NCBI RefSeq assembly: GCF_013122565.1
Contig: NZ_CP053258.1
Strand: one strand, 5' to 3'
DNA: 64,000 nt
Source: Escherichia coli
GTDB lineage: Bacteria; Pseudomonadota; Gammaproteobacteria; Enterobacterales; Enterobacteriaceae
In this document: piece by piece, positions 1 to 64,000 of the stretch
Numbering within the stretch: the first letter of the stretch is position 1
How the letters are laid out: each line of letters opens with the position of its first letter
The notes under the pieces: model-generated
Database searches by the model: none
Seen by the model: only the letters and a program-made list of their open reading frames with translations
Told to the model about the DNA's origin: nothing
Made by a program: the position numbers and the translations under genes

Positions 1-309
1 ACGCTGTAAGCGGCCGATATCAATGGGAGCATCAACACCGGCACGGGTACAACCGCTTTGGCATAATTTCTCCGTCGGGCACACTCTGGCACAAACGGCA
101 CCGAGGGCATTATTTTCGCGAATTGTCTCGGCAGCGCCTTTAAAATTACGAAAGTAGATTGAGCGAATAAATTTCCCCGGATCGGTCTGTGCCGGGCAAG
201 CCTGACTACAGGGAGCGTCGTGACATAATAAACAGCGAGAGGCTTCTTTAATCGCCAGTAAAGGCGTAAAAGCCGGAGTGAGTTCATCCAGATAATTTTG
301 TTGCGGCAT
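1..309 (-). CDS. preT: N-terminal part of NAD-dependent dihydropyrimidine dehydrogenase subunit PreT (YeiT); gene continues beyond window start
   Basis: Minus-strand ATG at 309..307; translation MPQQNYLDELTPAF... with Cys-rich CxxC..C motifs typical of Fe-S binding; synteny next to yeiS-sanA-cdd. Truncated by window edge. Confidence 0.6.
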   Translation of the reverse strand, partial: MPQQNYLDELTPAFTPLLAIKEASRCLLCHDAPCSQACPAQTDPGKFIRSIYFRNFKGAAETIRENNALGAVCARVCPTEKLCQSGCTRAGVDAPIDIGRLQR

Positions 310-502
310 GTGATCTTCCTTAATGCTATGAGTAATTAAGGCGAACGCTAAATAAATATTGCGTGCTGATATTAAGGCTATGCGCGTGGGGAAATTTAAA
401 CTGTGAAAGGATTCACAAATAGCTGCGGTTCAGAATGTTATATCCGCAGCTTATTGAGTGAAGTAATAATTATTCTCAATAATTAACAGAAAAGAGAAAA
501 TA

Positions 503-2498
<1,996 letters not shown>

Positions 2499-2627
2499 GG
2501 CGTTGCCTCATAATCATGTAATGGGATAACAGTTTACGAACCCGTTATGGCTTTATATGTGATCTGAATCTCATTAATTATGCAACGCGTGAAACTTACA
2601 TCAAAAATGCGCGACGCATCGCAAATT

Positions 2628-3754
<1,127 letters not shown>

Positions 3755-3956
3755 TTAATTCGTAAAACGTGCTACCGATCACATTAAGAAATCAGCGCTT
3801 ATTTTTTCGCTCCCCGGTATTACGCAATGAGCAGCGAACTCAGGCATACATCAAGCATAGAGAGGGATTGCAGTTTGCAGCAATCCCTCTTTGCAGACCT
3901 TTAATCCGCTGACCATCGGCGCTAACATAGCGCCTCATTTTTTTGCGGGTGATGAT

Positions 3957-4907
3957 ATGCGTGTGTTACTGGCACCGATGGAGGGAGTGCTTGACTCTCT
4001 GGTGCGTGAATTGCTGACCGAAGTTAACGACTACGATCTGTGCATCACCGAGTTCGTCCGCGTGGTGGATCAACTGCTGCCGGTAAAAGTTTTTCATCGC
4101 ATTTGCCCTGAGCTACAAAACGCCAGCCGGACACCATCCGGTACGCTGGTGCGCGTGCAGTTGTTGGGTCAGTTCCCACAATGGCTGGCAGAGAACGCCT
4201 CCCGTGCGGTGGAATTAGGTTCCTGGGGCGTGGATCTCAATTGCGGCTGCCCGTCGAAAACGGTTAACGGTAGCGGCGGCGGCGCGACGTTACTCAAAGA
4301 TCCTGAACTCATCTACCAGGGTGCAAAAGCGATGCGTGAAGCTGTACCGGCGCATTTGCCCGTCAGCGTGAAAGTGCGTCTGGGCTGGGACAGCGGTGAG
4401 AAGAAATTTGAAATCGCCGATGCGGTTCAACAGGCTGGCGCTACGGAGCTGGTGGTGCATGGGCGGACGAAAGAGCAGGGTTACCGCGCGGAGCATATTG
4501 ACTGGCAGGCGATTGGTGAGATTCGCCAGCGGCTGAATATTCCGGTGATTGCCAACGGTGAAATCTGGGACTGGCAGAGCGCGCAACAATGCATGGCGAT
4601 CAGCGGCTGCGACGCAGTGATGATTGGTCGCGGGGCGCTCAATATTCCCAACCTGAGCCGGGTAGTAAAATATAACGAACCGCGAATGCCGTGGCCGGAG
4701 GTGGTTGCTTTGCTGCAAAAATATACCCGTCTGGAAAAGCAGGGCGATACCGGGTTATATCACGTAGCGCGGATTAAACAGTGGTTGAGTTATTTGCGTA
4801 AAGAATACGCTGAAGCAACAGAATTATTTCAGCATGTTCGGGTGTTGAATAATTCCCCTGATATTGCAAGGGCTATTCAGGCAATTGATATCGATAAGCT
4901 GCGATAA
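3957..4907 (+). CDS. dusC: tRNA-dihydrouridine synthase C, 315 aa
   Basis: Start at ATG 3957 ([13 protein letters not shown]...), Dus-family TIM-barrel motifs (LAPMEGV, catalytic Cys in NCGCP); upstream in-frame extension in ORF track rejected. Confidence 0.9.
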
Positions 4908-5294
4908 TAGTGGAATCGCAGCTTATCAGAGACAATGAATCGCTTATTCAGCTTCATCATCTTGTTGCGCTCCTTTCATGAACTAAGCCATATATTGCCA
5001 CTGGCGCAAGGAGCGCGCAGGGGGAGGACAATCGCCTCCTCCCCCTGCACCCCCGGGCTCTGGCGAACAAAATCGCCGCTGCGCGGTACCTTCAGCTTAT
5101 CCCCTTCGGCTACCGGGTCGGGCGCGAGGTAACGTCCTTGTAAGACGCGCCCTCAGCCCACATCCATGTGGGCTGTCCCGGCCTTCGGGGAACGCTTCAG
5201 CGATTTTGACGCCACCAACACCGGAGCTGTTTGCAAATCAAGTACACAAAATATCTAGTTCCTGACCTGACAACTTATATGCCATATCTGATTT

Positions 5295-5378
5295 TTAAAA
5301 TATCATCTTAAATACGCCAGTCACCACCAGTAGCCCAATCAGGAAAATAATCAATACAGCCCAGAGTATAATTTTCAT
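5295..5378 (-). CDS. yohP: 27-aa small membrane peptide (MKIILWAVLIIFLIGLLVVTGVFKMIF)
   Basis: Short minus-strand ORF below the ORF-track size cutoff, single TM helix; matches my recollection of E. coli small protein YohP between dusC and mdtQ. Not verifiable here. Confidence 0.5.
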   Translation of the reverse strand: MKIILWAVLIIFLIGLLVVTGVFKMIF

Positions 5379-5601
5379 TGGCGTTCCTTTATTTGTGAGT
5401 GCTGAATAAGTATAGGAAAAAACGAAGCCCTTTGCCGTTATCCATAAACGATTAAGATAAATCGGAAGATATCATTCACTTAGTGTATATTTTTCTGGAT
5501 ATGTCGTTTTATTGCTACTGATGTATTGCCACGCGAAACTAAAAAATATATCGCAACACACGGTAATCTCCCCGCACCTTTTCTTACCTGATTATTCCCC
5601 C

Positions 5602-7038
5602 ATGAATCGTGATTCCTTTTATCCAGCCATCGCCTGTTTTCCGCTGTTACTGATGCTGGCCGGATGTGCGCCTATGCATGAAACCCGCCAGGCGTTAAGC
5701 CAGCAAACGCCCGCTGCACAAGTTGACACCGCATTACCCACGGCGCTGAAAAATGGTTGGCCAGACAGCCAATGGTGGCTGGAGTATCACGATAATCAAC
5801 TCACTTCATTAATTAACAATGCACTACAGAACGCACCGGATATGCAGGTGGCTGAACAGCGCATTCAGCTAGCTGAAGCCCAGGCGAAGGCAGTTGCTAC
5901 TCAGGATGGTCCGCAGATCGACTTTTCTGCGGATATGGAGCGGCAAAAAATGTCGGCAGAAGGGCTAATGGGGCCGTTTGCTCTGAACGATCCGGCCGCA
6001 GGTACGACCGGTCCGTGGTACACCAACGGAACTTTTGGCTTAACGGCGGGCTGGCATCTCGATATCTGGGGAAAGAATCGGGCGGAGGTTACTGCCCGCC
6101 TGGGTACGGTTAAAGCACGGGCGGCGGAACGCGAGCAAACCCGCCAATTGCTGGCTGGCAGCGTAGCCCGCCTGTACTGGGAGTGGCAAACCCAGGCGGC
6201 GTTAAACACGGTCTTGCAGCAAATAGAAAAAGAGCAGAACACCATTATCGCGACCGATCGCCAGCTATATCAGAACGGGATTACTTCTTCAGTTGAAGGT
6301 GTGGAAACCGATATTAATGCCAGCAAAACCCGGCAGCAGCTCAACGATGTCGCGGGGAAAATGAAAATTATTGAGGCACGGTTAAGCGCACTTACAAATC
6401 ACCAGACAAAGTCATTGAAGCTTAAACCGGTCGCGTTGCCGAAAGTGGCAAGCCAGCTTCCTGATGAACTGGGGTACTCCTTACTGGCCCGGCGGGCAGA
6501 TTTGCAGGCGGCGCACTGGTACGTTGAGTCATCGTTAAGCACCATTGATGCGGCGAAAGCGGCATTTTATCCTGACATCAACCTGATGGCCTTCCTGCAA
6601 CAGGATGCGTTGCACTTAAGCGATCTGTTCCGTCATTCCGCGCAGCAAATGGGCGTTACGGCAGGCCTGACGCTACCCATTTTCGATAGTGGTCGTCTTA
6701 ACGCAAACCTCGATATCGCAAAAGCCGAAAGCAACTTGTCTATCGCCAGCTACAACAAAGCAGTGGTTGAAGCGGTGAATGACGTGGCGCGGGCAGCCAG
6801 TCAGGTTCAGACACTGGCGGAGAAAAACCAGCATCAGGCGCAAATTGAGCGCGATGCCTTGCGTGTGGTAGGTCTTGCGCAGGCGCGCTTTAACGCGGGC
6901 ATCATTGCTGGTTCCCGTGTCAGCGAAGCCAGAATCCCGGCGCTGCGTGAGCGGGCCAATGGCCTGTTATTGCAAGGGCAGTGGCTGGATGCCTCCATTC
7001 AACTCACTGGTGCGTTGGGCGGGGGTTACAAACGCTGA
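5602..7038 (+). CDS. mdtQ: outer-membrane efflux lipoprotein (NodT/OMF family), intact 478-aa reading frame
   Basis: Start at ATG 5602 gives lipoprotein signal MNRDSFYPAIACFPLLLMLAGC (lipobox LAGC); OMF-family coiled-coil/beta-barrel repeats; uninterrupted ORF. Confidence 0.8.
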   Translation: MNRDSFYPAIACFPLLLMLAGCAPMHETRQALSQQTPAAQVDTALPTALKNGWPDSQWWLEYHDNQLTSLINNALQNAPDMQVAEQRIQLAEAQAKAVATQDGPQIDFSADMERQKMSAEGLMGPFALNDPAAGTTGPWYTNGTFGLTAGWHLDIWGKNRAEVTARLGTVKARAAEREQTRQLLAGSVARLYWEWQTQAALNTVLQQIEKEQNTIIATDRQLYQNGITSSVEGVETDINASKTRQQLNDVAGKMKIIEARLSALTNHQTKSLKLKPVALPKVASQLPDELGYSLLARRADLQAAHWYVESSLSTIDAAKAAFYPDINLMAFLQQDALHLSDLFRHSAQQMGVTAGLTLPIFDSGRLNANLDIAKAESNLSIASYNKAVVEAVNDVARAASQVQTLAEKNQHQAQIERDALRVVGLAQARFNAGIIAGSRVSEARIPALRERANGLLLQGQWLDASIQLTGALGGGYKR

Positions 7039-7090
7039 TGATATGCGCCTTCTATACTTAACGTTTATTCAGCGTTAAGTGGAGAACTCG

Positions 7091-7852
7091 ATGGCACAGG
7101 TCGCGATTATTACCGCCTCCGATTCGGGGATCGGCAAAGAGTGCGCGTTATTACTGGCGCAGCAGGGGTTTGATATTGGCATTACCTGGCACTCAGATGA
7201 AGAAGGGGCAAAAGATACCGCGCGTGAGGTGGTTAGCCATGGCGTACGTGCGGAGATCGTGCAACTGGATCTCGGCAATCTGCCAGAAGGTGCGCAGGCG
7301 CTGGAGAAACTCATTCAACGGCTGGGGCGTATTGATGTGCTGGTGAATAATGCGGGTGCAATGACCAAAGCGCCGTTTCTTGATATGGCTTTCGATGAGT
7401 GGCGCAAGATTTTTACCGTTGATGTTGATGGTGCATTTTTATGCTCGCAAATTGCTGCCCGTCAGATGGTGAAACAAGGGCAGGGCGGTCGCATCATCAA
7501 CATTACGTCGGTACATGAACATACACCGTTGCCGGATGCCAGCGCCTACACAGCCGCTAAACATGCGCTCGGCGGGTTAACCAAAGCGATGGCGCTGGAG
7601 CTGGTCAGGCATAAGATTTTGGTGAACGCAGTCGCACCTGGGGCGATCGCTACGCCAATGAACGGCATGGATGATAGCGACGTGAAGCCCGACGCGGAGC
7701 CTTCGATTCCTCTGCGGCGTTTTGGCGCAACGCATGAGATTGCCAGCCTGGTGGTGTGGCTTTGTTCGGAGGGCGCAAATTACACCACCGGGCAGTCGTT
7801 GATAGTGGATGGCGGCTTTATGTTGGCGAATCCGCAGTTCAACCCAGAATAG
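7091..7852 (+). CDS. yohF: short-chain dehydrogenase/reductase YohF, 253 aa
   Basis: Rossmann motif TASDSGIGK and catalytic YTAAK seen; GGAG SD 6 nt upstream of ATG 7091. Confidence 0.85.
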   Translation: MAQVAIITASDSGIGKECALLLAQQGFDIGITWHSDEEGAKDTAREVVSHGVRAEIVQLDLGNLPEGAQALEKLIQRLGRIDVLVNNAGAMTKAPFLDMAFDEWRKIFTVDVDGAFLCSQIAARQMVKQGQGGRIINITSVHEHTPLPDASAYTAAKHALGGLTKAMALELVRHKILVNAVAPGAIATPMNGMDDSDVKPDAEPSIPLRRFGATHEIASLVVWLCSEGANYTTGQSLIVDGGFMLANPQFNPE

Positions 7853-7969
7853 CGCAGTGAGGTGCGTGGTTATTTCAATGGGGAATATTTTGGTAGGCAT
7901 GGTAAGACGCGCCAGCAACGCATCAGGCATGTTGGATGCGGCGCGAGCGCCTTACCCAAGGCAATGGTT

Positions 7970-8548
7970 TTACGCCTGATTATCCGGCTTTTTCTTCCCG
8001 CGCCGTTTCAGCCACCAGCGCACGCCTACCACCAGAACCACGACCAGAATCAACCAGACCCAGTGCTTCAAATGCTGATCGAGATTGTGCAACCACGGCG
8101 CAATCACCTGACCACCAGCGTAACCGATAGTGGTAAAAATCAACGCCCAGGCAAATGCGCCGAGGATATTCAGTGGCAGAAAGATTTTCGGCGGCAGCTG
8201 GCTGGCACCAATCAGCGTCGGGCCAATCACCCTAAAGCCATACATAAAACGCGTACCAATGACAAACAGATACGGATGGCGTTGGATAAGTTTCTGCGCC
8301 CGCTCAATTTTATCCTGATGTTTCGAGAAACGGCGTAACAGCTTGCCGCCAAACCGCCGTCCGCACAGATAGAGCACCTGGTCGCCAATCATGCCGCCAA
8401 GCGCTACAGAAAGTACCACCAGCGGGAACTTTAATAGCTCCTGATGTGCCGCAACGCCTCCCAGCAAAGTCACGGTTTCACCTTCCGCCAGGCTACCGAT
8501 CACCAGCGCGGCATAACCATATTGTGAGATGAGTGTATTGAGATCCAT
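7970..8548 (-). CDS. yohD: DedA-family inner membrane protein YohD, 192 aa
   Basis: Start ATG at 8548..8546 (MDLNTLISQYGYAALVIGS...); DedA-like hydrophobic profile. Confidence 0.85.
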   Translation of the reverse strand: MDLNTLISQYGYAALVIGSLAEGETVTLLGGVAAHQELLKFPLVVLSVALGGMIGDQVLYLCGRRFGGKLLRRFSKHQDKIERAQKLIQRHPYLFVIGTRFMYGFRVIGPTLIGASQLPPKIFLPLNILGAFAWALIFTTIGYAGGQVIAPWLHNLDQHLKHWVWLILVVVLVVGVRWWLKRRGKKKPDNQA

Positions 8549-8717
8549 AGGCCAGTCTGTCTCCCTTTGGTTGTCTGTAAGCATACACCCTGTGAATCAT
8601 TCACGCTGAAAAAGGACATACATCAGACGGTGCAAATTACATGGGTGAACAAAAAATAATCACAAGCTGGCTTATACTTGAACTGTCAGGTTCATGAACT
8701 CACAACAAGGGGGCGGT

Positions 8718-9305
8718 ATGAGCCATGTCTGGGGACTGTTTTCTCATCCCGATCGTGAAATGCAGGTGATTAATCGCGAAAACGAAACGATTTCTCACCA
8801 TTACACCCACCACGTTTTGCTGATGGCGGCGATTCCGGTGATTTGCGCCTTCATTGGCACTACACAGATTGGCTGGAATTTTGGCGATGGCACTATCCTG
8901 AAGTTATCCTGGTTTACCGGACTGGCGCTGGCTGTCTTGTTTTACGGCGTTATGCTGGCTGGGGTTGCGGTGATGGGGCGGGTCATCTGGTGGATGGCGC
9001 GTAATTATCCGCAGCGTCCGTCACTTGCGCACTGCATGGTCTTCGCGGGCTACGTTGCAACTCCGCTGTTTTTAAGCGGTCTGGTGGCGCTCTACCCGCT
9101 GGTCTGGTTGTGCGCGCTGGTCGGCACGGTGGCACTGTTTTACACCGGTTACCTGCTTTACCTTGGTATTCCGAGCTTCCTGAATATCAACAAAGAGGAA
9201 GGCCTTAGCTTCTCCAGTTCGACGCTGGCGATTGGCGTGCTGGTGCTGGAAGTGCTTCTCGCCCTAACCGTTATACTATGGGGCTACGGTTATCGTTTGT
9301 TCTAG
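8718..9305 (+). CDS. yohC: Yip1-family inner membrane protein YohC, 195 aa
   Basis: Start ATG 8718 (MSHVWGLFSHP...); polytopic membrane protein. Confidence 0.85.
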   Translation: MSHVWGLFSHPDREMQVINRENETISHHYTHHVLLMAAIPVICAFIGTTQIGWNFGDGTILKLSWFTGLALAVLFYGVMLAGVAVMGRVIWWMARNYPQRPSLAHCMVFAGYVATPLFLSGLVALYPLVWLCALVGTVALFYTGYLLYLGIPSFLNINKEEGLSFSSSTLAIGVLVLEVLLALTVILWGYGYRLF

Positions 9306-9478
9306 AAAGTTCTTTTGCGTTGCATTGCTGGCGTAAATGTCAGCAATGCAGCATTTCCTCACGATTCTCCTTTGACGATCGCACTTTTTGCTCGTTATGA
9401 TGGCGTCGCTAGCCTCAGTAAATCCTTACTCCGGCGGTGCGCAACCCGTGCGCGTGAACCACTATCTGAATGCTCATC

Positions 9479-10411
9479 ATGCCGAAATTTCGAGTTTCTT
9501 TATTTAGCCTGGCCCTTATGCTGGCTGTGCCTTTTGCACCGCAGGCCGTTGCGAAAACGGCAGCCGCTACCACCGCTTCACAACCGGAAATTGCCTCCGG
9601 TAGCGCGATGATTGTTGATCTGAATACTAACAAAGTGATCTATTCGAACCACCCGGATCTGGTGCGTCCGATTGCGTCTATCAGCAAATTAATGACCGCG
9701 ATGGTTGTGCTGGATGCACGACTGCCGCTGGATGAAAAACTAAAAGTGGATATCAGCCAGACGCCGGAGATGAAAGGGGTCTATTCGCGCGTACGACTGA
9801 ATAGCGAAATCAGCCGTAAAGATATGCTGTTGCTGGCGCTGATGTCTTCAGAAAACCGCGCGGCGGCAAGCCTTGCGCACCATTATCCCGGTGGTTACAA
9901 AGCCTTTATTAAGGCAATGAATGCGAAAGCGAAATCGCTCGGAATGAACAACACGCGCTTTGTTGAACCTACCGGATTGTCGGTGCATAACGTTTCAACT
10001 GCCCGTGACTTAACCAAACTGCTCATTGCCAGCAAACAATATCCGTTGATCGGTCAGTTAAGTACTACCCGGGAAGATATGGCAACCTTCTCTAACCCGA
10101 CGTATACGCTGCCGTTCCGCAATACTAATCATCTGGTGTATCGCGATAACTGGAATATCCAGCTAACCAAAACCGGCTTTACCAATGCGGCGGGCCATTG
10201 TCTGGTGATGCGTACGGTTATCAATAATAAACCGGTGGCGCTGGTAGTGATGGACGCGTTTGGCAAATATACCCATTTTGCCGATGCCAGCCGCCTGCGT
10301 ACCTGGATTGAAACCGGTAAAGTGATGCCTGTTCCGGCAGCAGCGTTGAGCTATAAAAAACAAAAAGCCGCCCAAATGGCGGCGGCGGGGCAGACGGCAC
10401 AGAACGATTAA
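9479..10411 (+). CDS. pbpG: D-alanyl-D-alanine endopeptidase PBP7, 310 aa
   Basis: Signal peptide [25 protein letters not shown], active-site SxxK (SISKLMT), SxN and KTG motifs seen. Confidence 0.9.
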
Positions 10412-10414
10412 GAG

Positions 10415-10600
10415 TAGGCAGGATAAGGCGTTTACGCCGCATCCGGCATTCGGAGCACAATGCCTGATGCGATGTTTGCGCATCTTATCAGGCCTACAAA
10501 CGTGACGCGTCCGTAGGCAGGATAAGGCGTTCACGCCGCATCCGGCATCCGGTGCACGCTGGCTGATAAGATGCTTGCGCATCTTATCAGGACTCCATCT
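10415..10600. repeat. cluster of REP (repetitive extragenic palindrome) units / BIME between convergent pbpG and dld
   Basis: Two copies of GTAGGCAGGATAAGGCGTTyACGCCGCATCCGGCA and two of the GCCTGATGCGAyGyTTGCGCATCTTATCAGG-type palindrome seen directly. Confidence 0.75.
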
Positions 10601-10622
10601 GCATCATGGCATCCAGCCGTAT

Positions 10623-12338
10623 TTACTCCACTTCCTGCCAGTTTTTCCGCTTACTGGTTTTACCGATCCCCGGATTCATACTGTTGGTCGGATCGTTCTC
10701 GCGATAAAACTTCTGCAACGTCTCCGGTGCTTTATACAAATGACCGACGTTATGCTCGGCAGGGTATTGTGCGCCGCGCTGCTGTAGCAGTTCCAGCATC
10801 TGTTCTTTCAACGCATGCACATCCACGCCTTTTTTAACGATGTAATCCTGATGGAAGACATAGCACATAAAATGGCCGTAATAGAGCTTGTGCACCAGCT
10901 GGCTGTCGATCTCCGGCGGTAAATGCTCATACCATTCGGTGTCGTTACGCCGCAGAGCGATATCCAGCGCCAGAATGTCTTCGACTTCATCGGAATGCAC
11001 CGCCTGATAACGAATTGCTGCGCCCGCAGCGGCGAAACGGTGTAAAAACGCTTTGCTGCCTTCCTCCGGCGTACAGACAAAGAAATCGCCCTCGGCCTGT
11101 TTGAAATAATCCACCAGCCACGATTTGGCTTCACCAACGCCATCGCCCGCCATTTTTAACAGCAGATGATGCTCGTATTTATCGCGCCAGTTTTTCATGC
11201 GCGGCGGTAAATGGCTGGGGAACAGGTGACCGAATTTTTGCATCGCACGGTCAGTAAAATGCGGACGGAAGAATTTCACTTTCTCCAGCATCGCATCGGT
11301 GCGTCCCTTGAGATTAAAGAAGAACGGCATCTTATCGGTGCCTAACTTATCAATCATCAGGAAGGTGTCTTTGCCGTATTTTTCCGCAATATCGTAGATA
11401 TCCCGGTGCATATATTCCCCGGCAACCGGCAGATTTTCGAAGTTAGCCAGAATATGACGGCGGATTTCGGTCAGCACTTCCGGCTGGTTGGTGCCGATAT
11501 AAAACACCTGCTGATTTTTTTCCGCTTCGAAGGTATCAAGACGTACTGCAAAGACGGCCAGCTTCCCGGCGCAACCAGACGATTCAAATAACCGATCCGG
11601 ATCGGCGTTATAACGTGCGGGCGTGTCGGCTTCAATATCACGAACGCGGTGGACATAGTCATAATCGTGGGCGTGACGACCATCGTGACGCACATCGTCA
11701 TCTTTGATGCGATCGTCATCCAGCTTGCTAAGGATCTGCTCCGGCGTTTCGCCCAGATCAATCCCCAGATGGTTCACCAGCGTCAGTTTGCCATCTTCAT
11801 TTATACGCGCGAATAACGACATTTCGGTATACGCCGGGCCACGTTGCACCAGCGAGCCGCCGGAGTTGTTACAAATACCGCCGATAACCGATGCGCCAAT
11901 GCACGATGAACCAATCACCGAGTGCGGTTCGCGTCCCAGCGGTTTGAGGGCTTTTTCCAGCGAATAGAGCGTGGTGCCCGGATAGGCCAGCACCTGTTCG
12001 CCCTTGCCAAGAACGTGCAGCTTGTCGAGACGCAGGGTGCTGATGATCACGATATCGCGATCATAATCGTTACCGTTTGGCGTCGATCCTTCGGTCAGGC
12101 CTGTATTGGCAGCCTGCATCAGAATAATTTTGTCGGCGGTGACGCAGGCTTTCAGCACCCGCCACAATTCCAGTAGTGAGCCAGGGAAAACGACAGCCAG
12201 CGCGTCGCCCTGACCAGAACGGAAGCCCTTGCGATAGCGGGCCGTTTTTGCGGGATCGGTGAGCAGGTGTGAATGACCGACCAGACGGGCAAGTTCATTC
12301 AAAAAGGCTTTATTATCAGTTGTTGTCATGGAAGACAT
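10623..12338 (-). CDS. dld: FAD-dependent respiratory D-lactate dehydrogenase, 571 aa
   Basis: Start ATG 12338..12336 (MSSMTTTDNKAFLNELARLVG...); length and sequence match my recollection of E. coli Dld. Confidence 0.9.
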   Translation of the reverse strand: MSSMTTTDNKAFLNELARLVGHSHLLTDPAKTARYRKGFRSGQGDALAVVFPGSLLELWRVLKACVTADKIILMQAANTGLTEGSTPNGNDYDRDIVIISTLRLDKLHVLGKGEQVLAYPGTTLYSLEKALKPLGREPHSVIGSSCIGASVIGGICNNSGGSLVQRGPAYTEMSLFARINEDGKLTLVNHLGIDLGETPEQILSKLDDDRIKDDDVRHDGRHAHDYDYVHRVRDIEADTPARYNADPDRLFESSGCAGKLAVFAVRLDTFEAEKNQQVFYIGTNQPEVLTEIRRHILANFENLPVAGEYMHRDIYDIAEKYGKDTFLMIDKLGTDKMPFFFNLKGRTDAMLEKVKFFRPHFTDRAMQKFGHLFPSHLPPRMKNWRDKYEHHLLLKMAGDGVGEAKSWLVDYFKQAEGDFFVCTPEEGSKAFLHRFAAAGAAIRYQAVHSDEVEDILALDIALRRNDTEWYEHLPPEIDSQLVHKLYYGHFMCYVFHQDYIVKKGVDVHALKEQMLELLQQRGAQYPAEHNVGHLYKAPETLQKFYRENDPTNSMNPGIGKTSKRKNWQEVE

Positions 12339-12533
12339 TTTCCACTCCTTGTGGTGGCGAAAAAATATCACAAACTAGAATAGCGCCTTGTATGACAATT
12401 CAGCGAGTGAATATTTTGAAAATTCAGACAATAAACTGAGCATTCTTTTTCTCTCTCCATCATGCTTATGGCAAACTACGGTTTTTGCACCATTTTCGCT
12501 GCCACGTCGGGCAACAAAGGAAGAAAAATCCAT

Positions 12534-14831
12534 ATGAAATGGCTATGTTCAGTAGGAATCGCGGTGAGTCTGGCCCTGCAGCCAGCACTGGCGGATGATT
12601 TATTCGGTAACCATCCATTAACGCCTGAAGCGCGGGATGCGTTCGTCACCGAACTGCTTAAGAAAATGACAGTTGATGAGAAAATTGGTCAGCTGCGCTT
12701 AATCAGCGTCGGCCCGGATAACCCGAAAGAGGCGATCCGCGAGATGATCAAAGACGGTCAGGTTGGGGCGATTTTCAATACCGTAACCCGTCAGGATATC
12801 CGCGCCATGCAGGATCAGGTGATGGAATTAAGCCGCCTGAAAATTCCTCTTTTCTTTGCTTACGACGTGCTGCACGGTCAGCGCACGGTGTTCCCGATTA
12901 GCCTCGGTCTGGCCTCGTCTTTTAACCTCGATGCAGTAAAAACGGTCGGACGTGTCTCTGCTTATGAAGCGGCAGATGATGGCCTGAATATGACCTGGGC
13001 ACCGATGGTCGATGTCTCGCGCGATCCGCGCTGGGGACGTGCTTCCGAAGGTTTTGGCGAAGATACGTATCTCACCTCAACAATGGGTAAAACCATGGTG
13101 GAAGCGATGCAGGGTAAAAGCCCGGCAGATCGCTACTCGGTGATGACCAGCGTCAAACACTTTGCCGCATACGGCGCGGTAGAAGGCGGTAAAGAGTACA
13201 ACACCGTCGATATGAGTCCGCAGCGCCTGTTTAATGATTATATGCCGCCGTACAAAGCGGGGCTGGACGCAGGCAGCGGCGCGGTGATGGTGGCGCTGAA
13301 CTCGCTGAACGGCACGCCAGCCACCTCCGATTCCTGGCTGCTGAAAGATGTTCTGCGCGACCAGTGGGGCTTTAAAGGCATCACCGTTTCCGATCACGGT
13401 GCAATCAAAGAGCTGATTAAACATGGCACGGCGGCAGACCCGGAAGATGCGGTGCGCGTGGCGCTGAAATCCGGAATCAACATGAGCATGAGCGACGAGT
13501 ACTACTCGAAGTATCTGCCTGGGTTGATCAAATCTGGCAAAGTGACGATGGCAGAGCTGGACGATGCTGCCCGCCATGTACTGAACGTTAAATATGATAT
13601 GGGGTTGTTTAACGACCCATACAGCCATTTGGGGCCGAAAGAGTCTGACCCGGTGGATACCAATGCCGAAAGCCGCCTGCACCGTAAAGAAGCGCGTGAA
13701 GTGGCGCGTGAAAGCCTGGTGTTGCTGAAAAACCGTCTCGAAACGTTACCGCTGAAAAAATCGGCCACCATTGCGGTGGTTGGGCCACTGGCGGACAGTA
13801 AACGTGACGTGATGGGCAGCTGGTCCGCAGCCGGTGTTGCCGATCAATCCGTGACCGTACTGACCGGGATTAAAAATGCCGTCGGTGAAAACGGTAAAGT
13901 GCGGTACGCCAAAGGGGCGAACGTTACCAGTGACAAAGGCATTATCGATTTCCTGAATCAGTATGAAGAAGCGGTCAAAGTCGATCCGCGCTCGCCGCAA
14001 GAGATGATTGATGAAGCGGTGCAGACTGCGAAACAATCTGATGTGGTGGTGGCTGTGGTCGGTGAAGCACAAGGCATGGCGCACGAGGCCTCCAGCCGTA
14101 CCGATATCACTATTCCGCAAAGCCAACGTGACTTGATTGCGGCGCTGAAAGCCACTGGTAAACCGCTGGTGCTGGTGCTGATGAACGGGCGTCCGCTGGC
14201 GCTGGTGAAAGAAGATCAGCAGGCTGATGCGATTCTGGAAACCTGGTTTGCGGGGACTGAAGGCGGTAATGCAATTGCCGATGTATTGTTTGGCGATTAC
14301 AACCCGTCCGGCAAGCTGCCAATGTCCTTCCCGCGTTCTGTCGGGCAGATCCCGGTGTACTACAGCCATCTGAATACCGGGCGTCCGTATAATGCCGACA
14401 AGCCGAACAAATACACTTCGCGTTATTTTGATGAGGCTAACGGGGCGCTGTATCCGTTCGGCTATGGTCTGAGCTATACCACTTTCACCGTCTCTGATGT
14501 GAAACTTTCTGCGCCGACCATGAAGCGTGACGGTAAAGTAACTGCCAGCGTGCAGGTGACGAACACCGGTAAGCGCGAAGGGGCGACGGTAGTCCAGATG
14601 TACTTGCAGGATGTGACGGCTTCCATGAGCCGTCCAGTGAAGCAGCTGAAAGGCTTTGAGAAAATCACCCTGAAGCCGGGCGAAACTCAGACCGTCAGCT
14701 TCCCGATTGATATCGAGGCGCTGAAGTTCTGGAATCAGCAGATGAAATATGACGCCGAGCCTGGCAAGTTCAATGTCTTTATCGGCACTGATTCCGCACG
14801 CGTTAAGAAAGGCGAGTTTGAGTTGCTGTAA
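12534..14831 (+). CDS. bglX: periplasmic beta-glucosidase, glycoside hydrolase family 3, 765 aa
   Basis: Signal peptide MKWLCSVGIAVSLALQPALA; GH3 motifs (KHFAAYG, GFKGITVSD) seen. Confidence 0.9.
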   Translation: MKWLCSVGIAVSLALQPALADDLFGNHPLTPEARDAFVTELLKKMTVDEKIGQLRLISVGPDNPKEAIREMIKDGQVGAIFNTVTRQDIRAMQDQVMELSRLKIPLFFAYDVLHGQRTVFPISLGLASSFNLDAVKTVGRVSAYEAADDGLNMTWAPMVDVSRDPRWGRASEGFGEDTYLTSTMGKTMVEAMQGKSPADRYSVMTSVKHFAAYGAVEGGKEYNTVDMSPQRLFNDYMPPYKAGLDAGSGAVMVALNSLNGTPATSDSWLLKDVLRDQWGFKGITVSDHGAIKELIKHGTAADPEDAVRVALKSGINMSMSDEYYSKYLPGLIKSGKVTMAELDDAARHVLNVKYDMGLFNDPYSHLGPKESDPVDTNAESRLHRKEAREVARESLVLLKNRLETLPLKKSATIAVVGPLADSKRDVMGSWSAAGVADQSVTVLTGIKNAVGENGKVRYAKGANVTSDKGIIDFLNQYEEAVKVDPRSPQEMIDEAVQTAKQSDVVVAVVGEAQGMAHEASSRTDITIPQSQRDLIAALKATGKPLVLVLMNGRPLALVKEDQQADAILETWFAGTEGGNAIADVLFGDYNPSGKLPMSFPRSVGQIPVYYSHLNTGRPYNADKPNKYTSRYFDEANGALYPFGYGLSYTTFTVSDVKLSAPTMKRDGKVTASVQVTNTGKREGATVVQMYLQDVTASMSRPVKQLKGFEKITLKPGETQTVSFPIDIEALKFWNQQMKYDAEPGKFNVFIGTDSARVKKGEFELL

Positions 14832-14842
14832 TGCTTTAGTAA

Positions 14843-14864
14843 GGGCGCGACGTTTGCGCCCTTT
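14843..14864 (+). terminator. hairpin GGGCGC-gacgttt-GCGCCC followed by TTTG, immediately after bglX stop
   Basis: Inverted repeat read directly; short U-tract. Confidence 0.5.
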
Positions 14865-14901
14865 GTAGGCCGGATAAGGCGCTCGCGCCGCATCCGGCAG
14901 G
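14865..14901. repeat. REP element (GTAGGCCGGATAAGGCGCTCGCGCCGCATCCGGCAGG)
   Basis: Canonical REP palindrome seen directly downstream of bglX. Confidence 0.65.
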
Positions 14902-15041
14902 AAACGCCGGACCGAATATGCCTCTTAAGTATTTATCTGATTCTGCAACTGATTCCTTCCGCTCAGGCTAACCCCGCCATTATCAACTATGCTTTTCTCT
15001 TAATTCGCTGAAAACAACAGTAAAAGAATGAGGAAAGCATC

Positions 15042-15959
15042 ATGCCACTCTTAAAGCTCTGGGCAGGTTCACTGGTTATGTTGGCAGCCGTGAGCCTGCC
15101 GCTACAGGCGGCTTCCCCCGTTAAAGTCGGTTCAAAAATCGATACCGAAGGCGCGCTGCTCGGCAACATCATCTTGCAGGTACTCGAAAGCCACGGCGTA
15201 CCGACGGTGAATAAAGTGCAACTCGGAACGACTCCTGTGGTGCGCGGGGCGATTACTTCCGGTGAACTGGATATCTATCCGGAATATACCGGCAATGGCG
15301 CTTTCTTCTTTAAAGATGAAAACGATGCAGCGTGGAAAAATGCCGGGCAGGGCTACGAGAAAGTCAAAAAGCTCGATGCGGAGCACAACAAGTTAATCTG
15401 GCTGACGCCCGCACCTGCGAATAACACCTGGACCATCGCCGTGCGTCAGGATGTGGCAGAGAAAAACAAACTCACTTCGCTTGCTGACCTGAGTCGTTAT
15501 CTGAAAGAGGGCGGAACCTTCAAACTGGCAGCCTCGGCAGAGTTTATCGAACGCGCCGATGCCTTACCCGCGTTTGAAAAAGCCTACGACTTTAAACTCG
15601 ATCAGGATCAGTTACTGTCACTGGCCGGTGGCGACACGGCGGTAACGATTAAAGCCGCTGCCCAGCAAACTTCTGGCGTTAATGCCGCAATGGCTTACGG
15701 CACTGACGGTCCGGTCGCGGCGCTGGGGCTGCAAACCTTAAGCGATCCGCAAGGCGTGCAACCTATCTACGCGCCTGCACCAGTAGTGCGTGAATCGGTG
15801 TTGAAGGAATATCCGCAAATGGCACAGTGGCTACAGCCAGTCTTCGCCAGCCTCGATGCAAAAACATTGCAGCAACTGAATGCCAGCATTGCAGTGGAAG
15901 GACTGGATGCCAAAAAAGTGGCTGCCGACTACCTGAAACAAAAAGGGTGGACGAAGTAA
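15042..15959 (+). CDS. osmF: periplasmic glycine-betaine-binding protein of the YehZYXW ABC transporter, 305 aa
   Basis: Signal peptide MPLLKLWAGSLVMLAAVSLPLQAA; first gene of a four-gene overlapping ABC operon. Confidence 0.9.
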   Translation: MPLLKLWAGSLVMLAAVSLPLQAASPVKVGSKIDTEGALLGNIILQVLESHGVPTVNKVQLGTTPVVRGAITSGELDIYPEYTGNGAFFFKDENDAAWKNAGQGYEKVKKLDAEHNKLIWLTPAPANNTWTIAVRQDVAEKNKLTSLADLSRYLKEGGTFKLAASAEFIERADALPAFEKAYDFKLDQDQLLSLAGGDTAVTIKAAAQQTSGVNAAMAYGTDGPVAALGLQTLSDPQGVQPIYAPAPVVRESVLKEYPQMAQWLQPVFASLDAKTLQQLNASIAVEGLDAKKVAADYLKQKGWTK

Positions 15960-15965
15960 TTTCCC

Positions 15966-17123
15966 GTGACTTATCTACGTATTAATCCTGTTCTGGCGCT
16001 GCTGCTGTTGCTGACGGCAATCGCAGCGGCGCTGCCGTTTATCAGTTACGCGCCTAATCGTTTAGTCTCGGGTGAAGGGCGACATCTCTGGCAGCTGTGG
16101 CCGCAAACGATCTGGATGCTGGTGGGCTTTGGTTGCGCCTGGCTGACAGCCTGTTTTATTCCCGCTAAAAAAGGCAGCATTTTTGCACTCATTCTGGCGC
16201 AATTCGTCTTCGTATTGCTGGTGTGGGGAGCTGGAAAGGCGGCGACCCAACTGGCGCAAAATGGCAGTTCGCTGGCGCGTACCAGCCTCGGCAGTGGTTT
16301 CTGGCTGGCTGCCGCGCTGGCATTGCTGGCCTGTAGCGATGCCATCCGCCGAATCTCCACGCATCCGCTGTGGCGCTGGTTGTTGCATATGCAGATTGCC
16401 ATTATTCCGCTGTGGTTGCTGTACTCCGGCATGCTTAACGATCTCTCACTAATGAAAGAATACGCCAACCGTCAGGATGTGTTTGACGACGCGCTGGCAC
16501 AACATCTGACGTTGCTGTTTGGTGCGGTGCTGCCTGCGTTAGTGATTGGTGTGCCGTTGGGCATCTGGTGCTACTTTTCCACTGCGCGGCAGGGGGCAAT
16601 TTTTTCTCTGTTCAATGTCATTCAGACCGTGCCTTCGGTAGCGCTTTTTGGCCTGTTGATTGCGCCGCTTGCCGCGCTGGTTACGGCCTTTCCGTGGCTG
16701 GGGAAGCTCGGCATAGCAGGAACCGGAATGACACCCGCACTGATTGCGCTGGTGCTCTATGCCTTGCTGCCGCTGGTGCGCGGCGTGGTAGTCGGTTTGA
16801 ACCAGATCCCGCGCGATGTGCTGGAGAGCGCCAGAGCGATGGGCATGAGCGGGGCGCAGCGATTCCTGCATGTTCAGTTACCACTGGCGTTACCGGTATT
16901 TCTGCGCAGCCTGCGGGTGGTGATGGTGCAAACTGTAGGTATGGCGGTGATTGCGGCGTTAATCGGCGCAGGCGGTTTTGGTGCGCTGGTTTTCCAGGGG
17001 CTGCTAAGCAGCGCCATTGATTTAGTGTTGCTGGGGGTGATCCCGGTAATTGTTCTGGCGGTGCTTACCGACGCGCTGTTCGATTTGCTTATCGCACTGC
17101 TGAAGGTGAAACGTAATGATTGA
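15966..17123 (+). CDS. yehY: ABC transporter permease YehY, 385 aa
   Basis: Polytopic membrane protein; overlaps yehX start by 8 nt. Confidence 0.9.
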
Positions 17124-18042
17124 ATTTAGCCATGTCAGCAAACTGTTCGGCGCACAAAAAGCCGTTAACGATCTCAATCTCAATTTTCAGGAAGGGAGTT
17201 TTTCGGTGCTGATTGGCACATCTGGTTCCGGCAAATCCACCACCCTGAAAATGATTAATCGCCTGGTGGAGCATGACAGCGGAGAGATCCGCTTTGCCGG
17301 AGAAGAAATTCGTTCGCTGCCAGTACTGGAGTTGCGCCGCCGGATGGGCTATGCCATTCAATCTATTGGCCTGTTCCCCCACTGGAGCGTGGCGCAAAAC
17401 ATCGCTACCGTGCCGCAATTGCAAAAATGGTCGCGGGCGCGGATTGACGATCGTATCGACGAATTAATGGCGCTACTGGGGCTGGAGTCAAATTTGCGTG
17501 AGCGTTATCCGCATCAGCTTTCCGGTGGTCAGCAGCAACGTGTGGGAGTGGCGCGCGCACTGGCTGCCGATCCGCAAGTCTTACTGATGGATGAACCCTT
17601 TGGCGCACTGGACCCGGTAACGCGCGGCGCGTTGCAACAAGAGATGACGCGCATTCACCGTTTGCTGGGGCGCACTATTGTGCTGGTCACTCATGATATT
17701 GATGAGGCGCTACGGCTGGCAGAACATCTGGTATTGATGGATCGCGGTGAAGTGGTGCAGCAGGGCAATCCGCTGACGATGCTGACTCGTCCGGCGAATG
17801 ATTTTGTCCGCCAGTTTTTTGGACGTAGTGAACTGGGTGTGCGCCTGCTTTCGTTACGTAGTGTGGCGGATTACGTGCGTCGCGAAGAACGAGCAGAAGG
17901 TGAGGCACTGGCAGAAGAGATGACGCTACGCGATGCGCTCTCTCTGTTTGTCGCGCGGGGATGCGAGGTGCTGCCGGTGGTGAACATGCTGGGCCAGCCT
18001 TGCGGCACGCTGCATTTTCAGGATCTGCTGGTGGAGGCGTAA
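17116..18042 (+). CDS. yehX: ABC transporter ATP-binding protein YehX, 308 aa
   Basis: Walker [13 protein letters not shown] signature LSGGQQQRV, Walker B LLMDEP seen. Confidence 0.9.
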
Positions 18043-18046
18043 ACGT

Positions 18047-18778
18047 ATGAAGATGTTGCGCGATCCGCTGTTCTGGCTCATTGCTCTGTTTGTGGCACTG
18101 ATTTTCTGGCTGCCTTACAGCCAGCCGCTGTTTGCTGCCTTGTTCCCACAACTGCCACGACCCGTTTATCAGCAAGAAAGTTTTGCAGCTCTGGCACTGG
18201 CTCATTTCTGGCTGGTGGGAATTTCGAGTTTGTTTGCGGTGATCATTGGTACTGGTGCCGGAATTGCAGTCACTCGCCCGTGGGGCGCGGAATTTCGCCC
18301 ACTGGTGGAAACTATTGCCGCCGTTGGGCAGACTTTTCCGCCTGTCGCAGTGCTGGCGATTGCTGTTCCGGTGATCGGCTTTGGTCTGCAACCAGCGATT
18401 ATCGCCTTGATCCTGTACGGCGTGCTGCCCGTCCTGCAGGCGACACTTGCCGGGCTGGGAGCGATTGATGCCAGCGTGACAGAAGTTGCGAAGGGTATGG
18501 GAATGAGTCGTGGTCAGCGACTGCGTAAGGTCGAGCTACCGCTGGCGGCTCCGGTGATTCTGGCGGGCGTGCGAACTTCGGTGATTATCAACATTGGTAC
18601 GGCGACAATCGCCTCAACGGTAGGGGCCAGCACGCTGGGTACGCCCATCATCATCGGGCTTAGCGGATTTAATACCGCGTATGTGATCCAGGGGGCGTTA
18701 CTGGTGGCACTGGCGGCGATCATCGCAGACCGCCTGTTTGAAAGGCTGGTGCAGGCGCTTAGCCAGCACGCAAAATAA
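18047..18778 (+). CDS. yehW: ABC transporter permease YehW, 243 aa
   Basis: Polytopic permease with ABC transmembrane signature; 4 nt after yehX stop. Confidence 0.9.
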
Positions 18779-18866
18779 AGGTATAACCTGCGAGCATGAC
18801 GCCACCAATTCCGCCTAACGCCATAAACAGGAACAGGGCGATGACCCCAATTTTAGCTATGCGCAT
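18759..18866 (-). CDS. yohO: 35-aa small membrane protein ([35 protein letters not shown])
   Basis: Short minus-strand ORF not in ORF track; single TM helix; sequence matches my recollection of E. coli YohO. Its 3' end overlaps the yehW 3' end (convergent). Confidence 0.55.
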
Positions 18867-18925
18867 AATGCACTCCTTATGTTAACGAAAGGATTGTACA
18901 GTAAAGCGCATTTGTTAACGAATCA

Positions 18926-19657
18926 TTAAATGCCGAGTGGGAAAATATCATGGCCTTGTTCTTGCCAACTGGTGAGTTGCTGCTGTTGGGCGGAGGTTCG
19001 ATTTTCACCGCACCACACCAGCAATGTACGGCCTTCGAATAGTTCAGGGCGTAGTTGATTGAGCGAGTGGGCGAGGACATCAATGCGCCATCCTTGTTGA
19101 CTGGCAATCCAGCCCTCCAGCCACAGACGGGTGGTATCCTGAATATTCCAGCCAACCACCAGCGCATCTTTACCCTGTTTTTTACGTGCCGAAGCCAGAC
19201 AAATGGCGATGTAGTTGATCAGTACGCCGTCGAGGATCGCCAGCAGCGCCTGGAGAGTCGGTTGTTGGCACTGAAGCCGTCGGCGCAGAGGAATAAACAG
19301 ATGCGTGGTGAGTGTCTGGGCGGGGTAATCCTGACCGCGCTCTTTGATCCACGTTCGCAGGCTATGCAGATTGCCGCTTTGCAGGTAAGTCAGTAATGTT
19401 TCTTGCTGATCGCGCCAGCCGTTCTGCACATCAACATTTTCATTACTGAGCAGCACTTTTACTTTGCTGACCTGCACGCCGTTGTCGATCCAGCGTTTGA
19501 TCTCGCGGATCCGGTCAATATCGGCATCGTTGAACAGCCGATGACCGCCGTCTGTCCGTTGCGGTTTCAGCAATCCGTAACGCCTCTGCCACGCGCGTAA
19601 CGTGACAGGGTTAATATCACAAAGCAACGCCACTTCACCAATTGTGTAAAGCGCCAT
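18926..19657 (-). CDS. mlrA: MerR-family transcriptional regulator MlrA (regulator of csgD), 243 aa
   Basis: N-terminal MerR HTH (YTIGEVALLCDINPVTLRAWQRRYGLLKPQRTDGGHRLF) seen. Confidence 0.9.
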   Translation of the reverse strand: MALYTIGEVALLCDINPVTLRAWQRRYGLLKPQRTDGGHRLFNDADIDRIREIKRWIDNGVQVSKVKVLLSNENVDVQNGWRDQQETLLTYLQSGNLHSLRTWIKERGQDYPAQTLTTHLFIPLRRRLQCQQPTLQALLAILDGVLINYIAICLASARKKQGKDALVVGWNIQDTTRLWLEGWIASQQGWRIDVLAHSLNQLRPELFEGRTLLVWCGENRTSAQQQQLTSWQEQGHDIFPLGI

Positions 19658-19878
19658 CGTCTCACCCTTGCTCGCGAGGTCCCGGTTTAACTTTAGACGC
19701 AGTTTTGCGAACCAGGTAGTTTTGCCCGTTTTTTGTGCATCTATAGGGTGATTTTATTTTTGCCAGGCGATTTTGAGTGATCGTACTCACGAATTCTCAT
19801 TTTTCTGCAAGAGTTCAAAGAAAGTTAAACGCAGGCAATGTATGTTACGCGTTTTAAAGGGAAGTGTGGTTTGCGGGT

Positions 19879-21564
19879 ATGTACGATTTTAATCTGGTGT
19901 TGCTGCTGCTTCAGCAGATGTGCGTTTTTTTAGTCATTGCATGGTTAATGAGTAAAACGCCATTATTCATACCGTTAATGCAGGTCACGGTTCGTCTGCC
20001 GCATAAATTTCTCTGCTACATCGTCTTTTCCATCTTCTGCATCATGGGCACCTGGTTTGGGTTGCACATTGACGATTCTATTGCCAATACCCGTGCGATA
20101 GGCGCGGTAATGGGCGGCTTACTCGGCGGTCCGGTCGTCGGTGGACTGGTTGGTCTGACCGGCGGGTTACATCGATATTCGATGGGGGGCATGACCGCGT
20201 TAAGTTGCATGATCTCGACCATCGTTGAAGGATTGCTCGGCGGCCTGGTACACAGCATCCTGATCCGCCGCGGGCGCACTGATAAAGTCTTTAACCCCAT
20301 TACCGCCGGTGCCGTCACGTTCGTCGCTGAAATGGTGCAAATGTTGATCATCCTGGCAATCGCCCGACCTTATGAAGATGCGGTGCGTCTGGTGAGTAAT
20401 ATTGCTGCGCCAATGATGGTCACCAATACCGTCGGCGCGGCGCTGTTTATGCGTATATTGCTCGATAAACGCGCGATGTTTGAAAAATACACTTCAGCTT
20501 TTTCTGCCACTGCGCTGAAAGTGGCGGCCTCGACGGAAGGCATTTTGCGTCAGGGGTTTAACGAAGTGAACAGCATGAAAGTGGCACAGGTGCTGTATCA
20601 GGAGCTGGATATTGGTGCAGTCGCGATTACCGATAGAGAGAAATTGCTGGCCTTTACCGGAATTGGTGACGACCACCATTTACCCGGCAAACCGATTTCT
20701 TCGACTTACACCTTAAAAGCGATTGAAACCGGTGAAGTGGTCTACGCTGATGGCAACGAAGTACCTTATCGTTGCTCTTTGCATCCGCAATGCAAACTGG
20801 GGTCGACGCTGGTAATTCCGTTGCGTGGTGAAAATCAGCGGGTGATGGGCACCATCAAATTGTATGAAGCCAAAAACCGTTTATTCAGTTCAATCAACCG
20901 CACGCTGGGCGAGGGGATTGCGCAACTGCTTTCGGCGCAGATCCTCGCCGGGCAATATGAGCGGCAAAAAGCGATGCTCACCCAGTCAGAGATCAAACTG
21001 CTTCACGCCCAGGTGAACCCCCATTTTTTGTTTAATGCGCTTAACACCATTAAAGCGGTGATCCGTCGCGACAGCGAACAGGCCAGCCAGCTGGTGCAGT
21101 ATCTTTCCACTTTTTTCCGCAAAAACTTAAAGCGGCCTTCGGAGTTTGTTACTCTCGCCGACGAAATTGAACATGTGAATGCTTATCTGCAAATTGAAAA
21201 GGCGCGCTTCCAGTCGCGGTTGCAGGTCAACATTGCTATTCCGCAAGAATTATCCCAGCAGCAATTGCCCGCGTTTACCCTGCAACCGATAGTGGAAAAC
21301 GCCATTAAACATGGGACATCACAACTGCTGGATACAGGGCGAGTGGCAATCAGCGCCCGACGTGAGGGGCAACATTTGATGCTGGAGATCGAAGACAATG
21401 CCGGTTTGTATCAACCGGTAACCAATGCCAGTGGGCTGGGGATGAATCTGGTGGATAAGCGTTTACGTGAACGGTTTGGCGATGACTATGGGATAAGCGT
21501 CGCCTGTGAGCCTGATAGTTACACCCGAATAACGTTACGACTACCATGGAGGGACGAGGCATGA
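19879..21564 (+). CDS. btsS: LytS-family sensor histidine kinase BtsS (YehU), 561 aa
   Basis: Start ATG 19879 ([15 protein letters not shown]...); 5TM-Lyt N-terminus, H-box NPHFLFNAL, HATPase motifs. Confidence 0.9.
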
Positions 21565-22280
21565 TTAAAGTCTTAATTGTCGATGATGAACCGTTAGCAC
21601 GGGAGAACCTGCGCGTATTTTTGCAGGAGCAGAGCGATATTGAAATCGTTGGAGAGTGTTCAAACGCCGTGGAAGGGATCGGCGCGGTGCATAAACTGCG
21701 CCCGGATGTGCTGTTTCTCGATATCCAGATGCCGCGCATCAGTGGTCTGGAAATGGTGGGGATGCTTGACCCGGAACATCGCCCGTATATTGTTTTTCTC
21801 ACCGCGTTTGACGAATACGCCATTAAAGCCTTTGAAGAACATGCCTTTGATTATCTGCTGAAGCCAATTGATGAAGCGCGACTGGAGAAAACGCTGGCGC
21901 GTTTGCGGCAGGAACGCAGCAAGCAGGATGTTTCGCTGTTACCGGAAAATCAACAGGCGCTGAAATTTATCCCTTGTACGGGGCATAGTCGGATTTATTT
22001 GCTGCAAATGAAAGATGTGGCATTTGTCAGCAGTCGGATGAGCGGTGTCTACGTTACCAGCCACGAAGGGAAAGAGGGCTTTACCGAATTGACATTACGT
22101 ACCCTGGAAAGTCGTACACCACTACTGCGCTGCCATCGTCAGTATCTGGTTAACCTCGCGCATTTACAGGAGATTCGTCTGGAAGATAACGGCCAGGCCG
22201 AGTTGATTTTGCGTAATGGCTTAACCGTGCCGGTCAGCCGCCGTTATCTGAAAAGCTTAAAAGAGGCGATTGGCCTGTAA
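21561..22280 (+). CDS. btsR: LytTR-family response regulator BtsR (YehT), 239 aa
   Basis: Start overlaps btsS stop (ATGA); receiver motif [11 protein letters not shown]...D; LytTR C-terminus. Confidence 0.9.
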
Positions 22281-22326
22281 AAGACTGCTAAAATGGCTTT
22301 TTGCCTCATCAACACCTGAAGGCCTC

Positions 22327-22797
22327 ATGCTAAGTAACGATATTCTGCGCAGCGTGCGCTACATTTTGAAAGCCAATAATAATGACCTGGTGCGTATTCT
22401 GGCGCTGGGTAATGTCGAAGCCACCGCGGAACAGATCGCCGTCTGGCTACGTAAAGAAGACGAAGAGGGTTTTCAGCGTTGTCCGGACATTGTTTTGTCG
22501 TCATTCCTCAATGGCCTGATTTATGAAAAACGCGGCAAGGATGAGTCTGCTCCGGCACTGGAGCCGGAACGTCGCATTAATAACAACATCGTGCTGAAAA
22601 AATTACGCATCGCGTTTTCGCTGAAAACCGATGACATTCTGGCGATCCTCACCGAACAGCAGTTCCGCGTTTCGATGCCGGAAATTACAGCGATGATGCG
22701 CGCACCGGATCATAAAAACTTCCGCGAATGCGGCGATCAATTTTTACGTTATTTTCTGCGTGGACTGGCAGCGCGCCAGCATGTGAAGAAAAGCTAA
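22327..22797 (+). CDS. yehS: DUF1456-family protein YehS, 156 aa
   Basis: Start ATG 22327 (MLSNDILRSVRYILK...); internal duplicated half-domains visible; upstream in-frame extension in ORF track rejected. Confidence 0.8.
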   Translation: MLSNDILRSVRYILKANNNDLVRILALGNVEATAEQIAVWLRKEDEEGFQRCPDIVLSSFLNGLIYEKRGKDESAPALEPERRINNNIVLKKLRIAFSLKTDDILAILTEQQFRVSMPEITAMMRAPDHKNFRECGDQFLRYFLRGLAARQHVKKS

Positions 22798-22806
22798 GAC
22801 GGGTAT

Positions 22807-22831
22807 GGCGGCCATGCGAAACATGGCCGCC
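22807..22831. terminator. 10-bp-stem hairpin GGCGGCCATG-cgaaa-CATGGCCGCC between convergent yehS and yehR
   Basis: Perfect inverted repeat read directly; no clear U-tract on either strand, so terminator role is tentative. Confidence 0.4.
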
Positions 22832-22837
22832 GACAGA

Positions 22838-23299
22838 TTATTTCACTTCTTTAAAACCAGCGGCTTTCATCACCAGTTCCATTTGCGCCATAGTGATACC
22901 TTTTTTGGCATCTTCAGCAGAAACGTTGATTCCTGAAATACCCTGCAGGGCTTTAAAATCCACTTTTTCCATATCGATAGTCACGTTTTCCTGCGCGTAG
23001 GTATCGGTATAGGTTAATTTTTCTTCAACACCCTCGATGTTTTTGTATTTGGCGCTTAACGGCTCAAGTGTCTTGGCAGCATCTTCTTTGGTGGTTGCAC
23101 CAATGGAGGCAAATTGAATTTTGGTTTCAGAAGATTGCTTAAGCACCTTGTCACCTTTGTAGATATAGGTAATGGCAATTTCAGTGCCGTTCAGATTGGC
23201 GCTGAATTTCTTCGATTCTTCTTTGTCACCGCAGCCAGCAAGAGAGAAAACCAGAACAGATGCAACAACAAGGGAAAACAGCTTATTGAAAGCCTTCAT
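22838..23299 (-). CDS. yehR: lipoprotein YehR (DUF1307), 153 aa
   Basis: Start ATG 23299; lipoprotein signal MKAFNKLFSLVVASVLVFSLAGC. Confidence 0.8.
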   Translation of the reverse strand: MKAFNKLFSLVVASVLVFSLAGCGDKEESKKFSANLNGTEIAITYIYKGDKVLKQSSETKIQFASIGATTKEDAAKTLEPLSAKYKNIEGVEEKLTYTDTYAQENVTIDMEKVDFKALQGISGINVSAEDAKKGITMAQMELVMKAAGFKEVK

Positions 23300-23423
23300 G
23301 TAAAACTCCATTTTATTTAATCAAGGAACTGGTGACTCTCACCAGGGGCTATATAGGATATGCCTAATACCGTGGCGTGAGCAGTCCGGAACTGGAGTAG
23401 AACTCTTAGTAAAAAGCACTATT

Positions 23424-25424
23424 TCATCCTTTTTGCTGAAGCATGGGGAATAATTGTTCGCACAGCAAAACACCGTTATTCATTGCTTCTACCCGTGCCT
23501 CGCTTTCTGTATTACGAAATTGTCCCAACACATGTGCCAGCCGATAAAAAACCACCGCGGTGAGGTCATTCGCCAGCAACTCTGCCTGACCAATAGCACT
23601 CTGTTCCTGATAGCGCCAGCCGTTATGGAGCAGTTGAATAAGTAACGCCTGGCAGCGCATCAGCAACTGATGAGCAGTAGACGGCACAGGCAGAACGCTG
23701 GCAGAAGGTAGCGGTGCCACAGGCGCAGTTTCTGCGTCCAGCGCCCAGGCGCGGGTTTTTGTCATCATTACCCGTGGTTCCAGTGTCAATTGCCCATCAA
23801 CAAAACTGACAAAGCCAGAAACCAGACACACGGGGTCCTCTGTTTGTTGCAAAAGCGCCGCCATGCGTTCAACGGCATAAGGCGCGCTGGCTGAGGCTGG
23901 TAGGGATAACGTCAGCACATTATCTTCCCCTTCGCCGCTAATGACCTGCGCATCCAGTGTCTGGCGGCTGCTATCCCAACCAAGCGAAATACACTCCGCT
24001 ACCGGCAGAATAAATAAGTTATCGACCTGGTTGAGTGGTCGTATGCAGGCGGGGGGACGCTGGCGTAAATATTCCCGCAAAGCCACAATGCCCGGCTGGC
24101 GCAACGGCGCGCTCAACATTTGCCAGGCGTCTGGCGACAACGGCACAACGCTGCTTAAGCGGTTGCGGGTAGCTAACAGCAGCTCGCCATCGGCACTGCG
24201 TTTTGCTGCTTGTGAAACAATTTGCCCACCTGCCAGTGCGCCAGCCTGAAAACTAAACAGCCGACGTTTTGCCGCGGGAGCGTTTTCTTGTTCGCTTCTC
24301 GGCCAACTACGCGAAAGATGCAAAATACTGCCGGTGTCGGGATCGGTGAACCAGATGCGTAAACCATACTGCTCAATATCCTGCCAGCAACGCATACCTA
24401 AAGACACCAGCCGCAGATGATCAAGCTTTGCTTCTCCGGCAATGCCAGCGCCAACGACCGTGCGCCACGGCACAGGAGGAACTTCACCGATACTGTCGCG
24501 CCGGGCCATCTCTTGTGCGCAATTTAATCGACTGTTTAATGCCGCAAGCTGACGTAAGCATTCTCCGGCATGATAGTGGCTGGCGCGGGCGTGGAAGGCA
24601 TCAACGCTGGCGCGCAGTTGCCGTAGCGATTCACTCACCCATCGCCAGTTGCAGCGTTCCGCCGCCTGCTGTGCGCGGCTGAAAGCGGCCTCGTAATGGA
24701 TTGGCGGCTGGCTGATGCCGCCCAGCCATAATGCCTGACTTAATTGCTGAACATATTGACGACACGCGTTGCCCTCTTCGCTGGCAAACGGATCGTCAGA
24801 TGATGTGACGTGTTCGCTGCGCATCTGCCAGATTAAATGAGTAAATTCCGCTTGCTGAGTTTTTGCCTCGACGAAGGCCTGCACAGCCAGTACGACATGT
24901 TCGCAAAGTGTGCCGTCAATACAATCACAACGGGCGAAACGAATACTGCTGCGGGAATAAAAACGCACATCGCTCATCGGTAAGCGGGCAGAGGGAATTT
25001 CGCCCGGCGTACAGAACAACTCAATGGTGATGCCTTTAGCGACCAACGCCTGTGCGCGTTTGCGGGTGGCATCGGGAAGGGTAGCCAGTTCTTCCAGCCA
25101 GATTGCCGGATCCCACTCTTCTTCTTTTTCCGTGGGCTGAACGGTGGCACAAAGTCGTTGATAACTTAACACCAGCATAACGCGATGACGGCACATGCCG
25201 CTGGCCCCGCAGGTGCACTGAGCCTCTTTCAGTGCCTGACCGTTCGCCAGCTGGGTACGGACACCGTCACTGAAGGTGGCGATTAAAGCGCCGTTCTCAT
25301 GGCTGATTTCCGGGACGTTGCCATTTTCCAGTTCCTTAAGGCTGCGCTTAACAAAACCGGCATTGCTTAACGCCGTCAGTGCCTGCGGTGTCAGTTCTAA
25401 TAATTCCGGGCGTAGTGAATTCAT
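23424..25424 (-). CDS. yehQ: SWIM zinc-finger protein YehQ, about 666 aa with the chosen start
   Basis: Two CxCx(n)CxH SWIM motifs seen (CTCGASGMCRHRVMLV; CDCIDGTLCEHVVLAV). Start set at ATG 25424..25422, which overlaps the yehP TGA stop (ATGA); an upstream ATG at 25448 is an alternative. Confidence 0.75.
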   Translation of the reverse strand: MNSLRPELLELTPQALTALSNAGFVKRSLKELENGNVPEISHENGALIATFSDGVRTQLANGQALKEAQCTCGASGMCRHRVMLVLSYQRLCATVQPTEKEEEWDPAIWLEELATLPDATRKRAQALVAKGITIELFCTPGEIPSARLPMSDVRFYSRSSIRFARCDCIDGTLCEHVVLAVQAFVEAKTQQAEFTHLIWQMRSEHVTSSDDPFASEEGNACRQYVQQLSQALWLGGISQPPIHYEAAFSRAQQAAERCNWRWVSESLRQLRASVDAFHARASHYHAGECLRQLAALNSRLNCAQEMARRDSIGEVPPVPWRTVVGAGIAGEAKLDHLRLVSLGMRCWQDIEQYGLRIWFTDPDTGSILHLSRSWPRSEQENAPAAKRRLFSFQAGALAGGQIVSQAAKRSADGELLLATRNRLSSVVPLSPDAWQMLSAPLRQPGIVALREYLRQRPPACIRPLNQVDNLFILPVAECISLGWDSSRQTLDAQVISGEGEDNVLTLSLPASASAPYAVERMAALLQQTEDPVCLVSGFVSFVDGQLTLEPRVMMTKTRAWALDAETAPVAPLPSASVLPVPSTAHQLLMRCQALLIQLLHNGWRYQEQSAIGQAELLANDLTAVVFYRLAHVLGQFRNTESEARVEAMNNGVLLCEQLFPMLQQKG

Positions 25425-26557
25425 GACTGAAGATTCTCCGCAAGCCATGATGCCAGCTCGCCCGGTGTCATGGCGGCTATTTGTGCGCCGATATTAACCA
25501 GCGCCTGGGCCGTATCGTGGTCATAGCAGGGTGTTGCGTTGCTATCGAGCGCCGCCAGTCCCAGCACTTTGATGCCGCTCTGGACACACTTTTTCACCTG
25601 ATGCGTCAGCAATGATGATGAACCCCCTTCGTAAAAATCGCTCACGAGGATAATGACGCTTTTTGCTGGTTGTTCAATAAGTTGCCGACCATACTCCACG
25701 GCACTGGCGATATTGGTCCCGCCACCCAACTGTACTTTCATTAATAACTCTACCGGATCGGCAACGTCTGCCGTGAGATCAACGACGCTTGTGTCAAACG
25801 CCACCAGATGGGTACGAATGCCGGGTAACTGCCACAAACAGGCCGCCATCACCGCAGAGTGGATCACCGAATCGACCATCGAGCCGCTTTGATCAACCAG
25901 TAAGACCAGTTGCCATTGTTCGCTTTGGCGTTTAATGCGGCTGTTAAAGCGGGGGGATTCGATATACAACTTGCCGTGTTGCGGGTGCCAGTGTTGCAGG
26001 TTGGCGCGCAGAGTACTTTTGAAATCAAAGTTTCGCGCCAGTGGAATAAATGAGCGGCGACGGCGATCGCGGACACCAGAAAAAGCCTGACGAACCTCCT
26101 TTGCCAGTTGTGCCATAATTTCTTCCACAACCTGGCGCACTATCCGGCGGGCGGCAGCCAGTACTTCGGGATTCATCAGATGTTTGGTGTGCAAAACGGC
26201 GCGTAGCAGGCTTTCAGAAGGCTGCATACGTTCCAGCACGTCGAGATTTGTCACCACATCTTCAATGCCGTAGCGCAGTACGGCATCGCTTTCCAGCCGC
26301 TCAATCACCTGTTGCGGAAACAGCGTGTGAATACTGTTGATCCACTCAGGAGTGGTGAGATTTGAGCCACCTAATCCACCGGAGCGTTCACCACGCTGGA
26401 GCCGTTCAGGATCGCGCCCATACAGCCACTCCAGCGCGTGGTCTATCTGCCGGGCGTTGTCATCCAGCCCACAAAGCGTCGTTTCTGCCGCTTCGCCAAG
26501 AATTAATCGCCAGCGTTGTAGTTCACGGGTGGTCAGAAGATCGTTCAGTTCAGACAT
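25421..26557 (-). CDS. yehP: von Willebrand factor A (VWA) domain protein YehP, 378 aa
   Basis: MIDAS motif DQSGSM seen; start ATG 26557 (MSELNDLLTTRELQ...); 76-codon upstream extension in ORF track rejected; overlaps yehM 3' end by 8 nt. Confidence 0.85.
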   Translation of the reverse strand: MSELNDLLTTRELQRWRLILGEAAETTLCGLDDNARQIDHALEWLYGRDPERLQRGERSGGLGGSNLTTPEWINSIHTLFPQQVIERLESDAVLRYGIEDVVTNLDVLERMQPSESLLRAVLHTKHLMNPEVLAAARRIVRQVVEEIMAQLAKEVRQAFSGVRDRRRRSFIPLARNFDFKSTLRANLQHWHPQHGKLYIESPRFNSRIKRQSEQWQLVLLVDQSGSMVDSVIHSAVMAACLWQLPGIRTHLVAFDTSVVDLTADVADPVELLMKVQLGGGTNIASAVEYGRQLIEQPAKSVIILVSDFYEGGSSSLLTHQVKKCVQSGIKVLGLAALDSNATPCYDHDTAQALVNIGAQIAAMTPGELASWLAENLQS

Positions 26558-28829
26558 GGAAAACTCCCCAGTGTTGCAGCGATGCCAGTGCCTGCTGTTC
26601 GAGTTGTTGATGATGTGCAATGGCTTGTGGTGGACAATGCAACGGCATTTGCAGAGCCGAAACGGGAAGTTGCGCCAGTTGATAATGTTCAAGCACCTGA
26701 TGCGCCAGCGTCCCGCGTTCTCGTGGCGGTAGCCAGGCCATCGCCGCGCGTAAATCGGGCAGGGCATTGATAAAATCGGCATCACTTAGTTGATTTAAAT
26801 GACTGCTGAAACCGGCGATAAATGCCGGCTGACAAGCCAGTTGATGACGGGCTAATGCCAGCAAACCGTGCAGCGCCTCGCCGGATTGGGCCGGGGATAA
26901 CTGCGTCAGCATTGTCAGCGCCGCTTCGGCACTAGCGTTGGGATGTTCCAGACGCATCAGTGCGCCAAGAGTCGCGCCGCGATCCAGCGCCGGGGCATGA
27001 ATCGCCTGACTGCGGCGCTCCAGTAAGGCTACCGCCGCAGAAAGCGAAACGCCGGATAAGTTAACGCCGCTATGTAGATCGCGCAGGATATGGCAAAGCG
27101 CTTGCCAGCTATGCAGGTGAGCGTGAAACTCCTTTTCATCCGGTCTGCCGTTGGATTCACACAGCCACAGCGTGCGATCGATAGCCGCGCATAACGTCGT
27201 TTGTAATATCTGCGCGCCTTGCATACCGCTAATTTCATCCAGCCGCCATAAGGCATATAGCACTTCCAGCGCCTGGCCCATTTCGGCAAATTGATTTTCC
27301 TGGGCGATTAATAATGTGAGTTGTTCCAGTAATTGCTCACTAAAGCTCGCCAGGCCCGCTAACGCCGCCTGGCTAAGACATGCGGTAATGCTGCCGATTC
27401 CACCCGCGTCCAGCATATCGGCTTCTAATTTATTGCGTGCGGCTTCCTGGAGTGTTGCACCAAAGCAGGCGGCCTCAATCAATGCCGCATGCTGGCTAAG
27501 CGGGCGGGTTAATTTCCAGCGTTCTTCACCGTTGCCTGCAAGTGTCAGTGTACTTCCCTGCTGGCGTACAATCCCTGGGATCTCCAGTATTGCCAGCCGA
27601 TGTAACACCTGACTTTGCGCTAGTCCATTGGGGTTAAAGCGATTTAAGGTAAGCTGCGCCGGAAGAGAGATTCCGGTACGTTCCAGTTCGCAGGTGACAT
27701 CTTTTGGCAGAGGCGGTTGTGGCGTGGAGGGGGCAAGTTTACCGAATCCGTCACCCGCTAATGTGTCTATCAACGTTAGCAGAATCGGATCGGTATCGGG
27801 ATGAATAACTCCGCGATAGCTCCACGGCAACGGCGCGTTCAAGGCTTCTTTAATCAGCGAGCCTGCTATGGCATCCAGCCAGTCAGTGCGTAACGGTAGT
27901 GTATGACCGCGCAACTGTGCCAGCGCCATCACATGCAGATGAGCGGCAGCCATATCAGCGGTAGAAGCGGGCAATTTGTGCTGGCGCAAACGGGCAAGGA
28001 TAGTTTTTAGCAGTTGTTCACCGGCCTGCTGTAAGCCCCACTGCCAGCACCAGTTTTGCCAGACCGGGGCAGGCATACCGGAAAGGTATCCAGCCAGCAC
28101 ATCAAGGCGCTTTTCACTGTAGGGGGTGAGATAACAACCTGTAACGGCATCTGCCAGCGACGGCAATTCTGGCGTGTTAATTTCCTGCGGACATTCGCGC
28201 CACATTTTTGCCAGTGCCGGAGCGTGCCAGCCACCGCAGACAACTAACACGTCGCCATTATTTTGCTGCATCGCCCATCCAATCCAGCGGGCCATAAAGG
28301 CTTCGCGCTGACGATTGAGTGCATCGCCGAGGAAATCGCCCCGCAGTTGGGCAAAATAGTGCGCCAGTGCAGAGGGTAATGCAGTTCGCTGGCTTTCATC
28401 TTCGAACAAGTGATCCCACAGGGTATCGCTGTTATCCATGCGGGTGGCACGCAGCAGCAAGGTCTGGCTTTCCTCTTGCGTATCAGGCGAATCGTCCTCT
28501 TCTTCACTCTGTGCCCAGCAAGGCAAATCGATGAAGTAAGTTTGTGCCTGAATACGACGAGCGGCTTGTAGCGCCTGCCACTCCGGCGAAAATTCAGCAA
28601 ATGGCGTCCAGGCACCACGCCCGGGGGCTGCACCGTCCTGATACTGGCAATAACTGTAAATAGCTACCGGAAGCTGGTGGGCTAAAAACAGTTCGTCTAC
28701 CCGGTCATTAAAATCAGCCGGGCCTTCAATCAACACGTATCGTGGCCGCTGGCTTTCGATTAACGATTTCACCAGCCGGGCGCAGGCCGGACTATGATGC
28801 CGGATGCCGACAATTAACAGCTCGCTCAT
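26550..28829 (-). CDS. yehM: large uncharacterised protein YehM, 759 aa
   Basis: Start ATG 28829 (MSELLIVGIRHHSP...); no recognised catalytic motif; second gene of the yehLMPQ cluster. Confidence 0.8.
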   Translation of the reverse strand: MSELLIVGIRHHSPACARLVKSLIESQRPRYVLIEGPADFNDRVDELFLAHQLPVAIYSYCQYQDGAAPGRGAWTPFAEFSPEWQALQAARRIQAQTYFIDLPCWAQSEEEDDSPDTQEESQTLLLRATRMDNSDTLWDHLFEDESQRTALPSALAHYFAQLRGDFLGDALNRQREAFMARWIGWAMQQNNGDVLVVCGGWHAPALAKMWRECPQEINTPELPSLADAVTGCYLTPYSEKRLDVLAGYLSGMPAPVWQNWCWQWGLQQAGEQLLKTILARLRQHKLPASTADMAAAHLHVMALAQLRGHTLPLRTDWLDAIAGSLIKEALNAPLPWSYRGVIHPDTDPILLTLIDTLAGDGFGKLAPSTPQPPLPKDVTCELERTGISLPAQLTLNRFNPNGLAQSQVLHRLAILEIPGIVRQQGSTLTLAGNGEERWKLTRPLSQHAALIEAACFGATLQEAARNKLEADMLDAGGIGSITACLSQAALAGLASFSEQLLEQLTLLIAQENQFAEMGQALEVLYALWRLDEISGMQGAQILQTTLCAAIDRTLWLCESNGRPDEKEFHAHLHSWQALCHILRDLHSGVNLSGVSLSAAVALLERRSQAIHAPALDRGATLGALMRLEHPNASAEAALTMLTQLSPAQSGEALHGLLALARHQLACQPAFIAGFSSHLNQLSDADFINALPDLRAAMAWLPPRERGTLAHQVLEHYQLAQLPVSALQMPLHCPPQAIAHHQQLEQQALASLQHWGVFHV

Positions 28830-28839
28830 GCATCTTTCC

Positions 28840-29928
28840 TCACGGCAGGCGGTGGCGGGCTTGATAATAAGCCTGCCAGTGAGCTTCTTTATGTGTGGCG
28901 ACTCGCTGTTCGAAGTAACGGCGCAGACGAGCGCGATCTTCTTCGTTATCTTTGACGATGGTTCCGGCAATACAGTCCACCAGATCGGCTGGCTCACCTG
29001 CGCGATTCGCTAAAAACCAGGCGCGGACGCCCACAGCGTGGGCCACGTTCACGGCTTCAGCGGTGGACATAATCGCTGTTAGTGTATCCATTGACGTTTT
29101 CTTTTCGCCGTTGGCACGCAGATCGCGGAAGGTGCGGACCAGTAACTCCAGTACCGCGTCAGGCACTTTATGCGGAATACCGCTATGGGCCAGCAAACGC
29201 GCCGAAGCACTGGCGACCAGTTCCAGCTCCTGAGCGAAATCCATAATCGGAAAGACAGTTTCAAAATCGAAGCGACGCTTTAGCGCAGCACTCATCTCAT
29301 TGACGCCGCGATCGCGCGTATTGGCAGTGGCAATAATATTAAAGCCTTCCCGCGCATAGAGTTGACTGGCTTCACCAGTGAGTTCCGGCACCGTCATCAC
29401 CCTGTCAGAAAGCATACCTAACAGACAGTCTTGCACTTCCAGCGGTGTACGCGTTATCTCTTCAAAACGGACGATTTTGCCGTCGCGCATTCCCTGGTAA
29501 AGCGGGGCAGGGACCAGCGCTTCCGTTGATGGACCATGATTGATAAGCAGAGCGTAGTTCCAGCCGTACTTGATTTGATCTTCAGTGGTAGATGCGCCGC
29601 CCTGGATGGTTAACCCGGCATCGCCGCTAATAGCGGTTGCCAGTAATTCAGACAGGAGAGATTTTGCGGTGCCCGGTTCCCCCACCAACATCAAACCGCG
29701 CCCGGTGGCAAGAGTGACTAACATACGTTCGACAGCAGAGGGACTAATCACGACTTTACGGCTAATATTTTGCGCGCTATCGCCAAGGATAAAAGCACGT
29801 GCCGCAGGCAAACTTAACTGCCAACCGGGCGGGCAAGGTGCGTTATCATTTTGTTTTAATTTTGCCAGTTCATCGGCGTATAACACAGCGGCAGGCGGAC
29901 GCTGCAGATGATTATTCTGCGGTGACAT
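28840..29928 (-). CDS. yehL: MoxR-like AAA+ ATPase YehL, 362 aa
   Basis: Walker A LVGEPGTAKS and Walker B-like hydrophobic-DE segment seen; start ATG 29928 (MSPQNNHLQRPP...); 10-nt gap to yehM. Confidence 0.85.
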   Translation of the reverse strand: MSPQNNHLQRPPAAVLYADELAKLKQNDNAPCPPGWQLSLPAARAFILGDSAQNISRKVVISPSAVERMLVTLATGRGLMLVGEPGTAKSLLSELLATAISGDAGLTIQGGASTTEDQIKYGWNYALLINHGPSTEALVPAPLYQGMRDGKIVRFEEITRTPLEVQDCLLGMLSDRVMTVPELTGEASQLYAREGFNIIATANTRDRGVNEMSAALKRRFDFETVFPIMDFAQELELVASASARLLAHSGIPHKVPDAVLELLVRTFRDLRANGEKKTSMDTLTAIMSTAEAVNVAHAVGVRAWFLANRAGEPADLVDCIAGTIVKDNEEDRARLRRYFEQRVATHKEAHWQAYYQARHRLP

Positions 29929-30037
29929 ATATTCATCCCTGAAATGTATTAATGAAATAAACGATATTTTACGCGCAATAAATGTTTGGTGCATTAGTTG
30001 TTTGAGCGAAAAATATCTGGAAAGCAGATCACAGTAA

Positions 30038-30120
30038 ATAAAAAAACCTGCTGGTGAGGCAGGTTCTTTTATTTACTACAGTGACGCTAACTTGCTGATT
30101 GTGCAACATTTCGTACCAAC
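30038..30120 (-). ncRNA. orzO: candidate OrzO-like antitoxin sRNA, copy 1
   Basis: Minus-strand -10 (TATAAT, plus 30127..30132) and intrinsic terminator (hairpin 30047..30063 with U-tract); its 5' region contains GCAACATTTCGTACCAAC, which matches zorO-1 5' UTR 30271..30288 at 17/18 positions as a direct repeat, so the RNAs are complementary. Ends are approximate. Confidence 0.4.
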
Positions 30121-30149
30121 GAATAAATTATAACCATATCCACACTCCA

Positions 30150-30177
30150 TTGCAATTCAGTGAGTGAGATTTATAAT
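30150..30177 (+). promoter_or_regulatory. predicted sigma70 promoter of zorO copy 1 (TTGCAA-16-TATAAT)
   Basis: -35 and -10 hexamers read directly; implies a 5' UTR of about 175 nt. Confidence 0.45.
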
Positions 30178-30358
30178 CCTGCCCGTTGGGAGGTTGTGCC
30201 GGATCGGACCAATTTTAAGTCCTGGCTGCCGGACGGGTGGTGCCGCAGGCGGTGCCCTGATCCGGAGAGCAACGTTTCGTACCAACATACGTAAACCAGT
30301 ATCGACAGGCAGTGTAAGGGTAAGGTGCTGGTGTTGCGCTCCTTAATAAGGAGAGCGG

Positions 30359-30448
30359 ATGGACACGCTGACACAAAAGTTAACCGTGCTCATTGCCGTA
30401 CTGGAGTTATTAGTGGCTCTGTTACGGTTGATTGATTTGTTGAAGTAA
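30359..30448 (+). CDS. zorO: 29-aa hydrophobic type I toxin-like peptide MDTLTQKLTVLIAVLELLVALLRLIDLLK
   Basis: Short ORF with strong SD (AGGAG) and single TM helix; organisation (tandem duplication, long UTR, divergent sRNA) matches the zorO-orzO locus described in E. coli O157:H7. Gene name is from memory. Confidence 0.6.
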   Translation: MDTLTQKLTVLIAVLELLVALLRLIDLLK

Positions 30449-30471
30449 CGGGCAAATTGAAACGCATCTAA

Positions 30472-30496
30472 GGGGGAATACCGTTTCCCCCTTTAA
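30472..30496 (+). terminator. intrinsic terminator after zorO copy 1 (GGGGGAA-taccgt-TTCCCCC + TTT)
   Basis: Inverted repeat read directly. Confidence 0.5.
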
Positions 30497-30644
30497 TAAA
30501 ATGATTACATCTTCCATTAATTCACCCGATAACTTTTTTCATATTTATAAATTCATCGATTTTATAATCAACGTACTATTTGGCCGGGATGTGAATAATC
30601 ATGGTGGGCTATTGGCGAAAAATATCTGGAAAGTAGATCGCAGA

Positions 30645-30729
30645 AAATAAAAGAACCTGCTGGTGAGGCAGGTTCTTTTATTTACTACTTTGATGTTAAG
30701 TTACTGATAGTGCAACATGGCATCTCAAC
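30645..30729 (-). ncRNA. orzO: candidate OrzO-like antitoxin sRNA, copy 2
   Basis: Same architecture as copy 1 (terminator hairpin 30656..30672; -10 at plus 30736..30741); pairing segment TGCAACATGGCATCTCAAC differs from copy 1 and matches the zorO-2 UTR (30881..30899) with 2 mismatches. Confidence 0.35.
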
Positions 30730-30758
30730 GAACGAATTATAACCACCTCGGGGCCGTG

Positions 30759-30786
30759 TTGCAATTAAGATAATGAGATTTATAAT
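30759..30786 (+). promoter_or_regulatory. predicted sigma70 promoter of zorO copy 2 (TTGCAA-16-TATAAT)
   Basis: Hexamers read directly. Confidence 0.45.
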
Positions 30787-30967
30787 CCTGACTGTTGGGA
30801 AGTTGCGCCGGATCGAACCCATTTCAAGTCCTGGCTACCGGACGGGTGGTGCCGCAGGTAGTGCTCTGATCCGGAGTGCAACATGGCGACTCAACATACG
30901 TAAACCAGTATCGACAGGCAGTGTAAGGGTAAGGTGCTGGTGTTGCGCTCCTTAATAAGGAGAGCGG

Positions 30968-31057
30968 ATGGACACGCTGACAAAAAAGTTAACCGTGCTC
31001 ATTGCCGTACTGGAGTTATTAGTGGCTCTGTTACGGTTGATTGATTTGTTGAAGTAA
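30968..31057 (+). CDS. zorO: 29-aa hydrophobic type I toxin-like peptide, copy 2 (MDTLTKKLTVLIAVLELLVALLRLIDLLK; Q6K relative to copy 1)
   Basis: As copy 1; one amino-acid difference. Confidence 0.6.
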   Translation: MDTLTKKLTVLIAVLELLVALLRLIDLLK

Positions 31058-31080
31058 CGGGCAAATTGAAACGCATCTAA

Positions 31081-31105
31081 GGGGGAATACCGTTTCCCCC
31101 TTTAA
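31081..31105 (+). terminator. intrinsic terminator after zorO copy 2
   Basis: Same hairpin as copy 1. Confidence 0.5.
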
Positions 31106-31238
31106 TAAAGCTATACTCGTCATACTTCAAGTTGCATGTGCTGCGACTGCGTTCGTTCACCCCGGTCACTTACTTTAGTAAGCTCCTGGGAATTCACTCG
31201 CTTATCGCCTTCCTGCAACTTGAATTATTTAGAGTATA

Positions 31239-31541
31239 TTATTCTATTTCTTGGTTGAATATATTCTGTAGTTCGCGATTAAAAATTGCTATTACCGTTT
31301 CAGGTGATTCACCTCGTAATTTCCGCTCATCAATACACTCATCTCTTATATAAATCAACGCATCATTTATTTGCGGGTCGGCATCATTAAATGTTGGATG
31401 TAGCCGGAATCGCTCCAGCCGGTAGACGGAACCTGTAAATAATTCAGAGCATTTATGGATCTCAAGTCTGAAGGAAAACGGATCTTCAGGTACAGGGACC
31501 TCATAATCGTAAATAGCAACCAGCTCTTTTTGCACGATCAT
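31239..31541 (-). CDS. yehK: uncharacterised small protein YehK (100-aa ORF here)
   Basis: ORF track; sits immediately downstream of yehI (59-nt gap), same strand. Confidence 0.65.
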   Translation of the reverse strand: MIVQKELVAIYDYEVPVPEDPFSFRLEIHKCSELFTGSVYRLERFRLHPTFNDADPQINDALIYIRDECIDERKLRGESPETVIAIFNRELQNIFNQEIE

Positions 31542-31600
31542 CGCTTTCCCGTTGGTAAGTCGTGTTGAAAACGGGCAGTCGCATCACTGCCCGTTGTGTT

Positions 31601-34600
31601 TTAATGGAAAATGACGTCGGGTGCGCTTAACGCCTCACTCAAATCAAACACATCAAGTTCGGCAAAAGTGACGGATTTATTGTCACGGTACACTCGAAGA
31701 GAACGGAAGCTCATTAACGCTTTGCTATCAACATTGTAGTGGTTAAAACCGGGTGAAAACTTAAGGACCAGCCGGTACTCGCCCAGGTCATAGACAAATG
31801 CATCCTCATAGCCTGACTCCCAGCCTTTGTATCGCATTCCCATAAGCTGCCCAACGGTAGCGGATTTACCTTCCCAGCGAGTCAGGCTGTTACTGGTTGA
31901 CTCGTCAGGTGTGAGCAGCACCGTGCGGCGCGACAACTGGCGAAAAGGCGGCATAATTTCGTAATCGGCAAAAAGCTGTGCAAATTCACTGCGCATTTCT
32001 GCTGTCATTTCTAACGGGTGGGCAATGCCAATCAGAGCATCCGCAGGCAGGTCAATGGGCTCATCTTGCGCATTGCAGAACTCACCCTCTGCGGCCACAC
32101 GAAAGGCGTTGAGTAAACGACGCGGTTCATTTGCTGGATACACGCCCCATATTAATCGCTGAGTAACCAGGCGGGTAAAGGGATGATTAACAAACAGAGA
32201 ATGAAAATCTGCCAGCGACCAGCGTCGGGTGGTACGTAGGGCTGCTTCAAGACGCGGGAGCAGGTTTTTGCTCACCTGGGTGGCATCTTTTTTTAGCCCT
32301 TTTAGTCGGGCCAGTGCCTCGGGCGCTTTCAGTTGATCGTCATCGGCGCGCAACCGGGGAACACTTTTCTGGCGAACGTTTTGTTGATCAAAGATAACCG
32401 GGTTGAGGTTTTCATCGAAGCGAACGGTAAACTGCCGGGGACCAAAATCAAAAATCAACGCCTGCGGATCATCAAGACCCAGTGTTGGGACTAATCTGTC
32501 CGCTAACTCTTCCTGGCTTAGCCCGCGATTTTCTGCGACCACCTGAAGAAATTCCGCTGCGTTTTCACGTAATGAAGAGGATTTCGCCCGTTGTGATACA
32601 TGATGCAGCTGTATCAGCGCCATATCATTATTCATCAGGGTAAGTATATTCAGACCACTGACAGCACGGGCAGATTTGCCTTCTTGTGGCCAGGCGAGGA
32701 TCTGTGTCGTTAGATCCCGTGCCGTGCTTTCGTCACCAAAGAGACTTAACGCCAGAAATGCCCAGTTGTCTTTTGCGGGGGCACCAGCTTGTTGCCAGGC
32801 GGTGAAGAGATCCCAGGCAAAAGCTGCCAGCGTTTGCGGCTGGCAGAACGATTTCAGTTGTTCCAGTCCGCTATAAAAACGTCCCCCCTGGGTAAAGCGC
32901 AGCATTTCGCCGATAATTTCCAGAGCGTCATCGGTAACAGGTTGATTATTAGTGATAAGTCGAGGCCTGGACCACATTGCCGGATGCCAGAAATCAGGGG
33001 CTTTTGGAATGCGTGCCGGGTAAATCTCTATTTGACTCTGTTTAAGTAATTGTTCCAGGGCAGGCCATACATCAGCGCGATCCCAGCGGTTTGCCACGGT
33101 TTGTAGTAATACGCCATGTCCCTGTTCATACAGTAAACGCAGGGCAAGTAATGCAGCTTCGCTATTATCGCTGGATTTGGTGAAGACAAGAGGGATAAGT
33201 GCAGTAGCCGTATGTTCCGGCCATTGTAAAATCCACTGGCGGGCCAGATCACGCTGCGCCGCGAAACGTCGCCAGACGCGGGCAACAGGCAGGGCCAGTT
33301 CTGTTGCGCCAAAATGAATCAGCAGAGGAAATATCTCTTTTGGATGTCGGGCAAAGGCGGTGTTTAATCCAGGCAAAGCATCGGTACCCAGCACACTTAA
33401 CAGATATTCCCCCCCGGTGTAATGAAAATCAGCCTCGACAATTTGTTGCCAGCACGATACCGCCATTTCGTGCGGCATCTGCGCGATAAGGTACAGATTC
33501 CAAATCCCCCAACGCTTTTTATTACCATAGTAAAATCCGTGCTGAAAAGTTCGCCACCCTCCCATCAGCGCAATGCTATCTTGTGCCAGTAATGCTTTGG
33601 TGGCTTCTTCCCGGTACTGTTTAGATTTGGCCTGATACGCGTGATAAGTACGCAATAGTCCTATTGATGTGTATTCTTGCAGTTGCTGAGCATCAAAGGC
33701 ATCCAACTGTCCATGAAGAAGACGCTTATTAAATTCCAGGCTATGAACGTCAAAACCTAATTCCCGCAAGAAGGTATCCGCCCCTCTCTTAGCAAGACGT
33801 TCGTCAAAAGACATGGCGCTAAAATGGTCAATTGCAGTTTGCTGTTCCGGCGTCCAGTGTTTATTCGGCGACCTGTACGTTTGCGGTGCAAGCGTAAGAT
33901 CAGGCAGCGAAAAGTGAGGTATGGAAGTCTTTTTCTTCCTCCCACGCCATGGTGGTGAAACGAGGATTTCAGGCATTTGGCTGTTATCGGTACTATCAAT
34001 AACCGGTTTGGGCGGTGCCAATAAATAACTATTCAGTACTGCCCGGGCTTGAGTACTTAACCACTGCATCACCTCTTCTGCCAGTTGTGGCTGCGATGCC
34101 ATCAGCGTTTGTAACAGCGTACGCCAGTATTCATCTCGAGCTTTTTGCTGGGCAGGCAGCTTTTTGTCTTCGATGATTGGATAACCAGGGCGGGCTGGTG
34201 GTTCTTTTAACGCCAGCAGTTCTGCCAGTGCCGCGAGCGTCGCGTGGGGGAAGTTTTTACTGTATTTAGCCACACGTTGCAGGCTGGGTTTGTTTTTATC
34301 AGCCACCAGTAGCAAGGTGCGGATGACCTGCGGATGGTTAATTTGTACCAACAGACTGCCGCAATCTTCTTTATGGGCATACATCGCGAGGCGCGGAATG
34401 GCTGCCAGTCCTTGTTCGCGCAAAAGGGCGGCGCAGGCCGCGTAGCCGAAGTGGTTTTCATGCGACATGTAGCTGGCTTCGCGATCGCTAAATATATCCT
34501 GACTCCAGTAGTGATCGAGTTTCCTCACCGCTGTGGGGTCATTAGCAACAACTTTTAGCCACTCCTTAGAATGATAATGAGTCCGTGGGCATTCAAGGCC

Positions 34601-35248
34601 TATCAACTCATTGGCGATTTCTGGTTTTTCCGGGAGGATCAGCGCAATAAAAGGGCGGCGAACTTTGGTTATTCCTGGCAGTGCGGCAATGAGTTTGTCG
34701 GCGCAACGCTGCCAGCAGCTTTCCTCTGCCAGAGAGAGATGCTTACGCAGTCGGAGATCGAATTCGTTATAGGTTTCTGATCGATAACCATAGCCATAGT
34801 CCTCGTTCTGATACTGCAATGTCACTACCAGAGGATCACTCTCATAACACCGCGCAATAAACTGGCGTGCAATCACCACCTCAGTCGCATATTCCAGCCC
34901 CTCTTGTTGGACGATTTCGTCGAGTAACTGTTGGCTGTCATTTTGCGCGATACAGGCTAGCGCCGCCATTGTCCGGGCCGGGATTGAGGGTTTGTGTTCG
35001 CCGATCAAGTTGATGGCCTGCGTGATGGCGGACTGCCACTCCAGTGAAAAATTCTCATAACGCCAGACAATGTTTTTTTTCTTCTCAGCTTTTTGTAGCA
35101 ATTCATCACCCAGTGTCTGAATGATGCTTTCAGTGATAACAGGCACTGGTTCGCCCGGCCAATTGCGATGGCTGAGTGGTGTTTTGCCTTTTTTATATTT
35201 CAGTTCCAGTTGGGCGTTATCCGCCAGCCACGGTAATTCCTTGTCCAT
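31601..35248 (-). CDS. yehI: giant MolR-like protein YehI (1215 aa), lacking the N-terminal WGR domain
   Basis: Shares conserved C-terminal blocks with the four upstream paralogs (FAQLFADYEIMPPFRQL, RRWSLADF...HPFTRLVTQRLIWGVY, LEYATEVVIA); begins at the LPWLADN motif that follows the WGR domain in the paralogs. Confidence 0.85.
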   Translation of the reverse strand: MDKELPWLADNAQLELKYKKGKTPLSHRNWPGEPVPVITESIIQTLGDELLQKAEKKKNIVWRYENFSLEWQSAITQAINLIGEHKPSIPARTMAALACIAQNDSQQLLDEIVQQEGLEYATEVVIARQFIARCYESDPLVVTLQYQNEDYGYGYRSETYNEFDLRLRKHLSLAEESCWQRCADKLIAALPGITKVRRPFIALILPEKPEIANELIGLECPRTHYHSKEWLKVVANDPTAVRKLDHYWSQDIFSDREASYMSHENHFGYAACAALLREQGLAAIPRLAMYAHKEDCGSLLVQINHPQVIRTLLLVADKNKPSLQRVAKYSKNFPHATLAALAELLALKEPPARPGYPIIEDKKLPAQQKARDEYWRTLLQTLMASQPQLAEEVMQWLSTQARAVLNSYLLAPPKPVIDSTDNSQMPEILVSPPWRGRKKKTSIPHFSLPDLTLAPQTYRSPNKHWTPEQQTAIDHFSAMSFDERLAKRGADTFLRELGFDVHSLEFNKRLLHGQLDAFDAQQLQEYTSIGLLRTYHAYQAKSKQYREEATKALLAQDSIALMGGWRTFQHGFYYGNKKRWGIWNLYLIAQMPHEMAVSCWQQIVEADFHYTGGEYLLSVLGTDALPGLNTAFARHPKEIFPLLIHFGATELALPVARVWRRFAAQRDLARQWILQWPEHTATALIPLVFTKSSDNSEAALLALRLLYEQGHGVLLQTVANRWDRADVWPALEQLLKQSQIEIYPARIPKAPDFWHPAMWSRPRLITNNQPVTDDALEIIGEMLRFTQGGRFYSGLEQLKSFCQPQTLAAFAWDLFTAWQQAGAPAKDNWAFLALSLFGDESTARDLTTQILAWPQEGKSARAVSGLNILTLMNNDMALIQLHHVSQRAKSSSLRENAAEFLQVVAENRGLSQEELADRLVPTLGLDDPQALIFDFGPRQFTVRFDENLNPVIFDQQNVRQKSVPRLRADDDQLKAPEALARLKGLKKDATQVSKNLLPRLEAALRTTRRWSLADFHSLFVNHPFTRLVTQRLIWGVYPANEPRRLLNAFRVAAEGEFCNAQDEPIDLPADALIGIAHPLEMTAEMRSEFAQLFADYEIMPPFRQLSRRTVLLTPDESTSNSLTRWEGKSATVGQLMGMRYKGWESGYEDAFVYDLGEYRLVLKFSPGFNHYNVDSKALMSFRSLRVYRDNKSVTFAELDVFDLSEALSAPDVIFH

Positions 35249-35257
35249 GCTCTTTCC

Positions 35258-38200
35258 TTATTCAAACAGGGCTTCAATATCATTAATTAACTCGCTGGTG
35301 GTGATGGCATCGAGTACGGAGAACTGCGCTTCCTGAGTTGAATTATTCCTCCAGCCATAGCTTTCTGCTTTGCCTTCCCATAGCCACAGCTTGCTTAAGA
35401 GCTGCTCGGCGCTAAGTTCGGCTGGCGACATACCCACAGCAAAGCCTTCATCGATTTCCATGATTAACGACCAGCGGCCCAGGGGTTTGATCATCCAGCA
35501 GATCCAGCCTCCATCCTGTGGTTCGCCCTTTATCCAGCCTTTATTCGCCAGCCCCATGACCCGACCACTCGGGCATTTTCTGCCTGCCCAGCGGGTCAGT
35601 TCGCTGGCGTTGCGCTCGGCTTCTGTCAGGGCGTAACTGTTACGGTCAAGCTGACGGAACGGTGGTAGCAGTTCGTAGTCGGCAAAAAGCTGACCAAAGG
35701 CGGCAGCATCCGTCGGTGATATTTCCAGAACGTGAGGAATACCAATAGAGATATCGCCTTCCGGCAGGGTGAAAAGATCATCGTCAGCGGTGCTGTAACT
35801 GTTATCTTCCGCCACGCGAAAGCACGCCAGCAGCTGGTTTTCGGCGCTATAAACGCCCCAAATCAGACGACGGGTTAAGTGGCGAACCAGCGGGTGCTCA
35901 ACCAGGAAAAGCTGAAAGTTTTCCGGCGACCAGCGGCGGCGCAGGCACATGGCGGATTCCAGCCTTGCTACCTGCTGGGCGGCGACGGTACGCGCATCTT
36001 TTTTCAGCAATTTGTAGCGGTTTACCGCCTCATCAGCCCGCGATTCATCATCGCTTTTATTGGGTTTAGGTAAGTCTTTCAGGCGGCTGCCGGAAACATC
36101 ACGCACAAACGGTTTTAAGGTTTCATCAAAGCTGACGGTGAACTGGCGTGAGCCGAAATCCAGCAGCAACGAACCGTTATCATCCAGACCGAGATCCGGG
36201 GCCAGGCGATCTTCTAGCTCCGCCACCGTGAGTTCGCGGCTTTCGGCAATGTCGGCAATTTTTTCTTTTGCCCGCTCCTGTAATGCTTTGAATTTCAGTT
36301 TCTGGGCGATGCCGTTAAGTTGCATCAAGGCGATATCACTACCGATAGTGGCGAGAATATCCAACCCAACGGTGGCGCGTTTATGCTGGGATTCACCAGG
36401 CCAGGCACGGATTAATGGCGTCAGTTTGCGGGCGGTGTCATCGTTACCGAGAACACCTAACGCGTTGAACGCCCAGCTCTCTTTCGACGGCGCGCCAGCG
36501 GTCTGCCAGGCGGTAAACAGATCCCAGGCAAATCCCGCCAGTGAGTCGGGGGTACAGGCATCTTTCACCTGCAATAATCCCGGATACAGTGCCTCTTCCT
36601 GAGGGAAGCGGAGCATTTCACCGAGGTAGAGTAGGGCGCTATCGGGCAGTGATTGGGCGTTTGCTTTTAATACCGGGCGCGTCCAGAGCGATGGCTGATA
36701 AAAGGCCGGAAGAGTGGGGATTTTTGTCGGGTGATTATCTAAGGGATCGAGCGCAAGCAGAGCGTTCACCGCGTCTGTTACTTCCGGCTGGTTATAACGC
36801 CGGGCGATTTCTTGCAGTAATGGCTGATGACCGTTTTCGGTAAGCATACGCAAGGCAGCGCGGGCGTTATCCTGTGCTTCACCGGCTTTGCCGAGCGCGG
36901 CAGGCAGCAGGCCGGTAATGGCGTGTTCCGGGTATTTCAACAGCCAGCTACGGGCGTCTTGTCGTAGGGTTTTGAGTTTGTTGAAGGCGCGGGCAATCAG
37001 TGGCGCTAATTCGATAGCCGCAAAATATTGTGCTATAGGCAGCGCTTCTTGCGGATAGCGAGATGCTGAGTGGATAAAACCTGTTAAACCAGCAAGTCGA
37101 AGATGCAACATTACTTGTTTTGCACCTGTATGTGGTTCTTTACTAAGGATGTTCCACATCTCGATAGCTTTATTAATGGGTAAAACATGGAGTGAAGAAA
37201 GATTCCATTCGCCCTGATAAGGGGAGTTATAGGACTTAAAAGCATCAATCAGCGCTGAATAATCTTCACGCTGCCAGGCATCCAGTGCTATTTCTGGAAC
37301 ATCAATATAGCCTCTATGTTTGTTCCAATCCCAGCGGTTGAATCCCAGGGAGGTCAGAAAAGCTTTTTCTCCCTCAGCTTGCTGATGAGGTTGCCAGTTA
37401 TGCTGCACTTGCAGTGTTTTGCTTTTTGTTTCATTTATTGTACAGAAGGATTCTAGGGATAATGGTGCTAAATCCAGCACCGAAATCGTCGATTTTTTCT
37501 TTTTAGCCAGCCAGGGCGGTGAGATTAGTACGGCAGGCAGCAAATCGGCGTTCGCATAAACTGAAGGTTGTGTCAGTTGTTGCAGGCATGACTTAAGTTC
37601 GGTAACCGCCGGAGCAGATAGCCAGGGAATTACCTGCTCTGCTAATGTTGGTTGTGAGATAAGCATTGTCATTAGCATCATGCGCCAGCGCTTTTCATCT
37701 TTTTGTGCCAGAAGTTCTGCTAATGCCGCCAGCGCTGCATGTGGAAAGCGAACGAAAGCCTTTGTCATGCGATCGTGGCAACGCTTTCCCTGCTCGCTTG
37801 CATGGATAAGTAGTGTAAGTGCCTGGGGGTGGTTGATATGCATCAACACTTCCCCACATGTGTCACCAGCAGCGTAAGGAGCAAAACGGGCCAGCGCAGC
37901 GACACCTTGCTCCTTGAGTATCGTTGCACACCAGATTTTACCGCCGTAATAATCATCAAATACCTGCCCAGGCTGTCCTGGATAGTATTTTCCCAGTTCT
38001 GCCAATACCTGCTCGTCGGTGGTCGTCAGTTTCAGCCATTCCAGCGCATATAACCCTTTTTGTCCACAAAGATGTCTGGCAATCTCATGAGCTACTTCTG
38101 GTTTTTCCGGCAACAATAGTGCAACCAGTGGCTGGTGCCACGTGGGCATGGTTCCGAGAGCGGCAATCAGTTTGTCGGCGCAGCGCTGCCATACATCGTC

Positions 38201-39016
38201 ATTTGCAAGTGAGAGATGCTTACGCAGGCGCATTTCAACCGAAGCGAAGCGTAACAGATAGCCAGGCTGCCTGTTATCCGGGGTAACCGTAATGAGATGG
38301 GCATCATAATCCCAGTCGAAGCGGATGAATTGCAATGCAATGACAACCTCAGTGGCATATTCCAGACCACCTTCCTGGACAATTTGATCCATTAGCTCTT
38401 CATGATCGTTACGATTGAAGCCTTGTTCCAGCGCAACCAGTACCGCCAGAACCATCGGTGGTAGCGTGGTGCTAATTGGCGAGTCGATAAGGCCTACGGC
38501 TTGTGTAATTGCCTGCTGCCAGTCCAGTGAACAGGTGCTGTAATCGAAGGTGAGCACCTTTTTAAAACGCCGGTGAGTATTCGCGGCGACGGAGCGTAGC
38601 AGGGTTAATTCATTCTCCTGTGGCACAGGAGCGCCAGGCCAGCGTCGATGACTTAGTGTGGTTGGCGCAACCTCTGTCGGTAAAATGATTTGGGTGTCGT
38701 CTGCCAGCCAGGGGAGGTGGTCTCCAGTAAATGCCGGTTTGTCTTGTGGCAAAGGGGTTATTTCCGGGCATTCGATAACCTTGCCGGGCGCAGATGTCGG
38801 TGTCATCACGGATACTTCTTCTACGTAGCCCTTTTTTGTTTTCTCCGTAATCAGCTTCAGTTCCGCTTTTTCCGCCGCTGCAGCATCTGCAAAGCTTTTT
38901 ACCTGGCTTTGCCCGTTAGTACCGACTTTGCCCCAGGTAATATGCAGCTCGTTTCCCTGCTGCTCCACCGCCCAGAATTTATGTGATTTTTCATCCTGAT
39001 AAATATAGGTTTTCAT
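35258..39016 (-). CDS. MolR-like giant protein, paralog 1 (1252 aa): N-terminal WGR domain plus YehI-like body
   Basis: N-terminus MKTYIYQDEKSHKFWAVEQQGNELHITWGKVGTNGQ (WGR signature); body shares blocks with YehI; 9-nt gap to yehI. The corresponding K-12 locus (molR) is a pseudogene by my recollection. Confidence 0.8.
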   Translation of the reverse strand: MKTYIYQDEKSHKFWAVEQQGNELHITWGKVGTNGQSQVKSFADAAAAEKAELKLITEKTKKGYVEEVSVMTPTSAPGKVIECPEITPLPQDKPAFTGDHLPWLADDTQIILPTEVAPTTLSHRRWPGAPVPQENELTLLRSVAANTHRRFKKVLTFDYSTCSLDWQQAITQAVGLIDSPISTTLPPMVLAVLVALEQGFNRNDHEELMDQIVQEGGLEYATEVVIALQFIRFDWDYDAHLITVTPDNRQPGYLLRFASVEMRLRKHLSLANDDVWQRCADKLIAALGTMPTWHQPLVALLLPEKPEVAHEIARHLCGQKGLYALEWLKLTTTDEQVLAELGKYYPGQPGQVFDDYYGGKIWCATILKEQGVAALARFAPYAAGDTCGEVLMHINHPQALTLLIHASEQGKRCHDRMTKAFVRFPHAALAALAELLAQKDEKRWRMMLMTMLISQPTLAEQVIPWLSAPAVTELKSCLQQLTQPSVYANADLLPAVLISPPWLAKKKKSTISVLDLAPLSLESFCTINETKSKTLQVQHNWQPHQQAEGEKAFLTSLGFNRWDWNKHRGYIDVPEIALDAWQREDYSALIDAFKSYNSPYQGEWNLSSLHVLPINKAIEMWNILSKEPHTGAKQVMLHLRLAGLTGFIHSASRYPQEALPIAQYFAAIELAPLIARAFNKLKTLRQDARSWLLKYPEHAITGLLPAALGKAGEAQDNARAALRMLTENGHQPLLQEIARRYNQPEVTDAVNALLALDPLDNHPTKIPTLPAFYQPSLWTRPVLKANAQSLPDSALLYLGEMLRFPQEEALYPGLLQVKDACTPDSLAGFAWDLFTAWQTAGAPSKESWAFNALGVLGNDDTARKLTPLIRAWPGESQHKRATVGLDILATIGSDIALMQLNGIAQKLKFKALQERAKEKIADIAESRELTVAELEDRLAPDLGLDDNGSLLLDFGSRQFTVSFDETLKPFVRDVSGSRLKDLPKPNKSDDESRADEAVNRYKLLKKDARTVAAQQVARLESAMCLRRRWSPENFQLFLVEHPLVRHLTRRLIWGVYSAENQLLACFRVAEDNSYSTADDDLFTLPEGDISIGIPHVLEISPTDAAAFGQLFADYELLPPFRQLDRNSYALTEAERNASELTRWAGRKCPSGRVMGLANKGWIKGEPQDGGWICWMIKPLGRWSLIMEIDEGFAVGMSPAELSAEQLLSKLWLWEGKAESYGWRNNSTQEAQFSVLDAITTSELINDIEALFE

Positions 39017-40450
39017 TGCAAATTCCTTTTAATCAAACAGTGATTCAATATCGTTAATCAGCTCGCTGGCAGTGATGTCGTCGAGCACGGAGAAGGGATA
39101 AACCGATTTGCGCGGCGTCAGTTTGTACAACTGAATGTGCTCAATTTTTTGGTTATCGCTGATTTCGGTGACGGGCAATCCAACACAGAAGCCGGGTGTC
39201 ACACTCAGTTCGACGTAGCCATCATCCACAGCTTTATAAAATGAGTAATAGCCGCCACCATCCAGAACATCGCCCCGTTGCCAGCCTTTATTCATCAGCC
39301 CGGCGACGCGCCAACTCGCTGCCTGGCGACCAGCCCAGCGCTGCAAATCGTTGCTGTTTTTTTCTGAATCAGAGAGCTGAGACCAGGGGCGATCAAGTTG
39401 ACGGAACGGTGGCAGGAGTTCGTAGTCAGAGAACAGTTGGGCAAATTCAGCAGCCTGTGGGGCCGGGATTTCCAGCACATGCGGGATACCGATACAGCCC
39501 TGCGCAAGGGTAAACGGGGTATCCTGACCGTCGCTAAAACTGCCATCCTCCGCCACGCGAAAACAGCAAATAAGGTGATTATCAGCGTCATAAATGCCCC
39601 ACATCAGACGTTGGGTGATATGACGAACCAGGGGATGCTCAACCAGAAACAGGCGGAACTGTTCTGCAGTCCAGCGGCGACGCTGACACATGGCGGCTTC
39701 CAGACGCGAAATCTGTTGTGCAGCTACCGTGCGGACATCTTTTTTCAACAACTTGTAGCGATTTACCGCTTCCTCAGCCAGCGTTTCATCATCGCTTTTG
39801 TTCGGTTTGGGCAGGTCTTTCAGACGGTTGCCGGAAGTATCGCGCACAAACGGTTTTAAGGATTCATCAAAGCTGACGGTGAACTGGCGTGGGCCGAAAT
39901 CCAGCAGCAGCGAACCGTTATCATCCAGACCGAGATCGGGCGCTAACCGGTCTTCCAGCTCTGCGACAGTGAGCTGGCGGCTTTCGGCAATCTGGGCGAT
40001 TTTAGTTCTAGCCTGATCCTGCAAGGCTTTAAATTTTAGCTTTTGCGCAATGCCGTTAAGCTGCATCAGGGCGATATCGCTGCCGATAGCAGCAAGAATA
40101 TCCAGCCCGACAGTGGCGCGTTTATGCTGGGATTCCCCCGGCCAGGCGCGGATGAGCGGGGTGAGTTTGCGGGCGGTGTCATCGTTACCCAGAATCCCCA
40201 GTGTGGTAAATGCCCAGTTATCTTTAGCTGAGCCACTGGCAGATTCCCAACTGAGGAAGAGATCCCAGGCAAAATCGGCAAGAGATTGCGGGGTACAGGC
40301 CTCGATTACCTGTGTAATTCCTGGGTAAAGGGTGGCTTCGCGGGGGAAAGAGAGCATGGTGCACAGGTGCAGGATGGCTGAATCTGAAAGTGCCTTGCCG
40401 TTACTGCGCAGAAGCGGGCGGTGCCATACTTCTGGCGAACACCACCCAGG
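39017..40450. repeat. about 1.4 kb direct repeat (copy A) spanning the 3' part of paralog 2 and its downstream junction
   Basis: Near-identical by eye to 42866..44300 (offset 3849 bp); only scattered substitutions over the first about 1.2 kb; spurious plus-strand ORFs recur at identical offsets (39196/43045, 39798/43647, 40050/43899). Confidence 0.8.
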
Positions 40451-42865
40451 GAGTTTAGCGATTTTCTGCGGATAGTTTTCCAGCGGATCTGCTGCTAAAA
40501 AGTCGGTAAGTGCAGTCATTACCTCAGGTTGTTGGTAACGGCTGGCAATTTTTTTCAGCAACGCGAGATGACCATTATTGGCCAGGTAGCGTAATGTCAT
40601 CCGGGCATCTTGTTGTTCTTTAACTGGTTTACTCAGCGCAATGGGCAGCAGCCCGGTAATGGCATGTTCCGGGTAGGTGGTGAGCCAATATTCAGCGACA
40701 TCTCGTACGGATTTTAACTGGCAAAATGCGCGGGCCATCAGCAGGGCAACTTCAGTGGAACCGAATTGAGCGGCGAGGGGAACCGCCTCCTTAGGGTTTA
40801 CCAGGGCATAACGCAACAGACCTGGTACCGTAGATAGACCAAATCGCTCAACCACTTTTTCAGCACCCACGAGGTGCATGTGTGAGAGTCCATTCCAGAT
40901 TGAGAGCGCTTTCTCTGCTGGTAGACGAGTGAGTATGGATACAGAAAAGGTAATAAAACCTTCATAATCATACTTTGGTCGGGTATTTAACAACGATTCA
41001 TAATCTTCCGTTTCCAGCAGACGAATGGCCGTTTTTGTTACGCCCCATTTAATATCAAATCTTTCTGGATCAGGATTATTCTCATCAAATGCTCCGCTTC
41101 TGAATCCCAGGCGGCGTAAGACTTCAGCAGTAGAAGGTATTTCTGCTTCGGGTTGTGGCTGAGGTTTGGGGCCAATGGACTCCAGAGGTAATACGGGTAA
41201 TGTAAATATCGTCGTGGCTGATTTATTCTTTTTCTTCAGCCAAATTGGATTAGTTAATATACCGGGTAACTCACAAGCATTGGCTATCTCTTCTTTAGCA
41301 TGCAATTGAGGGAAATAACTGAATAAAAGTTGTTTCTGTTCCTCACTCAACCAGGGCATTGTATTACGCAAGGTTTGAGCATTACCTAATACAATTTGTT
41401 CCATCAGGCGAGAATACCTCAGATTTTTAGCACTAAGCAAAGCTGCAGTAAGGGCATAAAGCGCCGATTCTGGGTACTTCGAAGCCGAAATTTCGACACC
41501 TATGGCACATTCCTCTTTGATAAACAACGTAACGACATCAGGATGGTTAATTTCCTGAAGTGCGTGTCTGACAGGATAACTATCGTTAACGCCCTCTTGC
41601 AGACGTGACAGCGCATTAAGACCTTGTTCACGCAGTAGGGTTTTAATACAACGCTTCGTCATATCGCCTCCCCATCCCGTTGTGAGTTCAAGTTGATGGA
41701 AATGCTTCAGCAGACACGTTGCTTGTGGGTCAGTTGTGACAAGGGAAAGCCACTCAATCTCTGGGTAATCATGCATAGGGGCAATTTCCAGGGCTATCTG
41801 ATTGGCAATATCTGGTTTTTCTGGTAGCAAAAAAGCAATTAATGGGCGTCTGCGGGCAGGCAGTGAAGGGAGAGCATCTATGAGTTTATTAGCACAGCGT
41901 TGCCAGGTTTCCTCATCTGTGTGCGAAAGGTGTTCTCGTAAACGTAACTCTATTTCGTCGCTGAATCCATATTTGTAGCGCATGTCGGAAATATCGTGGC
42001 TAAGGCTTACTACAGGTAGATAATAATTGTCTGCCATTTCCCCTCTTCTCAGCGCACTAAAAAGACTATTGTAATGAAGTTTTAAAGTGGCATTTTTTGT
42101 AGGATCGGTATTTGCGTCGTCAGTCATTTGTACATGCTGTATAGCGATAACTAACTCAGTGGCATACTCAAGGCCTCGCAGTTGCACTATGCTATCCAGC
42201 CATGTATGAGGGCGACCGGGGCAGCCGATAATTAATCTTGTTAGTGTCAATATGGCGTCGGAAAGCAACGATCCGTCTTGCTGTAATTTATGGATGCGCG
42301 AAATAGTTTCCTGTAACGCCAATTGCCATTCTGACTGGCATTGGCTGACATCGAGCTTTTGCAGACAGGCAAGGTAAAATGCTGCCCAATATGGGTACTT
42401 TTTTAGTTGCATCCAGAAGAAACCATCTTTATCAACAATGTCCAGAGGATCATTAATCAAGTGACGATGGCTAAACGGCGCGGGTTCATCATTGGCAAAA
42501 ATAACAATTGACTCACCGTCCTTCAGCCAGGGCGGCGTTTCCAACGTGGGCATCGCTTGTGGCTGTGCCGTTTCAGGCGTTGTGAAGTTTCCGGTTGGTA
42601 TTGCTAACTCTTGTACTGAAATTGTGCTTGATATCGGAGAATTTATGATGGTTTCTGGCGAACCATGCTTCACATATCCCTTCTTCATCTTCTCCGCAAT
42701 CAGCTTCAGTTCCGCTTTTTCCGCCGCTGCAGCATCTGCAAAGCTTTTTACCTGGCTTTGCCCGTTAGTACCGACTTTGCCCCAGGTAATATGCAGCTCG
42801 TTTCCCTGCTGCTCCACCGCCCAGAATTTATGTGATTTTTCATCCTGATAAATATAGGTTTTCAT
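39029..42865 (-). CDS. MolR-like giant protein, paralog 2 (1278 aa)
   Basis: Same WGR N-terminus; C-terminal about 470 aa near-identical to paralog 3; 12-nt gap to paralog 1. Confidence 0.8.
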   Translation of the reverse strand: MKTYIYQDEKSHKFWAVEQQGNELHITWGKVGTNGQSQVKSFADAAAAEKAELKLIAEKMKKGYVKHGSPETIINSPISSTISVQELAIPTGNFTTPETAQPQAMPTLETPPWLKDGESIVIFANDEPAPFSHRHLINDPLDIVDKDGFFWMQLKKYPYWAAFYLACLQKLDVSQCQSEWQLALQETISRIHKLQQDGSLLSDAILTLTRLIIGCPGRPHTWLDSIVQLRGLEYATELVIAIQHVQMTDDANTDPTKNATLKLHYNSLFSALRRGEMADNYYLPVVSLSHDISDMRYKYGFSDEIELRLREHLSHTDEETWQRCANKLIDALPSLPARRRPLIAFLLPEKPDIANQIALEIAPMHDYPEIEWLSLVTTDPQATCLLKHFHQLELTTGWGGDMTKRCIKTLLREQGLNALSRLQEGVNDSYPVRHALQEINHPDVVTLFIKEECAIGVEISASKYPESALYALTAALLSAKNLRYSRLMEQIVLGNAQTLRNTMPWLSEEQKQLLFSYFPQLHAKEEIANACELPGILTNPIWLKKKNKSATTIFTLPVLPLESIGPKPQPQPEAEIPSTAEVLRRLGFRSGAFDENNPDPERFDIKWGVTKTAIRLLETEDYESLLNTRPKYDYEGFITFSVSILTRLPAEKALSIWNGLSHMHLVGAEKVVERFGLSTVPGLLRYALVNPKEAVPLAAQFGSTEVALLMARAFCQLKSVRDVAEYWLTTYPEHAITGLLPIALSKPVKEQQDARMTLRYLANNGHLALLKKIASRYQQPEVMTALTDFLAADPLENYPQKIAKLPGWCSPEVWHRPLLRSNGKALSDSAILHLCTMLSFPREATLYPGITQVIEACTPQSLADFAWDLFLSWESASGSAKDNWAFTTLGILGNDDTARKLTPLIRAWPGESQHKRATVGLDILAAIGSDIALMQLNGIAQKLKFKALQDQARTKIAQIAESRQLTVAELEDRLAPDLGLDDNGSLLLDFGPRQFTVSFDESLKPFVRDTSGNRLKDLPKPNKSDDETLAEEAVNRYKLLKKDVRTVAAQQISRLEAAMCQRRRWTAEQFRLFLVEHPLVRHITQRLMWGIYDADNHLICCFRVAEDGSFSDGQDTPFTLAQGCIGIPHVLEIPAPQAAEFAQLFSDYELLPPFRQLDRPWSQLSDSEKNSNDLQRWAGRQAASWRVAGLMNKGWQRGDVLDGGGYYSFYKAVDDGYVELSVTPGFCVGLPVTEISDNQKIEHIQLYKLTPRKSVYPFSVLDDITASELINDIESLFD

Positions 42866-44300
42866 TGCAAATTCCTTTTAATCAAACAGTGATTCAATAT
42901 CGTTAATCAGCTCGCTGGCAGTGATGTCGTCGAGCACGGAGAAGGGATAAACCGATTTGCGCGGCGTCAGTTTGTACAACTGAATGTGCTCAATTTTTTG
43001 GTTATCGCTGATTTCGGTGACGGGCAATCCAACACAGAAGCCGGGTGTCACACTCAGTTCGACGTAGCCATCATCCACAGCTTTATAAAATGAGTAATAG
43101 CCGCCACCATCCAGAACATCGCCCCGTTGCCAGCCTTTATTCATCAGCCCGGCGACGCGCCCACTCGCTGCCTGGCGACCAGCCCAGCGCTGCAAATCGT
43201 TGCTGTTTTTTTCTGAATCAGAGAGCTGAGACCAGGGGCGATCAAGTTGACGGAACGGTGGCAGGAGTTCGTAGTCAGAGAACAGTTGGGCAAATTCAGC
43301 AGCCTGTGGGGCCGGGATTTCCAGCACATGCGGGATACCGATACAGCCCTGCGCAAGGGTTAACGGGTTATCGTGACCGTCGCTAAAACTGCCATCCTCC
43401 GCCACGCGAAAACAGCAAATAAGCTGATTATCAGCGTCATAAATGCCCCACATCAGACGTTGGGTGATATGACGAACCAGGGGATGCTCAACCAGAAACA
43501 GACGGAACTGTTCTGCAGTCCAGCGGCGACGCTGACACATGGCGGCTTCCAGACGCGAAATCTGTTGTGCAGCTACCGTGCGGACATCTTTTTTCAACAA
43601 CTTGTAGCGACTTACCGCTTCCTCAGCCAGAGTTTCATCATCGCTTTTGTTCGGTTTGGGCAGGTCTTTCAGACGGTTGCCGGAAGCATCGCGCACAAAC
43701 GGTTTTAAGGATTCATCAAAGCTGACGGTGAACTGGCGTGGGCCGAAATCCAGCAGCAGCGAACCGTTATCATCCAGACCGAGATCGGGCGCTAACCGGT
43801 CTTCCAGCTCTGCGACAGTGAGCTGGCGGCTTTCGGCAATCTGGGCGATTTTAACTCTTGCCTGATCCTGCAAGGCTTTAAATTTTAGCTTTTGCGCAAT
43901 GCCGTTAAGCTGCATAAGAGCGATATCGCTGCCGATAGCAGCAAGAATATCCAGCCCGACAGTGGCGCGTTTATGCTGGGATTCCCCTGGCCAGGCGCGG
44001 ATGAGCGGGGTGAGTTTGCGGGCGGTGTCATCGTTACCCAGAATCCCCAGCGCGGTAAATGCCCAGTTATCTTTAGCGGAGCCACTGGCAGATTCCCAAC
44101 TGAGGAAGAGATCCCAGGCGAAATCAGCAAGAGACTGCGGAGTACAGGCCTCGATTACCTGTGTAATCCCGGGGTAAAGGGTGGCTTCACGGGGGAAAGA
44201 GAGCATGGTGCACAAGTTCAGGATAGCTGAGTCAGGAAGTGCCTTGCCGTTACTGTGCAGAAGCGGGCGATGCCATACTTCTGGCGAACACCAGGTGGGG
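42866..44300. repeat. about 1.4 kb direct repeat (copy B) spanning the 3' part of paralog 3
   Basis: See copy A. Confidence 0.8.
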
Positions 44301-46618
44301 AGTTTGGCGATTTTCTGCGGAAAATTATCGAGTGGGTCGCAGTTAAGGACATCTAACAAACCTGTAAGCACTTCTGGCTGATTATAGCGGTGGGCAATTT
44401 GTTCCATTAACGGCTGATGCCCATGATGAGCCAAATAGCGTATTGCCATCACAGCATCCTCACGTTCACTGCCCGGTTTGCCGAGTACAGCAGGTAATAG
44501 ACCTGTAATAGCATGTTCCGGATAGGTTAATAACCAACGCTGTGCGACGTCACGTACAGATTTTAGCTGACGAAAAGCGCGTGCCATTAATAGCGCCACG
44601 TCGGTTGTACCAAAACGTGCGGCTAAAGGAATGGCTTCCTGAGGTACGACTAAGGCGTGACGCAGCAAGCCGGGTAATGTGGGAAGACCGTAATAGTCCA
44701 CTACTTCGCATGCGTTAATCAGATGTAGGTGAGTCAGTGCGTTCCATATTTTCAGTGCTTTATTTTCTGTTAGCTGAAGCAATACAGACACATTGACAAG
44801 GATATGACTTGCCCACCGAGGTTTATCCCAGATCTTTAATAAAGCTTCGTAATTGTCTTGCTCGAAAAAATCAATGGCAGCCTGAGGTATACCCCAACCA
44901 AGCTCTTCGCAATGGAAGTTCAACAAATCCAGGATATCTTTCGCTGATGGGGATGGCGCAGATGGCTCAGTCAGATTTTTTGTTGCGGGGATAGATTCCA
45001 GGGGGGAAAGAGGTAATACCCGGAGAGTGAGGTTGATACCAGCAACCTTTTTCTTTTTTTTCACCCATGAAGGGGCGATCAATATACTAGGTAACTCATT
45101 CTGATGAGCAATTTTTTCGCTGGACATAAGCTGAGGAAAATAACTAAATAAAATTTGTTGCTGTTTTTCGTCAAGGCAGGGTAGCGTTTTATGTAAGGCT
45201 TGCGCATTACCCAAGATGATGCGCTCCAGTAAACGATAATAGCGCGGGTTATTTGTGTGATTTAAGGCTTTTGTTAATGCATAAAGTGCAGCTTCTGGAT
45301 GTAAATTTGTTGCGCATTCCACTTCACTGATACATTCTTCTTTTATTAATATATTAATGGCGTCAGGATGATTAACTTGTGTAATTAGATTTTTAACTGA
45401 ATAACTATCCTTTATCCAACGCTGAAGAAGCGGAAGAGCTTTTACCCCTCGTTCGCGCAGTAATGTCGCAGTGCATTTTTCAGCCATCTGCCAGTCGTTA
45501 TAGCGCTTAAGTTGGTTAAGATTCATTAATTCATTGAGTGCCTGCGCATCTGTGGCAACGATATCCAACCATTCCATTTCTGGGTAATTAACACATTGCA
45601 CTAAATCAAGGACAATTTGATTAGCAATTTCAGGTTGTTCAGGCAAAAGAAAACCAATTAAAGGACGTTTACGTGGAGACAGGAAAGGCAACGCTTGAGT
45701 AAGCTTTTTCATGCACCGTTGCCATGTTTTTTCATCAGTGCGCGAGAGATGATTTCGCAAGTGAAAATCTACAGTGCTGAAGCCGAACTCAAAACGTTGT
45801 TCTGATATTGTGTTACTGAGAATAAGCGTTGGTACGGAATTATTTGTAAAAAAATTGTATTCCATGCGAACATACAAAAGGCATTTATTTAATGCATCAC
45901 AATTTCCTGGATCTTGATTTTGATCATCAGATATCTGAATTTGCTGCAATAGCAAGACTAATTCGGTCGCGTATTCTACCCCATGTTGTTGCACCAGATA
46001 ATCAAAAAGATCATTGACACTATCGCTATTTTGCATAAGTAACTTGACCAGCAAAAAGAATGCATCGGAGAAAATAGAACCGTCTATATTTTTCTGCTGA
46101 ACGCGCATGATTGCTTCATCCCGGCCTCGTTGCCATTCCGGGCGGCAGTCACTCACATCAAAATGCTGTAATTGTGCAAGAAAATAGTATTCCTCATATT
46201 TGTTTTCCCATAAGAATGACCATAACGAGATATCTTTAGCAAACGTGCTGACACTGTCTGCTGGGAATTTCCTACTGCTAAATACTCTCTTCGTTTCGAG
46301 AATAATTGGTTCAATGTCTGCAATCCACGGTGGTGTGTCGACATCAGTAATAATTGGATGTTGTTCGCTATCATCATCTGTGGTGGGAACAGCAATCAGC
46401 ATGTTTATATCGTCAGTCGATTTTACATACCCCTTCTTCACCTTCTCCGCAATCAGCTTCAGTTCCGCTTTTTCCGCCGTTGCAGCATCTGCAAAGCTTT
46501 TTACCTGACTTTGCCCGTTAGTGCCGACTTTGCCCCAGTTGATATGCAGCTCGTTGTCTTGCTGCTCAACCGCCCAGAATTTATGTGATTTTTCGTCCTG
46601 ATAGATATAGGTTTTCAT
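42878..46618 (-). CDS. MolR-like giant protein, paralog 3 (1246 aa)
   Basis: WGR N-terminus; divergent, AT-rich N-terminal/central coding region; C-terminus near-identical to paralog 2. Confidence 0.8.
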   Translation of the reverse strand: MKTYIYQDEKSHKFWAVEQQDNELHINWGKVGTNGQSQVKSFADAATAEKAELKLIAEKVKKGYVKSTDDINMLIAVPTTDDDSEQHPIITDVDTPPWIADIEPIILETKRVFSSRKFPADSVSTFAKDISLWSFLWENKYEEYYFLAQLQHFDVSDCRPEWQRGRDEAIMRVQQKNIDGSIFSDAFFLLVKLLMQNSDSVNDLFDYLVQQHGVEYATELVLLLQQIQISDDQNQDPGNCDALNKCLLYVRMEYNFFTNNSVPTLILSNTISEQRFEFGFSTVDFHLRNHLSRTDEKTWQRCMKKLTQALPFLSPRKRPLIGFLLPEQPEIANQIVLDLVQCVNYPEMEWLDIVATDAQALNELMNLNQLKRYNDWQMAEKCTATLLRERGVKALPLLQRWIKDSYSVKNLITQVNHPDAINILIKEECISEVECATNLHPEAALYALTKALNHTNNPRYYRLLERIILGNAQALHKTLPCLDEKQQQILFSYFPQLMSSEKIAHQNELPSILIAPSWVKKKKKVAGINLTLRVLPLSPLESIPATKNLTEPSAPSPSAKDILDLLNFHCEELGWGIPQAAIDFFEQDNYEALLKIWDKPRWASHILVNVSVLLQLTENKALKIWNALTHLHLINACEVVDYYGLPTLPGLLRHALVVPQEAIPLAARFGTTDVALLMARAFRQLKSVRDVAQRWLLTYPEHAITGLLPAVLGKPGSEREDAVMAIRYLAHHGHQPLMEQIAHRYNQPEVLTGLLDVLNCDPLDNFPQKIAKLPTWCSPEVWHRPLLHSNGKALPDSAILNLCTMLSFPREATLYPGITQVIEACTPQSLADFAWDLFLSWESASGSAKDNWAFTALGILGNDDTARKLTPLIRAWPGESQHKRATVGLDILAAIGSDIALMQLNGIAQKLKFKALQDQARVKIAQIAESRQLTVAELEDRLAPDLGLDDNGSLLLDFGPRQFTVSFDESLKPFVRDASGNRLKDLPKPNKSDDETLAEEAVSRYKLLKKDVRTVAAQQISRLEAAMCQRRRWTAEQFRLFLVEHPLVRHITQRLMWGIYDADNQLICCFRVAEDGSFSDGHDNPLTLAQGCIGIPHVLEIPAPQAAEFAQLFSDYELLPPFRQLDRPWSQLSDSEKNSNDLQRWAGRQAASGRVAGLMNKGWQRGDVLDGGGYYSFYKAVDDGYVELSVTPGFCVGLPVTEISDNQKIEHIQLYKLTPRKSVYPFSVLDDITASELINDIESLFD

Positions 46619-46630
46619 TGCTAAATCCTT

Positions 46631-49600
46631 TTAATCAAACAGTGATTCGATGTCGTTAATCAGCTCGCTGGCGGTGATGTCGTTGAGCACGGAGAAAGTG
46701 GGTGAGGATTGTTTACCATAGCGATCATAAGGGGCGGTGATTTTTACGCTTTCGACAGGCAGCAGGTCGCTATACCCCGTTTCGCCATAAATTAATGAAA
46801 AAGGTTCTGTTTCAAGTTCGAGAGCGCCATAAGGGGTAGATTTGCGCATCGCATAGATGCTGCCGCTTTCTTCCAGACGTTGCCAGCCTCTGCGTTCCAG
46901 CCCGACAATGCGTCCGGCCTGGCAGAGACGTCCGTTCCAGCGTGACAATTCATGGGCATCACGCTCGTTATCCGCAAGGTGGTAACTACCACGATCGAGC
47001 TGTTGGAAAGGGGGAAGCAGTTCGTAATCAATGTATATTTGCCTGAATGCAGCGGCGGATTCAGGGGGGATTTCCAGCACATGCGGAATACCGATGTTTC
47101 CTGCTGGCAGCGTGAATAGCTCATCCTGCGCATCGCTGTAAGTGCTGTCTTCTGCCACACGAAAACAGGTGATAAGGGCGTTTTCATCGTTATAAACCCC
47201 CCATAACAGCCGTCGGGTTAAGTGACGTACCAGCGGATGCTCCACCAGAAACAGGCGGAACTGCTCTGCCGTCCAGCGTCTGCGCTGGCACATAGCCTGC
47301 TCCAGACGATCAATCTGCTGGCTGGCAATGGCGCGCACATCTTTCTTCAATTGTTTAAAGAGGTTAACGGCGTCAGTTGCCAGTGTTTGATCATCGCTCT
47401 GGTTTGGTTTGGGTAAATCTTTCAGGACTTTGCCGTTTGCGTCGCGAACCACGGGTTTCAAGGTTTCGTTAAAACCAACGGTGAATTGACGTGGGCCGAA
47501 ATCAAGTGTCAGCGAGCCATTGCTATCAAGCCCTAAATCTGGAGCCAGGCGGTCTTCCAGTTCAGCCATAGTCAGCCCACGGTTTTCAGCAACTATGTTG
47601 ATTTTCTCGCGGGCATGTTCCTGTAATGCTTTGAATTTAATTTTTCGCGCGATGCCATTAAGCAGCATTAGCGCAACATCGCTGCCAATATCAGCTAATA
47701 CATCCAGCCCGGACACCGCCCGTTTATGCTGGGATTCCCCAGGCCAGGCGCGGATGAGCGGAGTTAATTTACGCGCGGTGTCGTCATTGCCTAAAATCCC
47801 AAGCGAAGTAAATGCCCAGTTTTCTTTTGCTGGGGCACCAGCTTCTGTCCAGGCGGTATACAGATCCCAGCCAAAGTCAGCCAGTGATTCGCGGGTGAAG
47901 GTTTCTCTAATGATATCCAGCCCAGCGTAGGCGGTAATGTCGCGTGGAAAGCTCAACATTGTGCCGAGGTGGCGCATAGCGTCATCTGGCAGAGGCAGGT
48001 TGTTACTTTTAAGCCGAGGTCTGTGCCATAAGGTGAACTGATAAAAGCCGGGCAGTGGGGCGATTTTTGCAGGATATTCTTCCAGTGGGTCGCTATCAAA
48101 TAATGTTGCCAGCGCAGCTAAAACATCAGGTTGATTATATCCTTGGGCGATTTCCTCAATCGTTTCTCGCTGGTTTAAATTCACCAGCAGGCGGAGCGCC
48201 TGGCGGGCACAATCACGATCTTTTCCTTTTTTGCCCAGGGCCACAGGAAGTAGCCCGGCGGCGGCATGGCGCGGATAATCAGTTAGCCAGTTTCGCGCAT
48301 CTTCATAAGACATTTTTTTCTGTAATTGTTGCGCCATCGGTAAGGCCAGTTCACTGACACCGAGGAAAAAGGGGAAGAAGCACAGGCGTCGTGGATCACG
48401 TTGCAGGCAGGTCATAAATGCAGGTATGGCGGCGCTACCAAAAAGTGCCAGAATATTTCCCTCACCAGAGTAGTTATCTTCTTTGACTATCTGGTTAAGA
48501 AAAGAAATGGCCTGTTGACCAGGCAGGTAACAGAGGGCAATAAGATTCCAGCTTTTGTATGCATTGTTATGGTATTGCACAAATTCAGCATTCAATGCTG
48601 GAAAATCGAAGCGTAGCAGGGCATCAACGGCACTTTGTGGCGCCGGAATTTTTTCGTATATTTTTTCTCCGCTCTCCCGCCATTTTTCAAAACCAAGATG
48701 CCACAGTATTTGTTGCTCCGGTGTAAGCGGTATTAAGTGTTTCTCCCAGCTTGCTTTTTTCATCGGTGCCAGGTCGGTAAACAATGTTTGTTTTGTCGCC
48801 TGCTGTTGGGCTATTTGCTGGAAGCGGGTGATAAGGTAAGTACGGGTCAGTTTTTTGGCAATCTCTGGAGTGATATCCGAAACAGAAGGAACTGGGAGCA
48901 CAGGAAGATCAAACACCGGCGTATTTTTCTTTTTCTCTTTGGTCATCCAGGGAGGCGAAACAAACAGCTCTGGCAACATATCCGCAGTGGCATATTCACA
49001 TTCTTCAGCGACTGACTGCGGACGACATTCAGATAAGATGCCAGCGGCTTTGGCATTAACCCAGGGAATGACGTCGCATACTAACTCTGGCGTGATGGTA
49101 ATCAGTTTGATAAGTGCGTTACGCCACTGTGCATCTTCATGTATTGCCAGCAAAGTAGCATAAGCGGCAAGAGCCGCAGCGGGATGTTTTTGACAGGCTT
49201 TGCTTAAGTATTCCAGGTGCTTTTTCTTGCCAATCACACCGAGGATCAGAATTTGAATCGCATCCGGGTGATTCGTTTTCCATAGCCATTTGACAAGATT
49301 TTCAGTCTCGCTGTTGCGCTCGAAAAGATAAGTGGGATTGTCAGAATGCTCTTCCGTAAACTCAAGAAGGATCTGGCTTACACCCCGAATTCCATTATTC
49401 GCCAGCAACATTGCCAGATAAGCGCGAAAATTACGAAAATCACGATACAACGGTGGGAAGTCGTATTTTTCCACTGTACTAAGAGCAGTATCATCGGTTA
49501 TCACCAGTCTTAACCAGGTCATCGCCGGAACGTTTTGGTCTGCATAGCGTAGAGCCATAGCATTGGCAATATCCGGGCGTTCAGGGAGCAGTAACGCCGC

Positions 49601-50437
49601 AAAAGGTTGCCGTGCTGGAGATAGCGAGGGAATAGCCGCGAGTACTTTATCTACACAGCGTTGCCACTCATCTTCTGAAGCGAGTGAAAGATGATGACAT
49701 AGACGTTGATGCCAACTAGGTAGCGATTCTGCTTCGTGATTAGGTGGAATGATGGTGGTTACTGCGCCTTTTACTGGTTTATATCTAAGTTGAATAGCGA
49801 GAAGGGCAATTTCAACGGCGCTTTCCAGACCACAGCGAATGACTAAGTCATCGACCAGTTCATCTGCAGAGTAAGAGTTCCAGAAACTCCAGAGCAATGC
49901 TGCATCAGATTGCGCACTCCCTGTCTGTTGATTACCCTGAACTCGCATTTGTAACTCAGCAAAAGCATGCTGCCAGTTTTCTGGATAAGAACGGTAATTG
50001 TTGTCGGGATCATATGCCCTGGTGTTATCTGCAATACGCTTCCATATCTCACCGTCTTTGCGCAGATAATTGATCTCTCTGGGGCGAGAGCGATGAGGGA
50101 AAGCAAATCGATTAATATCGTCAGTTACCGGAATGACTGCATCATCAGCCAGCCATGGGCGTTTGTTTTTACTCTCAAGGGAAGTTTCAACTTCAGGAGT
50201 GGCTTTGGTGCTGGAGATATGCACGTTTGCTGAAGCATCTTCCACATAGCCTTTTTTCGTTTTCTCTGCGATAAGCTTTAGTTCCGCTTTTGCCGCTGCC
50301 GCAGCATCCGCAAAACTTTTTACCTGGCTTTGCCCTTGGGTGCCAACTTTTCCCCAACTGATATGCAACTCGTTTCCCTGTTGCTCCACCGCCCAGAATT
50401 TATGTGATTTTTCGTCCTGATAGATAAAGCGTCTCAT
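46631..50437 (-). CDS. MolR-like giant protein, paralog 4 (1268 aa)
   Basis: N-terminus MRRFIYQDEKSHKFWAVEQQGNELHISWGKVGTQGQ (WGR); most divergent of the four but retains conserved blocks (TARKLTPLIRAWPGESQHKRA, DYELLPPFQQLDR). Confidence 0.8.
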   Translation of the reverse strand: MRRFIYQDEKSHKFWAVEQQGNELHISWGKVGTQGQSQVKSFADAAAAAKAELKLIAEKTKKGYVEDASANVHISSTKATPEVETSLESKNKRPWLADDAVIPVTDDINRFAFPHRSRPREINYLRKDGEIWKRIADNTRAYDPDNNYRSYPENWQHAFAELQMRVQGNQQTGSAQSDAALLWSFWNSYSADELVDDLVIRCGLESAVEIALLAIQLRYKPVKGAVTTIIPPNHEAESLPSWHQRLCHHLSLASEDEWQRCVDKVLAAIPSLSPARQPFAALLLPERPDIANAMALRYADQNVPAMTWLRLVITDDTALSTVEKYDFPPLYRDFRNFRAYLAMLLANNGIRGVSQILLEFTEEHSDNPTYLFERNSETENLVKWLWKTNHPDAIQILILGVIGKKKHLEYLSKACQKHPAAALAAYATLLAIHEDAQWRNALIKLITITPELVCDVIPWVNAKAAGILSECRPQSVAEECEYATADMLPELFVSPPWMTKEKKKNTPVFDLPVLPVPSVSDITPEIAKKLTRTYLITRFQQIAQQQATKQTLFTDLAPMKKASWEKHLIPLTPEQQILWHLGFEKWRESGEKIYEKIPAPQSAVDALLRFDFPALNAEFVQYHNNAYKSWNLIALCYLPGQQAISFLNQIVKEDNYSGEGNILALFGSAAIPAFMTCLQRDPRRLCFFPFFLGVSELALPMAQQLQKKMSYEDARNWLTDYPRHAAAGLLPVALGKKGKDRDCARQALRLLVNLNQRETIEEIAQGYNQPDVLAALATLFDSDPLEEYPAKIAPLPGFYQFTLWHRPRLKSNNLPLPDDAMRHLGTMLSFPRDITAYAGLDIIRETFTRESLADFGWDLYTAWTEAGAPAKENWAFTSLGILGNDDTARKLTPLIRAWPGESQHKRAVSGLDVLADIGSDVALMLLNGIARKIKFKALQEHAREKINIVAENRGLTMAELEDRLAPDLGLDSNGSLTLDFGPRQFTVGFNETLKPVVRDANGKVLKDLPKPNQSDDQTLATDAVNLFKQLKKDVRAIASQQIDRLEQAMCQRRRWTAEQFRLFLVEHPLVRHLTRRLLWGVYNDENALITCFRVAEDSTYSDAQDELFTLPAGNIGIPHVLEIPPESAAAFRQIYIDYELLPPFQQLDRGSYHLADNERDAHELSRWNGRLCQAGRIVGLERRGWQRLEESGSIYAMRKSTPYGALELETEPFSLIYGETGYSDLLPVESVKITAPYDRYGKQSSPTFSVLNDITASELINDIESLFD

Positions 50438-50539
50438 TCTGCATCCCTGTAATTTTATCCAGTTGAATGCAGATGCTACCAGTATTTATGCGGGTTAGAG
50501 AGAGACAAAATCGCAAGAAAACAACTTTAGGAATTTATA

Positions 50540-50566
50540 AAGAAAAGGCGCTGTCGATGCAGCGCC
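50540..50566 (-). terminator. intrinsic terminator of metG (stem GGCGCTG/CAGCGCC, U-tract on minus strand)
   Basis: Inverted repeat 50547..50553 / 50560..50566 with AGAAAA (plus) giving UUUUCU downstream on the minus strand, 12 nt after the metG stop. Confidence 0.55.
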
Positions 50567-50577
50567 TTGAAGGGGGA

Positions 50578-52611
50578 TTATTTCACCTGATGACCCGGTT
50601 TAGCACCGGCATCCGGGCTTAGCAGGAAGATATCTTTCCCGCCAGGACCAGCAGCCATTACCATGCCTTCGGAGATACCAAAGCGCATTTTACGCGGCGC
50701 CAGGTTAGCCACCATAATGGTGTGACGACCAATCAGAGCCTGCGGATCCGGGTAAGCAGAACGAATGCCGGAGAAAACATTACGTTTTTCACCGCCGAGA
50801 TCCAGTGTCAGTCGCAGCAGTTTGTCAGAACCTTCAACAAACTCTGCATTTTCAATCAGCGCCACGCGCAGGTCAACTTTAGCGAAGTCGTCAAAGGTGA
50901 TGGTTTCCTGAATCGGATCGTCTGCCAGCGGGCCAGTAACTGGCGCGGCAGCTGCTTTCACTTCTTCTTTAGAGGCTTCCACCAGTGCTTCAACCTGCTT
51001 CATATCGATGCGGTTATACAGCGCCTTGAACGGATTCACTTTGTGGCCCAGCAGCGGTTGCTGGATACCATCCCAGGTCAGTTCCGTATTGAGGAATGCT
51101 TCTGCACGCTCGGTCAGTTTCGGCAGTACCGGCTTCAGGTAAGTCATCAGCACGCGGAACAGGTTTATGCCCATTGAGCAAATTGCCTGCAGGTCGGCAT
51201 CGCGGCCTTCCTGTTTCGCCACAACCCACGGAGCCTGTTCATCGACATAGCGGTTAGCCAGATCAGCCAGCGCCATGATTTCGCGCACGGCTTTACCAAA
51301 TTCGCGGCTTTCCCACGCTTCACCAATCACTTCAGCGGCATCAGTGAAGGTTTTGTACAACTGCGGGTCAGCCAGTTCGCTTGCCAGCACACCGTCAAAA
51401 CGCTTGTTGATAAAGCCCGCATTACGAGAGGCCAGGTTAACCACTTTGTTAACGATATCGGCATTCACGCGCTGAACGAAATCTTCCAGGTTGAGATCGA
51501 TATCATCAATGCGCGAAGAGAGTTTCGCAGTGTAGTAGTAACGCAGGCTGTCAGCGTCAAAATGATTCAGCCAGGTGCTGGCTTTAATAAAGGTACCGCG
51601 AGACTTAGACATCTTCGCGCCGTTCACCGTCACATAGCCATGAACAAACAGGTTGGTCGGCTTGCGGAAGTTGCTGCCTTCCAGCATTGCTGGCCAGAAC
51701 AGACTGTGGAAGTAAACAATATCTTTACCGATGAAGTGGTACAGCTCGGCGGTGGAGTCTTTCTTCCAGTATTCATCGAAGCTTACGCTGTCGCCGCGCT
51801 TGTCGCACAGATTCTTGAAAGAACCCATATAGCCAATCGGCGCATCTAGCCAGACGTAGAAATATTTACCCGGCGCGTTCGGAATTTCAAAACCGAAGTA
51901 CGGCGCGTCGCGGGAGATATCCCACTGTTGCAGGCCGGATTCAAACCACTCCTGCATTTTATTTGCCACCTGCTCCTGCAACGCACCGCTGCGGGTCCAT
52001 GCCTGCAACATTTCGCTGAAAGAGGGCAGATCAAAGAAGAAGTGTTCAGAATCACGCATTACCGGCGTAGCGCCAGAAACCACCGATTTCGGCTCGATCA
52101 ATTCAGTCGGGCTGTAGGTCGCGCCGCAAACTTCGCAGTTATCGCCGTATTGATCCGGGGATTTACATTTCGGGCAGGTGCCTTTCACAAAACGGTCCGG
52201 CAGGAACATGCCTTTTTCCGGATCGTACAGCTGAGAGATGGTGCGGTTTTTAATAAAACCGTTTTCTTTCAAGCGAGTATAGATAAGCTCAGACAACTGG
52301 CGGTTCTCTTCGCTGTGCGTCGAGTGATAGTTGTCATAGCTGATGTTAAAGCCTGCGAAATCAGTCTGATGCTCCTGACTCATTTCGCCAATCATCTGCT
52401 CCGGGGTGATACCAAGCTGCTGAGCTTTCAGCATGATCGGTGTACCGTGGGCATCGTCGGCGCAGATGAAGTTGACCTCGTGGCCGCGCATTCGCTGGTA
52501 ACGGACCCAGACATCAGCCTGGATGTGCTCCAGCATATGGCCGAGGTGGATTGAGCCGTTAGCGTACGGCAGTGCGCACGTCACCAGAATTTTCTTCGCG
52601 ACTTGAGTCAT
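50578..52611 (-). CDS. metG: methionyl-tRNA synthetase, 677 aa
   Basis: HIGH-region ([14 protein letters not shown]), KMSKS motif, Zn knuckle CPKC...CEVC; start ATG 52611..52609. Confidence 0.95.
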
Positions 52612-52742
52612 AGTAGGCATTACTTCTTAATAGTGAAAAGGGGTTAGATAGTACCAAATGGGAAAATGTTAAGTAAGTACTTCTCTATATTCTTCAGGTA
52701 AACTATCAGCTGATGGTTTATCTATACAAAAAAGGAGTCGGG

Positions 52743-53852
52743 ATGAACGAACAATCCCAGGCCAAATCACCAGAAGCCTTGCGCGCAATGGTCGCCGGGA
52801 CACTGGCCAATTTTCAGCACCCAACCCTGAAGCATAACCTCACCACGCTGAAAGCGTTGCACCATGTCGCCTGGATGGACGACACGTTGCATGTGGAACT
52901 GGTTATGCCATTCGTCTGGCATAGCGCGTTTGAAGAGTTAAAAGAGCAATGTAGCGCCGAACTGCTGCGTATCACCGGGGCGAAAGCTATCGACTGGAAA
53001 CTGTCGCACAATATCGCCACCTTAAAACGCGTGAAGAATCAGCCGGGTATTAATGGCGTGAAGAACATCATTGCGGTCAGTTCCGGTAAAGGCGGCGTGG
53101 GTAAATCCTCCACGGCGGTAAACCTGGCGCTGGCACTGGCGGCGGAAGGGGCGAAAGTCGGCATTCTGGACGCCGATATCTACGGCCCATCAATTCCCAC
53201 CATGCTGGGCGCAGAAAATCAGCGTCCAACTTCGCCGGACGGTACCCATATGGCACCGATTATGTCTCATGGCCTGGCAACCAATTCAATTGGTTATCTG
53301 GTTACTGACGACAATGCGATGGTGTGGCGTGGACCGATGGCGAGCAAGGCGTTAATGCAGATGTTGCAGGAAACCTTGTGGCCGGATCTCGACTATCTGG
53401 TGCTTGATATGCCGCCAGGCACCGGTGACATTCAGCTGACGCTGGCGCAGAACATTCCGGTGACTGGTGCGGTAGTGGTCACCACCCCGCAGGACATCGC
53501 GCTGATCGATGCGAAAAAAGGCATTGTGATGTTCGAGAAAGTCGAAGTTCCGGTGCTCGGTATTGTCGAGAACATGAGTGTGCATATTTGCAGTAACTGT
53601 GGTCACCATGAACCGATTTTCGGTACCGGTGGTGCAGAGAAACTGGCTGAAAAATACCATACACAGCTGCTGGGGCAGATGCCGTTACACATCTCCTTAC
53701 GTGAGGATCTCGATAAAGGCACGCCAACGGTTATCAGCCGTCCGGAGAGCGAATTTACCGCTATCTACCGCCAGCTGGCTGACCGCGTTGCAGCTCAGCT
53801 CTACTGGCAGGGTGAAGTCATTCCAGGCGAGATTTCCTTCCGCGCGGTCTAA
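52743..53852 (+). CDS. apbC: Fe-S cluster carrier ATPase ApbC/Mrp, 369 aa
   Basis: Deviant Walker A GKGGVGKSS and CxxC (CSNCGHH) seen; start ATG 52743. Confidence 0.9.
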   Translation: MNEQSQAKSPEALRAMVAGTLANFQHPTLKHNLTTLKALHHVAWMDDTLHVELVMPFVWHSAFEELKEQCSAELLRITGAKAIDWKLSHNIATLKRVKNQPGINGVKNIIAVSSGKGGVGKSSTAVNLALALAAEGAKVGILDADIYGPSIPTMLGAENQRPTSPDGTHMAPIMSHGLATNSIGYLVTDDNAMVWRGPMASKALMQMLQETLWPDLDYLVLDMPPGTGDIQLTLAQNIPVTGAVVVTTPQDIALIDAKKGIVMFEKVEVPVLGIVENMSVHICSNCGHHEPIFGTGGAEKLAEKYHTQLLGQMPLHISLREDLDKGTPTVISRPESEFTAIYRQLADRVAAQLYWQGEVIPGEISFRAV

Positions 53853-54114
53853 CGCCTATTAACCATTCTGGTTATTCTTCATACACCGCAGAGATGTTAC
53901 ATTGATGCGGTGTATTTGTTTTTGCCGCATTAATGAACACTTATTTAATACTGCGAATATTCTGCGGACCTTCGTCCGAAACTCTACAAAGTCGATTGAT
54001 CATACAGGCAATGCGTCATTATCATCCTTCGTGGCTGTGTAGTGGATGTACAGCTATAGTTTGTTATGCACTCATTCTATCCAGGCATAACCTTTACTAC
54101 AGGGATAACGTTCA

Positions 54115-54396
54115 ATGAATAAGTATTGGCTGTCAGGAATTATTTTTCTTGCCTATGGATTGGCTTCTCCCGCATTCTCTTCAGAGACTGCCACATTAGC
54201 GATTAATGGCAGGATCAGTCCCCCAACATGCAGTATGGCTATGGTTAATGGTCAACCTCAACAGCATTGTGGTCAGTTAACGTATAATGTTGACACCCGT
54301 CATCTGTTTTCTTCGCCCGTCAAAGGTGTAACGACAGAAGTGGTTGTTGCAGGTAGCGATAGCAAACGTCGAATCGTGTTAAATCGCTACGATTAA
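54115..54396 (+). CDS. yehE: small secreted protein YehE (DUF2574), 93 aa
   Basis: Signal peptide MNKYWLSGIIFLAYGLASPAFS; position upstream of the yehDCBA fimbrial genes. Confidence 0.7.
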   Translation: MNKYWLSGIIFLAYGLASPAFSSETATLAINGRISPPTCSMAMVNGQPQQHCGQLTYNVDTRHLFSSPVKGVTTEVVVAGSDSKRRIVLNRYD

Positions 54397-54688
54397 TTTG
54401 GCAACCTGATTTTAATTGCATTTAGAAAGCCGAAATCATTTATATAAATGATCTCGGCTTTTTTATTGATATCAACAATACCATTTACATAAATCTACAT
54501 TAATTGATAGATGCGATAAATAGTTAATACTCTTAAATATTTGTTGTATTTATATTGCAATGGTTAATTTGTTTTAAATCAATAAAACAATATGTTTACA
54601 TTGCGGCAACTTTTTTGATGTGAGAAATTTGTTTCCAAGAGATACAGACTATTAACAACCAAAAATAAATTTTATTAAGGAACATATT

Positions 54689-55231
54689 ATGAAACGTTCA
54701 ATTATTGCTGCCGCTGTCTTTTCTTCTTTTTTTATGAGCGCTGGAGTATTTGCTGCAGACGTTGATACCGGAACATTAACTATTAAGGGGAATATTGCAG
54801 AATCTCCGTGTAAATTCGAAGCGGGTGGTGATTCAGTAAGTATTAATATGCCAACTGTACCAACCACTGTCTTTGAAGGTAAAGCTAAATATTCTACCTA
54901 TGATGATGCAGTCGGTGTAACCAGTAGCATGTTAAAAATTAGCTGCCCGAAAGAAGTTGCTGGTGTAAAACTCTCGTTGATTACCAACGATAAAATAACT
55001 GGTAACGATAAGGCGATAGCCAGTAGCAACGATACTGTGGGTTACTATCTCTATTTAGGTGATAACAGCGAAGTCCTGGATGTTTCTGCACCTTTTAACA
55101 TTGAGAGTTATAAAACAGCGGAAGGTCAATATGCTATTCCGTTTAAAGCAAAATACCTGAAACTGACAGATAGCTCAGTGAATTCAGGTGATGTGTTATC
55201 TTCTCTGGTTATGCGTGTGGCGCAGGATTAA
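54689..55231 (+). CDS. yehD: fimbrial major subunit-like protein YehD, 180 aa
   Basis: Signal peptide plus conserved Cys pair and pilin-like C-terminal beta-strand; first gene of a chaperone-usher cluster. Confidence 0.8.
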   Translation: MKRSIIAAAVFSSFFMSAGVFAADVDTGTLTIKGNIAESPCKFEAGGDSVSINMPTVPTTVFEGKAKYSTYDDAVGVTSSMLKISCPKEVAGVKLSLITNDKITGNDKAIASSNDTVGYYLYLGDNSEVLDVSAPFNIESYKTAEGQYAIPFKAKYLKLTDSSVNSGDVLSSLVMRVAQD

Positions 55232-55310
55232 TAAATAAAATTGTAAGTTTCTCCAGGTAATAAACATGGCCGCTATCCCATGGCGGCCTTTTAATTTAAG
55301 AGGCATTAAA

Positions 55311-55985
55311 ATGAAAGGATTATTATCTTTACTCATTTTTTCTATGGTCCTTCCTGCACATGCCGGAATTGTTATCTACGGGACGCGCATTATTTACCCG
55401 GCAGAAAATAAAGAAGTGATGGTGCAGTTGATGAACCAGGGAAACCGTTCTTCGCTGCTGCAGGCGTGGATTGATGATGGCGATACGTCATTACCACCAG
55501 AAAAAATTCAGGTTCCTTTCATGTTAACGCCACCAGTGGCAAAAATAGGGGCAAATTCCGGGCAGCAAGTAAAAATCAAAATTATGCCGAATAAACTGCC
55601 CACTAATAAAGAAAGCATTTTTTATCTGAATGTTCTGGATATTCCACCAAATAGTCCAGAGCAAGAAGGTAAGAATGCACTGAAGTTTGCGATGCAAAAC
55701 AGAATTAAGTTGTTTTACCGGCCAGCGGGTATTGCTCCGGTAAATAAAGCGACATTTAAAAAATTGCTGGTAAATCGCAGTGGCAATGGTTTGGTGATAA
55801 AAAATGACTCAGCTAATTGGGTGACGATTTCGGATGTCAAAGCTAATAATGTCAAAGTCAATTATGAAACTATTATGATTGCCCCCTTAGAAAGTCAGAG
55901 TGTTAATGTCAAAAGTAATAATGCAAATAACTGGTATCTGACCATTATCGATGACCACGGCAACTATATTAGTGACAAAATTTAA
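55311..55985 (+). CDS. yehC: periplasmic fimbrial chaperone YehC (PapD-like)
   Basis: Start chosen at ATG 55311 (signal peptide MKGLLSLLIFSMVLPAHA, GAGG SD); ORF track allows an upstream start at 55266 (239 aa). PapD-like motifs (RIIYP, KLFYRP). Confidence 0.8.
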   Translation: MKGLLSLLIFSMVLPAHAGIVIYGTRIIYPAENKEVMVQLMNQGNRSSLLQAWIDDGDTSLPPEKIQVPFMLTPPVAKIGANSGQQVKIKIMPNKLPTNKESIFYLNVLDIPPNSPEQEGKNALKFAMQNRIKLFYRPAGIAPVNKATFKKLLVNRSGNGLVIKNDSANWVTISDVKANNVKVNYETIMIAPLESQSVNVKSNNANNWYLTIIDDHGNYISDKI

Positions 55986-56000
55986 TTGCAGGAGCTGCCT

Positions 56001-58481
56001 ATGTTGAGAATGACCCCACTTGCATCAGCAATCGTAGCGTTATTGCTCGGCATTGAAGCTTATGCAGCTGAAGAAACCTTTGATACCCATTTTATGATAG
56101 GTGGAATGAAAGACCAGCAGGTTGCAAATATTCGTCTTGATGATAATCAACCCTTGCCGGGGCAGTATGACATCGATATTTATGTCAATAAACAATGGCG
56201 CGGGAAATATGAGATCATTGTTAAAGACAACCCGCAAGAAACATGTTTATCAAGGGAAATTATCAAGCGGTTAGGCATTAACACCGATAACTTCGCCAGT
56301 GGAAAGCAATGTTTAACATTTGAGCAACTTGTTCAGGGCGGGAGTTATACCTGGGATATCGGAGTTTTTCGTCTCGATTTCAGTGTCCCGCAGGCCTGGG
56401 TGGAAGAACTGGAAAGTGGCTATGTTCCACCGGAAAACTGGGAGCGGGGTATTAATGCGTTTTATACCTCTTATTATGTGAGTCAGTATTACAGTGACTA
56501 TAAAGCGTCGGGTAATAGTAAGAGTACATATGTACGTTTTAACAGCGGGTTAAATTTACTGGGGTGGCAACTGCATTCTGATGCCAGTTTCAGTAAAACA
56601 AATAACAATCCAGGGGTGTGGAAAAGCAATACCCTGTATCTGGAACGTGGATTTGCCCAACTTCTCGGCACGCTTCGCGTGGGTGATATGTACACATCAA
56701 GCGATATTTTTGATTCTGTTCGCTTCAGCGGTGTGCGGTTGTTTCGTGATATGCAGATGTTGCCTAACTCGAAACAAAATTTTACGCCACGGGTGCAGGG
56801 GATTGCTCAGAGTAACGCGCTGGTAACTATTGAACAGAATGGTTTTGTGGTTTATCAGAAAGAGGTTCCTCCTGGCCCGTTTGCGATTACAGATTTGCAG
56901 TTGGCCGGTGGTGGAGCAGATCTTGATGTCAGCGTGAAAGAGGCGGACGGCTCGGTTACCACCTATCTGGTGCCTTATGCAGCGGTGCCAAATATGCTGC
57001 AACCTGGCGTATCGAAATATGATTTTGCGGCGGGTCGTAGCCATATTGAAGGGGCAAGCAAACAAAGTGATTTTATCCAGGTGGGTTATCAGTATGGTTT
57101 TAATAATTTATTGACGCTGTATGGTGGCTCGATGGTCGCGAATAATTACTACGCGTTCACTTTGGGGACTGGCTGGAATACACGCATTGGTGCCATTTCC
57201 GTCGATGCCACGAAGTCGCATAGTAAACAAGACAACGGCGATGTGTTTGACGGGCAAAGTTATCAAATTGCTTACAACAAATTTGTGAGCCAAACGTCGA
57301 CACGTTTTGGTCTGGCGGCCTGGCGTTATTCGTCGCGTGATTACCGGACATTTAATGATCACGTTTGGGCAAACAATAAAGATAATTATCGCCGTGATGA
57401 AAACGATATCTATGACATTGCCGATTATTACCAGAACGATTTTGGCCGTAAAAATAGCTTTTCTGCCAATATGAGCCAGTCATTGCCAGAAGGCTGGGGT
57501 TCTGTGTCGTTAAGTACGTTATGGCGAGATTACTGGGGACGTAGCGGCAGCAGTAAGGATTATCAGTTGAGTTATTCCAACAACCTGCGACGGATAAGCT
57601 ATACCCTCTCGGCAAGCCAGGCTTATGACGAGAATCATCATGAAGAGAAACGATTTAATATTTTTATATCGATTCCCTTTGATTGGGGTGATGACGTTAC
57701 GACGCCTCGTCGGCAAATATATATGTCTAACTCAACGACGTTTGATGATCAAGGTTTTGCCTCAAATAATACGGGATTATCAGGAACCGTTGGAAGCCGG
57801 GATCAGTTTAACTATGGGGTCAACCTGAGTTATCAGCATCAGGGAAATGAAACGACAGCTGGAGCTAATTTGACCTGGAATGCGCCGGTTGCGACAGTGA
57901 ATGGCAGTTATAGTCAGTCGAGTACTTATCGACAGGCTGGAGCCAGGGTTTCAGGGGGCATTGTCGCCTGGTCGGGTGGCGTTAATCTGGCGAACCGTCT
58001 TTCCGAAACGTTTGCTGTGATGAATGCACCTGGCATTAAAGATGCTTATGTCAATGGGCAAAAATATCGCACAACAAACCGTAATGGAGTGGTGGTATAC
58101 GACGGAATGACACCTTATCGGGAAAATCACCTGATGCTGGATGTGTCGCAAAGCGATAGCGAAGCAGAATTACGTGGCAACCGGAAAATTGCCGCCCCTT
58201 ATCGCGGCGCGGTTGTACTGGTTAATTTTGATACCGATCAGCGCAAGCCATGGTTTATAAAAGCGTTAAGAGCAGATGGGCAACCATTAACGTTTGGTTA
58301 TGAAGTCAATGATATCCATGGTCATAATATTGGCGTTGTCGGCCAGGGAAGTCAGTTATTTATTCGCACCAATGAAGTACCGCCATCGGTTAATGTGGCA
58401 ATTGATAAGCAACAAGGACTTTCATGCACAATCACCTTCGGTAAAGAGATTGATGAAAGTAGAAATTATATCTGTCGGTGA
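56001..58481 (+). CDS. yehB: outer-membrane fimbrial usher YehB, 826 aa
   Basis: Start ATG 56001 (MLRMTPLASAIVALLLGIEAYA); usher-family length and beta-rich sequence. Confidence 0.85.
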   Translation: MLRMTPLASAIVALLLGIEAYAAEETFDTHFMIGGMKDQQVANIRLDDNQPLPGQYDIDIYVNKQWRGKYEIIVKDNPQETCLSREIIKRLGINTDNFASGKQCLTFEQLVQGGSYTWDIGVFRLDFSVPQAWVEELESGYVPPENWERGINAFYTSYYVSQYYSDYKASGNSKSTYVRFNSGLNLLGWQLHSDASFSKTNNNPGVWKSNTLYLERGFAQLLGTLRVGDMYTSSDIFDSVRFSGVRLFRDMQMLPNSKQNFTPRVQGIAQSNALVTIEQNGFVVYQKEVPPGPFAITDLQLAGGGADLDVSVKEADGSVTTYLVPYAAVPNMLQPGVSKYDFAAGRSHIEGASKQSDFIQVGYQYGFNNLLTLYGGSMVANNYYAFTLGTGWNTRIGAISVDATKSHSKQDNGDVFDGQSYQIAYNKFVSQTSTRFGLAAWRYSSRDYRTFNDHVWANNKDNYRRDENDIYDIADYYQNDFGRKNSFSANMSQSLPEGWGSVSLSTLWRDYWGRSGSSKDYQLSYSNNLRRISYTLSASQAYDENHHEEKRFNIFISIPFDWGDDVTTPRRQIYMSNSTTFDDQGFASNNTGLSGTVGSRDQFNYGVNLSYQHQGNETTAGANLTWNAPVATVNGSYSQSSTYRQAGARVSGGIVAWSGGVNLANRLSETFAVMNAPGIKDAYVNGQKYRTTNRNGVVVYDGMTPYRENHLMLDVSQSDSEAELRGNRKIAAPYRGAVVLVNFDTDQRKPWFIKALRADGQPLTFGYEVNDIHGHNIGVVGQGSQLFIRTNEVPPSVNVAIDKQQGLSCTITFGKEIDESRNYICR

Positions 58482-58491
58482 GAGGTGGAAT

Positions 58492-59526
58492 ATGATGTTC
58501 AGAAATGGAATGTTACTAATATTTATTTTATGGGCTAATTTTACCTGGGCTGGATGTCGTACCACTGCATCATTAAATATTACTGATAGTATTAATGTGG
58601 GGGAGATTTTAGCGAATGAGGTTTCCTTTAGTAAAAATGTCGTGTTTACTGGGATATCTTGTGATACGAGCACGGATAAAATAGTTTATAAAAATATCCA
58701 AAGTGATTGGGTTGAAGTTGGGCCTTTTGGTAATGGCGAAAAATTAAAGGTTAAAATAGATTCTTTAGGTAAAAACAGTGAGACGATTGGGAAATCCAGC
58801 AATGCGCAGGCAGAATTACCCTATGTGGTTAAAATTGCCAGAGGTACACTTGATTTTACTGGAGAAAGAAAACCAACCTGGTTTCTTTCAGATACTGTGA
58901 TTGCAAATATTGGCGGTGAGTCATCTACATCTATCGACTTTTGGTTGGGAATTTGTAAGACATTGAAGATTAACTGGTGTGTAAGTTATCTCACCAGTAA
59001 ACTGGCGGGGGATACATTTACGCTTGGGTTAAGTATTTCCTATTATCCTAAAAATACGACCTGTAAGCCTGAAAACACAATAATAAAAGTAGATGATATT
59101 GCCTTGTCCCAGCTCAGAAGTCAGGGAAAGATTACGGCGAACAGTAAGGAAGGAATAATTTCGTTGAAATGTGATAATCTTTTCGGCGACAAAAACCAAG
59201 CATCGAGGAATATGGTCGTATATCTTTCCAGCAGTGACTTAGTTACAGGAAGCAATACAATTTTGCGTGGCAACATAGATAATGGTGTAGGATTTGTGTT
59301 GGATCTAAAAGAACCACCAAAAGGAACTGAAGCTGCCATCAAAATTTCTGCTAGCGGCAATCAGGGCGCGGCGACATCATTATGGAAAACAGATAAACCA
59401 GGGGCTTCTTTAAATAGCAATATTATTAATATACCAGTTATGGCCAGTTACTACGTCTACGATACAAACAAAGTTAAATCTGGCGCACTGGAGGCAACCG
59501 CATTAATCAACGTGAAATACGACTAA
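58492..59526 (+). CDS. yehA: fimbrial adhesin-like protein YehA, 344 aa
   Basis: Start ATG 58492 with GAGG SD; signal peptide MMFRNGMLLIFILWANFTWA; longer overlapping ORF in track rejected. Confidence 0.8.
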   Translation: MMFRNGMLLIFILWANFTWAGCRTTASLNITDSINVGEILANEVSFSKNVVFTGISCDTSTDKIVYKNIQSDWVEVGPFGNGEKLKVKIDSLGKNSETIGKSSNAQAELPYVVKIARGTLDFTGERKPTWFLSDTVIANIGGESSTSIDFWLGICKTLKINWCVSYLTSKLAGDTFTLGLSISYYPKNTTCKPENTIIKVDDIALSQLRSQGKITANSKEGIISLKCDNLFGDKNQASRNMVVYLSSSDLVTGSNTILRGNIDNGVGFVLDLKEPPKGTEAAIKISASGNQGAATSLWKTDKPGASLNSNIINIPVMASYYVYDTNKVKSGALEATALINVKYD

Positions 59527-59582
59527 TAACAAGCAAGACGAGCAAGTGGCTAATAATAAAAAATAACAAGGTGTCTGCATTT

Positions 59583-59609
59583 CCCCCTCATGATGAGGGG
59601 GCTTTTTTT
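59583..59609 (+). terminator. intrinsic terminator after yehA (CCCCCTCAT/ATGAGGGGG + T7)
   Basis: Inverted repeat and U-tract read directly; overlaps the rcnB stop codon on the opposite strand. Confidence 0.6.
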
Positions 59610-59946
59610 AGCGATGATAAAAAATCTCACCGTCGTAGGCTTTAATGATTTTACCGTCGGTGTCGCTGATCAACACGTACGCGCCACCCATATAGGTCCA
59701 GTGCGTCCCGGCATCAGGCGCGGGCAGGTTACGTAACTGCCACTGCTTAATGTTGTACTCATCGGTGCGGTACATCTCTGGGACGGTATCGCCTGGTTTG
59801 AAATGCTTAAAGTCAGCAATGAAACTGCTTAACTCATACTTGGAAATTCCCGAGGTATTGGTCGAACCCGCGGTGGCTGGTGCGGCCCAGGCGGCACTGG
59901 TAACCAGCAAAAGCGCACCCAGCAACATCTTATTTTTAATGGTCAT
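59608..59946 (-). CDS. rcnB: periplasmic Ni/Co homeostasis protein RcnB (YohN), 112 aa
   Basis: Start ATG 59946..59944 (MTIKNKMLLGALLLVTSAAWA signal peptide); ORF-track upstream extension rejected. Confidence 0.85.
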   Translation of the reverse strand: MTIKNKMLLGALLLVTSAAWAAPATAGSTNTSGISKYELSSFIADFKHFKPGDTVPEMYRTDEYNIKQWQLRNLPAPDAGTHWTYMGGAYVLISDTDGKIIKAYDGEIFYHR

Positions 59947-60164
59947 AAACTCTCCACTTTGGGGATCTGTAATATCAGTCGCATATCTTTCCTGCCATAC
60001 AATATAACTGACAAGCGATATTTTGTTAGTGATCCCATGATTTCGTAAAAAGTGTAAATGAAAGGATGCCCTAAAAGCATCCTTAGCGAGCAGAGAGTCA
60101 GCGGAAATAGCTGATTTAAGAATCATCCTGGGCTGAAGATAACATGCAAGCCTAAAGGATTGAG

Positions 60165-60989
60165 TTATCGCATTATGCCCATGAAGCCATGTACGCCCAT
60201 ATACACACCAACTAAGCCAATCAACAGACTGGAAAAATAGGGGGCGCGTTTAGCGAGAGTGTTAAATCCGCTCCAGCGTTTTGCGACCTGCTGAACGCTG
60301 ATTGCTGCGCCAACGCCTACGGTGACAAGCGTTAACGCCAGGCCAATGCTAAAACTTACGACCAGTGTTGCGCCCAGTGTCAGGGCTTTCAACTGAATGC
60401 AAATCAACAGCACGGTAATTGCTGCCGGGCAGGGGATAAGGCCACCGGTTAAGCCAAATAACAAAATTTGCCAGTTGGTGACCTCTCTACCATCAAAGCG
60501 TCGTTTAATGTCATTAGCATGGGCTCGTGCATGAGCATCCTGATACTCGCCATGTTCGTGATGGTGATGATGCCCATGGTCGTGGTGATCTTCGTGATCG
60601 TGGTGATGATGTTCATGATCATGCTCGTGCATATTCTCCAGCCAGTTGCGTTCGCCGCGCCAGGTACGCCAGAACATCCAGAACGCGGTGCCAATAATGA
60701 TCACTGCAGAAATCAACTGGAGCCACGGTTCTGCAGATTGAGCAGTAAAGCGTTTGCTGATCACCATCCCGCCAAAGGCAATCAACCAGACCACCGCGGT
60801 ATGCGAAATGGTTGCTGCCAGTCCGAGCATCACCGCCTGTTTAATGGTGCCTTTGATGGCGATGATAAACGCCGCCATCATCGTTTTTGAGTGCCCTGGT
60901 TCCAGGCCATGAAGCGCACCAAGTAAGATGGCGCTGGGGATGAAGAACCAGGCGTTTCCTTGCTGAAGAAGAGTTGTAAATTCGGTCAT
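60165..60989 (-). CDS. rcnA: nickel/cobalt efflux protein RcnA, 274 aa
   Basis: Membrane protein with His-rich loop HEHDHEHHHHDHEDHHDHGHHHHHEHGE seen. Confidence 0.9.
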   Translation of the reverse strand: MTEFTTLLQQGNAWFFIPSAILLGALHGLEPGHSKTMMAAFIIAIKGTIKQAVMLGLAATISHTAVVWLIAFGGMVISKRFTAQSAEPWLQLISAVIIIGTAFWMFWRTWRGERNWLENMHEHDHEHHHHDHEDHHDHGHHHHHEHGEYQDAHARAHANDIKRRFDGREVTNWQILLFGLTGGLIPCPAAITVLLICIQLKALTLGATLVVSFSIGLALTLVTVGVGAAISVQQVAKRWSGFNTLAKRAPYFSSLLIGLVGVYMGVHGFMGIMR

Positions 60990-61026
60990 GATAATAATTC
61001 TTAGTATTAATTCGGCAATCTGATTC

Positions 61027-61061
61027 TACTCCCCCCCAGTACCTGATACTACCCCCCAGTA
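61027..61061. promoter_or_regulatory. two tandem RcnR operator sites (TACT-C7-AGTA and TACT-AC6-AGTA) in the rcnA-rcnR divergent intergenic region
   Basis: Sequence TACTCCCCCCCAGTA (61027..61041) and TACTACCCCCCAGTA (61047..61061) read directly; matches the published TACT-G6-N-AGTA RcnR site on the opposite strand. Confidence 0.65.
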
Positions 61062-61109
61062 GATTAATAGTGCTATGATTTTTCATGTTCTTGTTAACCA
61101 GGTGTTGCC

Positions 61110-61382
61110 ATGTCTCATACAATCCGTGATAAACAGAAACTGAAAGCGCGTGCCAGTAAGATTCAGGGCCAGGTCGTGGCGCTCAAGAAAATGCTCGACG
61201 AACCGCATGAATGCGCTGCAGTTTTACAACAGATTGCTGCTATCCGTGGCGCGGTAAACGGTCTGATGCGGGAAGTGATTAAAGGTCATCTGACGGAACA
61301 CATCGTTCACCAGGGGGATGAGCTAAAACGTGAAGAAGATCTGGATGTCGTTCTGAAGGTGCTGGATTCTTATATCAAATAA
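61110..61382 (+). CDS. rcnR: Ni/Co-responsive transcriptional repressor RcnR, 90 aa
   Basis: 90-aa CsoR/RcnR-family ORF ([21 protein letters not shown]...). Confidence 0.9.
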
Positions 61383-61477
61383 TTTATTAACGCGATTGTA
61401 AAACTGCCGTTTTTCCTCGTTTACAACGCGTGCGCTGGACATTACCATCCTCCTCTGCGATTTATCATCGCAACCAA

Positions 61478-61598
61478 ACGACTCGGGGTGCCCTTCTGCG
61501 TGAAGGCTGAGAAATACCCGTATCACCTGATCTGGATAATGCCAGCGTAGGGAAGTCACGGACCACCAGGTCATTGCTTCTTCACGTTATGGCAGGAG
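61478..61598 (+). promoter_or_regulatory. TPP riboswitch (thi-box) in the thiM leader
   Basis: Contains GGGGTGCCCTTCTGCGTGAAGGCTGAGAAATACCCGTATCACCTGATCTGGATAATGCCAGCGTAGGGAA, the classic E. coli thiM aptamer, followed by the SD-sequestering platform ahead of ATG 61605. Confidence 0.85.
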
Positions 61599-61604
61599 CA
61601 AACT

Positions 61605-62393
61605 ATGCAAGTCGACCTGCTGAGTTCCGCGCAATCTGCGCACACGTTACACCTTTTTCACCAACATTCCCCTCTTGTGCACTGCATGACCAACGATGTG
61701 GTGCAAACCTTTACTGCCAATACCTTGCTGGCGCTCGGTGCATCGCCAGCGATGGTTATCGAAACCGAAGAGGCCAGTCAGTTTGCGGCTATTGCTAGTG
61801 CCTTGCTGATTAACGTTGGCACGCTGACGCAGCCACGCGCACAGTCGATGTGTGCCGCCGTTGAGCAAGCAAAAAGCTCTCAAACACCCTGGACGCTTGA
61901 TCCAGTAGCGGTGGGTGCACTCGATTATCGCCGCCGTTTTTGTCTGGAACTTCTGTCTCATAAGCCAACCGCCATACGTGGTAATGCTTCGGAAATCATG
62001 GCATTAGCTGGCATTGCTAATGGCGGACGGGGAGTGGATACCACTGACGCCGCAGCTAACGCGATACCCGCTGCACAAACACTGGCACGGGAAACTGGCG
62101 CAATCGTCGTGGTCACTGGCGAGATGGATTATGTTACCGATGGACATCGTATCATTGGTATTCACGGTGGCGATCCGTTAATGACCAAAGTGGTAGGAAC
62201 TGGCTGTGCATTATCGGCGGTTGTCGCTGCCTGCTGTGCGTTACCAGGCGATACGCTGGAAAATGTCGCATCTGCCTGTCACTGGATGAAACAAGCCGGA
62301 GAACGCGCAGTCGTCAGAAGCGAGGGGCCAGGCAGTTTTGTTCCACATTTCCTTGATGCGCTCTGGCAATTGACGCAGGAGGTGCAGGCATGA
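61605..62393 (+). CDS. thiM: hydroxyethylthiazole kinase, 262 aa
   Basis: ThiM-family sequence; stop overlaps thiD start (ATGA). Confidence 0.9.
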
Positions 62394-63190
62394 AACGAAT
62401 TAACGCTCTGACGATTGCCGGTACTGATCCGAGTGGTGGTGCGGGGATTCAGGCCGATCTTAAAACCTTCTCGGCACTTGGCGCTTATGGTTGCTCAGTT
62501 ATTACTGCACTGGTGGCGCAAAATACCCGTGGCGTACAGTCGGTGTATCGCATTGAGCCTGATTTTGTCGCCGCCCAGCTCGATTCGGTGTTCAGCGATG
62601 TGCGAATCGACACCACTAAAATCGGTATGTTGGCGGAAACCGATATTGTTGAAGCGGTGGCAGAACGGTTGCAACGTTATCAGATCCAAAACGTGGTACT
62701 CGACACCGTTATGCTGGCAAAAAGCGGCGACCCGCTGCTTTCACCTTCGGCGGTTGCTACGCTGCGCAGTCGATTATTGCCACAGGTTTCATTAATAACG
62801 CCAAACTTGCCCGAAGCTGCTGCCTTGCTCGACGCGCCACACGCGCGCAACGAACAGGAAATGCTGGAACAAGGGCGATCGCTGTTGGCGATGGGCTGTG
62901 GCGCAGTGCTAATGAAAGGTGGTCATCTGGATGATGAACAAAGCCCGGACTGGCTGTTTACTCGTGAGGGAGAACAACGATTTACTGCACCGCGCATTAT
63001 GACCAAAAACACCCACGGCACTGGTTGTACGCTCTCTGCGGCGTTGGCTGCACTACGCCCGCGCCATACAAACTGGGCTGACACCGTACAGGAGGCAAAA
63101 AGCTGGCTTTCATCGGCGTTAGCCCAGGCCGACACGCTGGAAGTTGGTCACGGTATTGGTCCGGTTCACCACTTCCACGCCTGGTGGTGA
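62390..63190 (+). CDS. thiD: hydroxymethylpyrimidine / phosphomethylpyrimidine kinase, 266 aa
   Basis: Ribokinase-like motifs [16 protein letters not shown] and anion hole GTGC seen. Confidence 0.9.
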
Positions 63191-63245
63191 GCACCGTACT
63201 ATAGCTGCTTTGGTTATTGTCAGTCTTTGGCGCTGACATTCAGGG

Positions 63246-64000
63246 ATGAAACCAATGCAGCTAAGAATTACCAGTCGAAAAAAACTCACCGCTCTATTAT
63301 GCGCTCTTGGGCTAATTTCCATCGTTGCAATTTATCCGCGTCAGACGGTGAATTTTTTCTATTCGACAGCAGTTCAGATTACAGACTACATCCACTTCTA
63401 CGGTTATCGCCCGGTTAAATCTTTCGCTATTCGTATTCCTGCCAGTTACACCATTCACGGAATAGATGTTTCGCGCTGGCAGGAGCGGATCGACTGGCAG
63501 CGGGTGGCAAAAATGCGCGATAACGGTATCCGCTTACAATTTACCTTTATCAAGGCGACGGAAGGCGAAAAGCTGGTGGACCCCTATTTTTCGCGTAACT
63601 GGCAACTAAGCCGCGAAAATGGCCTGCTGCGCGGGGCGTATCATTATTTCTCCCCGTCGGTATCCGCTTCAGTTCAGGCGCGATTATTTCTGCAAACGGT
63701 GGATTTCTCACAAGGCGATTTACCTGCCGTGCTGGATGTAGAAGAACGGGGAAAATTATCGGCAAAAGAATTACGCAAGCGGGTAAGTCAGTGGCTAAAA
63801 ATGGTCGAAAAAAGTACGGGAAAAAAGCCGATTATTTACTCAGGAGCCGTTTTTTATCACACCAATCTGGCGGGCTATTTCAATGAATATCCGTGGTGGG
63901 TGGCTCACTACTATCAACGTCGTCCGGACAATGACGGCATGGCCTGGCGCTTCTGGCAGCATTCCGACCGTGGACAGGTAGATGGCATCAATGGTCCGGT
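63246..64000 (+). CDS. yegX: GH25 (lysozyme-like) family protein, N-terminal part; continues past window end
   Basis: Open frame from ATG 63246 (or 63255) to the window edge; TM/signal segment then GH25-like region (IDVSRWQ...FTFIKATEG...GAYHYF). Not in ORF track because it has no stop in the window. Confidence 0.6.
   Translation, partial: MKPMQLRITSRKKLTALLCALGLISIVAIYPRQTVNFFYSTAVQITDYIHFYGYRPVKSFAIRIPASYTIHGIDVSRWQERIDWQRVAKMRDNGIRLQFTFIKATEGEKLVDPYFSRNWQLSRENGLLRGAYHYFSPSVSASVQARLFLQTVDFSQGDLPAVLDVEERGKLSAKELRKRVSQWLKMVEKSTGKKPIIYSGAVFYHTNLAGYFNEYPWWVAHYYQRRPDNDGMAWRFWQHSDRGQVDGINGP

Follow-up and report, generated by a model that had tools for sequence, protein, structure and literature searches.

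An inverted copy of the TRIP1 repeat between dusC and yohP of Escherichia coli and its proposed relationship to the TwoAYGGAY RNAs

The intergenic region between the convergent genes dusC and yohP, in the 64-kb stretch of Escherichia coli DNA analysed here (the window), contains a non-coding element of 60% G+C that is densely self-complementary on both strands. Judged from its sequence and its gene neighbourhood, this element is the dusC copy of the TRIP1 repeat, or RRS-dusC, which is already known and is not a new RNA. Our overall reading, which we regard as probable, is that positions ~4928-5256 correspond to TRIP1c/RRS-dusC acting through its published DNA-level mechanism, that the copy is inverted and hence weaker here, and that it is a relative of the TwoAYGGAY RNAs that has been mobile in evolution. 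Its features, in window coordinates, are the following.

3957-4907, plus strand: dusC (yohI), the left flank, co-directional with replication here according to GC skew.
~4928-5256 (~330 bp), minus strand (G-rich, the strand of the G4 and TwoAYGGAY motifs): whole TRIP1c/RRS-dusC repeat copy, placed by blastn, the literature and alignments to K-12 TRIP1a (aqpZ-lysO), K-12 TRIP1c (dusC-yohP) and 19 other Enterobacteriaceae copies.
4967-5016, no strand assigned: 9-bp helix, GCGCTCCTT (4967-4975) with AAGGAGCGC (5008-5016), around an A/T-richer loop; helix 13 of the consensus fold.
4998-5219 (222 bp), minus strand: RRS core according to Pham et al., CCACTGGCGC...GACGCCACCAAC, placed by gapless alignment to the K-12 copies.
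5017-5048, no strand assigned: 12-bp perfect hairpin, GCAGGGGGAGGA (5017-5028), 8-nt loop CAATCGCC (5029-5036) and TCCTCCCCCTGC (5037-5048).
5035-5054, minus strand: putative G4-forming RRS motif, variant GGGGGTGCAGGGGGAGGAGG of the motif GGGGGTGCAGGGGGCGGCGG published for K-12 (PMC10592627).
5068-5208, minus strand: long-range outer helix (5068-5083 with 5193-5208; longer in the consensus fold), closing a multibranch domain that holds both GGA hairpins.
5120-5152, minus strand: GGA hairpin 2, GGGCGCG...CGCGCCC, with ACAAGGACGU at 5141-5132 (ACAGGGAUGU in K-12, ACAUGGAUGU in Kluyvera).
5154-5175, minus strand: GGA hairpin 1, CAGCCCACAUGGAUGUGGGCUG, loop AUGGAU, with palindrome arms of 10 bp, CAGCCCACAT (5154-5163) and ATGTGGGCTG (5166-5175); this is the second palindrome of the first-pass annotation.
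5295-5378, minus strand: yohP (27 aa), the right flank, convergent with dusC.

TRIP1a, TRIP1b and TRIP1c are the repeats of Rudd (1999), with TRIP1c downstream of yohI (dusC) (PMC10888264). TRIP1a and TRIP1c were rediscovered by the Cox and Goodman laboratories as the 222-bp RRS-lysO and RRS-dusC, which lie ~650 kb on either side of dif. RRS stands for 'replication risk sequence' (Pham 2023, PMC10287960; Pham 2024, PMC10592627; Kusi-Appauh 2026, PMC13308219), and the RRS authors themselves equate TRIP1 with RRS. The K-12 match of the window element coincides with the coordinates published for TRIP1c (2229122-2229394; Li et al. 2024, PMC10888264), and the gene order dusC-yohP-mdtQ (yohG) is that of the K-12 TRIP1c locus. 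Over the 222-bp core, the window copy is identical to K-12 TRIP1a at 205 of 222 positions and to K-12 TRIP1c at 203 of 220 (92%), with no gaps, and the two K-12 copies agree with each other at 218 of 220 positions of the same stretch. For the full element, the identities are 90% with TRIP1a over 304 bp and 88% with TRIP1c over 274 bp. The conserved core (~4961-5236) is flanked, still within the repeat, by weakly conserved extensions of ~35 nt (left) and ~20 nt (right), which flip with the core. The window copy thus shares with K-12 TRIP1c the locus, the 222-bp core, the helices and the G-runs of the G4 motif. It differs in its orientation, opposite relative to both dusC and the replication fork, and in 17 of the 222 core positions, among which are two pairs of the 12-bp hairpin (A-T for C-G, compensated) and the changes in the second loop (AAGGAC vs AGGGAU in K-12).

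The best K-12 match outside this locus is located between aqpZ and lysO, and a partial K-12 copy between putP and efeU; no second copy was found within the 64 kb of the window. A search for other copies across 5,426 complete E. coli genomes returned 17,461 places, in all but one of the genomes (5,425), and individual genomes carried between 1 and 8 (median 3). The first-pass annotation had proposed an uncharacterised small RNA, an attenuator or a degenerate repeat element, and the identification of a common repeat by this search goes against that proposal. The element is indeed a repeat, TRIP1c/RRS-dusC, but a well-conserved copy and not a degenerate one; far from being uncharacterised, it has been named, and experimental work on it dates back to 2023. 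An attenuator finds no support either: dusC and yohP converge on the element, which is downstream of the two genes.

The two structures that had drawn attention to the region were recovered. The perfect stem 3' of dusC, initially described as 10 bp long and about 100 nt past the stop codon, pairs CAGGGGGAGG (5018-5027) with CCTCCCCCTG (5038-5047). It begins 110 nt beyond the end of the dusC stop codon (4907), and its full pairing comprises 12 bp. The further GC-rich palindrome, GCCCACATCCATGTGGGC, is found at 5156-5173. Both are far above chance expectation: among 1000 dinucleotide-preserving shuffles of the intergenic region (4908-5294), in which we looked for the longest perfect stem with a loop of 3-12 nt, none contained a 12-bp stem and two contained a stem of at least 10 bp. 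Folded as single-stranded DNA, the minus strand of region 4955-5240 reached -78 kcal/mol (z = -7.0) and its plus strand -71.7 kcal/mol (z = -5.8), and 0 of 200 shuffles were equally stable on either strand. These palindromes are parts of one larger conserved repeat of at least 13 helices that extends past 5000-5200 on both sides, which the first-pass annotation had missed.

That annotation had also set the element apart from canonical REPs, and this was borne out. With the Rfam model naRNA4 as a proxy for REP, no hit was obtained in 4600-5700 even at E = 10, and REPs were detected elsewhere in the window, at 10417-10593. Like REP/BIME elements, TRIP1 is GC-rich, intergenic, palindromic, situated downstream of genes and implicated in chromosome topology; unlike them, it is ten times longer, multibranched and present in 1-8 copies vs hundreds, with no sequence relation.

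For the structural analyses, we aligned 20 Enterobacteriaceae copies (90% mean column identity) and derived a consensus fold of the G-rich strand, which comprises 77 pairs in 13 helices. Seven of these pairs have changed on both sides, whereas shuffles gave a mean of 2.9, with 0 of 500 reaching 7, and slid controls gave 0-2. In the 12-bp hairpin, the arms of which are GCAGGGGGCGGC and GCCGCCCCCTGC in K-12-type copies, two positions have changed on both arms with pairing kept (pairs 207-222 and 210-219); these are A-U here and C-G in K-12. Other compensatory pairs are found in helices 2-5 of the outer domain (44-154, 47-151 and 56-141). The double-sided changes therefore indicate that hairpin formation is maintained: it seems to be under selection itself, and not just the G-runs, on evidence that is strand-neutral.

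GGA hairpin 1 is invariant in 20 of 20 Enterobacteriaceae copies, and every variant in helix 13 (4967-4975 with 5008-5016) is a G.U pair when read on the minus strand. In each of the 20 copies, the G-rich strand has the lower RNA minimum free energy, by 7-31 kcal/mol, and among the pairs of the long outer helix two are G.U in 20/20 copies and two more are near-fixed as G.U (19/20 and 15/20). In helices predicted on both strands, one-sided changes are G.U on the G-rich strand at five sites and A.C at one, a 5:1 ratio that is not significant for such strand-symmetric helices. The energies, the G.U bias and the invariant G.U pairs point to the G-rich strand in a suggestive but not decisive manner, since G.T wobbles are possible in folded DNA too.

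Two ORFs were considered as coding sequences and rejected. The 65-aa ORF at 4935-5132 is not conserved, nor is a minus-strand ORF that starts in the hairpin loop and stops after 17 codons both here and in K-12.

The location of the element between convergent genes might suggest that its hairpins stop or stabilise the transcripts of both dusC and yohP, i.e. that it is a transcriptional terminator or insulator. The distance of 38-96 bp that separates each of the five E. coli TRIP1 loci from an upstream stop codon (Li et al. 2024, PMC10888264) and the very stable fold on both strands are in keeping with such a role. Nevertheless, we consider it very unlikely. No intrinsic terminator with a GC stem and a U-tract was found in 4700-5600, in agreement with the first-pass annotation, which had argued against a simple one; no stem is followed by a U-tract, and terminator-like sites number 0 vs 1.2 expected in shuffles. 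Moreover, the aqpZ copy comes after a separate canonical terminator, and termination would leave the conserved loop sequences and the multibranch architecture unaccounted for.

The published function of the repeat in K-12 offers a better starting point. The variant of the G4 motif maps to the minus strand at 5035-5054, and for this reason the first stem represents the complement of the motif together with its pairing arm. The G-runs of the published motif are unchanged, with two C to A changes between the runs, which makes the variant a candidate G4; it overlaps the competing 12-bp GC hairpin. A canonical three-tetrad G4 is not possible in the element, which has only two G-runs of at least 3 Gs, and none was found in related families. 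In vitro, the G-rich RRS strand of K-12 blocks Pol I, II and IV, and in vivo it slows Pol III. When it is the lagging-strand template, it gives rise to RecA/SSB-covered gaps of up to ~2 kb, both at the native sites and wherever RRS is inserted. A double RRS deletion was obtained in K-12 only with a 200-kb amplification, or with extra or inverted copies present, and deleting or inverting both copies alters genome-wide supercoiling. The RRS authors propose that the gaps are topological relief valves flanking the Ter domain.

According to the mechanism that we favour, unwinding by the replisome would expose the lagging-strand template, which would fold into hairpins and, on the G-rich strand, a G-quadruplex. 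The folded template would block the lagging-strand polymerase, and this block would leave a post-replication gap of a few hundred to ~2000 nt occupied by SSB and RecA. By analogy with K-12, in which this sequence of template folding, polymerase block and lagging-strand gap has been shown, it is the most likely mode of action of the window element. The only other example cited by the RRS authors is the pilE G4 of Neisseria gonorrhoeae, in which folding of the G-rich strand during replication is likewise reported to trigger a gap. Unlike the present element, with its irregular motif of two long runs within 330 bp rich in hairpins, the pilE G4 is a short, canonical three-tetrad structure and requires a small RNA. 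A gap function centred on the G4 does not explain why the GGA hairpins are conserved, why variation on one strand is biased towards G.U or why there are relatives in Clostridia (see below).

Orientation matters to this mechanism. In a single-molecule assay, the native orientation (G4 strand lagging) gave gaps of ~650 nt at nearly every replisome encounter, and the reverse orientation gave gaps of ~325 nt in ~66% of encounters; these are still lagging-strand gaps because the C-rich strand also folds. In vivo, engineered strains with inverted RRS showed no RecA/SSB peak (PMC10592627). Relative to K-12, the window element is inverted: its G-rich strand coincides with the sense strand of yohP, downstream of that gene, whereas in K-12 it coincides with that of dusC. 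The plus strand, which carries dusC, has a positive GC skew (13 of 16 bins; +0.035 for the window as a whole), so that the fork would move from left to right with the minus strand as leading-strand template. From the skew and replichore reasoning, we infer that the G-rich minus strand is the leading-strand template here and the C-rich strand the lagging-strand template. The window copy thus departs from the K-12-type 'native' orientation, in which the G4 strand is the lagging-strand template, and its inverted orientation would therefore make this allele a weaker gap trigger than that of K-12.

That native orientation describes the K-12 configuration and does not define the TRIP1 repeat. Given the missing gap peak of inverted RRS in vivo, DNA-level activity in this strain may be weak or absent. 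The published activity data were obtained with the K-12 sequence, from which the window allele differs by its 17 core substitutions as well as by its inversion.

Neither orientation is rare in nature. The window-type intergenic region is present in 1,999 and the K-12-type in 3,309 of the 5,426 complete genomes (~37% vs 61%), in agreement with the 2952 forward and 2789 reverse TRIP1c copies counted by Li et al. (2024, PMC10888264). The lysO locus is polymorphic as well, with one orientation in K-12 and LH85-a and the other in ZH48 and E69. In UTI89, the G-rich strand is on the leading-strand template at both loci, if synteny is as in K-12, an assumption supported by gene order and local GC skew; its lysO copy, moreover, lacks the two GGA hairpins as well as one arm of the 12-bp hairpin. 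A different internal deletion, of 82 bp, affects the lysO copy of ST131. The ~37% of inverted dusC alleles and the UTI89 configuration fit poorly with a strict need for the K-12 configuration. The two common natural orientations at dusC, together with the well-known pathogen lineage UTI89, in which both copies are reversed and one is gutted, thus provide a natural test of the relief-valve hypothesis.

How the two alleles arose was also considered. They differ in the stretches that separate the element from the gene ends and in the C-terminus of dusC (DIDKLR here vs DIEKL in K-12), and neither boundary inverted repeats nor target duplications were found around the flipped element. We rejected a simple in-place inversion on account of the different outer flanks and dusC C-termini and the lack of boundary inverted repeats. 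Recombination between TRIP1a and TRIP1c inverts the intervening 1.3-Mb segment (Li et al.); by our own reasoning, it is unable to reverse a copy with respect to its two flanks, and it was rejected as the source of the flip.

The region was also scanned against Rfam (4600-5700, E up to 10). Of the RNA families, only TwoAYGGAY (RF01731) matched, on the minus strand at 5070-5209, with 26.2 bits (E = 0.16), which does not reach the gathering threshold of 43; the other families gave only noise from miRNA and snoRNA models. The K-12 copies also score below threshold, at 30.6 and 30.9 bits, but two Kluyvera homologues of TRIP1, which align over their full length with E. coli TRIP1 at 81-85% identity, exceed it with 54.2 bits (E = 4e-6) and 44.6 bits. 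Like the TwoAYGGAY motif (Weinberg et al. 2010), the window copy has an enclosing outer stem (5068-5083 with 5193-5208) around two adjacent GGA-loop hairpins. Loop 1, AUGGAU, fits the AYGGAY rule, and loop 2, AAGGAC, has an A at the Y position. The extra 3' domain of the window element, with the 12-bp GC hairpin and the 9-bp helix, is missing from the Rfam model. TRIP1/RRS also has a documented DNA-level activity in K-12, unlike any TwoAYGGAY member.

A scan for the 18-mer GCCCACATCCATGTGGGC, in which each species was represented by one genome, showed complete TRIP1 copies only in Escherichia, Kluyvera, Pseudocitrobacter and enterobacterial metagenome-assembled genomes (MAGs). Other repeated elements contain this hairpin 18-mer too: Edaphovirga cremea has at least 11 copies of them and a Thiotrichaceae MAG has 4, and they are also present in several Shewanella species and in Lachnospiraceae MAGs. 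With 72-79 bits, those of the Lachnospiraceae are genuine TwoAYGGAY RNAs. They share 25-27 nt at 96-100% identity with the element, one of them 27/27, and their first hairpin, GCCCACAUGGAUGUGGGC, is identical. The genes next to them have housekeeping functions (uxaA-like, secA, rny, recX, recA), and none belongs to a mobile element. All these elements follow a common plan, with an outer helix, an invariant hairpin, and a second hairpin in which the stem differs and the loop A/C-N-GGA-Y is kept.

On these grounds, we propose to link the TRIP1 repeat with the TwoAYGGAY class, as its enterobacterial relative; the link is new but modest. It connects a chromosome-structure element of E. coli with a proposed CsrA-binding RNA class of gut Clostridia. 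The link is absent from 12 papers that mention TwoAYGGAY, none of which deals with TRIP1 or RRS, and from the 2024 RRS paper (PMC10592627), in which there is no mention of TwoAYGGAY, CsrA, Rfam or hairpins; a literature search with the palindrome sequence gave no match. More tentatively, rather than being a peculiarity of E. coli centred on a G-quadruplex, TRIP1/RRS may represent the enterobacterial branch of a widespread TwoAYGGAY family, whose two GGA-loop hairpins, on the G-rich strand, would form the ancestral core under selection. If so, the family might act as RNA, for instance by binding CsrA, with the replication gaps as a side effect; alternatively, the TwoAYGGAY 'RNAs' of many phyla might be foldable DNA that programmes replication gaps.

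A function at the RNA level would require that the G-rich strand be transcribed, as read-through from yohP or part of its 3' UTR here, and from the dusC 3' region in K-12. The resulting TwoAYGGAY-type RNA would bind a CsrA dimer through its two GGA hairpins and serve as a sponge or as a CsrA-dependent stability element. The minus-strand match at 5070-5209 and the Kluyvera homologues that pass the threshold are consistent with this idea, as are the near-identical 25-27 nt shared with the Lachnospiraceae RNAs. The stems of hairpin 2 are wholly different between families, with the GGA loops kept, and the 5 G.U to 1 A.C one-sided changes and the lower RNA minimum free energy favour the G-rich strand. 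The two minus-strand loops, ACAUGGAUGU at 5169-5160 and ACAAGGACGU at 5141-5132 (K-12: ACAGGGAUGU), both present A(N)GGA in a hairpin loop, as would be expected of CsrA sites. We take these loops to fit the CsrA SELEX consensus RUACARGGAUGU, which reportedly goes back to Dubey in 2005. The two best GGA sites of the window element are ~22 nt apart, a spacing that suits one CsrA dimer. GGA motifs in hairpin loops are also a feature of the CsrA-sequestering sRNAs (CsrB, CsrC, McaS and RsmX/Y/Z); compared with these, the window element would have only two optimal sites, no known promoter or terminator and a far stronger stem conservation.

Several observations make us give this RNA-level function a low probability. 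The window copy remains below the Rfam threshold, and its second loop breaks the AYGGAY rule. Neither a sigma-70 promoter nor an intrinsic terminator consensus was detected in or next to the element, and the different flanks of the various loci and alleles leave no promoter in common. Potts et al. (2017), in their integrated CsrA table, mark dusC and ybjE (lysO) as 'No' in all four evidence columns and as NS overall. The 5:1 strand asymmetry is not significant, and the remainder of the strand evidence is partly built into the prediction. B2 lineages have both GGA hairpins deleted at the lysO copy, and binding of CsrA by TwoAYGGAY RNAs is itself a proposal made, without a test, in the RMfam paper. 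The small RNA suggested by the first-pass annotation is likewise unlikely, despite the resemblance of the G-rich strand to the TwoAYGGAY motif.

The loci of the repeat in other genera are different from those of E. coli (xthA, recD-argA, pntB-uspE, mdlB-glnK, tsgA-nirB, alx-sstT and copA), which suggests past mobility, and the repeat looks like a formerly mobile, non-coding structured element. It might then be no more than the relic of a selfish, non-autonomous, MITE-like element with no selected function in E. coli, the effects on replication being a by-product of its foldability. The variable copy number, from 1 to 8 per E. coli genome, and the multi-copy relatives (at least 11 in Edaphovirga cremea, 4 in the Thiotrichaceae MAG and several in Shewanella) speak for such a relic. 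So do nested or truncated copies, among them Edaphovirga copies that break off precisely at the invariant hairpin with a new copy behind, a 52-nt insertion within the second GGA loop of one Shewanella copy, the presence of both orientations at one locus, and the internal deletions in TRIP1b, ST131 and NU14/UTI89.

We nevertheless regard the relic as a rather unlikely explanation. No convincing terminal inverted repeats or target-site duplication, as expected of MITE or IS elements, were found at the element ends, and neither an empty site nor a partner transposase was found. At aqpZ-lysO, 40 sampled E. coli records contained only forward, reverse and internally deleted alleles, none being an empty site. 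In addition, the E. coli copies are fixed at five loci, with the two K-12 copies 99% identical, the compensatory changes argue for continuing selection on the hairpins, and a clean double deletion was not obtained in K-12. Like an RNA-level role through CsrA, a selfish origin is compatible with DNA-level activity, and the published template-folding mechanism remains our preferred reading. An IS200/IS605-type (PATE) element was considered separately and rejected, as the two end-proximal hairpins of the repeat are mutually unrelated. In Kluyvera, Pseudocitrobacter and Edaphovirga, the repeat is paired with a second, diverged two-hairpin unit on the opposite strand, both of them directed outward from a short spacer.

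The two K-12 copies of TRIP1/RRS compared here, L001 and L002 (the latter from the dusC locus), share 99% identity with each other, but the identity of either one to the TRIP1c copy of the window, which lies between dusC and yohP, is just 92%. The latter value represents more divergence than would be expected between E. coli core genomes. Together, the high identity inside K-12 and the lower identity to the window copy suggest that TRIP1/RRS undergoes concerted evolution within genomes and that old or introgressed allele classes exist. Comparison of the two orientation alleles at the dusC locus showed that the last codons of the gene (4890-4907) read ...IDIDKLR in the window versus ...IDIEKL in K-12 (L002). 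The C-terminal codons of dusC thus differ between the orientation alleles, and therefore the polymorphic segment extends into the gene end.

Internal deletions were found in the copies of the aqpZ-lysO locus (TRIP1a) of B2-lineage strains, namely NU14, UTI89 and ST131 (L088). In those of NU14 (L087) and UTI89 (L091, 5960-6090), both GGA hairpins of the G-rich strand are gone and the 12-bp hairpin has lost one of its arms, and that of ST131 is missing 82 bp between short direct repeats. In all E. coli RefSeq records inspected, no PGAP feature underlies the repeat at any locus examined. In a plasmid-borne putP-efeU segment, a 100-residue 'hypothetical protein' is called beside the partial TRIP1 copy.

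Relatives resembling TwoAYGGAY (Rfam RF01731), an RNA motif with two GGA-loop hairpins, were identified in other genera. Kluyvera and Pseudocitrobacter carry, at a distance of 70-100 bp from their TRIP1 copy and on the opposite strand, another two-hairpin unit that has diverged (L071, 4055-4260; L013, 2170-2380). This unit has AUGGAU and CAGGAC loops and its own GC hairpin at its end, and it scores 49.2 bits against the core of RF01731. Edaphovirga cremea harbours at least 11 near-identical copies (L040-L050) of a unit of ~800 bp, in which two TwoAYGGAY-like arms, diverged from each other, face outwards on either side of an AT-rich spacer of ~130 bp. Some of these are cut short precisely 5' of the GCCCACATCCATGTGGGC hairpin, with another copy coming next. 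In one element copy of Shewanella sp. (L077), a 52-nt insertion ~110 nt before position 499 interrupts the second GGA loop itself (CAG^GAUG).

The window contains the following other features, of which the RNA elements all score above their Rfam thresholds (gathering scores for the last three):

5602-7038, +, mdtQ (yohG), intact ORF of 478 residues
30040-30113, -, OrzO-P type I antitoxin RNA, 88.8 bits
30649-30722, -, OrzO-P type I antitoxin RNA, 90.2 bits
9394-9474, +, Peptidase-S11 RNA motif
10417-10593, +, naRNA4 (REP/BIME), two units
61474-61570, +, TPP riboswitch

In the annotation of K-12 MG1655, mdtQ is a pseudogene, in contrast with its intact ORF here. The two OrzO-P RNAs, separated by ~600 bp, represent a tandem zor-orz toxin-antitoxin pair, and an exact 13-nt repeat at 30332 and 30941 fits a zor-orz duplication.

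What the first reader, a model, noticed from the sequence alone, without database searches (positions are those of the whole stretch)
5295..5378. Two unannotated-size small membrane peptide genes (27 aa and 35 aa)
Short ORFs below the ORF-track threshold at 5295..5378 and 18759..18866 each encode a single hydrophobic helix with a plausible start codon. They match my recollection of the E. coli small proteins YohP and YohO. The second overlaps the 3' end of yehW convergently.
Basis: partly seen in the sequence, partly recalled or inferred. Interest (0 to 1): 0.3.

Follow-up and report, generated by a model that had tools for sequence, protein, structure and literature searches.

The report
Known small membrane genes yohP, yohO

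Summary
Both ORFs exist exactly as described, on the minus strand: 5295..5378 (27 aa) and 18759..18866 (35 aa). Each has an ATG, a Shine-Dalgarno sequence and one hydrophobic helix.

- **Identity.** They are nucleotide-identical to RefSeq-annotated yohP and yohO. They pass the NCBIfam equivalog cut-offs (67.3 vs 58 bits; 80.1 vs 57 bits). Both are present in more than 5420 of 5426 complete E. coli genomes.
- **Chance.** Only four ORFs in the window pass an ATG + SD + hydrophobic-helix filter, against none in 30 shuffles. The other two are the ZorO/ZorP toxins.
- **Selection.** Across 80 Enterobacteriaceae loci, yohP is intact in 37 and yohO in 55. dN/dS is 0.019 and 0.148, and the annotated frame is the lowest of six in both cases.
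- **Expression (literature).** Tagged YohP is seen in E. coli and Salmonella, where it is σS-dependent. YohO is seen by top-down mass spectrometry and Ribo-seq.
- **Function.** Published work shows YohP causes sublethal membrane depolarisation, ppGpp accumulation and nucleoid condensation. YohO has no known function.
- **One lead.** yohO overlaps the 3' end of the yehW-type permease gene convergently by 17-26 nt in all 62 loci examined, whatever the other neighbour is. This suggests, but does not show, a functional tie to the OsmF-YehYXW betaine transporter.

Verdict: confirmed, already known, low interest.

The parts
5295..5378 (-). yohP coding sequence (27 aa plus stop). It encodes a single-pass inner-membrane peptide with K2 and K24 flanking the helix, and with G15 and G21.
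   Evidence: ORF. Identical to RefSeq yohP. NF011345 scores 67.3 bits against a cut-off of 58, and PF25659 scores 50.6 bits against 27. dN/dS is 0.019 across 37 loci.
5385..5389 (-). yohP Shine-Dalgarno core AAGGA, 7 nt before the ATG.
   Evidence: A purine-rich SD is kept in all 37 orthologous loci.
5409..5415 (-). Inferred yohP -10 promoter element CTATACT (C at -13 followed by TATACT), which is a sigma-S type.
   Evidence: Sequence. CTAyACT is the only upstream block conserved across genera. Sigma-S dependence of the Salmonella orthologue is shown in PMC5437024. The assignment as the promoter in this window is an inference.
18759..18866 (-). yohO coding sequence (35 aa plus stop). It encodes a single-pass membrane peptide with a conserved [11 protein letters not shown] core.
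   Evidence: ORF. Identical to RefSeq yohO. NF010225 scores 80.1 bits against a cut-off of 57. dN/dS is 0.148 across 55 loci.
18873..18878 (-). yohO Shine-Dalgarno AAGGAG, 7 nt before the ATG.
   Evidence: AGGAG is at least 90% conserved in 54 distinct upstream sequences.
18893..18898 (-). Inferred yohO -10 box: TACAAT here, TATAAT in most genera. It lies in the 59-nt mlrA-yohO spacer.
   Evidence: Conserved gTAtAaT block in the cross-genus alignment, kept also in loci that lack mlrA. Promoter function is inferred, not shown.
18759..18778 (.). 20-nt convergent overlap of the yohO and yehW coding regions.
   Evidence: An overlap of 17-26 nt is present in all 54 loci with a true yehW orthologue and in 8 further loci from Mangrovibacter and Shimwellia-type genomes.
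18047..18778 (+). yehW, the last permease gene of the osmF-yehYXW ABC transporter operon. It is context and the candidate functional partner of yohO.
   Evidence: Annotation. Co-occurrence with yohO.

Best explanation
The two ORFs are the known E. coli genes yohP and yohO. Each is translated into a single-helix inner-membrane protein.

YohP (27 aa). It is transcribed from its own short mRNA with a sigma-S-type -10 box, so it accumulates in stationary phase and under nutrient or oxygen limitation. It is inserted into the membrane post-translationally by SRP through SecYEG or YidC, or by mRNA targeting when SRP is inhibited. It dimerises through Gly15. At native stationary-phase levels it partly dissipates the membrane potential. 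That triggers the phage-shock response, ppGpp accumulation, reduced protein synthesis and nucleoid condensation, a state described as 'metabolic silencing'. These steps are shown in the literature for a protein of this exact sequence. What I show here is identity, conservation and the promoter motif.

YohO (35 aa). It is expressed from its own conserved TATAAT-type promoter. It has no demonstrated function. My committed inference, at about 30% confidence, is that its invariant glycine-rich helix face ([11 protein letters not shown]) packs against the YehW/YehY permease of the OsmF-YehYXW betaine ABC transporter as a small accessory or regulatory subunit. yohO is inseparable from the 3' end of yehW in every genome examined.
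For: Identity:
- Nucleotide-identical to RefSeq yohP and yohO, with the same neighbours.
- NCBIfam equivalog models are passed, as is Pfam YohP.
- Source names are 'protein YohP' and 'UPF0387 membrane protein YohO'.
- Present in 5421 and 5423 of 5426 complete E. coli genomes.

Coding:
- 4 ORFs pass the filter against 0 in shuffles.
- yohP is intact in 37 of 37 loci with a hit and yohO in 55 of 55, each with an SD.
- For yohP, 24 of 26 third codon positions vary but only 1 of 26 second positions does, and dN/dS is 0.019. For yohO, dN/dS is 0.148. The annotated frame is the lowest of six in both.

Expression and mechanism of YohP:
- PMC12719787, PMC12542507, PMC7549839 and PMC5437024.
- The residues those papers single out (G15, G21, K24, IGLLVVTGV) lie in the stretch I find invariant across genera.
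- The CTAyACT -10 box is conserved across genera.

YohO:
- Expression is supported by top-down MS and Ribo-seq.
- The yehW tie rests on an overlap of 17-26 nt in 54 of 54 loci. yohO is retained with yehW in 7 loci that lack mlrA.
- In 8 independently retrieved loci, the other neighbour is metG, an HTH_5 regulator or a TonB-dependent receptor, and the overlap is still 20 nt.
- No yohO is found where only yehW paralogues occur.
Against: Nothing argues against the identity.

YohP mechanism. The published phenotypes come mostly from premature plasmid expression in exponential phase. The deletion mutant has only mild phenotypes, and the authors list this as a limitation. yohP is absent from the syntenic dusC-mdtQ gap in 30 loci, including the E. 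albertii type strain, so it is dispensable in many relatives.

YohO-transporter idea. Physical overlap by itself enforces co-inheritance, so linkage is weak evidence of joint function. No interaction, co-regulation or phenotype data were found. The inferred yohO promoter looks sigma-70-like, whereas osmF-yehYXW is reported to be sigma-S dependent (from my own knowledge, not checked here).
Confidence: 0.97

Rival explanations
1. The ORFs are chance open frames, or the loci act only as non-coding RNAs. The Salmonella yohP transcript, for example, was first catalogued as the sRNA STnc1330.
For: Both ORFs are very short. yohP lies in a transcript once annotated as non-coding. The simple consensus scan found no minus-strand promoter.
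Against: dN/dS is 0.019 and 0.148, with variation concentrated at third codon positions and the annotated frame best of six. The ORFs are intact in all 92 orthologous copies. The shuffle control gave zero. Tagged protein, MS and Ribo-seq evidence exists.
Confidence: 0.01
2. YohP is really an orphan or unrecognised type I toxin. On this view it is a membrane-depolarising peptide whose synthesis is held in check by an antisense RNA antitoxin, like the ZorO/OrzO pair found 25 kb away in the same window.
For: YohP depolarises the membrane and condenses the nucleoid as TisB, DinQ and LdrD do. The authors themselves draw the parallel. Its size and hydrophobicity are similar to ZorO.
Against: There is no Rfam antitoxin or other RNA family at the locus, whereas OrzO/OrzP are readily found by the same scan. 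Upstream of the -10 box nothing is conserved across genera. The leader is only about 25-30 nt, not the long structured 5' UTR typical of type I toxins. Native levels are high (about 1000 copies per cell) and non-lethal. The only antisense promoter-like match (5279..5306, +) is no more than the shuffles give.
Confidence: 0.07
3. YohO has no specific partner. It is a generic small membrane protein that perturbs or senses the bilayer or self-associates, as proposed for YohP and YncL. Its linkage to yehW would then be only a consequence of the physical overlap.
For: The authors suggest that many small membrane proteins may have similar generic effects. Glycine-rich faces also drive homo-oligomerisation. 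No partner has been reported.
Against: The linkage survives at least four different upstream contexts. The half of the helix nearer the C-terminus is nearly invariant while the N-terminal half varies, which suggests a specific packing surface. The family is confined to genomes that carry the orthologous transporter, among the loci examined.
Confidence: 0.35
4. The main role of the yohO locus is regulatory at the RNA level. On this view its transcript, lacking a terminator, reads antisense into yehW and modulates the 3' end of the osmF-yehYXW mRNA, and the peptide is secondary.
For: No intrinsic terminator-like hairpin occurs within 140 nt downstream of yohO in 54 of 55 loci. The convergent overlap is universal.
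Against: Clear purifying selection acts on the amino-acid sequence outside the overlap: dN/dS is 0.141 for codons 2-28. The peptide is detected by MS. Rho-dependent termination was not assessed.
Confidence: 0.1

Closest known systems
YohP (NCBIfam NF011345 / PRK14762 equivalog; Pfam PF25659), the E. coli K-12 small membrane protein
   Same: The 27-aa sequence is identical to the RefSeq protein, including the G15, G21, K24 and IGLLVVTGV features studied experimentally. The position between dusC and mdtQ is the same, and the sigma-S-type -10 box is present.
   Different: Nothing differs in the gene itself. In this window the neighbour mdtQ is an intact 478-codon ORF, whereas the K-12 copy is described as a pseudogene.
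YohO (NCBIfam NF010225 / PRK13681 equivalog; UniProt UPF0387; Pfam PF27791 in the precomputed hits)
   Same: The 35-aa sequence is identical, as are the position between mlrA and yehW and the 20-nt overlap.
   Different: Nothing. The local Pfam-A copy does not contain PF27791, so only a meaningless sub-threshold B12D match was returned there.
Type I toxins such as TisB and ZorO
   Same: They are small single-helix inner-membrane peptides. YohP, like TisB, lowers the membrane potential and condenses the nucleoid.
   Different: No antisense antitoxin RNA or long structured leader was detected. YohP is abundant and non-lethal at native levels. The sequences are unrelated.
Small accessory subunits of membrane transporters (KdpF-KdpABC, AcrZ-AcrB, MgtS-MgtA, CydX-CydAB). 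The comparison rests on general knowledge and on the examples listed in PMC12719787.
   Same: YohO is a lineage-restricted single-helix peptide of under 50 aa, encoded right next to a transporter operon and co-inherited with it.
   Different: No interaction or phenotype is known. yohO is convergent to, not co-transcribed with, the transporter genes. The resemblance is in genomic logic only.

Membership tests
YohP (NF011345 / PF25659) | Full-length match to the curated model above its cut-off. | tested here: met
   NF011345 scores 67.3 bits against a cut-off of 58, covering residues 1-27 of 27. PF25659 scores 50.6 bits against 27.
YohP (NF011345 / PF25659) | A 27-28 aa peptide with one transmembrane helix flanked by lysines, and with the Gly15 dimerisation residue. 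| tested here: met
   Sequence. K2, G15, G21 and K24 are all present. Residues 11-27 are invariant in all 37 loci and residues 9-10 nearly so. The role of G15 is described in PMC7549839.
YohP (NF011345 / PF25659) | Genomic position between dusC and mdtQ. | tested here: met
   This arrangement is stated as the conserved one in PMC12719787.
YohP (NF011345 / PF25659) | Translated, located in the inner membrane, and induced in stationary phase by sigma-S. | not testable with these tools
   Literature only, for the identical sequence. A conserved sigma-S-type -10 motif is seen here.
YohO (NF010225 / UPF0387) | Full-length match to the curated model above its cut-off. | tested here: met
   NF010225 scores 80.1 bits against a cut-off of 57, covering residues 1-35 of 35.
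YohO (NF010225 / UPF0387) | A 34-37 aa single-helix peptide with the [11 protein letters not shown] core. | tested here: met
YohO (NF010225 / UPF0387) | Convergent overlap with the last permease gene of the osmF-yehYXW operon. | tested here: met
   The overlap is 20 nt here and 17-26 nt in all 62 other loci.
YohO (NF010225 / UPF0387) | The protein is actually made. | not testable with these tools
   Literature only: top-down MS in PMC12529367 and Ribo-seq in bioRxiv 10.1101/2020.05.05.079178.
Type I toxin-antitoxin system (considered for YohP) | An antisense RNA antitoxin encoded at the locus. | tested here: not met
   No RNA family was found at 4900..5650 even at E<=1, apart from chance-level hits. 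No conserved non-coding block is present beyond the -10 box and SD. The same Rfam scan found OrzO/OrzP elsewhere in the window. An undescribed antisense RNA cannot be fully excluded.
Type I toxin-antitoxin system (considered for YohP) | Membrane depolarisation by the peptide. | not testable with these tools
   Reported as sublethal depolarisation in PMC12719787 and PMC12542507.
Transporter accessory small subunit (considered for YohO) | Physical association with the transporter and an effect on its activity or stability. | not testable with these tools
   Only genomic co-inheritance is available.

The most novel reading that the evidence does not exclude
YohO may be a dedicated partner of the OsmF-YehYXW glycine-betaine ABC transporter, either as a single-helix accessory subunit or through antisense read-through into yehW. 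yohO overlaps the 3' end of the yehW-type permease gene in all 62 loci examined, despite at least four different neighbours on its other side. It keeps an invariant glycine-rich helix face. It has no terminator before entering yehW. I found no paper that proposes this.
Probability: 0.25. Interest if true: 0.4.

Novelty: already known. Interest (0 to 1): 0.08.

Why it matters
As a discovery it does not matter. Both genes are annotated in RefSeq, have curated family models, and YohP has a growing functional literature. The result is useful as a calibration point, because a reader working from raw sequence correctly picked out two genuine sub-50-codon genes, and simple tests confirm them cleanly. 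Those tests were an SD plus hydrophobic-helix filter checked against shuffles, and cross-genus dN/dS in six frames. The only forward-looking element is the strict yohO-yehW linkage. It gives a concrete, cheap experiment for a small protein that still has no known function.

Tried and rejected
I worked around this with an exhaustive HMMER search for YohO and a synteny-based genome scan seeded with Dld, which lies midway between the two genes.

2. Two Python calls failed on a file-name assumption and were repeated successfully.

3. The simple sigma-70 and terminator consensus scans found no minus-strand promoter or terminator for either gene. The cross-genus alignment was more informative.

4. 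My DusC marker protein was translated one base out of frame. It still located dusC by tblastn, but its identity percentages are meaningless and are not used.

5. A full-text search for 'YohO' mostly returned place names and surnames. A genomic SELEX paper lists a weak peak between yohO and yehW in a minor-sigma-factor table, without interpretation. A Mg-starvation small-protein study does not mention either gene. The supplement of the initiation-profiling study is not held.

6. I considered modelling a fused YehW-linker-YohO chain. I rejected it because the tool returns no inter-residue error or contact information, so an interface could not be judged.

7. I considered a possible MlrA-box resemblance (TGTACAAT at the yohO -10 box, from memory). 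I dropped it because TGTACA is not conserved outside Escherichia and Citrobacter, where other genera have CGTATAAT.

8. Type I toxin membership for YohP was considered and not adopted (see the membership test).

Full report
**Observation.** Reading the window directly shows both ORFs at the stated coordinates, on the minus strand. The first, 5295..5378, encodes MKIILWAVLIIFLIGLLVVTGVFKMIF. The second, 18759..18866, encodes [35 protein letters not shown].

Each begins with ATG and has a Shine-Dalgarno core 7 nt upstream (AAGGA and AAGGAG). Each contains one strongly hydrophobic 19-residue stretch, with Kyte-Doolittle means of 2.96 and 2.41. yohO overlaps the stop-proximal 20 nt of the plus-strand gene at 18047..18778.

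To ask whether this exceeds chance, I listed every ATG-started ORF of 20-50 codons in the window, which gave 533. I then required an SD core and a hydrophobic stretch of at least 2.4. Four ORFs pass, while 30 dinucleotide-preserving shuffles gave none. Two of the four are the ORFs in question. The other two are a tandem pair at 30359..30448 and 30968..31057, which turn out to be a different known system (see the asides below).

**Identity.** Megablast against 5426 complete E. coli genomes places both regions under RefSeq features named 'yohP: small membrane protein YohP' and 'yohO: protein YohO'. In two fetched records the annotated coordinates map exactly onto 5295..5378 and 18759..18866, with neighbours dusC/mdtQ and yehW/mlrA. 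The coding sequences are identical base for base.

- The peptides pass the curated NCBIfam equivalog models: NF011345 at 67.3 bits against a cut-off of 58, and NF010225 at 80.1 bits against 57.
- YohP also passes Pfam PF25659.
- The local Pfam copy has no YohO model, but precomputed hits name PF27791 UPF0387_membrane.
- An exact-sequence look-up returns the source names 'protein YohP' and 'UPF0387 membrane protein YohO ... YOHO_ECOLI'.
- The yohP core (5285..5445) is found in 5421 of 5426 genomes, and the yohO region in 5423.

**Independent evidence that they are protein-coding.** The peptides are too short for the homology tools. I therefore scanned one genome per species with Dld, whose gene lies midway between the two small genes, and took 10 kb on each side. 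This gave 80 loci from about 25 genera of Enterobacteriaceae.

tblastn found a yohP-like ORF in 37 loci and a yohO-like ORF in 55. Every copy is intact, has a start codon and is preceded by a purine-rich SD.

| Measure | yohP | yohO |
|---|---|---|
| Variable first codon positions | 10 of 26 | 20 of 33 |
| Variable second codon positions | 1 of 26 | 14 of 33 |
| Variable third codon positions | 24 of 26 | 30 of 33 |
| dN/dS, annotated frame | 0.019 | 0.148 |
| dN/dS, next-best of the other five frames | 0.141 | 0.306 |

For yohO, dN/dS is 0.141 when the part overlapping yehW is excluded. In both genes the next-best frame is the antisense frame that shares the wobble position.

YohP residues 11-27 (IFLIGLLVVTGVFKMIF) are invariant in all 37 loci, and residues 9-10 are nearly so. 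YohO keeps a [11 protein letters not shown] core, while the N-terminal half of its helix varies.

An exhaustive HMMER search with YohO of 1.84 billion representative proteins found only 17 hits. Many of them are obviously frameshifted or chimeric calls of the same gene, so the family is narrow.

**Transcription signals (sequence-based, function inferred).** Upstream of yohP, the only block conserved across genera besides the SD is CTAyACT, at window 5409..5415 (CTATACT). This is a -10 element with the C at -13 typical of sigma-S promoters, and it lies about 30 nt before the ATG. It fits the finding that the Salmonella orthologue, first catalogued as the 'sRNA' STnc1330, yields a 3xFLAG-tagged protein that is abundant in stationary phase and almost undetectable in an rpoS mutant (PMC5437024).

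Upstream of yohO, within the 59-nt spacer after the mlrA stop codon, a TATAAT-like box is conserved (TACAAT here, at 18893..18898). It is kept in loci that lack mlrA, so yohO probably has its own promoter.

No terminator-like hairpin follows yohO within 140 nt in 54 of 55 loci. Its transcript therefore probably runs antisense into yehW, unless Rho stops it.

**What the proteins do.** For YohP the mechanism comes from the literature, on a protein of the same sequence.

- Chromosomally SPA-tagged YohP rises from early to late stationary phase, in minimal medium and under oxygen limitation (PMC12719787).
- It is an integral inner-membrane protein, mostly N-out/C-in. It forms SDS-resistant dimers that need Gly15. 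It is targeted post-translationally by SRP to SecYEG or YidC (PMC7549839). When SRP is inhibited it is inserted by mRNA targeting instead (summarised).
- Its production lowers the membrane potential without killing the cell. It induces PspA/PspC, raises (p)ppGpp, lowers protein synthesis and condenses the nucleoid.
- The deletion mutant is more sensitive to ciprofloxacin and oxidative stress (PMC12719787 and PMC12542507).
- The authors caution that most effects were measured after premature expression.

My contribution is that the residues they identify as important sit in a stretch that does not change across roughly 20 genera while synonymous sites are near saturation. That argues for a specific helix-helix or helix-lipid interaction rather than generic hydrophobicity.

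For YohO I found evidence of expression but no functional study. It is detected by top-down mass spectrometry (PMC12529367) and shows Ribo-seq coverage in the correct frame (bioRxiv 10.1101/2020.05.05.079178). [quoted passage not shown]

**The yohO-yehW linkage.**
- In all 54 loci that carry a true YehW orthologue (at least 72% identity), yohO is present and overlaps its 3' end by 17, 20, 23 or 26 nt.
- In 7 of these loci mlrA is absent, so yohO follows yehW rather than mlrA.
- Loci that have only distant YehW paralogues (35-43% identity) have no yohO.
- Those loci were chosen by Dld synteny, so I also looked up the contigs encoding the two most divergent YohO relatives, from Mangrovibacter and Shimwellia.
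- In all 8 of those places the small gene overlaps by 20 nt the last permease gene of a four-gene OpuAC/BPD_transp_1/ABC_tran/BPD_transp_1 operon. The gene on the other side is metG, an HTH_5 regulator or a TonB-dependent receptor.

Physical overlap alone makes separation unlikely, so this is suggestive rather than decisive. My preferred reading, at roughly 30%, is that YohO is a small accessory or regulatory subunit of the OsmF-YehYXW transporter, in the manner of KdpF, AcrZ or MgtS. The rivals are a generic partner-less membrane peptide (about 35%) and a mainly antisense-RNA role (about 10%).

**Rejected readings.** A chance ORF or purely non-coding locus is excluded by the substitution pattern and by published protein detection.

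YohP as a type I toxin is attractive functionally, but the defining antisense antitoxin was not found. Rfam finds OrzO/OrzP elsewhere in the window and nothing credible at yohP. No conserved non-coding block exists beyond the -10 box and SD. The leader is short, and native levels are high and non-lethal.

**Verdict.** The finding is already known, and interest is low. The only part that may be new is the strict yohO-yehW association, which is a testable lead rather than a result.

**Asides.** These are listed separately under things noticed in passing:
- the zorO/zorP-orzO/orzP locus;
- a structured repeat downstream of yohP with a sub-threshold TwoAYGGAY match;
- the absence of yohP from the syntenic site in many genera, including a clean 414-nt gap in E. 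albertii;
- paired TTAACA motifs around the yohO -10 box;
- the unusually divergent 24-44 kb segment of the window.

Noticed in passing
window 30040..31057: There is a tandem type I toxin-antitoxin locus between yehK and yehL. Two 29-aa hydrophobic ORFs lie at 30359..30448 and 30968..31057 (+): MDTLTQKLTVLIAVLELLVALLRLIDLLK and a Q6K variant, with identical upstream 20 nt. Each is paired with an Rfam OrzO-P antitoxin RNA, at 30040..30113 and 30649..30722 (-), scoring 88.8 and 90.2 bits against a gathering score of 60. From memory this is the zorO-orzO / zorP-orzP system. RefSeq records label the ORFs at most as 'hypothetical protein'.
   Followed up: partly
window 5070..5225 (-): A structured repeat of about 140 nt lies on the yohP strand, starting about 70-85 nt after the yohP stop. 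It has a median of 3 copies per E. coli genome and a folding z-score of -3.19. It gives a sub-threshold match to Rfam TwoAYGGAY (26.2 bits against a gathering score of 43; E 0.03-0.11). One hairpin loop is an exact AYGGAY (ACAUGGAUGU) and the second is only partial (AAGGAC). Variation in this element explains why only 1995 genomes cover at least 80% of 5100-5600 although 5412 cover the yohP core. Whether it is a diverged TwoAYGGAY RNA is unresolved.
   Followed up: partly
L004 16253..16269 (E. albertii) and 29 other loci: yohP is absent from the syntenic site next to mdtQ in 30 loci that carry mdtQ. These include the E. albertii type strain, Klebsiella, Kluyvera, Raoultella, Pseudocitrobacter, Leclercia and some Citrobacter. 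In E. albertii the whole segment matching window 5023..5436 (repeat, yohP and its promoter) is missing and is replaced by about 17 nt. This contrasts with near-invariance of the protein where it is present. I could not check whether a copy sits elsewhere in those genomes.
   Followed up: partly
window 18880..18885 and 18913..18918 (-): Two copies of (C/T)(G/A)TTAACA flank the inferred yohO -10 box, one in the -35/spacer region and one at the start of the leader. Both are conserved across genera (TTAACA at 90% or more upstream, about 70-90% downstream). They could be an operator for an unidentified regulator, or simply the promoter and initial transcribed sequence. This is unexplained.
   Followed up: no
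window 24000..44000: This segment (yehI to yehQ, including the zor-orz locus) is only about 93-97% identical to the best of 5426 complete E. coli genomes, and only one genome covers 80% of it. By contrast, the yohP and yohO regions are at least 99.6% identical to many genomes. The window is therefore mosaic in its divergence.
   Followed up: no
window 5602..7038 (+): mdtQ is an intact 478-codon ORF here and in strain PSUO2. The K-12 copy next to yohP is described as a pseudogene in PMC12719787.
   Followed up: no
window 9394..9474, 10417..10593, 61474..61570 (+): There are other Rfam matches above the gathering score. A Peptidase-S11 RNA motif lies just upstream of the ORF at 9470..10411, which is pbpG by position from my recollection of the K-12 map. 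Two adjacent naRNA4 (REP-derived) elements are present, and so is a TPP riboswitch.
   Followed up: no
L067-L082 (Kosakonia, Phytobacter, some Enterobacter): In these loci an ATG sits immediately upstream of the codon aligned with the E. coli start, which is TTG or ATG there. YohP is therefore probably 28 aa (ML.. or MM..). In L067 (Kosakonia sacchari) the stop codon is lost, giving a 55-codon ORF.
   Followed up: no

Follow-up and report, generated by a model that had tools for sequence, protein, structure and literature searches.

An intact mdtQ gene for a TolC-family outer-membrane factor in Escherichia coli, compared with the frameshifted K-12 allele

The mdtQ gene, its product and its surroundings

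The window analysed in this work is a stretch of 64,000 nucleotides of Escherichia coli DNA. The gene mdtQ (formerly yohG), encoding an outer-membrane factor of the TolC/NodT family, occupies positions 5602..7038 of its plus strand. The reading frame begins with an ATG at 5602 and ends with a TGA at 7036-7038; its 1437 nt correspond to 478 codons and the stop codon, and it contains no internal stops, so that the initial annotation was right to describe a single intact frame of 478 codons. A second mechanical ORF call (5512..7038, 508 aa, TTG start) is an upstream extension of mdtQ in the same frame, and the RefSeq start of the mdtQ orthologue is the ATG equivalent to that at 5602.

The N-terminus of the protein reads MNRDSFYPAIACFPLLLMLAGC. 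Codons 1-22 (5602..5667, plus strand) encode a lipoprotein signal peptide ending in the lipobox L-A-G-C, with Cys22 as its last residue and Ala at position +2. Lipoprotein signals of this kind are described by the PROSITE pattern PS51257, and retention according to the +2 residue by the Lol sorting rule. Applied to the translated sequence, the pattern matched at CFPLLLMLAGC, with six non-charged residues, Cys22, Ala at +2 and Arg3 within the seven N-terminal residues, and the LAGC lipobox reported previously is indeed intact.

The assignment of the product as MdtQ, an outer-membrane efflux lipoprotein, is borne out by several comparisons. The NCBIfam equivalog NF008524 matches positions 1-478 of 478 with 1025.6 bits (cut-off 650, E = 0), the NodT lipoprotein subfamily TIGR01845 matches residues 16-475 with 274.1 bits (cut-off 210.05), and the Pfam family OEP (PF02321) is found in two stretches, i.e., as two tandem repeats, with 106.6 bits (cut-off 22). 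The best PF02321 stretch is the first repeat, residues 69-266, encoded at 5806..6399 on the plus strand. In the same profile search the protein scored below the cut-offs of its paralogue MdtP and of CusC-type channels. Sequence comparison with outer-membrane factors of solved structure revealed homology over nearly the whole mature chain to VceC (1yc9), OprM, SilC, CmeC, CusC, OprN, MtrE and OprJ; residues 51-477 align to residues 19-438 of VceC with an E value of 1.5e-39. The exact protein encoded in the window occurs in 1943 blocks of a public-assembly index, and it differs from MdtQ of an O157:H7 genome in 2 of 478 residues.

The neighbours of mdtQ, namely dusC, yohP, yohF, yohD, yohC and pbpG, follow the gene order of K-12 and other E. 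coli, and no adaptor or pump genes were found near mdtQ. The gene yohP for a small membrane protein of 27 codons (MKIILWAVLIIFLIGLLVVTGVFKMIF) lies intact on the minus strand at 5295..5378, divergently from mdtQ; the 96 bases containing it (5293-5388) match exactly the corresponding locus of strain STEC379 (L011). YohP is made in stationary phase and under starvation. The intergenic region between the two genes (5379..5601, on the plus strand of mdtQ) is the presumed location of the mdtQ promoter, and 1-6 of its 223 bases differ from those of five other E. coli strains. According to a 2025 review, the mdtQ promoter lacks experimental confirmation. A consensus scan of 4900-7150 for promoters and terminators found sites no more often than in shuffled sequences, and the yohP-mdtQ spacer contained none that resembled a promoter; there is no recognisable Shine-Dalgarno motif before the mdtQ ATG, and an Rfam search of 3500-9000 returned no matches. 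No terminator-like site was found on the plus strand between mdtQ and yohF, and the gap separating them is 52 bases long, so their co-transcription is possible.

Two further features of the neighbourhood deserve mention. The yohF gene of the window (7091..7852) is intact; in the Nissle 1917 record NZ_CP171242.1 (L012), where mdtQ is intact, yohF is annotated as a pseudogene containing an internal stop. The spacer separating dusC from yohP holds a segment of roughly 270 bp (4947..5218) whose alignment to the equivalent spacer is inverted in some E. coli strains, with about 88% identity, and collinear in another. Its position fits that of the published TRIP1c element, 43 bp after the stop of yohI/dusC and 363 bp before the start of yohG/mdtQ. 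The TRIP1c repeat has been described as mediating chromosomal rearrangements, and such a rearrangement could account for part of the difference in genes upstream of mdtQ at four of the loci sampled for comparison (L004-L006 and L008). A 65-codon ORF predicted within this segment (4935..5132) is probably spurious.

The K-12 lesion and the distribution of mdtQ alleles

In K-12 MG1655 (NC_000913.3), mdtQ corresponds to b2139 (2227323..2228758), which is annotated as a pseudogene of 1436 bp, and one K-12-type RefSeq record labels the gene "frameshifted". This agrees with the statement in the initial annotation that the K-12 gene is disrupted, and the proposed alignment locates the disruption as a one-base deletion. 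In older annotations b2139 was split into two ORFs. The K-12 pseudogene is orthologous to the window gene, sits at the same position and shares 98.8% DNA identity with it. Pairwise alignment of the two contains a single gap, at gene position 148, where K-12 is short by one A in a run of five (5749..5753, plus strand; codons 50-51, AAA-AAT); the resulting run of four A shifts the frame, which then reads 19 wrong codons before it terminates at codon 70. The K-12 gene is thus neither intact nor identical to that of the window, which keeps all five A and reads through; the K-12-type four-A allele is absent here. Over the rest of the gene the alignment contains 17 substitutions, of which 16 are synonymous, and a single amino-acid difference, H267N. 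The K-12 lesion is therefore one event, and the sequence shows no sign of subsequent decay. A 2025 paper on YohP likewise mentions "the mdtQ pseudogene" of K-12.

The survey of complete E. coli genomes places this allele in perspective. The gene is present in 5420 of 5426 of them, with at least 80% of its length in 5390. The intact 71-mer centred on the five-A run has exact or near (at least 99%) matches in 4552 genomes, which is at least 84% of the complete genomes; about 500 further genomes match it at 95-99%, and these include full-length 71-base matches with a substitution, e.g., in APEC O18. The corresponding K-12 70-mer with four A is found, exactly or nearly (at least 99%), in 355 genomes, so that around 93% of complete E. 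coli genomes are without the K-12 deletion. Among the matches listed (60 of the 355), the four-A carriers look K-12-derived, are laboratory strains or have no clear source label; MG1655, C600, DH5alpha, DH1, J53, RR1, NCM3722 and AG100 are among them. BL21(DE3) carries the intact allele. Of 40 records sampled across the set, 35 had an mdtQ span of 1437 bp, i.e., full-length, and three, all K-12-type strains, had one of 1436 bp. One of the two remaining records spans 1438 bp because a G run close to its 3' end is one G longer, which leads to a 486-aa product still annotated as MdtQ, and the other, from strain STEC379, contains a gene truncated by an IS1 insertion and annotated as partial.

Among the carriers listed, the disrupted K-12 allele is thus practically confined to the K-12 laboratory lineage, and lesions outside K-12, such as the IS1 truncation in STEC379, are sporadic. 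Independent truncations of mdtQ have also been described in some isolates of Salmonella Typhi and Paratyphi A. As had been proposed, strains differ at this locus, through the K-12 deletion, the extra G and the IS1 insertion; the emphasis nevertheless has to shift, since intactness is the norm in E. coli. It follows that finding the gene intact here is uninformative about this particular genome. The intact gene and the K-12 exception are already known; the 2025 review describes mdtQ as a conserved gene of the E. coli core genome, its annotation as a pseudogene notwithstanding.

The position of the lesion in a run of A, a typical site of indel errors, raises the question of whether a homopolymer error, made in sequencing or assembling either the window or the K-12 reference, has produced the difference. 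The chance of this is negligible, and the error is effectively refuted, as the four-A allele is carried by 355 independently assembled genomes and the five-A allele by at least 4552, so that each recurs in hundreds to thousands of assemblies. The same run could instead be read as a phase-variation switch turning mdtQ on and off by slipped-strand mispairing. A single homopolymer with two length alleles (four and five A) would suit such a switch, as would the additional base in the G run near the 3' end of mdtQ in a second strain, but the tract is only five bases long. Known contingency tracts are much longer than that. Moreover, among the 60 listed of the 355 carriers, the four-A form occurs only in K-12-type or laboratory strains and is not scattered over lineages. 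On the length of the tract and this distribution of the short allele we rejected mdtQ as a phase-variable contingency gene, a role that is highly improbable. The difference is best explained by a window gene that is, very probably, the ordinary, ancestral and intact mdtQ encoding a TolC-family outer-membrane factor.

Selection on mdtQ and divergence of the window

Selection on the protein was estimated by the Nei-Gojobori method against seven independently chosen alleles: the repaired K-12 gene and those of BL21(DE3), O104:H4, Nissle 1917, ECO_2_R, 51008369SK1 and 2012C-4502. With 15-36 synonymous and 1-6 non-synonymous differences per comparison, dN/dS ranged from 0.019 to 0.063. Six further loci (L004-L009) had been fetched by exact protein identity; their non-synonymous counts are zero by construction and they were left out as evidence for selection. 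From these loci encoding the identical protein, the window gene differs at 10 to 17 DNA positions, all synonymous. In a set of 15 sampled alleles, five mdtQ sites, likewise synonymous, are unique to the window. Values of dN/dS of 0.02-0.06 indicate that mdtQ is under strong purifying selection and that the protein is used for something, which lends support to the earlier suggestion that the gene is potentially functional in this strain.

Judged from positions 1-25000, 5602-7038 and 29000-53900, the window has no close relative among the 5,426 complete RefSeq E. coli genomes: the best identity is 98.3% over positions 1-25000 and 99.3% over mdtQ. The mdtQ gene departs from its nearest allele at synonymous positions only, which is consistent with an E. 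coli-type lineage that has been poorly sampled and has diverged naturally. A 78-mer that covers two SNPs private to the window has no exact match in the GTDB species representatives. Further along, the minus strand at 31601..50437 carries five tandem ORFs of 1215, 1252, 1278, 1246 and 1268 aa, which are DUF4132/YehI-like according to the annotation of matching E. coli DNA. Pairwise identities of 32-67% mark the five as old paralogues. None of the complete E. coli genomes covers 80% or more of window positions 29000-53900; the best one covers 75% at 92.4% identity and contains three DUF4132 genes, and the exact product of the third DUF4132 copy of the window has no entry in the gene index.

Possible roles of MdtQ and comparison with known outer-membrane factors

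Judging by its family, the MdtQ precursor would be exported and lipidated at Cys22 and, as there is no Asp at position +2, would be sorted to the outer membrane. Trimers of the protein would form a beta-barrel pore continued by a long periplasmic alpha-helical tunnel, and this tunnel would dock with an adaptor in the periplasm and a pump in the inner membrane to expel substrates. MdtQ is one of four outer-membrane factors of the TolC family in E. coli, the others being TolC, CusC and MdtP. With neither a pump nor an adaptor gene adjoining mdtQ, its product is best regarded as an orphan exit duct.

A further proposal is that intact MdtQ serves in natural E. coli, the present genome included, as a second, TolC-independent exit duct for at least one inner-membrane pump. 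We consider this unlikely. If true, conclusions reached in K-12, whose mdtQ is dead, would give too low an estimate of how redundant the outer-membrane channels are, of how much drug efflux persists once TolC is lost or inhibited, and of the effect of phages or colicins that target TolC.

A drug phenotype of the mdtQ null mutant towards puromycin, acriflavine and tetraphenylarsonium is credited to Sulavik et al. 2001 in the 2025 review. If the strain used was K-12, such a phenotype is hard to reconcile with the K-12 frameshift. Since K-12 is a natural mdtQ mutant, experiments in this background, including screens with the Keio mdtQ::kan mutant, are silent on the function of MdtQ, which would be best studied in a strain with an intact allele (e.g., BL21(DE3)) or in a K-12 derivative whose run has been repaired to five A. 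That K-12 is a natural mutant in this gene is worth remembering, although it is not new and has little consequence for the genome analysed here.

It is possible, if somewhat doubtful, that mdtQ is intact and conserved and yet contributes nothing to drug efflux, the protein having another or a condition-limited export role or being too weakly expressed. To the same tentative degree, "multidrug resistance protein" would then be a name only. Such a reading gains from the orphan position of the gene, with adjacent pump and adaptor genes absent, from the lack of a recognisable ribosome-binding site or strong promoter, and from the small size of the reported null-mutant phenotypes. It also gains from the fact that loss of mdtQ is tolerated in K-12, in STEC379 (through IS1) and in certain isolates of Salmonella Typhi and Paratyphi A, and from the statement of the 2025 review that the function of MdtQ has not been elucidated. 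Against it speak the dN/dS values of 0.02-0.06, which mark MdtQ as a protein in use, and the closest relatives of solved structure, all of which are efflux ducts. The disagreement concerns the substrate and not the identity of the gene, and a role outside drug efflux is compatible with the explanation of the locus as the ordinary intact mdtQ.

Among the known systems, MdtQ (YohG) of other E. coli, e.g., WP_001078133.1 or Q8X659 of UniProt (O157:H7), is the same gene as that of the window, with 478 aa, the dusC-yohP-mdtQ-yohF context and a full-length match to the equivalog. MdtP (YjcP), the paralogous E. coli outer-membrane factor of the mdtNOP operon, is like MdtQ a NodT-type lipoprotein; however, MdtQ scores 356 bits against the MdtP equivalog, below its cut-off of 597, and while MdtP is encoded together with its adaptor and pump (2025 review), mdtQ stands alone. 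VceC (1yc9), OprM (1wp1), CusC (3pik) and, more distantly, TolC are homologues across nearly all of mature MdtQ and represent distant paralogues; in the 2025 review, the identity between an MdtQ model and TolC is given as 12%. These solved factors have VceAB, MexAB, CusBA and AcrAB as partners, in contrast to the orphan MdtQ.

Follow-up and report, generated by a model that had tools for sequence, protein, structure and literature searches.

An intact yehLMPQ operon encodes a conserved MoxR–VWA pair

Four tightly packed genes of Escherichia coli, yehL, yehM, yehP and yehQ, raise the question of what they do together and on which partner their MoxR-type ATPase acts. We addressed this question in a 64,000-nt stretch of the E. 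coli contig NZ_CP053258.1 (the window; Table 1), for which a reading made from the letters alone had described four packed genes at 23424–29928, proposed that they form one translationally coupled operon, and named no assigned function. Reading the sequence confirmed this layout, with all four genes on the minus strand: the yehL TGA ends at 28840 and the yehM ATG lies at 28829, leaving a gap of 10 nt, while yehM and yehP overlap by 8 nt (common sequence ATGTCTGA) and yehP and yehQ overlap by ATGA. The genes are the annotated E. coli yehLMPQ operon, intact in the window, and RefSeq labels them yehL/M/P/Q in 5362 of 5426 complete E. coli genomes, so that the locus is near-universal at a fixed position. 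About 75 loci of other genera show the L-M-P-Q order too, again with junctions that overlap or are close to zero, and the packing is thus not specific to E. coli. No sigma-70-like promoter was found within the operon. The junctions and their conservation across phyla fit a single translationally coupled unit. The literature and the databases searched indeed give no function for the cluster, with the former returning regulation data only and NCBIfam returning weak ATPase/VWA similarities and one WGR-domain match.

Table 1 Features of the yehLMPQ locus and the adjoining giant genes, with positions in the window
Feature	Coordinates	Strand	Length	Description
yehQ	25424..23424	minus	666 aa	double-SWIM protein, two helical bundles and beta-rich middle domain
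yehP	26557..25421	minus	378 aa	CoxE-like VWA protein, intact MIDAS, conserved helical N-terminal extension
yehM	28829..26550	minus	759 aa	DUF5682; N-terminal TIKI/TraB/ChaN-fold domain and C-terminal HEAT/ARM-like helical region
yehL	29928..28840	minus	362 aa	MoxR-type AAA+ ATPase (AAA_5), YehL subfamily
yehK	31239..31541	minus	100 aa	ORF between giants and yehL
yehI	31601..35248	minus	1215 aa	last array gene, DUF4132 only (Pfam 3.1e-47), without WGR
Giant G4	35258..39016	minus	1252 aa	MolR-like; Pfam WGR 1.4e-17 and DUF4132 1.8e-51
Giant G3	39029..42865	minus	1278 aa	WGR and DUF4132 paralogue (ORF list and pairwise identities)
Giant G2	42878..46618	minus	1246 aa	WGR and DUF4132 paralogue (ORF list and pairwise identities)
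Giant G1	46631..50437	minus	1268 aa	first array gene, WGR and DUF4132
LexA-box-like site	50447..50462	minus		CTGGATAAAATTACAG, 25 nt upstream of G1 start codon

The motifs on which a MoxR–VWA remodeller had been proposed, Walker A LVGEPGTAKS in YehL and MIDAS DQSGSM in YehP, are both present. YehL matches Pfam AAA_5 (2.6e-34) with Walker A, Walker B, sensor 1 and Arg finger all intact, its stretches GEPGTAKS, VRFEEITR, IATANTRD and ALKRRF being at least 95% conserved among 80 orthologues, and the ‘YehL subfamily’ of MoxR ATPases takes it as its type member (PMC3893208). The nearest solved relatives of YehL are midasin AAA modules, and NCBIfam adds weak similarity to GvpN and other AAA_5 chaperones. 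YehP matches Pfam VWA_CoxE (5.8e-72) and carries a full DxSxS…T…D MIDAS, with DQSGSM, GGGT and SDFYEG conserved in 74 orthologues. The two are paired genomically, yehP being part of the operon both in the window and at 74 of 80 loci that we anchored on YehM (from Proteobacteria, Myxococcota and Actinobacteria), and the six loci that lack it are mostly truncated or degraded. Subfamily membership and the conserved ATPase and MIDAS motifs support the remodeller assignment.

YehM and YehQ carry a hydrolase-like fold and SWIM fingers

YehM, which the sequence-only reading had left simply as a large protein of unknown kind, proved more informative. [quoted passage not shown] At the level of sequence, YehM had no detectable match to the TIKI, TraB, erythromycin-esterase, ChaN or RRSP families. 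All 83 orthologues compared keep H11, E35, E83 and H202, as well as R10, and these five residues follow beta-strands as expected of the TIKI/TraB/Ere/ChaN superfamily, a correspondence of position in the fold rather than a superposition on a solved active site. Where TIKI-family enzymes are active, they rely on a 2His/2Glu set together with a basic residue (PMC6254334), and the fold match and residue invariance make the 2His/2Glu set of YehM a candidate active site. A helical region of about 450 aa, to which this domain is fused, sets YehM apart from the TIKI/TraB/erythromycin-esterase/ChaN/RRSP superfamily.

The two SWIM fingers proposed for YehQ are likewise present, as CTCGASGMCRH and CDCIDGTLCEH, although the Pfam SWIM matches are weak (1.3e-3 and 0.12). 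Across 33 orthologues the first finger is a conserved CxCxnCxH motif with invariant C70, C72, C78 and H80, while the second is found in the window and in the majority consensus yet is less than 90% conserved. The AF2 model of YehQ has a pLDDT of 90, and a fold search with it gave no informative match. Searches of the PDB returned no homologue for YehM, YehP or YehQ.

The neighbouring giants are modular and vary within E. coli

The array of giant paralogs noted beside yehLMPQ is real and larger than first described: four WGR and DUF4132 proteins (1246–1278 aa) and YehI stand head to tail at 31601–50437, separated by spacers of 12 or 9 nt. G4, which has a 100% identical counterpart among recorded E. 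coli proteins, combines an N-terminal WGR with a C-terminal DUF4132 and so belongs with the WGR–DUF4132 (MolR/YehI) proteins, and YehI is 32–40% identical to the WGR giants. Pairwise identity among the window giants is 91% in WGR and 73–87% in the C-terminal module, against 19–47% in the stretch between them. The anatomy is that of a WGR head that hardly changes, a middle of about 550 aa that evolves fast, and a conserved C-terminal module, about 500 aa long, that ends in a conserved “SELIRD” tail. The Ser-Glu of this tail occurs in 92 of 92 retained giants (exactly 12 residues from the end in 74 of them), a figure that holds partly by construction because retention demanded an SE[LIVMA] match within the last 30 residues; without this filter, across 102 sequences, both residues still reach at least 90% conservation. 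About a third of giants lack WGR. None of the 5426 complete E. coli genomes carries at least 80% of the window’s four-giant array, and most have a single giant copy at about 88% nucleotide identity, compared with 95–97% for yehLMPQ. This modular build, with a constant head, hypervariable middle and constant C-terminal module, and the strong variation in copy number and sequence within E. coli are both new here.

A LexA-box-like site precedes the array. It has one mismatch to CTGT-N8-ACAG, and since such sites are common by chance, its support comes from positional conservation, with a box at the same position in Klebsiella and Intestinirhabdus, and from the literature, in which molR is among the LexA-regulated genes and has a known SOS box (PMC6590174). 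Outside close Enterobacteriaceae no such box was found. The published LexA control, taken from work on molR (PMC6590174), concerns the giant array and not yehLMPQ; the sequence-only reading had missed this SOS link. In Deinococcus, a WGR protein and a DUF4132 protein belong to a radiation/desiccation regulon (PMC8533742).

Between the giants and yehL lies yehK, whose membership of the system is doubtful, as tblastn matched it in Escherichia loci only (L001–L003). It had no family match except one full-length PHROG of unknown function, which we take to be a mis-called prophage.

Across phyla, yehLMPQ is co-inherited with the giants

The giants had been put forward as candidate partners of yehLMPQ, with co-occurrence across genomes as the check. 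Run on the 80 YehM-anchored loci, this check was positive: 71 loci have a MolR/YehI-like giant no more than 10 kb from yehLMPQ, nearly always directly adjacent, and five of the nine loci without a giant are truncated contigs. The linkage persists through at least five gene orders (G-L-M-P-Q, L-M-P-Q-G, L-M-G-P-Q, L-G-M-P-Q, and divergent G/L-M-P-Q), with giants in some loci placed inside the operon, at the yehM–yehP or the yehL–yehM junction, where stop and start codons overlap. Even a Proteus version whose YehM is only 28% identical keeps all five genes. The five gene families are thus inherited together across phyla, a linkage that is new here and that strengthens the case for the giants as partners.

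We also approached the linkage from the giants’ side. Among six informative giants sampled from the wider family, four adjoin a YehL-like AAA_5 gene, two of them on contigs with the full set and two on contigs that end just after this gene. The remaining two stand alone with no yehLMPQ nearby, indicating that giants can work, or at least persist, without the adjacent machine. The linkage is therefore asymmetric, in that most yehLMPQ loci have a giant while some giants occur alone.

A proposed five-component machine and its known relatives

Because yehLMPQ travels with the neighbouring giants across several phyla, we infer one five-part, ATP-driven system in which a MoxR–VWA machine acts on the WGR–DUF4132 giants, a tentative reading that we place a little short of an even chance. 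YehL, as an AAA+ ring related to midasin, CbbQ and NorQ, and YehP, as its VWA-MIDAS adaptor, would grip the giants, probably through their conserved acidic C-terminal tail or the DUF4132 module, and ATP hydrolysis would then remodel, activate or reset them. YehM could serve as a TIKI-type hydrolase (protease or esterase) on a HEAT-like scaffold, acting as processing enzyme or effector, and YehQ may be an adaptor whose SWIM fingers contact either DNA or one of the partners. In PARPs, the WGR domain recognises 5'-phosphorylated DNA breaks. If the WGR head of the giants is likewise a nucleic-acid-end sensor, then this, together with LexA control in Enterobacteriaceae, suggests damaged or foreign nucleic acid as the trigger, and the hypervariable middle may be a recognition surface under diversifying pressure. 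The machine would probably act in a response linked to nucleic acids or DNA damage.

Several known systems share parts of this design. CbbQ–CbbO, NorQ–NorD and CoxD–CoxE likewise join an AAA_5 MoxR ATPase and a VWA-MIDAS protein in one operon, but act on a nearby-encoded enzyme (Rubisco, NO reductase and CO dehydrogenase, respectively), whereas the neighbours of the yehL–yehP pair are a TIKI-fold protein, a SWIM protein and the giants, with no enzyme client. In midasin (Rea1), the closest solved sequence relative of YehL, the AAA_5 ring cooperates with a MIDAS domain, which takes hold of an acidic residue in the substrate to pull the substrate off a large assembly; by this parallel we infer that the tail Glu of the giants might be a MIDAS ligand, although midasin, unlike YehL/YehP, is a single eukaryotic polypeptide of ribosome biogenesis. 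RavA–ViaA, which has LdcI among its partners, follows the same overall MoxR–VWA logic as YehL–YehP, but it belongs to another MoxR subfamily and forms a two-gene operon without giants, SWIM or TIKI-fold protein. RavA–ViaA and the YehL system are the two MoxR systems of K-12, and Nuo subunits are further reported partners of the former (PMC3893208). The MoxR–vWA ternary conflict systems also combine a MoxR–VWA core with large variable partners, and YehL has a faint match to their Pfam family bpMoxR (E 0.002), but the yehLMPQ partner set lacks the beta-propeller and the other partners described for them. Among the papers searched, those that deal with MoxR and vWA make no mention of the SWIM/WGR combination seen here. 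With PARP1-3 the giants have the WGR domain in common (Table 1, G4); they lack the ADP-ribosyltransferase domain, and DNA binding by bacterial WGR is putative.

Taken further, the five-component system might be a widespread and hitherto unrecognised surveillance system in which arrays of hypervariable giants sense damaged or foreign nucleic acid or other invader cues, a midasin-like MoxR–VWA motor arms or resets them by gripping the C-terminal tail, and YehM, as a TIKI-type hydrolase, is the output enzyme. We regard this fuller version as rather unlikely; if true, nearly every E. coli would possess an innate-immunity or DNA-damage-signalling system whose architecture is new for bacteria.

Alternative explanations

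A dedicated anti-phage or abortive-infection system, in which the giants sense phage components or DNA ends, the MoxR–VWA pair transduces, and YehM is a toxic effector, is unlikely but not to be dismissed lightly. Within a single species the giants differ in copy number and in sequence, on a constant/variable/constant architecture; distribution across phyla is patchy, and the module also occurs on plasmids, among them a mobilizable Iodobacter plasmid on which it abuts an integrase, IS elements and a type I restriction–modification system. Toxin–antitoxin cassettes have inserted within the module or next to it, and gene decay is frequent in E. coli, K-12 yehQ and molR both being pseudogenes. 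Against this, PADLOC-DB 2.0 (E up to 0.01) gave no match for any of the seven proteins, and 28 of 30 immediate neighbours at 15 loci had no defence-family match; the other two matched PADLOC weakly, so in this small sample the loci do not lie in recognisable defence islands. Moreover, the operon sits at one conserved position in 5362 of 5426 E. coli genomes, which sets it apart from most accessory defence genes; no real phage copy turned up, and the proteins show no recognisable nuclease, NADase or pore effector.

We consider improbable a classical MoxR chaperone for metal or cofactor insertion (of the CoxD/CoxE, NorQ/NorD or chelatase type), with the ChaN-like domain of YehM binding metal or haem and the old ‘molybdate metabolism regulator’ label of MolR pointing to a genuine part in metalloenzyme maturation. 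It would account for the CoxE-type VWA family of YehP, the weak GvpN and AAA_5-chaperone similarity of YehL, the presence of haem-binding ChaN within the YehM fold, and the origin of the name molR in a phenotype of molybdate utilisation (Lee et al. 1990, cited in PMC8533742). Yet no metalloenzyme or cofactor gene is conserved beside the module in the 80 loci, molR and yehQ are pseudogenes in K-12, and the WGR and SWIM modules bind nucleic acids or proteins. A housekeeping maturation factor would also hardly be expected to come under SOS control or to include giants that are hypervariable within a species, and YehM keeps a full His/Glu set of candidate catalytic type.

Finally, that yehLMPQ and the giants are functionally independent neighbours merely carried together is very improbable and strongly disfavoured. 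In its favour, yehK and a 1.2-kb toxin–antitoxin region lie between them in E. coli, their regulation is separate (BglJ-RcsB and LexA at molR, H-NS at yehL) and some giants occur alone. Against it, 71 of 80 loci, drawn from at least three phyla, preserve the adjacency, and it persists through five gene orders, including those with giants inside the operon.

Linkage of yehLMPQ to giant genes across bacteria

Scanning one genome per species with a YehM profile, we recovered 328 relatives and kept the best 80 loci, drawn from Enterobacterales, Burkholderiales, Neisseriales, Xanthomonadales, Myxococcota and Actinobacteria. In tblastn and HMM searches, the L-M-P-Q order and tight junctions are found throughout the sampled loci, and a giant (a MolR/YehI-like protein) is encoded at most 10 kb away in 71 of the 80, nearly always as the immediate upstream neighbour of yehL and in the same orientation. 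The sequence-only reading had named the neighbouring giants as partner candidates and proposed a co-occurrence analysis; that analysis bears the proposal out, as the linkage is kept through rearrangements, with the giant lying after yehQ in Burkholderia, between yehM and yehP in a conjugative plasmid of Sinorhizobium, between yehL and yehM on one metagenome contig, and divergently oriented at two Myxococcota loci. All five genes are likewise present with 4-nt overlaps on a Streptomyces linear plasmid, and are kept in the Proteus version, whose YehM is 28% identical.

The nine giant-less loci comprise five truncated contigs, two degraded loci and two with full flanks (L069 and L077). Other variants include L051 and L057, with an extra ORF, neither P nor Q, as well as L076 and L084, a Rhizobium sp. 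BG4 plasmid with a distant YehL–YehM–YehP set (YehM 24% identical). At L084 neither a giant nor YehQ was detectable, and two unknown ORFs (460 and 480 aa) stand before yehL in the giant's place; these may be alternative partners. In the reverse direction, starting from giants, the picture is mixed: 4 of 6 informative family members in the sample adjoin a YehL-like AAA_5 gene, with the full gene set visible on two of these four contigs, while the remaining two stand alone, one by dnaX–ybaB–recR and the other by a DinG-like helicase. From both directions together, therefore, the yehLMPQ set almost never occurs without giants, whereas giants without an adjacent set do occur.

Several loci also show mobility or additional genes. 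The 77-kb mobilizable plasmid pl1 of Iodobacter fluviatilis (L085) carries the whole module with two giants and a yehQ annotated as two ORFs; immediately after the module comes a type I restriction–modification system, and IS elements and an integrase lie around it. Small paired ORFs lie between yehM and yehP in an Azoarcus MAG (L048) and in Xenophilus (L072), and by eye appear toxin–antitoxin-like (BrnT/BrnA-like and HigB/HigA-like; Phd/RelE-like); with unrelated ORFs at the same place in L043 and L045, this junction seems to be an insertion hotspot. Annotated SMI1/KNR4, DUF1963 and DUF1266 genes, families that are often immunity proteins of polymorphic toxin systems, flank the module on two plasmids, one of Sinorhizobium (L081) and L082.

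Coordinates of features in the window and in comparison loci
Feature	Sequence	Coordinates	Strand	Length	Assignment
yehL	window	29928..28840	minus	362 aa	AAA_5 (Pfam, 2.6e-34)
yehM	window	28829..26550	minus	759 aa	DUF5682 (Pfam, 1e-96)
yehP	window	26557..25421	minus	378 aa	VWA_CoxE (Pfam, 5.8e-72)
yehQ	window	25424..23424	minus	666 aa	SWIM, weak matches only (Pfam)
Giant array	window	31601-50437	minus		five giant genes
G1–G4	window, giant array			1246–1278 aa	WGR + DUF4132
YehI	window, giant array			1215 aa	DUF4132 only
zor–orz region	window	30040-31057			two tandem copies
OrzO-P RNA copies	window	30040–30113, 30649–30722	minus		Rfam, 88.8 and 90.2 bits
zor toxin ORFs	window	30359–30448, 30968–31057	plus	29 aa	ORFs
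Genes with PHROG matches	window	23424-39016			
Peptidase-S11 RNA motif	window	9394-9474			Rfam
Two naRNA4 (REP-type) elements	window	10417-10593			Rfam
TPP riboswitch	window	61474-61570			Rfam
yehQ pseudogene	L086 (K-12 MG1655)	2170-4170			
molR pseudogene	L086 (K-12 MG1655)	13001-16796			WGR giant
YehL–YehM–YehP set	L084	6117-13440			
Module with two giants	L085	4345-21749			
Giant	L087	6883-12213		1776 aa	HATPase_c + WGR + DUF4132
Paired ORFs	L048	4295-5633			
Paired ORFs	L072	12330-13078			
Module-flanking genes	L081	32-2753			SMI1/KNR4, DUF1963, DUF1266
Module-flanking genes	L082	20416-21687			SMI1/KNR4, DUF1963, DUF1266

Operon structure and domain content

Read directly from the sequence, the packing earlier described for yehLMPQ (a 10-nt gap, an 8-nt overlap and an ATGA overlap) is exact, the 8-nt overlap being ATGTCTGA, and every motif quoted for YehL, YehP and YehQ is present. 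No promoter-like site was found inside the operon, and RefSeq annotates the four genes as yehL/M/P/Q. YehL, type member of a MoxR ATPase group named the "YehL subfamily" (PMC3893208), keeps its Walker A, Walker B, sensor and arginine-finger motifs at 95% conservation or more across 80 orthologues, and its closest solved relatives are midasin AAA modules. In 74 orthologues of YehP the MIDAS residues are retained, the majority of these residues at 95% or above. A +1 ribosomal frameshift site in E. coli yehP was predicted in the FSscan study, in which a yehP-egfp fusion yielded frameshifted products (PMC2790909). All 33 orthologues of YehQ share the CxCx5CxH residues of the first finger; the YehQ model (pLDDT 90) shows a pair of SWIM units alongside two helical bundles and a beta-rich domain, and a search for structural relatives found none that was informative. 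PDB profile searches with YehM, YehQ, YehP and the giant C-terminal module gave no match.

YehM as a candidate hydrolase

The YehM structure model (pLDDT 80) combines an N-terminal domain (about residues 1–260) of TIKI/TraB/ChaN fold with a remainder that resembles HEAT/ARM solenoids. Nine residues, R10, H11, E35, E83, D101, E143, E176, G199 and H202, are invariant in 83/83 sequences, a set that includes members with identity of only 24–28%. Because active TIKI enzymes use a set of two His and two Glu plus a basic residue (PMC6254334), this invariance suggests that YehM is probably an active hydrolase, with H11, E35, E83 and H202 as candidate catalytic residues.

Modular anatomy of the giants

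In the window, the five giant genes are arranged in tandem directly downstream of metG, separated by spacers of 12 or 9 nt, in what appears to be an unusually large array. The four WGR paralogues (G1–G4) share about 91% identity across their WGR heads and 73–87% across their C-terminal modules, and 19–47% in the middle stretch, roughly residues 90–660. Across phyla, the conserved part is the final roughly 550 residues, ending in the tail "…D-I--SELIRD-E-L--". This tail closes 92 of 92 retained giants, partly by construction, since a giant was retained only if SE[LIVMA] matched within its last 30 residues; the Ser-Glu pair falls exactly 12 residues before the C-terminus in 74 of the 92, and both residues are at least 90% conserved in the unfiltered set (n = 102). 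At 50% identity, the C-terminal module defines a very large family of 7790 clusters, with E ≤ 1e-30 for 3899 of these. A domain apparently common to giants and YehM (hhalign, 97% probability) was rejected as an artefact of a read-through ORF (L036_7496_12445) that had contaminated the giant set.

We also observed a metagenome giant (L087) carrying a histidine-kinase ATPase domain (HATPase_c) along with WGR and DUF4132, with a faint HisKA match and the kinase domain presumably within the variable region. It is placed after a response-regulator gene and before a YehL-like AAA_5 gene, and suggests that the variable region is able to host signalling modules.

Variation within Escherichia coli

The locus is present in 5362 of 5426 complete E. 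coli genomes, with a top nucleotide identity to any of these of 97.3%, and the E. coli records include a giant protein that matches at 100% identity; the window thus represents an E. coli lineage that the complete genomes do not include. None of the 5426 contains at least 80% of the window's four-WGR-giant array; most have just one WGR giant, about 88% identical in nucleotide sequence, with yehLMPQ at 95–97%. At the protein level, alleles of one giant are 76% to 100% identical across the species, truncated variants of YehM and YehQ are common, and ST131 sublineages carry a resistance transposon within the DUF4132 region (PMC9334617).

In K-12 MG1655, both yehQ (internal stop) and molR, the sole WGR giant gene (frameshift and internal stop), are annotated pseudogenes. 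Screens in K-12 therefore say nothing about the intact system, a circumstance that may account in part for how little K-12 studies have revealed about the locus, and experiments require a strain with an intact locus, such as that of the window.

Regulation

molR is among the LexA-regulated genes with a known SOS box (PMC6590174), and in the window a LexA-box-like sequence that matches it, CTGGATAAAATTACAG, stands 25 nt ahead of the start codon of G1. A similar box is found at −24 in Klebsiella grimontii and Intestinirhabdus, and not in other taxa. LexA boxes beyond Enterobacteriaceae were rejected, as neither exact CTGT-N8-ACAG nor exact GAAC-N4-GTTC occurs upstream of giants or yehL in the 80 loci; SOS control is thus lineage-specific at best. 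[quoted passage not shown]

A proposed five-component system

The genomic linkage points, with high confidence, to a five-component system. On the model of characterised MoxR–VWA pairs, YehL and YehP may form an ATP-driven remodeller with the giants as clients or partners, which the MIDAS site or the AAA+ pore would most likely grip by the invariant acidic tail; YehM would act as a processing or effector hydrolase and YehQ as a zinc-finger adaptor. Because of the WGR head, the apparent SOS control and the hypervariable middle region, we favour a response to damaged or foreign nucleic acid over metal-cofactor insertion. These mechanistic details are tentative and rather doubtful, and we hold linkage and mechanism taken as one statement to have slightly less than an even chance of being right.

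A dedicated anti-phage system would fit the variability of the giants, the toxin–antitoxin insertions and the plasmid copies, including the one beside a type I restriction–modification system, but we consider it unlikely: no PADLOC model matches, a defence-island test on the 30 nearest neighbours gave no signal beyond weak defence matches in 2 of them, and in E. coli the locus is near-universal and fixed in position. Improbable, too, is a classical metal or cofactor chaperone, for which the CoxE-type VWA of YehP and the ChaN-like fold of YehM would be suited, given that no conserved client enzyme lies nearby and that two components are pseudogenes in K-12. That yehLMPQ and the giants are independent neighbours is contradicted by their permutation-resistant linkage and can hardly be right.

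Existing catalogues cover the operon, its domain labels and the YehL subfamily. In the literature searched, we found no description of the giants as an integral fifth component, of YehM's TIKI-type fold and its invariant catalytic-type residues, of the giants' modular build and conserved tail, or of their hypervariability within E. coli. These genes rank among the most conserved E. coli genes without an assigned function, and a four-gene puzzle becomes a five-component system with testable parts: a YehL motor, a YehP MIDAS adaptor, a probable hydrolase in YehM, YehQ as zinc-finger adaptor, and modular giants with a conserved tail as candidate clients. If the giants are receptors under diversifying selection, this five-component system would be a MoxR-driven signalling or immune system of a new type; thousands of protein clusters in bacteria represent the system.

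Genomic surroundings of the locus

Upstream of yehL on the same strand lies yehK, a 100-aa ORF, and the 1.2-kb spacer between the two holds tandem copies of the zor–orz type I toxin–antitoxin pair described by Fozo et al. (PMC2887945), a region absent from K-12. YehM, YehP, YehQ, YehK and the giants match high-numbered PHROGs of unknown function, full-length, near-identical and with extreme scores. We do not count these matches as evidence of a phage origin: no real copy was found in the phage collection, and the families, read as prophage mis-calls, most likely stem from prophage predictions covering this chromosomal region. Elsewhere in the window, Rfam matches include a Peptidase-S11 RNA motif upstream of an ORF at 9470, two naRNA4 elements and a TPP riboswitch before thiM, all ordinary in the E. 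coli region concerned.

Follow-up and report, generated by a model that had tools for sequence, protein, structure and literature searches.

An expanded molR–yehI–yehK array in Escherichia coli and its probable transcription from one weak, activator-dependent promoter

Downstream of metG in this Escherichia coli DNA, six genes follow one another on the minus strand over about 19 kb, with spacers of 9–59 nt. Are they read from one upstream promoter, from several internal promoters, by read-through from metG, or hardly at all? We address this question in the window, the 64,000-nt stretch of DNA that was analysed.

Gene content and spacing of the array

The ORF list and the junction read-out give six intact ORFs, all ATG-started, on the minus strand downstream of metG (Table 1). 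Pfam matches and alignments identify them as four WGR+DUF4132 (MolR-type) paralogs, followed by YehI and YehK. All five large ORFs (5 of 5, spanning 18.8 kb) are intact, and just six genes reach ~19 kb because five of them are 3.6–3.8 kb each. The gaps from metG to yehK are, in order, 140, 12, 12, 12, 9, and 59 nt. A preliminary description of this DNA reported the tight co-directional spacing correctly but gave the gaps between paralogs as 12–13 nt; each is exactly 12 nt. A Shine–Dalgarno sequence precedes all six genes, 4–6 nt from the ATG (−4.3 to −6.2 kcal/mol); in the P_D/yehI spacer it overlaps the TAA stop codon.

Table 1 Features of the metG–yehK region and its downstream end in the window
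Feature	Coordinates	Strand	Basis
metG	50578..52620	-	ORF list
metG intrinsic terminator, 9-bp G+C-rich stem then UUUUCUUUAU	50545..50568	-	−15.5 kcal/mol, z −5.85
BglJ–RcsB activator site (predicted limits), CTTTATAAATTCCTAAAG	50526..50543	-	Identity to K-12; Klebsiella block
Candidate −10 hexamer TAGCAT of molR promoter	50473..50478	-	Inference; conserved block
LexA (SOS) box, predicted, AACTGGATAAAATTACAGGG	50445..50464	-	Sequence match; conserved in Klebsiella; literature listing
P_A, MolR-type "type A", 1268 aa, WGR + DUF4132	46631..50437	-	ORF list, Pfam
P_A/P_B spacer, 12 nt, AAGGATTTAGCA, Shine–Dalgarno AAGGA	46619..46630	-	Junction read-out
P_B, MolR-type "type B", 1246 aa, WGR + DUF4132	42878..46618	-	ORF list, Pfam
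P_B/P_C spacer, 12 nt, AAGGAATTTGCA	42866..42877	-	Junction read-out
P_C, MolR-type "type C", 1278 aa	39029..42865	-	ORF list
P_C/P_D spacer, 12 nt, AAGGAATTTGCA	39017..39028	-	Junction read-out
P_D, MolR-type "type D", 1252 aa	35258..39016	-	ORF list
P_D/yehI spacer, 9 nt, GGAAAGAGC	35249..35257	-	Junction read-out
P_E = YehI, 1215 aa, DUF4132 only, without WGR	31601..35248	-	Pfam, orthology
Hairpin in 59-nt yehI–yehK spacer, 10-bp stem, then UUUUCAAC	31570..31595	-	−18 to −20 kcal/mol, z −3.6
yehK, 100 aa, without family match	31239..31541	-	Aligned to K-12 gene
First Orz antitoxin sRNA terminator, GAACCTGCCTCACCAGCAGGTTC then U-tract	30644..30675	-	Sequence

The locus is E. coli molR(yehF/yehH)–yehI–yehK, in which the MolR part has grown to four tandem, diverged paralogs. 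It shares with K-12 molR–yehI–yehK (Salscheider et al. 2014, PMC3950696) the position directly after metG, an identical 140-nt intergenic region, the spacers before yehI (9 nt) and yehK (59/60 nt), the hairpin after yehI, and the protein families. However, K-12 has a single MolR-type gene, a pseudogene, whereas the window has four intact ones (A, B, C, and D), and two zor–orz units lie between yehK and yehL in the window as compared with K-12.

P_A is the orthologue of the K-12 yehF/yehH (molR) pseudogene and is 88–97% identical to first-position E. coli genes; P_B is 94% identical to P0001. Type C is rare, found at coverage of at least 80% in just 2 of 5,426 genomes, and the 3′ ~1.3 kb of P_C is 96–100% identical to that of P_B. 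Type D always adjoins yehI. Among the 5,426 complete E. coli genomes searched, the number of MolR-type copies is at most 3 (median 1), compared with 4 here, and the four-copy array is a new copy-number variant of a known locus. The neighbouring metG/apbC DNA is 99.6% identical to that of several E. coli genomes.

A similar arrangement is found in Klebsiella (K. oxytoca group, locus L007), in which metG is followed after ~138 nt by four WGR+DUF4132 genes and a YehI-type gene, with spacers of 12, 12, and 14 nt starting AAGGA, and with yehL and yehM downstream. The Klebsiella locus differs in lacking yehK, in having a canonical 14-bp terminator-like hairpin after the YehI-type gene, and in its paralogs, which are just ~55% identical to those in the window.

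The metG–P_A interval and its promoter

The 140-nt interval upstream of P_A aligns with the E. coli K-12 sequence at 100% identity. As previously described, it contains the metG terminator, which is structurally kept in Klebsiella as well and insulates the array from metG. Comparison of the E. coli and Klebsiella intergenic regions leaves just four conserved blocks: the metG terminator, the RcsB-type box, TAGCAT, and the LexA box.

The K-12 molR promoter has been mapped by 5′-RACE and lacZ fusions of the metG–molR intergenic fragment (PMC3950696). In that study, BglJ–RcsB activates the promoter, and mutation of the predicted site abolished activation; a 5-bp insertion also abolished it, and a 10-bp insertion restored it partially. 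The authors place the centre of the box 65–68 bp upstream of the start site, describe the RACE product obtained without BglJ as "apparent but very weak", and report no repression by H-NS. A PmolR–mVenus reporter behaves like the lacZ fusions (PMC5025477). All of these experiments are from K-12, where the promoter precedes a type-A pseudogene only.

In the window, the limits of the BglJ–RcsB box are predicted from the sequence. The core of the RcsB-type box, AATTCCTA at 50535..50528, matches the published motif wwTTCykA, and the right half of CTTTATAAATTCCTAAAG is an RcsAB half-site. The published box-centre distance, taken together with TAGCAT, puts the transcription start at probably ~50468..50464. 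The candidate promoter has a poor −35 element (TCTCTA) and its TAGCAT has a low position weight matrix (PWM) score, as is expected where a promoter depends on an activator. Both bglJ and rcsB lie outside the 64-kb window.

Of the CTG-N10-CAG matches in the window, just the one at 50447..50462 is both intergenic and A+T-rich in its core. The LexA box overlaps the P_A Shine–Dalgarno sequence and would overlap the transcript start, at about +1 to +20. SOS (LexA) control of molR is listed in the literature: a secondary listing places molR among the LexA genes with a known SOS box (PMC6590174), and such secondary literature cites Fernandez de Henestrosa 2000 and Courcelle 2001. The predicted box resembles those of LexA-repressed SOS genes (ruvAB, uvrA) in its CTG-N10-CAG, its A+T-rich core, and its position at the promoter or initial transcribed region. 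Unlike those genes, the array encodes products without a recognised repair function, its promoter has (by identity to K-12) a second, positive input from BglJ–RcsB, and an operon of this length would far exceed typical SOS units.

The published K-12 work on identical DNA shows a single promoter that is near-silent under ordinary growth. The preliminary description had offered two alternatives, a promoter within 50438..50539 or an array that is normally silent. The first agrees with the identity of this interval to K-12 DNA carrying the mapped molR promoter; the second holds largely, given the very weak RACE product without BglJ and the secondary listing of molR as LexA-repressed. Because a weak promoter has been mapped on identical DNA, each alternative is partly true: one promoter is present, and it is normally near-silent.

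The reading that we favour, with a probability of about 0.65, is an expanded molR–yehI–yehK operon transcribed from one weak activator-dependent promoter. On the K-12 evidence, transcription begins at the weak σ70 promoter PmolR, just past the metG terminator and activated by BglJ–RcsB; one RNA would then run through P_A, P_B, P_C, P_D, and yehI. The 9–12-nt spacers, read as stop codon, AAGGA, ~6 nt, and ATG, would let ribosomes terminate and then restart without exposing naked RNA, and such translation coupling would shield a message of this great length, initiated only weakly, from Rho-dependent polarity. At the hairpin after yehI, a share of the transcripts would stop or be attenuated; the remainder would extend across yehK, no further than the Orz sRNA terminator near 30650.

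Continuity of the transcript and competing readings

Long translationally coupled operons, such as nuo, have co-directional genes, spacers of a few nucleotides, a Shine–Dalgarno sequence before each gene, and a single upstream promoter. The array belongs to a known locus and follows ordinary operon logic, its promoter already characterised on identical DNA; the layout is ordinary operon architecture because the upstream region is 100% identical to K-12 DNA with a mapped promoter. It differs from nuo-type operons in that its genes are related as paralogs and do not encode the subunits of a known complex, and in that its leader has no ops element to explain long-range processivity: the RfaH ops element GGCGGTAGnnTG has no match in 50438..50470, and elsewhere in the window only matches with one mismatch occur, at chance level. 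A single ~19-kb transcript over all junctions is plausible from the spacing. The long-read and 3′-end RNA supplements searched contain no entry for the array genes.

The short spacers were thought to leave no room for internal promoters. Spacer room is irrelevant here, because such promoters can sit in coding DNA, and moderate σ70-like sites do exist there, though they are not enriched. It is conceivable, but in our estimation unlikely, that each paralog is driven mainly by a promoter of its own in the coding DNA of the upstream gene, giving several overlapping transcription units. Moderate sites on the coding strand include TTGAAA-15-TAATTT ~170 nt upstream of P_B (PWM score 10.4) and TTTTCA-15-TACAAT upstream of yehK (8.1), with several more sites within P_A; A+T-rich stretches toward the 5′ ends of P_B and P_C, and the proneness of very long messages from a weak promoter to premature termination, would also fit. 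However, promoter-like sites inside the train are fewer than in shuffled sequence (15 vs 22.3 ± 3.5), the PWM scan finds none within the conserved junction module described below, and ahead of P_C, P_D, and P_E no site scores above ~4.5. Moreover, regulatory-looking blocks are conserved across genera only upstream of the first gene.

For internal terminators, the 9–12-nt spacers contain no intrinsic terminator, but the claim that there is no room for one fails at the 59-nt yehI–yehK spacer, with its conserved 10-bp-stem hairpin followed in this window by four U residues. This hairpin, which scores as a terminator on the plus strand too, may serve as an attenuator or represent the 3′ limit that the array had ancestrally, and it may end most transcripts ahead of yehK. 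The first Orz terminator is the first canonical minus-strand terminator after yehK and thus marks the latest possible transcript end. In K-12, a mapped RNA 3′ end falls on a near-identical Orz terminator remnant, the sequence of which matches the downstream Orz copy at 30067..30036. Further downstream, yehL and yehM are under separate control by an H-NS-bound upstream region.

It is less probable still that the array is dispensable and decaying, in effect never expressed, with its tight spacing just a relic of tandem duplication. The pseudogene in K-12, frameshifts in other arrays, insertions (IS1 and one other) among the closest relatives, an ST131 locus with a resistance transposon, and silence under laboratory conditions are consistent with decay. 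Against it stand the intact large ORFs over 18.8 kb, the 12-nt spacer length, Shine–Dalgarno sequences, and regulatory boxes common to Escherichia and Klebsiella, the very large size of the family (6,038 clusters at 50% identity), and C-terminal 650 residues that are highly conserved and predicted with confidence to fold. Finally, transcription chiefly by read-through from the highly expressed metG, which is co-directional and 140 nt off and whose intrinsic terminator, like any other, is never 100% efficient, is highly improbable even with the very weak basal activity reported for the molR promoter, since the terminator is canonical and conserved, since the K-12 lacZ fusions and 5′-RACE of primary transcripts place BglJ–RcsB-dependent initiation in the intergenic fragment, and since the conserved LexA and RcsB-type boxes would be left purposeless; the dependence on read-through once proposed is not needed to explain expression.

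The junction module and possible functions of the array

All three 12-nt spacers sit in a junction module whose DNA is 88–100% identical, compared with 25–60% in adjacent coding DNA. Across codons 1–62 of B, C, and D, synonymous-codon identity is 83–96%, compared with a background of 30–50%. The same spacing (140/12/12/9/60) is also found in other E. coli assemblies, with 138/12/12/14 in Klebsiella, and it is kept despite differing composition ([A E], [A D E], [A B D E], [C D E], and the Klebsiella four-WGR array). The pattern is therefore not chance, yet the five junctions are not independent observations, because the 12-nt spacers all sit in one shared, near-identical module. This module (~250 nt) would run from ~55 nt before the end of one gene, across the spacer, to ~190 nt into the following gene; gene conversion or unequal crossing-over may keep the modules alike, giving uniform 12-nt spacers, and the module may also be the source of copy-number differences between strains. 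The locus thus illustrates how a gene-end/spacer/gene-start module could bring about changes in copy number and the exchange of cassettes between large paralogs that diverge fast.

One tentative and rather doubtful view of function is that the array encodes sensor or adaptor proteins, as a diversifying repertoire induced by DNA damage, with the modules shuffling cassettes. Each protein would combine an N-terminal, nucleic-acid-binding WGR domain, a hypervariable α-solenoid middle, and a conserved solenoid plus DUF4132 C-terminus; the junction module would serve as an inbuilt site of recombination at which cassettes are shuffled and amplified; and partners might be the adjacent MoxR-type ATPase, DUF5682, VWA, and SWIM proteins (YehLMPQ), in a joint, uncharacterised stress or conflict system. 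This view is consistent with the SOS control given for E. coli in secondary listings, with the induction of Deinococcus WGR and DUF4132 proteins by DNA damage, with blocks of 36–70% identity in alleles that are otherwise 90–97% identical, and with the yehLM linkage kept in Klebsiella. However, linkage to yehLM is absent in three sampled distant homologues, no catalytic or effector fold is recognised, and the locus is frequently inactivated. PADLOC-DB 2.0, a catalogue of anti-phage defence systems, gives no match for P_A, P_D, YehI, YehK, YehL, or YehM. If the view were true, the [A B C D E] of this strain would be the fullest E. coli set seen.

For the operon reading, the value of the window lies in its intact five-gene, ~19-kb version. 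Since the array is intact here and a pseudogene in K-12, it offers a better system in which to ask whether a weak promoter, under LexA and BglJ–RcsB control according to the K-12 work and the listings, can express a very long, translationally coupled message. The link of this large family (>6,000 clusters at 50% identity) to the SOS response, as listed, is under-explored. A point against the operon reading is that P_B and P_C are A+T-rich toward their 5′ ends (GC 0.39–0.45), which could attract H-NS or yield spurious promoters.

Layout of the array and identity of the locus

The six-gene train on the minus strand 3' of metG, proposed in the preliminary description, is borne out with the same coordinates by the ORF list and the junction read-out. 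It comprises four MolR-type paralogs (P_A–P_D, types A–D), YehI (P_E, type E), and yehK, and every ORF from P_A to yehK is intact. The gaps from metG to yehK are, in order, 140, 12, 12, 12, 9, and 59 nt. YehK matched no family in the domain search.

Coordinates of the array and its flanking features in the window
Feature	Coordinates	Strand	Basis or content
metG	50578..52620	-	ORF list
metG terminator	50568..50545	-	terminator prediction and folding
P_A	46631..50437	-	ORF list; N-terminal WGR and C-terminal DUF4132
P_B	42878..46618	-	ORF list; N-terminal WGR and C-terminal DUF4132
P_C	39029..42865	-	ORF list; N-terminal WGR and C-terminal DUF4132
P_D	35258..39016	-	ORF list; N-terminal WGR and C-terminal DUF4132
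P_E	31601..35248	-	ORF list; DUF4132 alone
yehK	31239..31541	-	ORF list
29-aa zor toxin ORF	30968..31057	+	
29-aa zor toxin ORF	30359..30448	+	
OrzO-P sRNA	30649..30722	-	
OrzO-P sRNA	30040..30113	-	

The array is the E. coli metG-molR(yehF/yehH)-yehI-yehK-yehLMPQ region in inverted orientation. The K-12 locus has matching gaps of 140, 9, and 60 nt but carries a single MolR-type gene, a pseudogene. The initial BLAST gave 91% identity, which raised the possibility that the window came from another Escherichia species. This is rejected, since the figure reflects mismatched paralogs and several complete E. coli genomes match metG/apbC at 99.6% identity. The longest metG ORF begins three codons upstream (52611..52620) of the usual MetG N-terminus, MTQVAKK. 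The annotated yehL start (MSPQNN) lies 22 codons inside the longest yehL ORF (28840..29994); therefore, the real yehK-yehL gap is ~1310 nt.

A regulated promoter upstream of P_A

The 140-nt metG-P_A interval aligns base for base with K-12, where the molR promoter, PmolR, has been studied. Salscheider et al. (PMC3950696) describe a fusion of the metG-molR intergenic fragment to lacZ and a start site from 5'-RACE of primary transcripts. In their work, mutation of the predicted box or a 5-bp insertion abolishes activation by BglJ-RcsB, a 10-bp insertion partially restores it, and molR expression is no higher in an hns stpA mutant. A PmolR-mVenus reporter was reused in PMC5025477, and PMC6590174 includes molR, with a known SOS box, in its list of E. 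coli genes under LexA control.

Sequences matching both sites lie in the window. The sequence AATTCCTA at 50535..50528 fits the published motif core wwTTCykA, and the intergenic DNA of the window contains one CTG-N10-CAG with an A+T-rich core, at 50447..50462. Alignment of the E. coli interval with that of a metG-linked WGR/DUF4132 array of the Klebsiella oxytoca group gives four conserved blocks, namely the metG terminator, the RcsB-type box, TAGCAT(C), and the LexA box; the rest has diverged. Because the box-to-start distance published in PMC3950696 is 65–68 bp, we infer that TAGCAT (50478..50473) is the -10 element and that transcription starts near 50468..50464. The LexA box would therefore lie at about +1 to +20.

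Two other -10 elements were considered and rejected. AATACT (50486..50481), with the -35 element TTGTCT, is favoured by the promoter matrix (PWM) scan, but as the main promoter it would place the start ~58 bp from the box centre rather than 65–68 bp, and Klebsiella does not conserve it. The second, TAAAAT within the LexA box, is TAAAAA in Klebsiella and would yield a nearly leaderless message lacking the Shine-Dalgarno sequence.

The preliminary description had offered either a promoter in 50438..50539 driving a single transcript of ~19 kb or a normally silent array fed by metG read-through or cryptic promoters. Given the published work on the K-12-identical 140 nt, elements of both stand: the array has a single regulated promoter upstream, which is normally near-silent.

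Junctions, internal signals, and boundaries

Each gene has a Shine-Dalgarno sequence 4–6 nt from its ATG. Two of the 12-nt spacers have the sequence AAGGAATTTGCA, and the third has AAGGATTTAGCA. The three junctions share a module, 88–100% identical, that runs from ~55 nt before the end of one gene across the spacer to ~190 nt into the following gene, whereas the adjoining coding DNA is 25–60% identical. Over their first 62 codons, B, C, and D have a synonymous-codon identity of 83–96%, against a background of 30–50%, and P_B and P_C have in common a near-identical 3' tract of ~1.3 kb that extends through the spacer. The three spacers are therefore not independent events, and the junction similarity is a signature of gene conversion or unequal crossing-over. 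A direct repeat of ~1.5 kb with 96–100% identity (approximately 38823..40350 and 42672..44200) takes in the 3' end of P_C or P_B, the spacer behind it, and ~150–190 nt at the start of the following gene. Such a repeat is indicative of recent gene conversion or unequal crossover.

The Klebsiella spacer, AAGGAATTGGTC, also has the 12-nt length and the AAGGA core, suggesting a constraint on this arrangement, for which termination-reinitiation coupling is the simplest explanation. The short gaps are consistent with an operon whose genes are translationally coupled, and a continuous RNA of 19 kb is proposed. RfaH/ops antitermination as a source of long-range processivity is rejected, as the leader has no ops element.

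Promoter-like sites inside the train are not enriched (15, against 22.3 +/- 3.5 in shuffles). The best PWM scores are moderate before P_B (10.4) and yehK (8.1) and about 4.5 before P_C, P_D, and P_E, and the junction module contains no PWM promoter site. The G+C content falls to 0.39–0.45 at 41000..43000 (5' half of P_C) and 45000..46000 (5' half of P_B), compared with about 0.52 elsewhere. H-NS might bind these segments, or spurious transcription might arise from them. The array genes have no entries in the SMRT-Cappable-seq or ciprofloxacin proteomics supplements.

The claim that the gaps leave no room for terminators fails at the 59-nt yehI-yehK spacer, which contains a terminator-like hairpin with a 10-bp stem (-18 to -20 kcal/mol, z -3.6). 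The hairpin is kept in other E. coli and is followed by UUUUCAAC in the window and UUAUCAAC elsewhere. At the corresponding position, the Klebsiella array, which lacks yehK, has a 14-bp hairpin resembling a terminator. Because the hairpin is stable and conserved and has this counterpart, it is probably the ancestral 3' boundary of the array, and it is possibly an attenuator before yehK. The same element (31570..31595) also scores as a plus-strand terminator, with the tail GUGUUUUAAU, and an in-vitro study of sigma-S transcription reported antisense signal in the K-12 yehI-yehK intergenic probe. The hairpin may therefore also keep antisense RNA out of yehI.

The 1.2–1.3 kb between yehK and yehL (29995..31238) holds two tandem zor-orz type I toxin-antitoxin units, and the first canonical minus-strand terminators past yehK are those of the Orz sRNAs. 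The genes beyond, yehL and yehM, are under separate control by H-NS bound upstream of them. Both flanks of the array are thus insulated. Read-through from yehK would run antisense to the nearer zor toxin gene.

K-12 is reported to be without zor-orz. Its yehK-yehL gap (11291..11596 of the locus; genome 2204290..2204595) retains an Orz-like promoter, TTGCAA-17-TATAAT, and a terminator remnant. The sole ends listed for the region in the 3'-end-mapping supplements fall between yehK and yehL, and a published RNA 3' end (2204485) lies exactly on the remnant terminator, which suggests an orphan antitoxin-like sRNA.

Copy number, allele variation, and the protein family

Type A is 45–47% identical to the other paralogs; identity is 69% between B and C, about 49–50% between D and either of these, and 33–40% between YehI and the remaining paralogs. 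Judged by sequence, the paralogs are old. Orthologous types recur across strains at 87–97% identity, with internal blocks at just 36–70%, which suggests cassette exchange or diversifying selection. These blocks sit in the central thirds of the paralogs (alignment columns ~600–900 in types A, D, and YehI); elsewhere alleles are 90–100% identical.

In gene order after metG, the array is A(pseudogene) E in K-12, A D E, A B D E, or C D E in other E. coli, A B fragment IS1 or A B D(disrupted) E in the closest relatives, and A B C D E in the window. The conserved WGR 5' segment occurs in 1–3 copies per genome (median 1) among 5,419 complete E. coli genomes, so the four copies in the window exceed all of that set. 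Type C is rare among complete E. coli genomes. The array is a known locus whose copy number here is new and maximal. One Klebsiella genome also reaches four WGR copies, of which one has no gene call. Damage to the array is frequent in other strains (PT62, 6EVA, two further loci, and ST131 in the literature); examples are a deletion into yehL associated with IS1, an insertion that splits the third paralog, and a frameshifted yehI. An ST131 sublineage carries the blaCTX-M-15 transposon TnMB1860 in the metG/DUF4132 region.

The family is a very large one, with 6,038 clusters at 50% identity (E <= 1e-3). Its linkage to yehLM is kept in Klebsiella and absent in three distant homologues. Among solved structures, the WGR domain of 2ra8 gave the only sequence match, and none matched YehK. 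Naming through NCBIfam was rejected, as it returned only a partial WGR-level match to an unrelated equivalog, far under its cut-off, and assignment as a defence system was dropped after a PADLOC search without matches. The conserved C-terminal 652 residues are confidently modelled (pLDDT 95.6) as an alpha-solenoid followed by the alpha/beta DUF4132 domain, and fold searches with this model returned generic HEAT/ARM-like matches only. In Deinococcus, DNA damage induces one WGR protein and one DUF4132 protein, which parallels the listed SOS control of molR.
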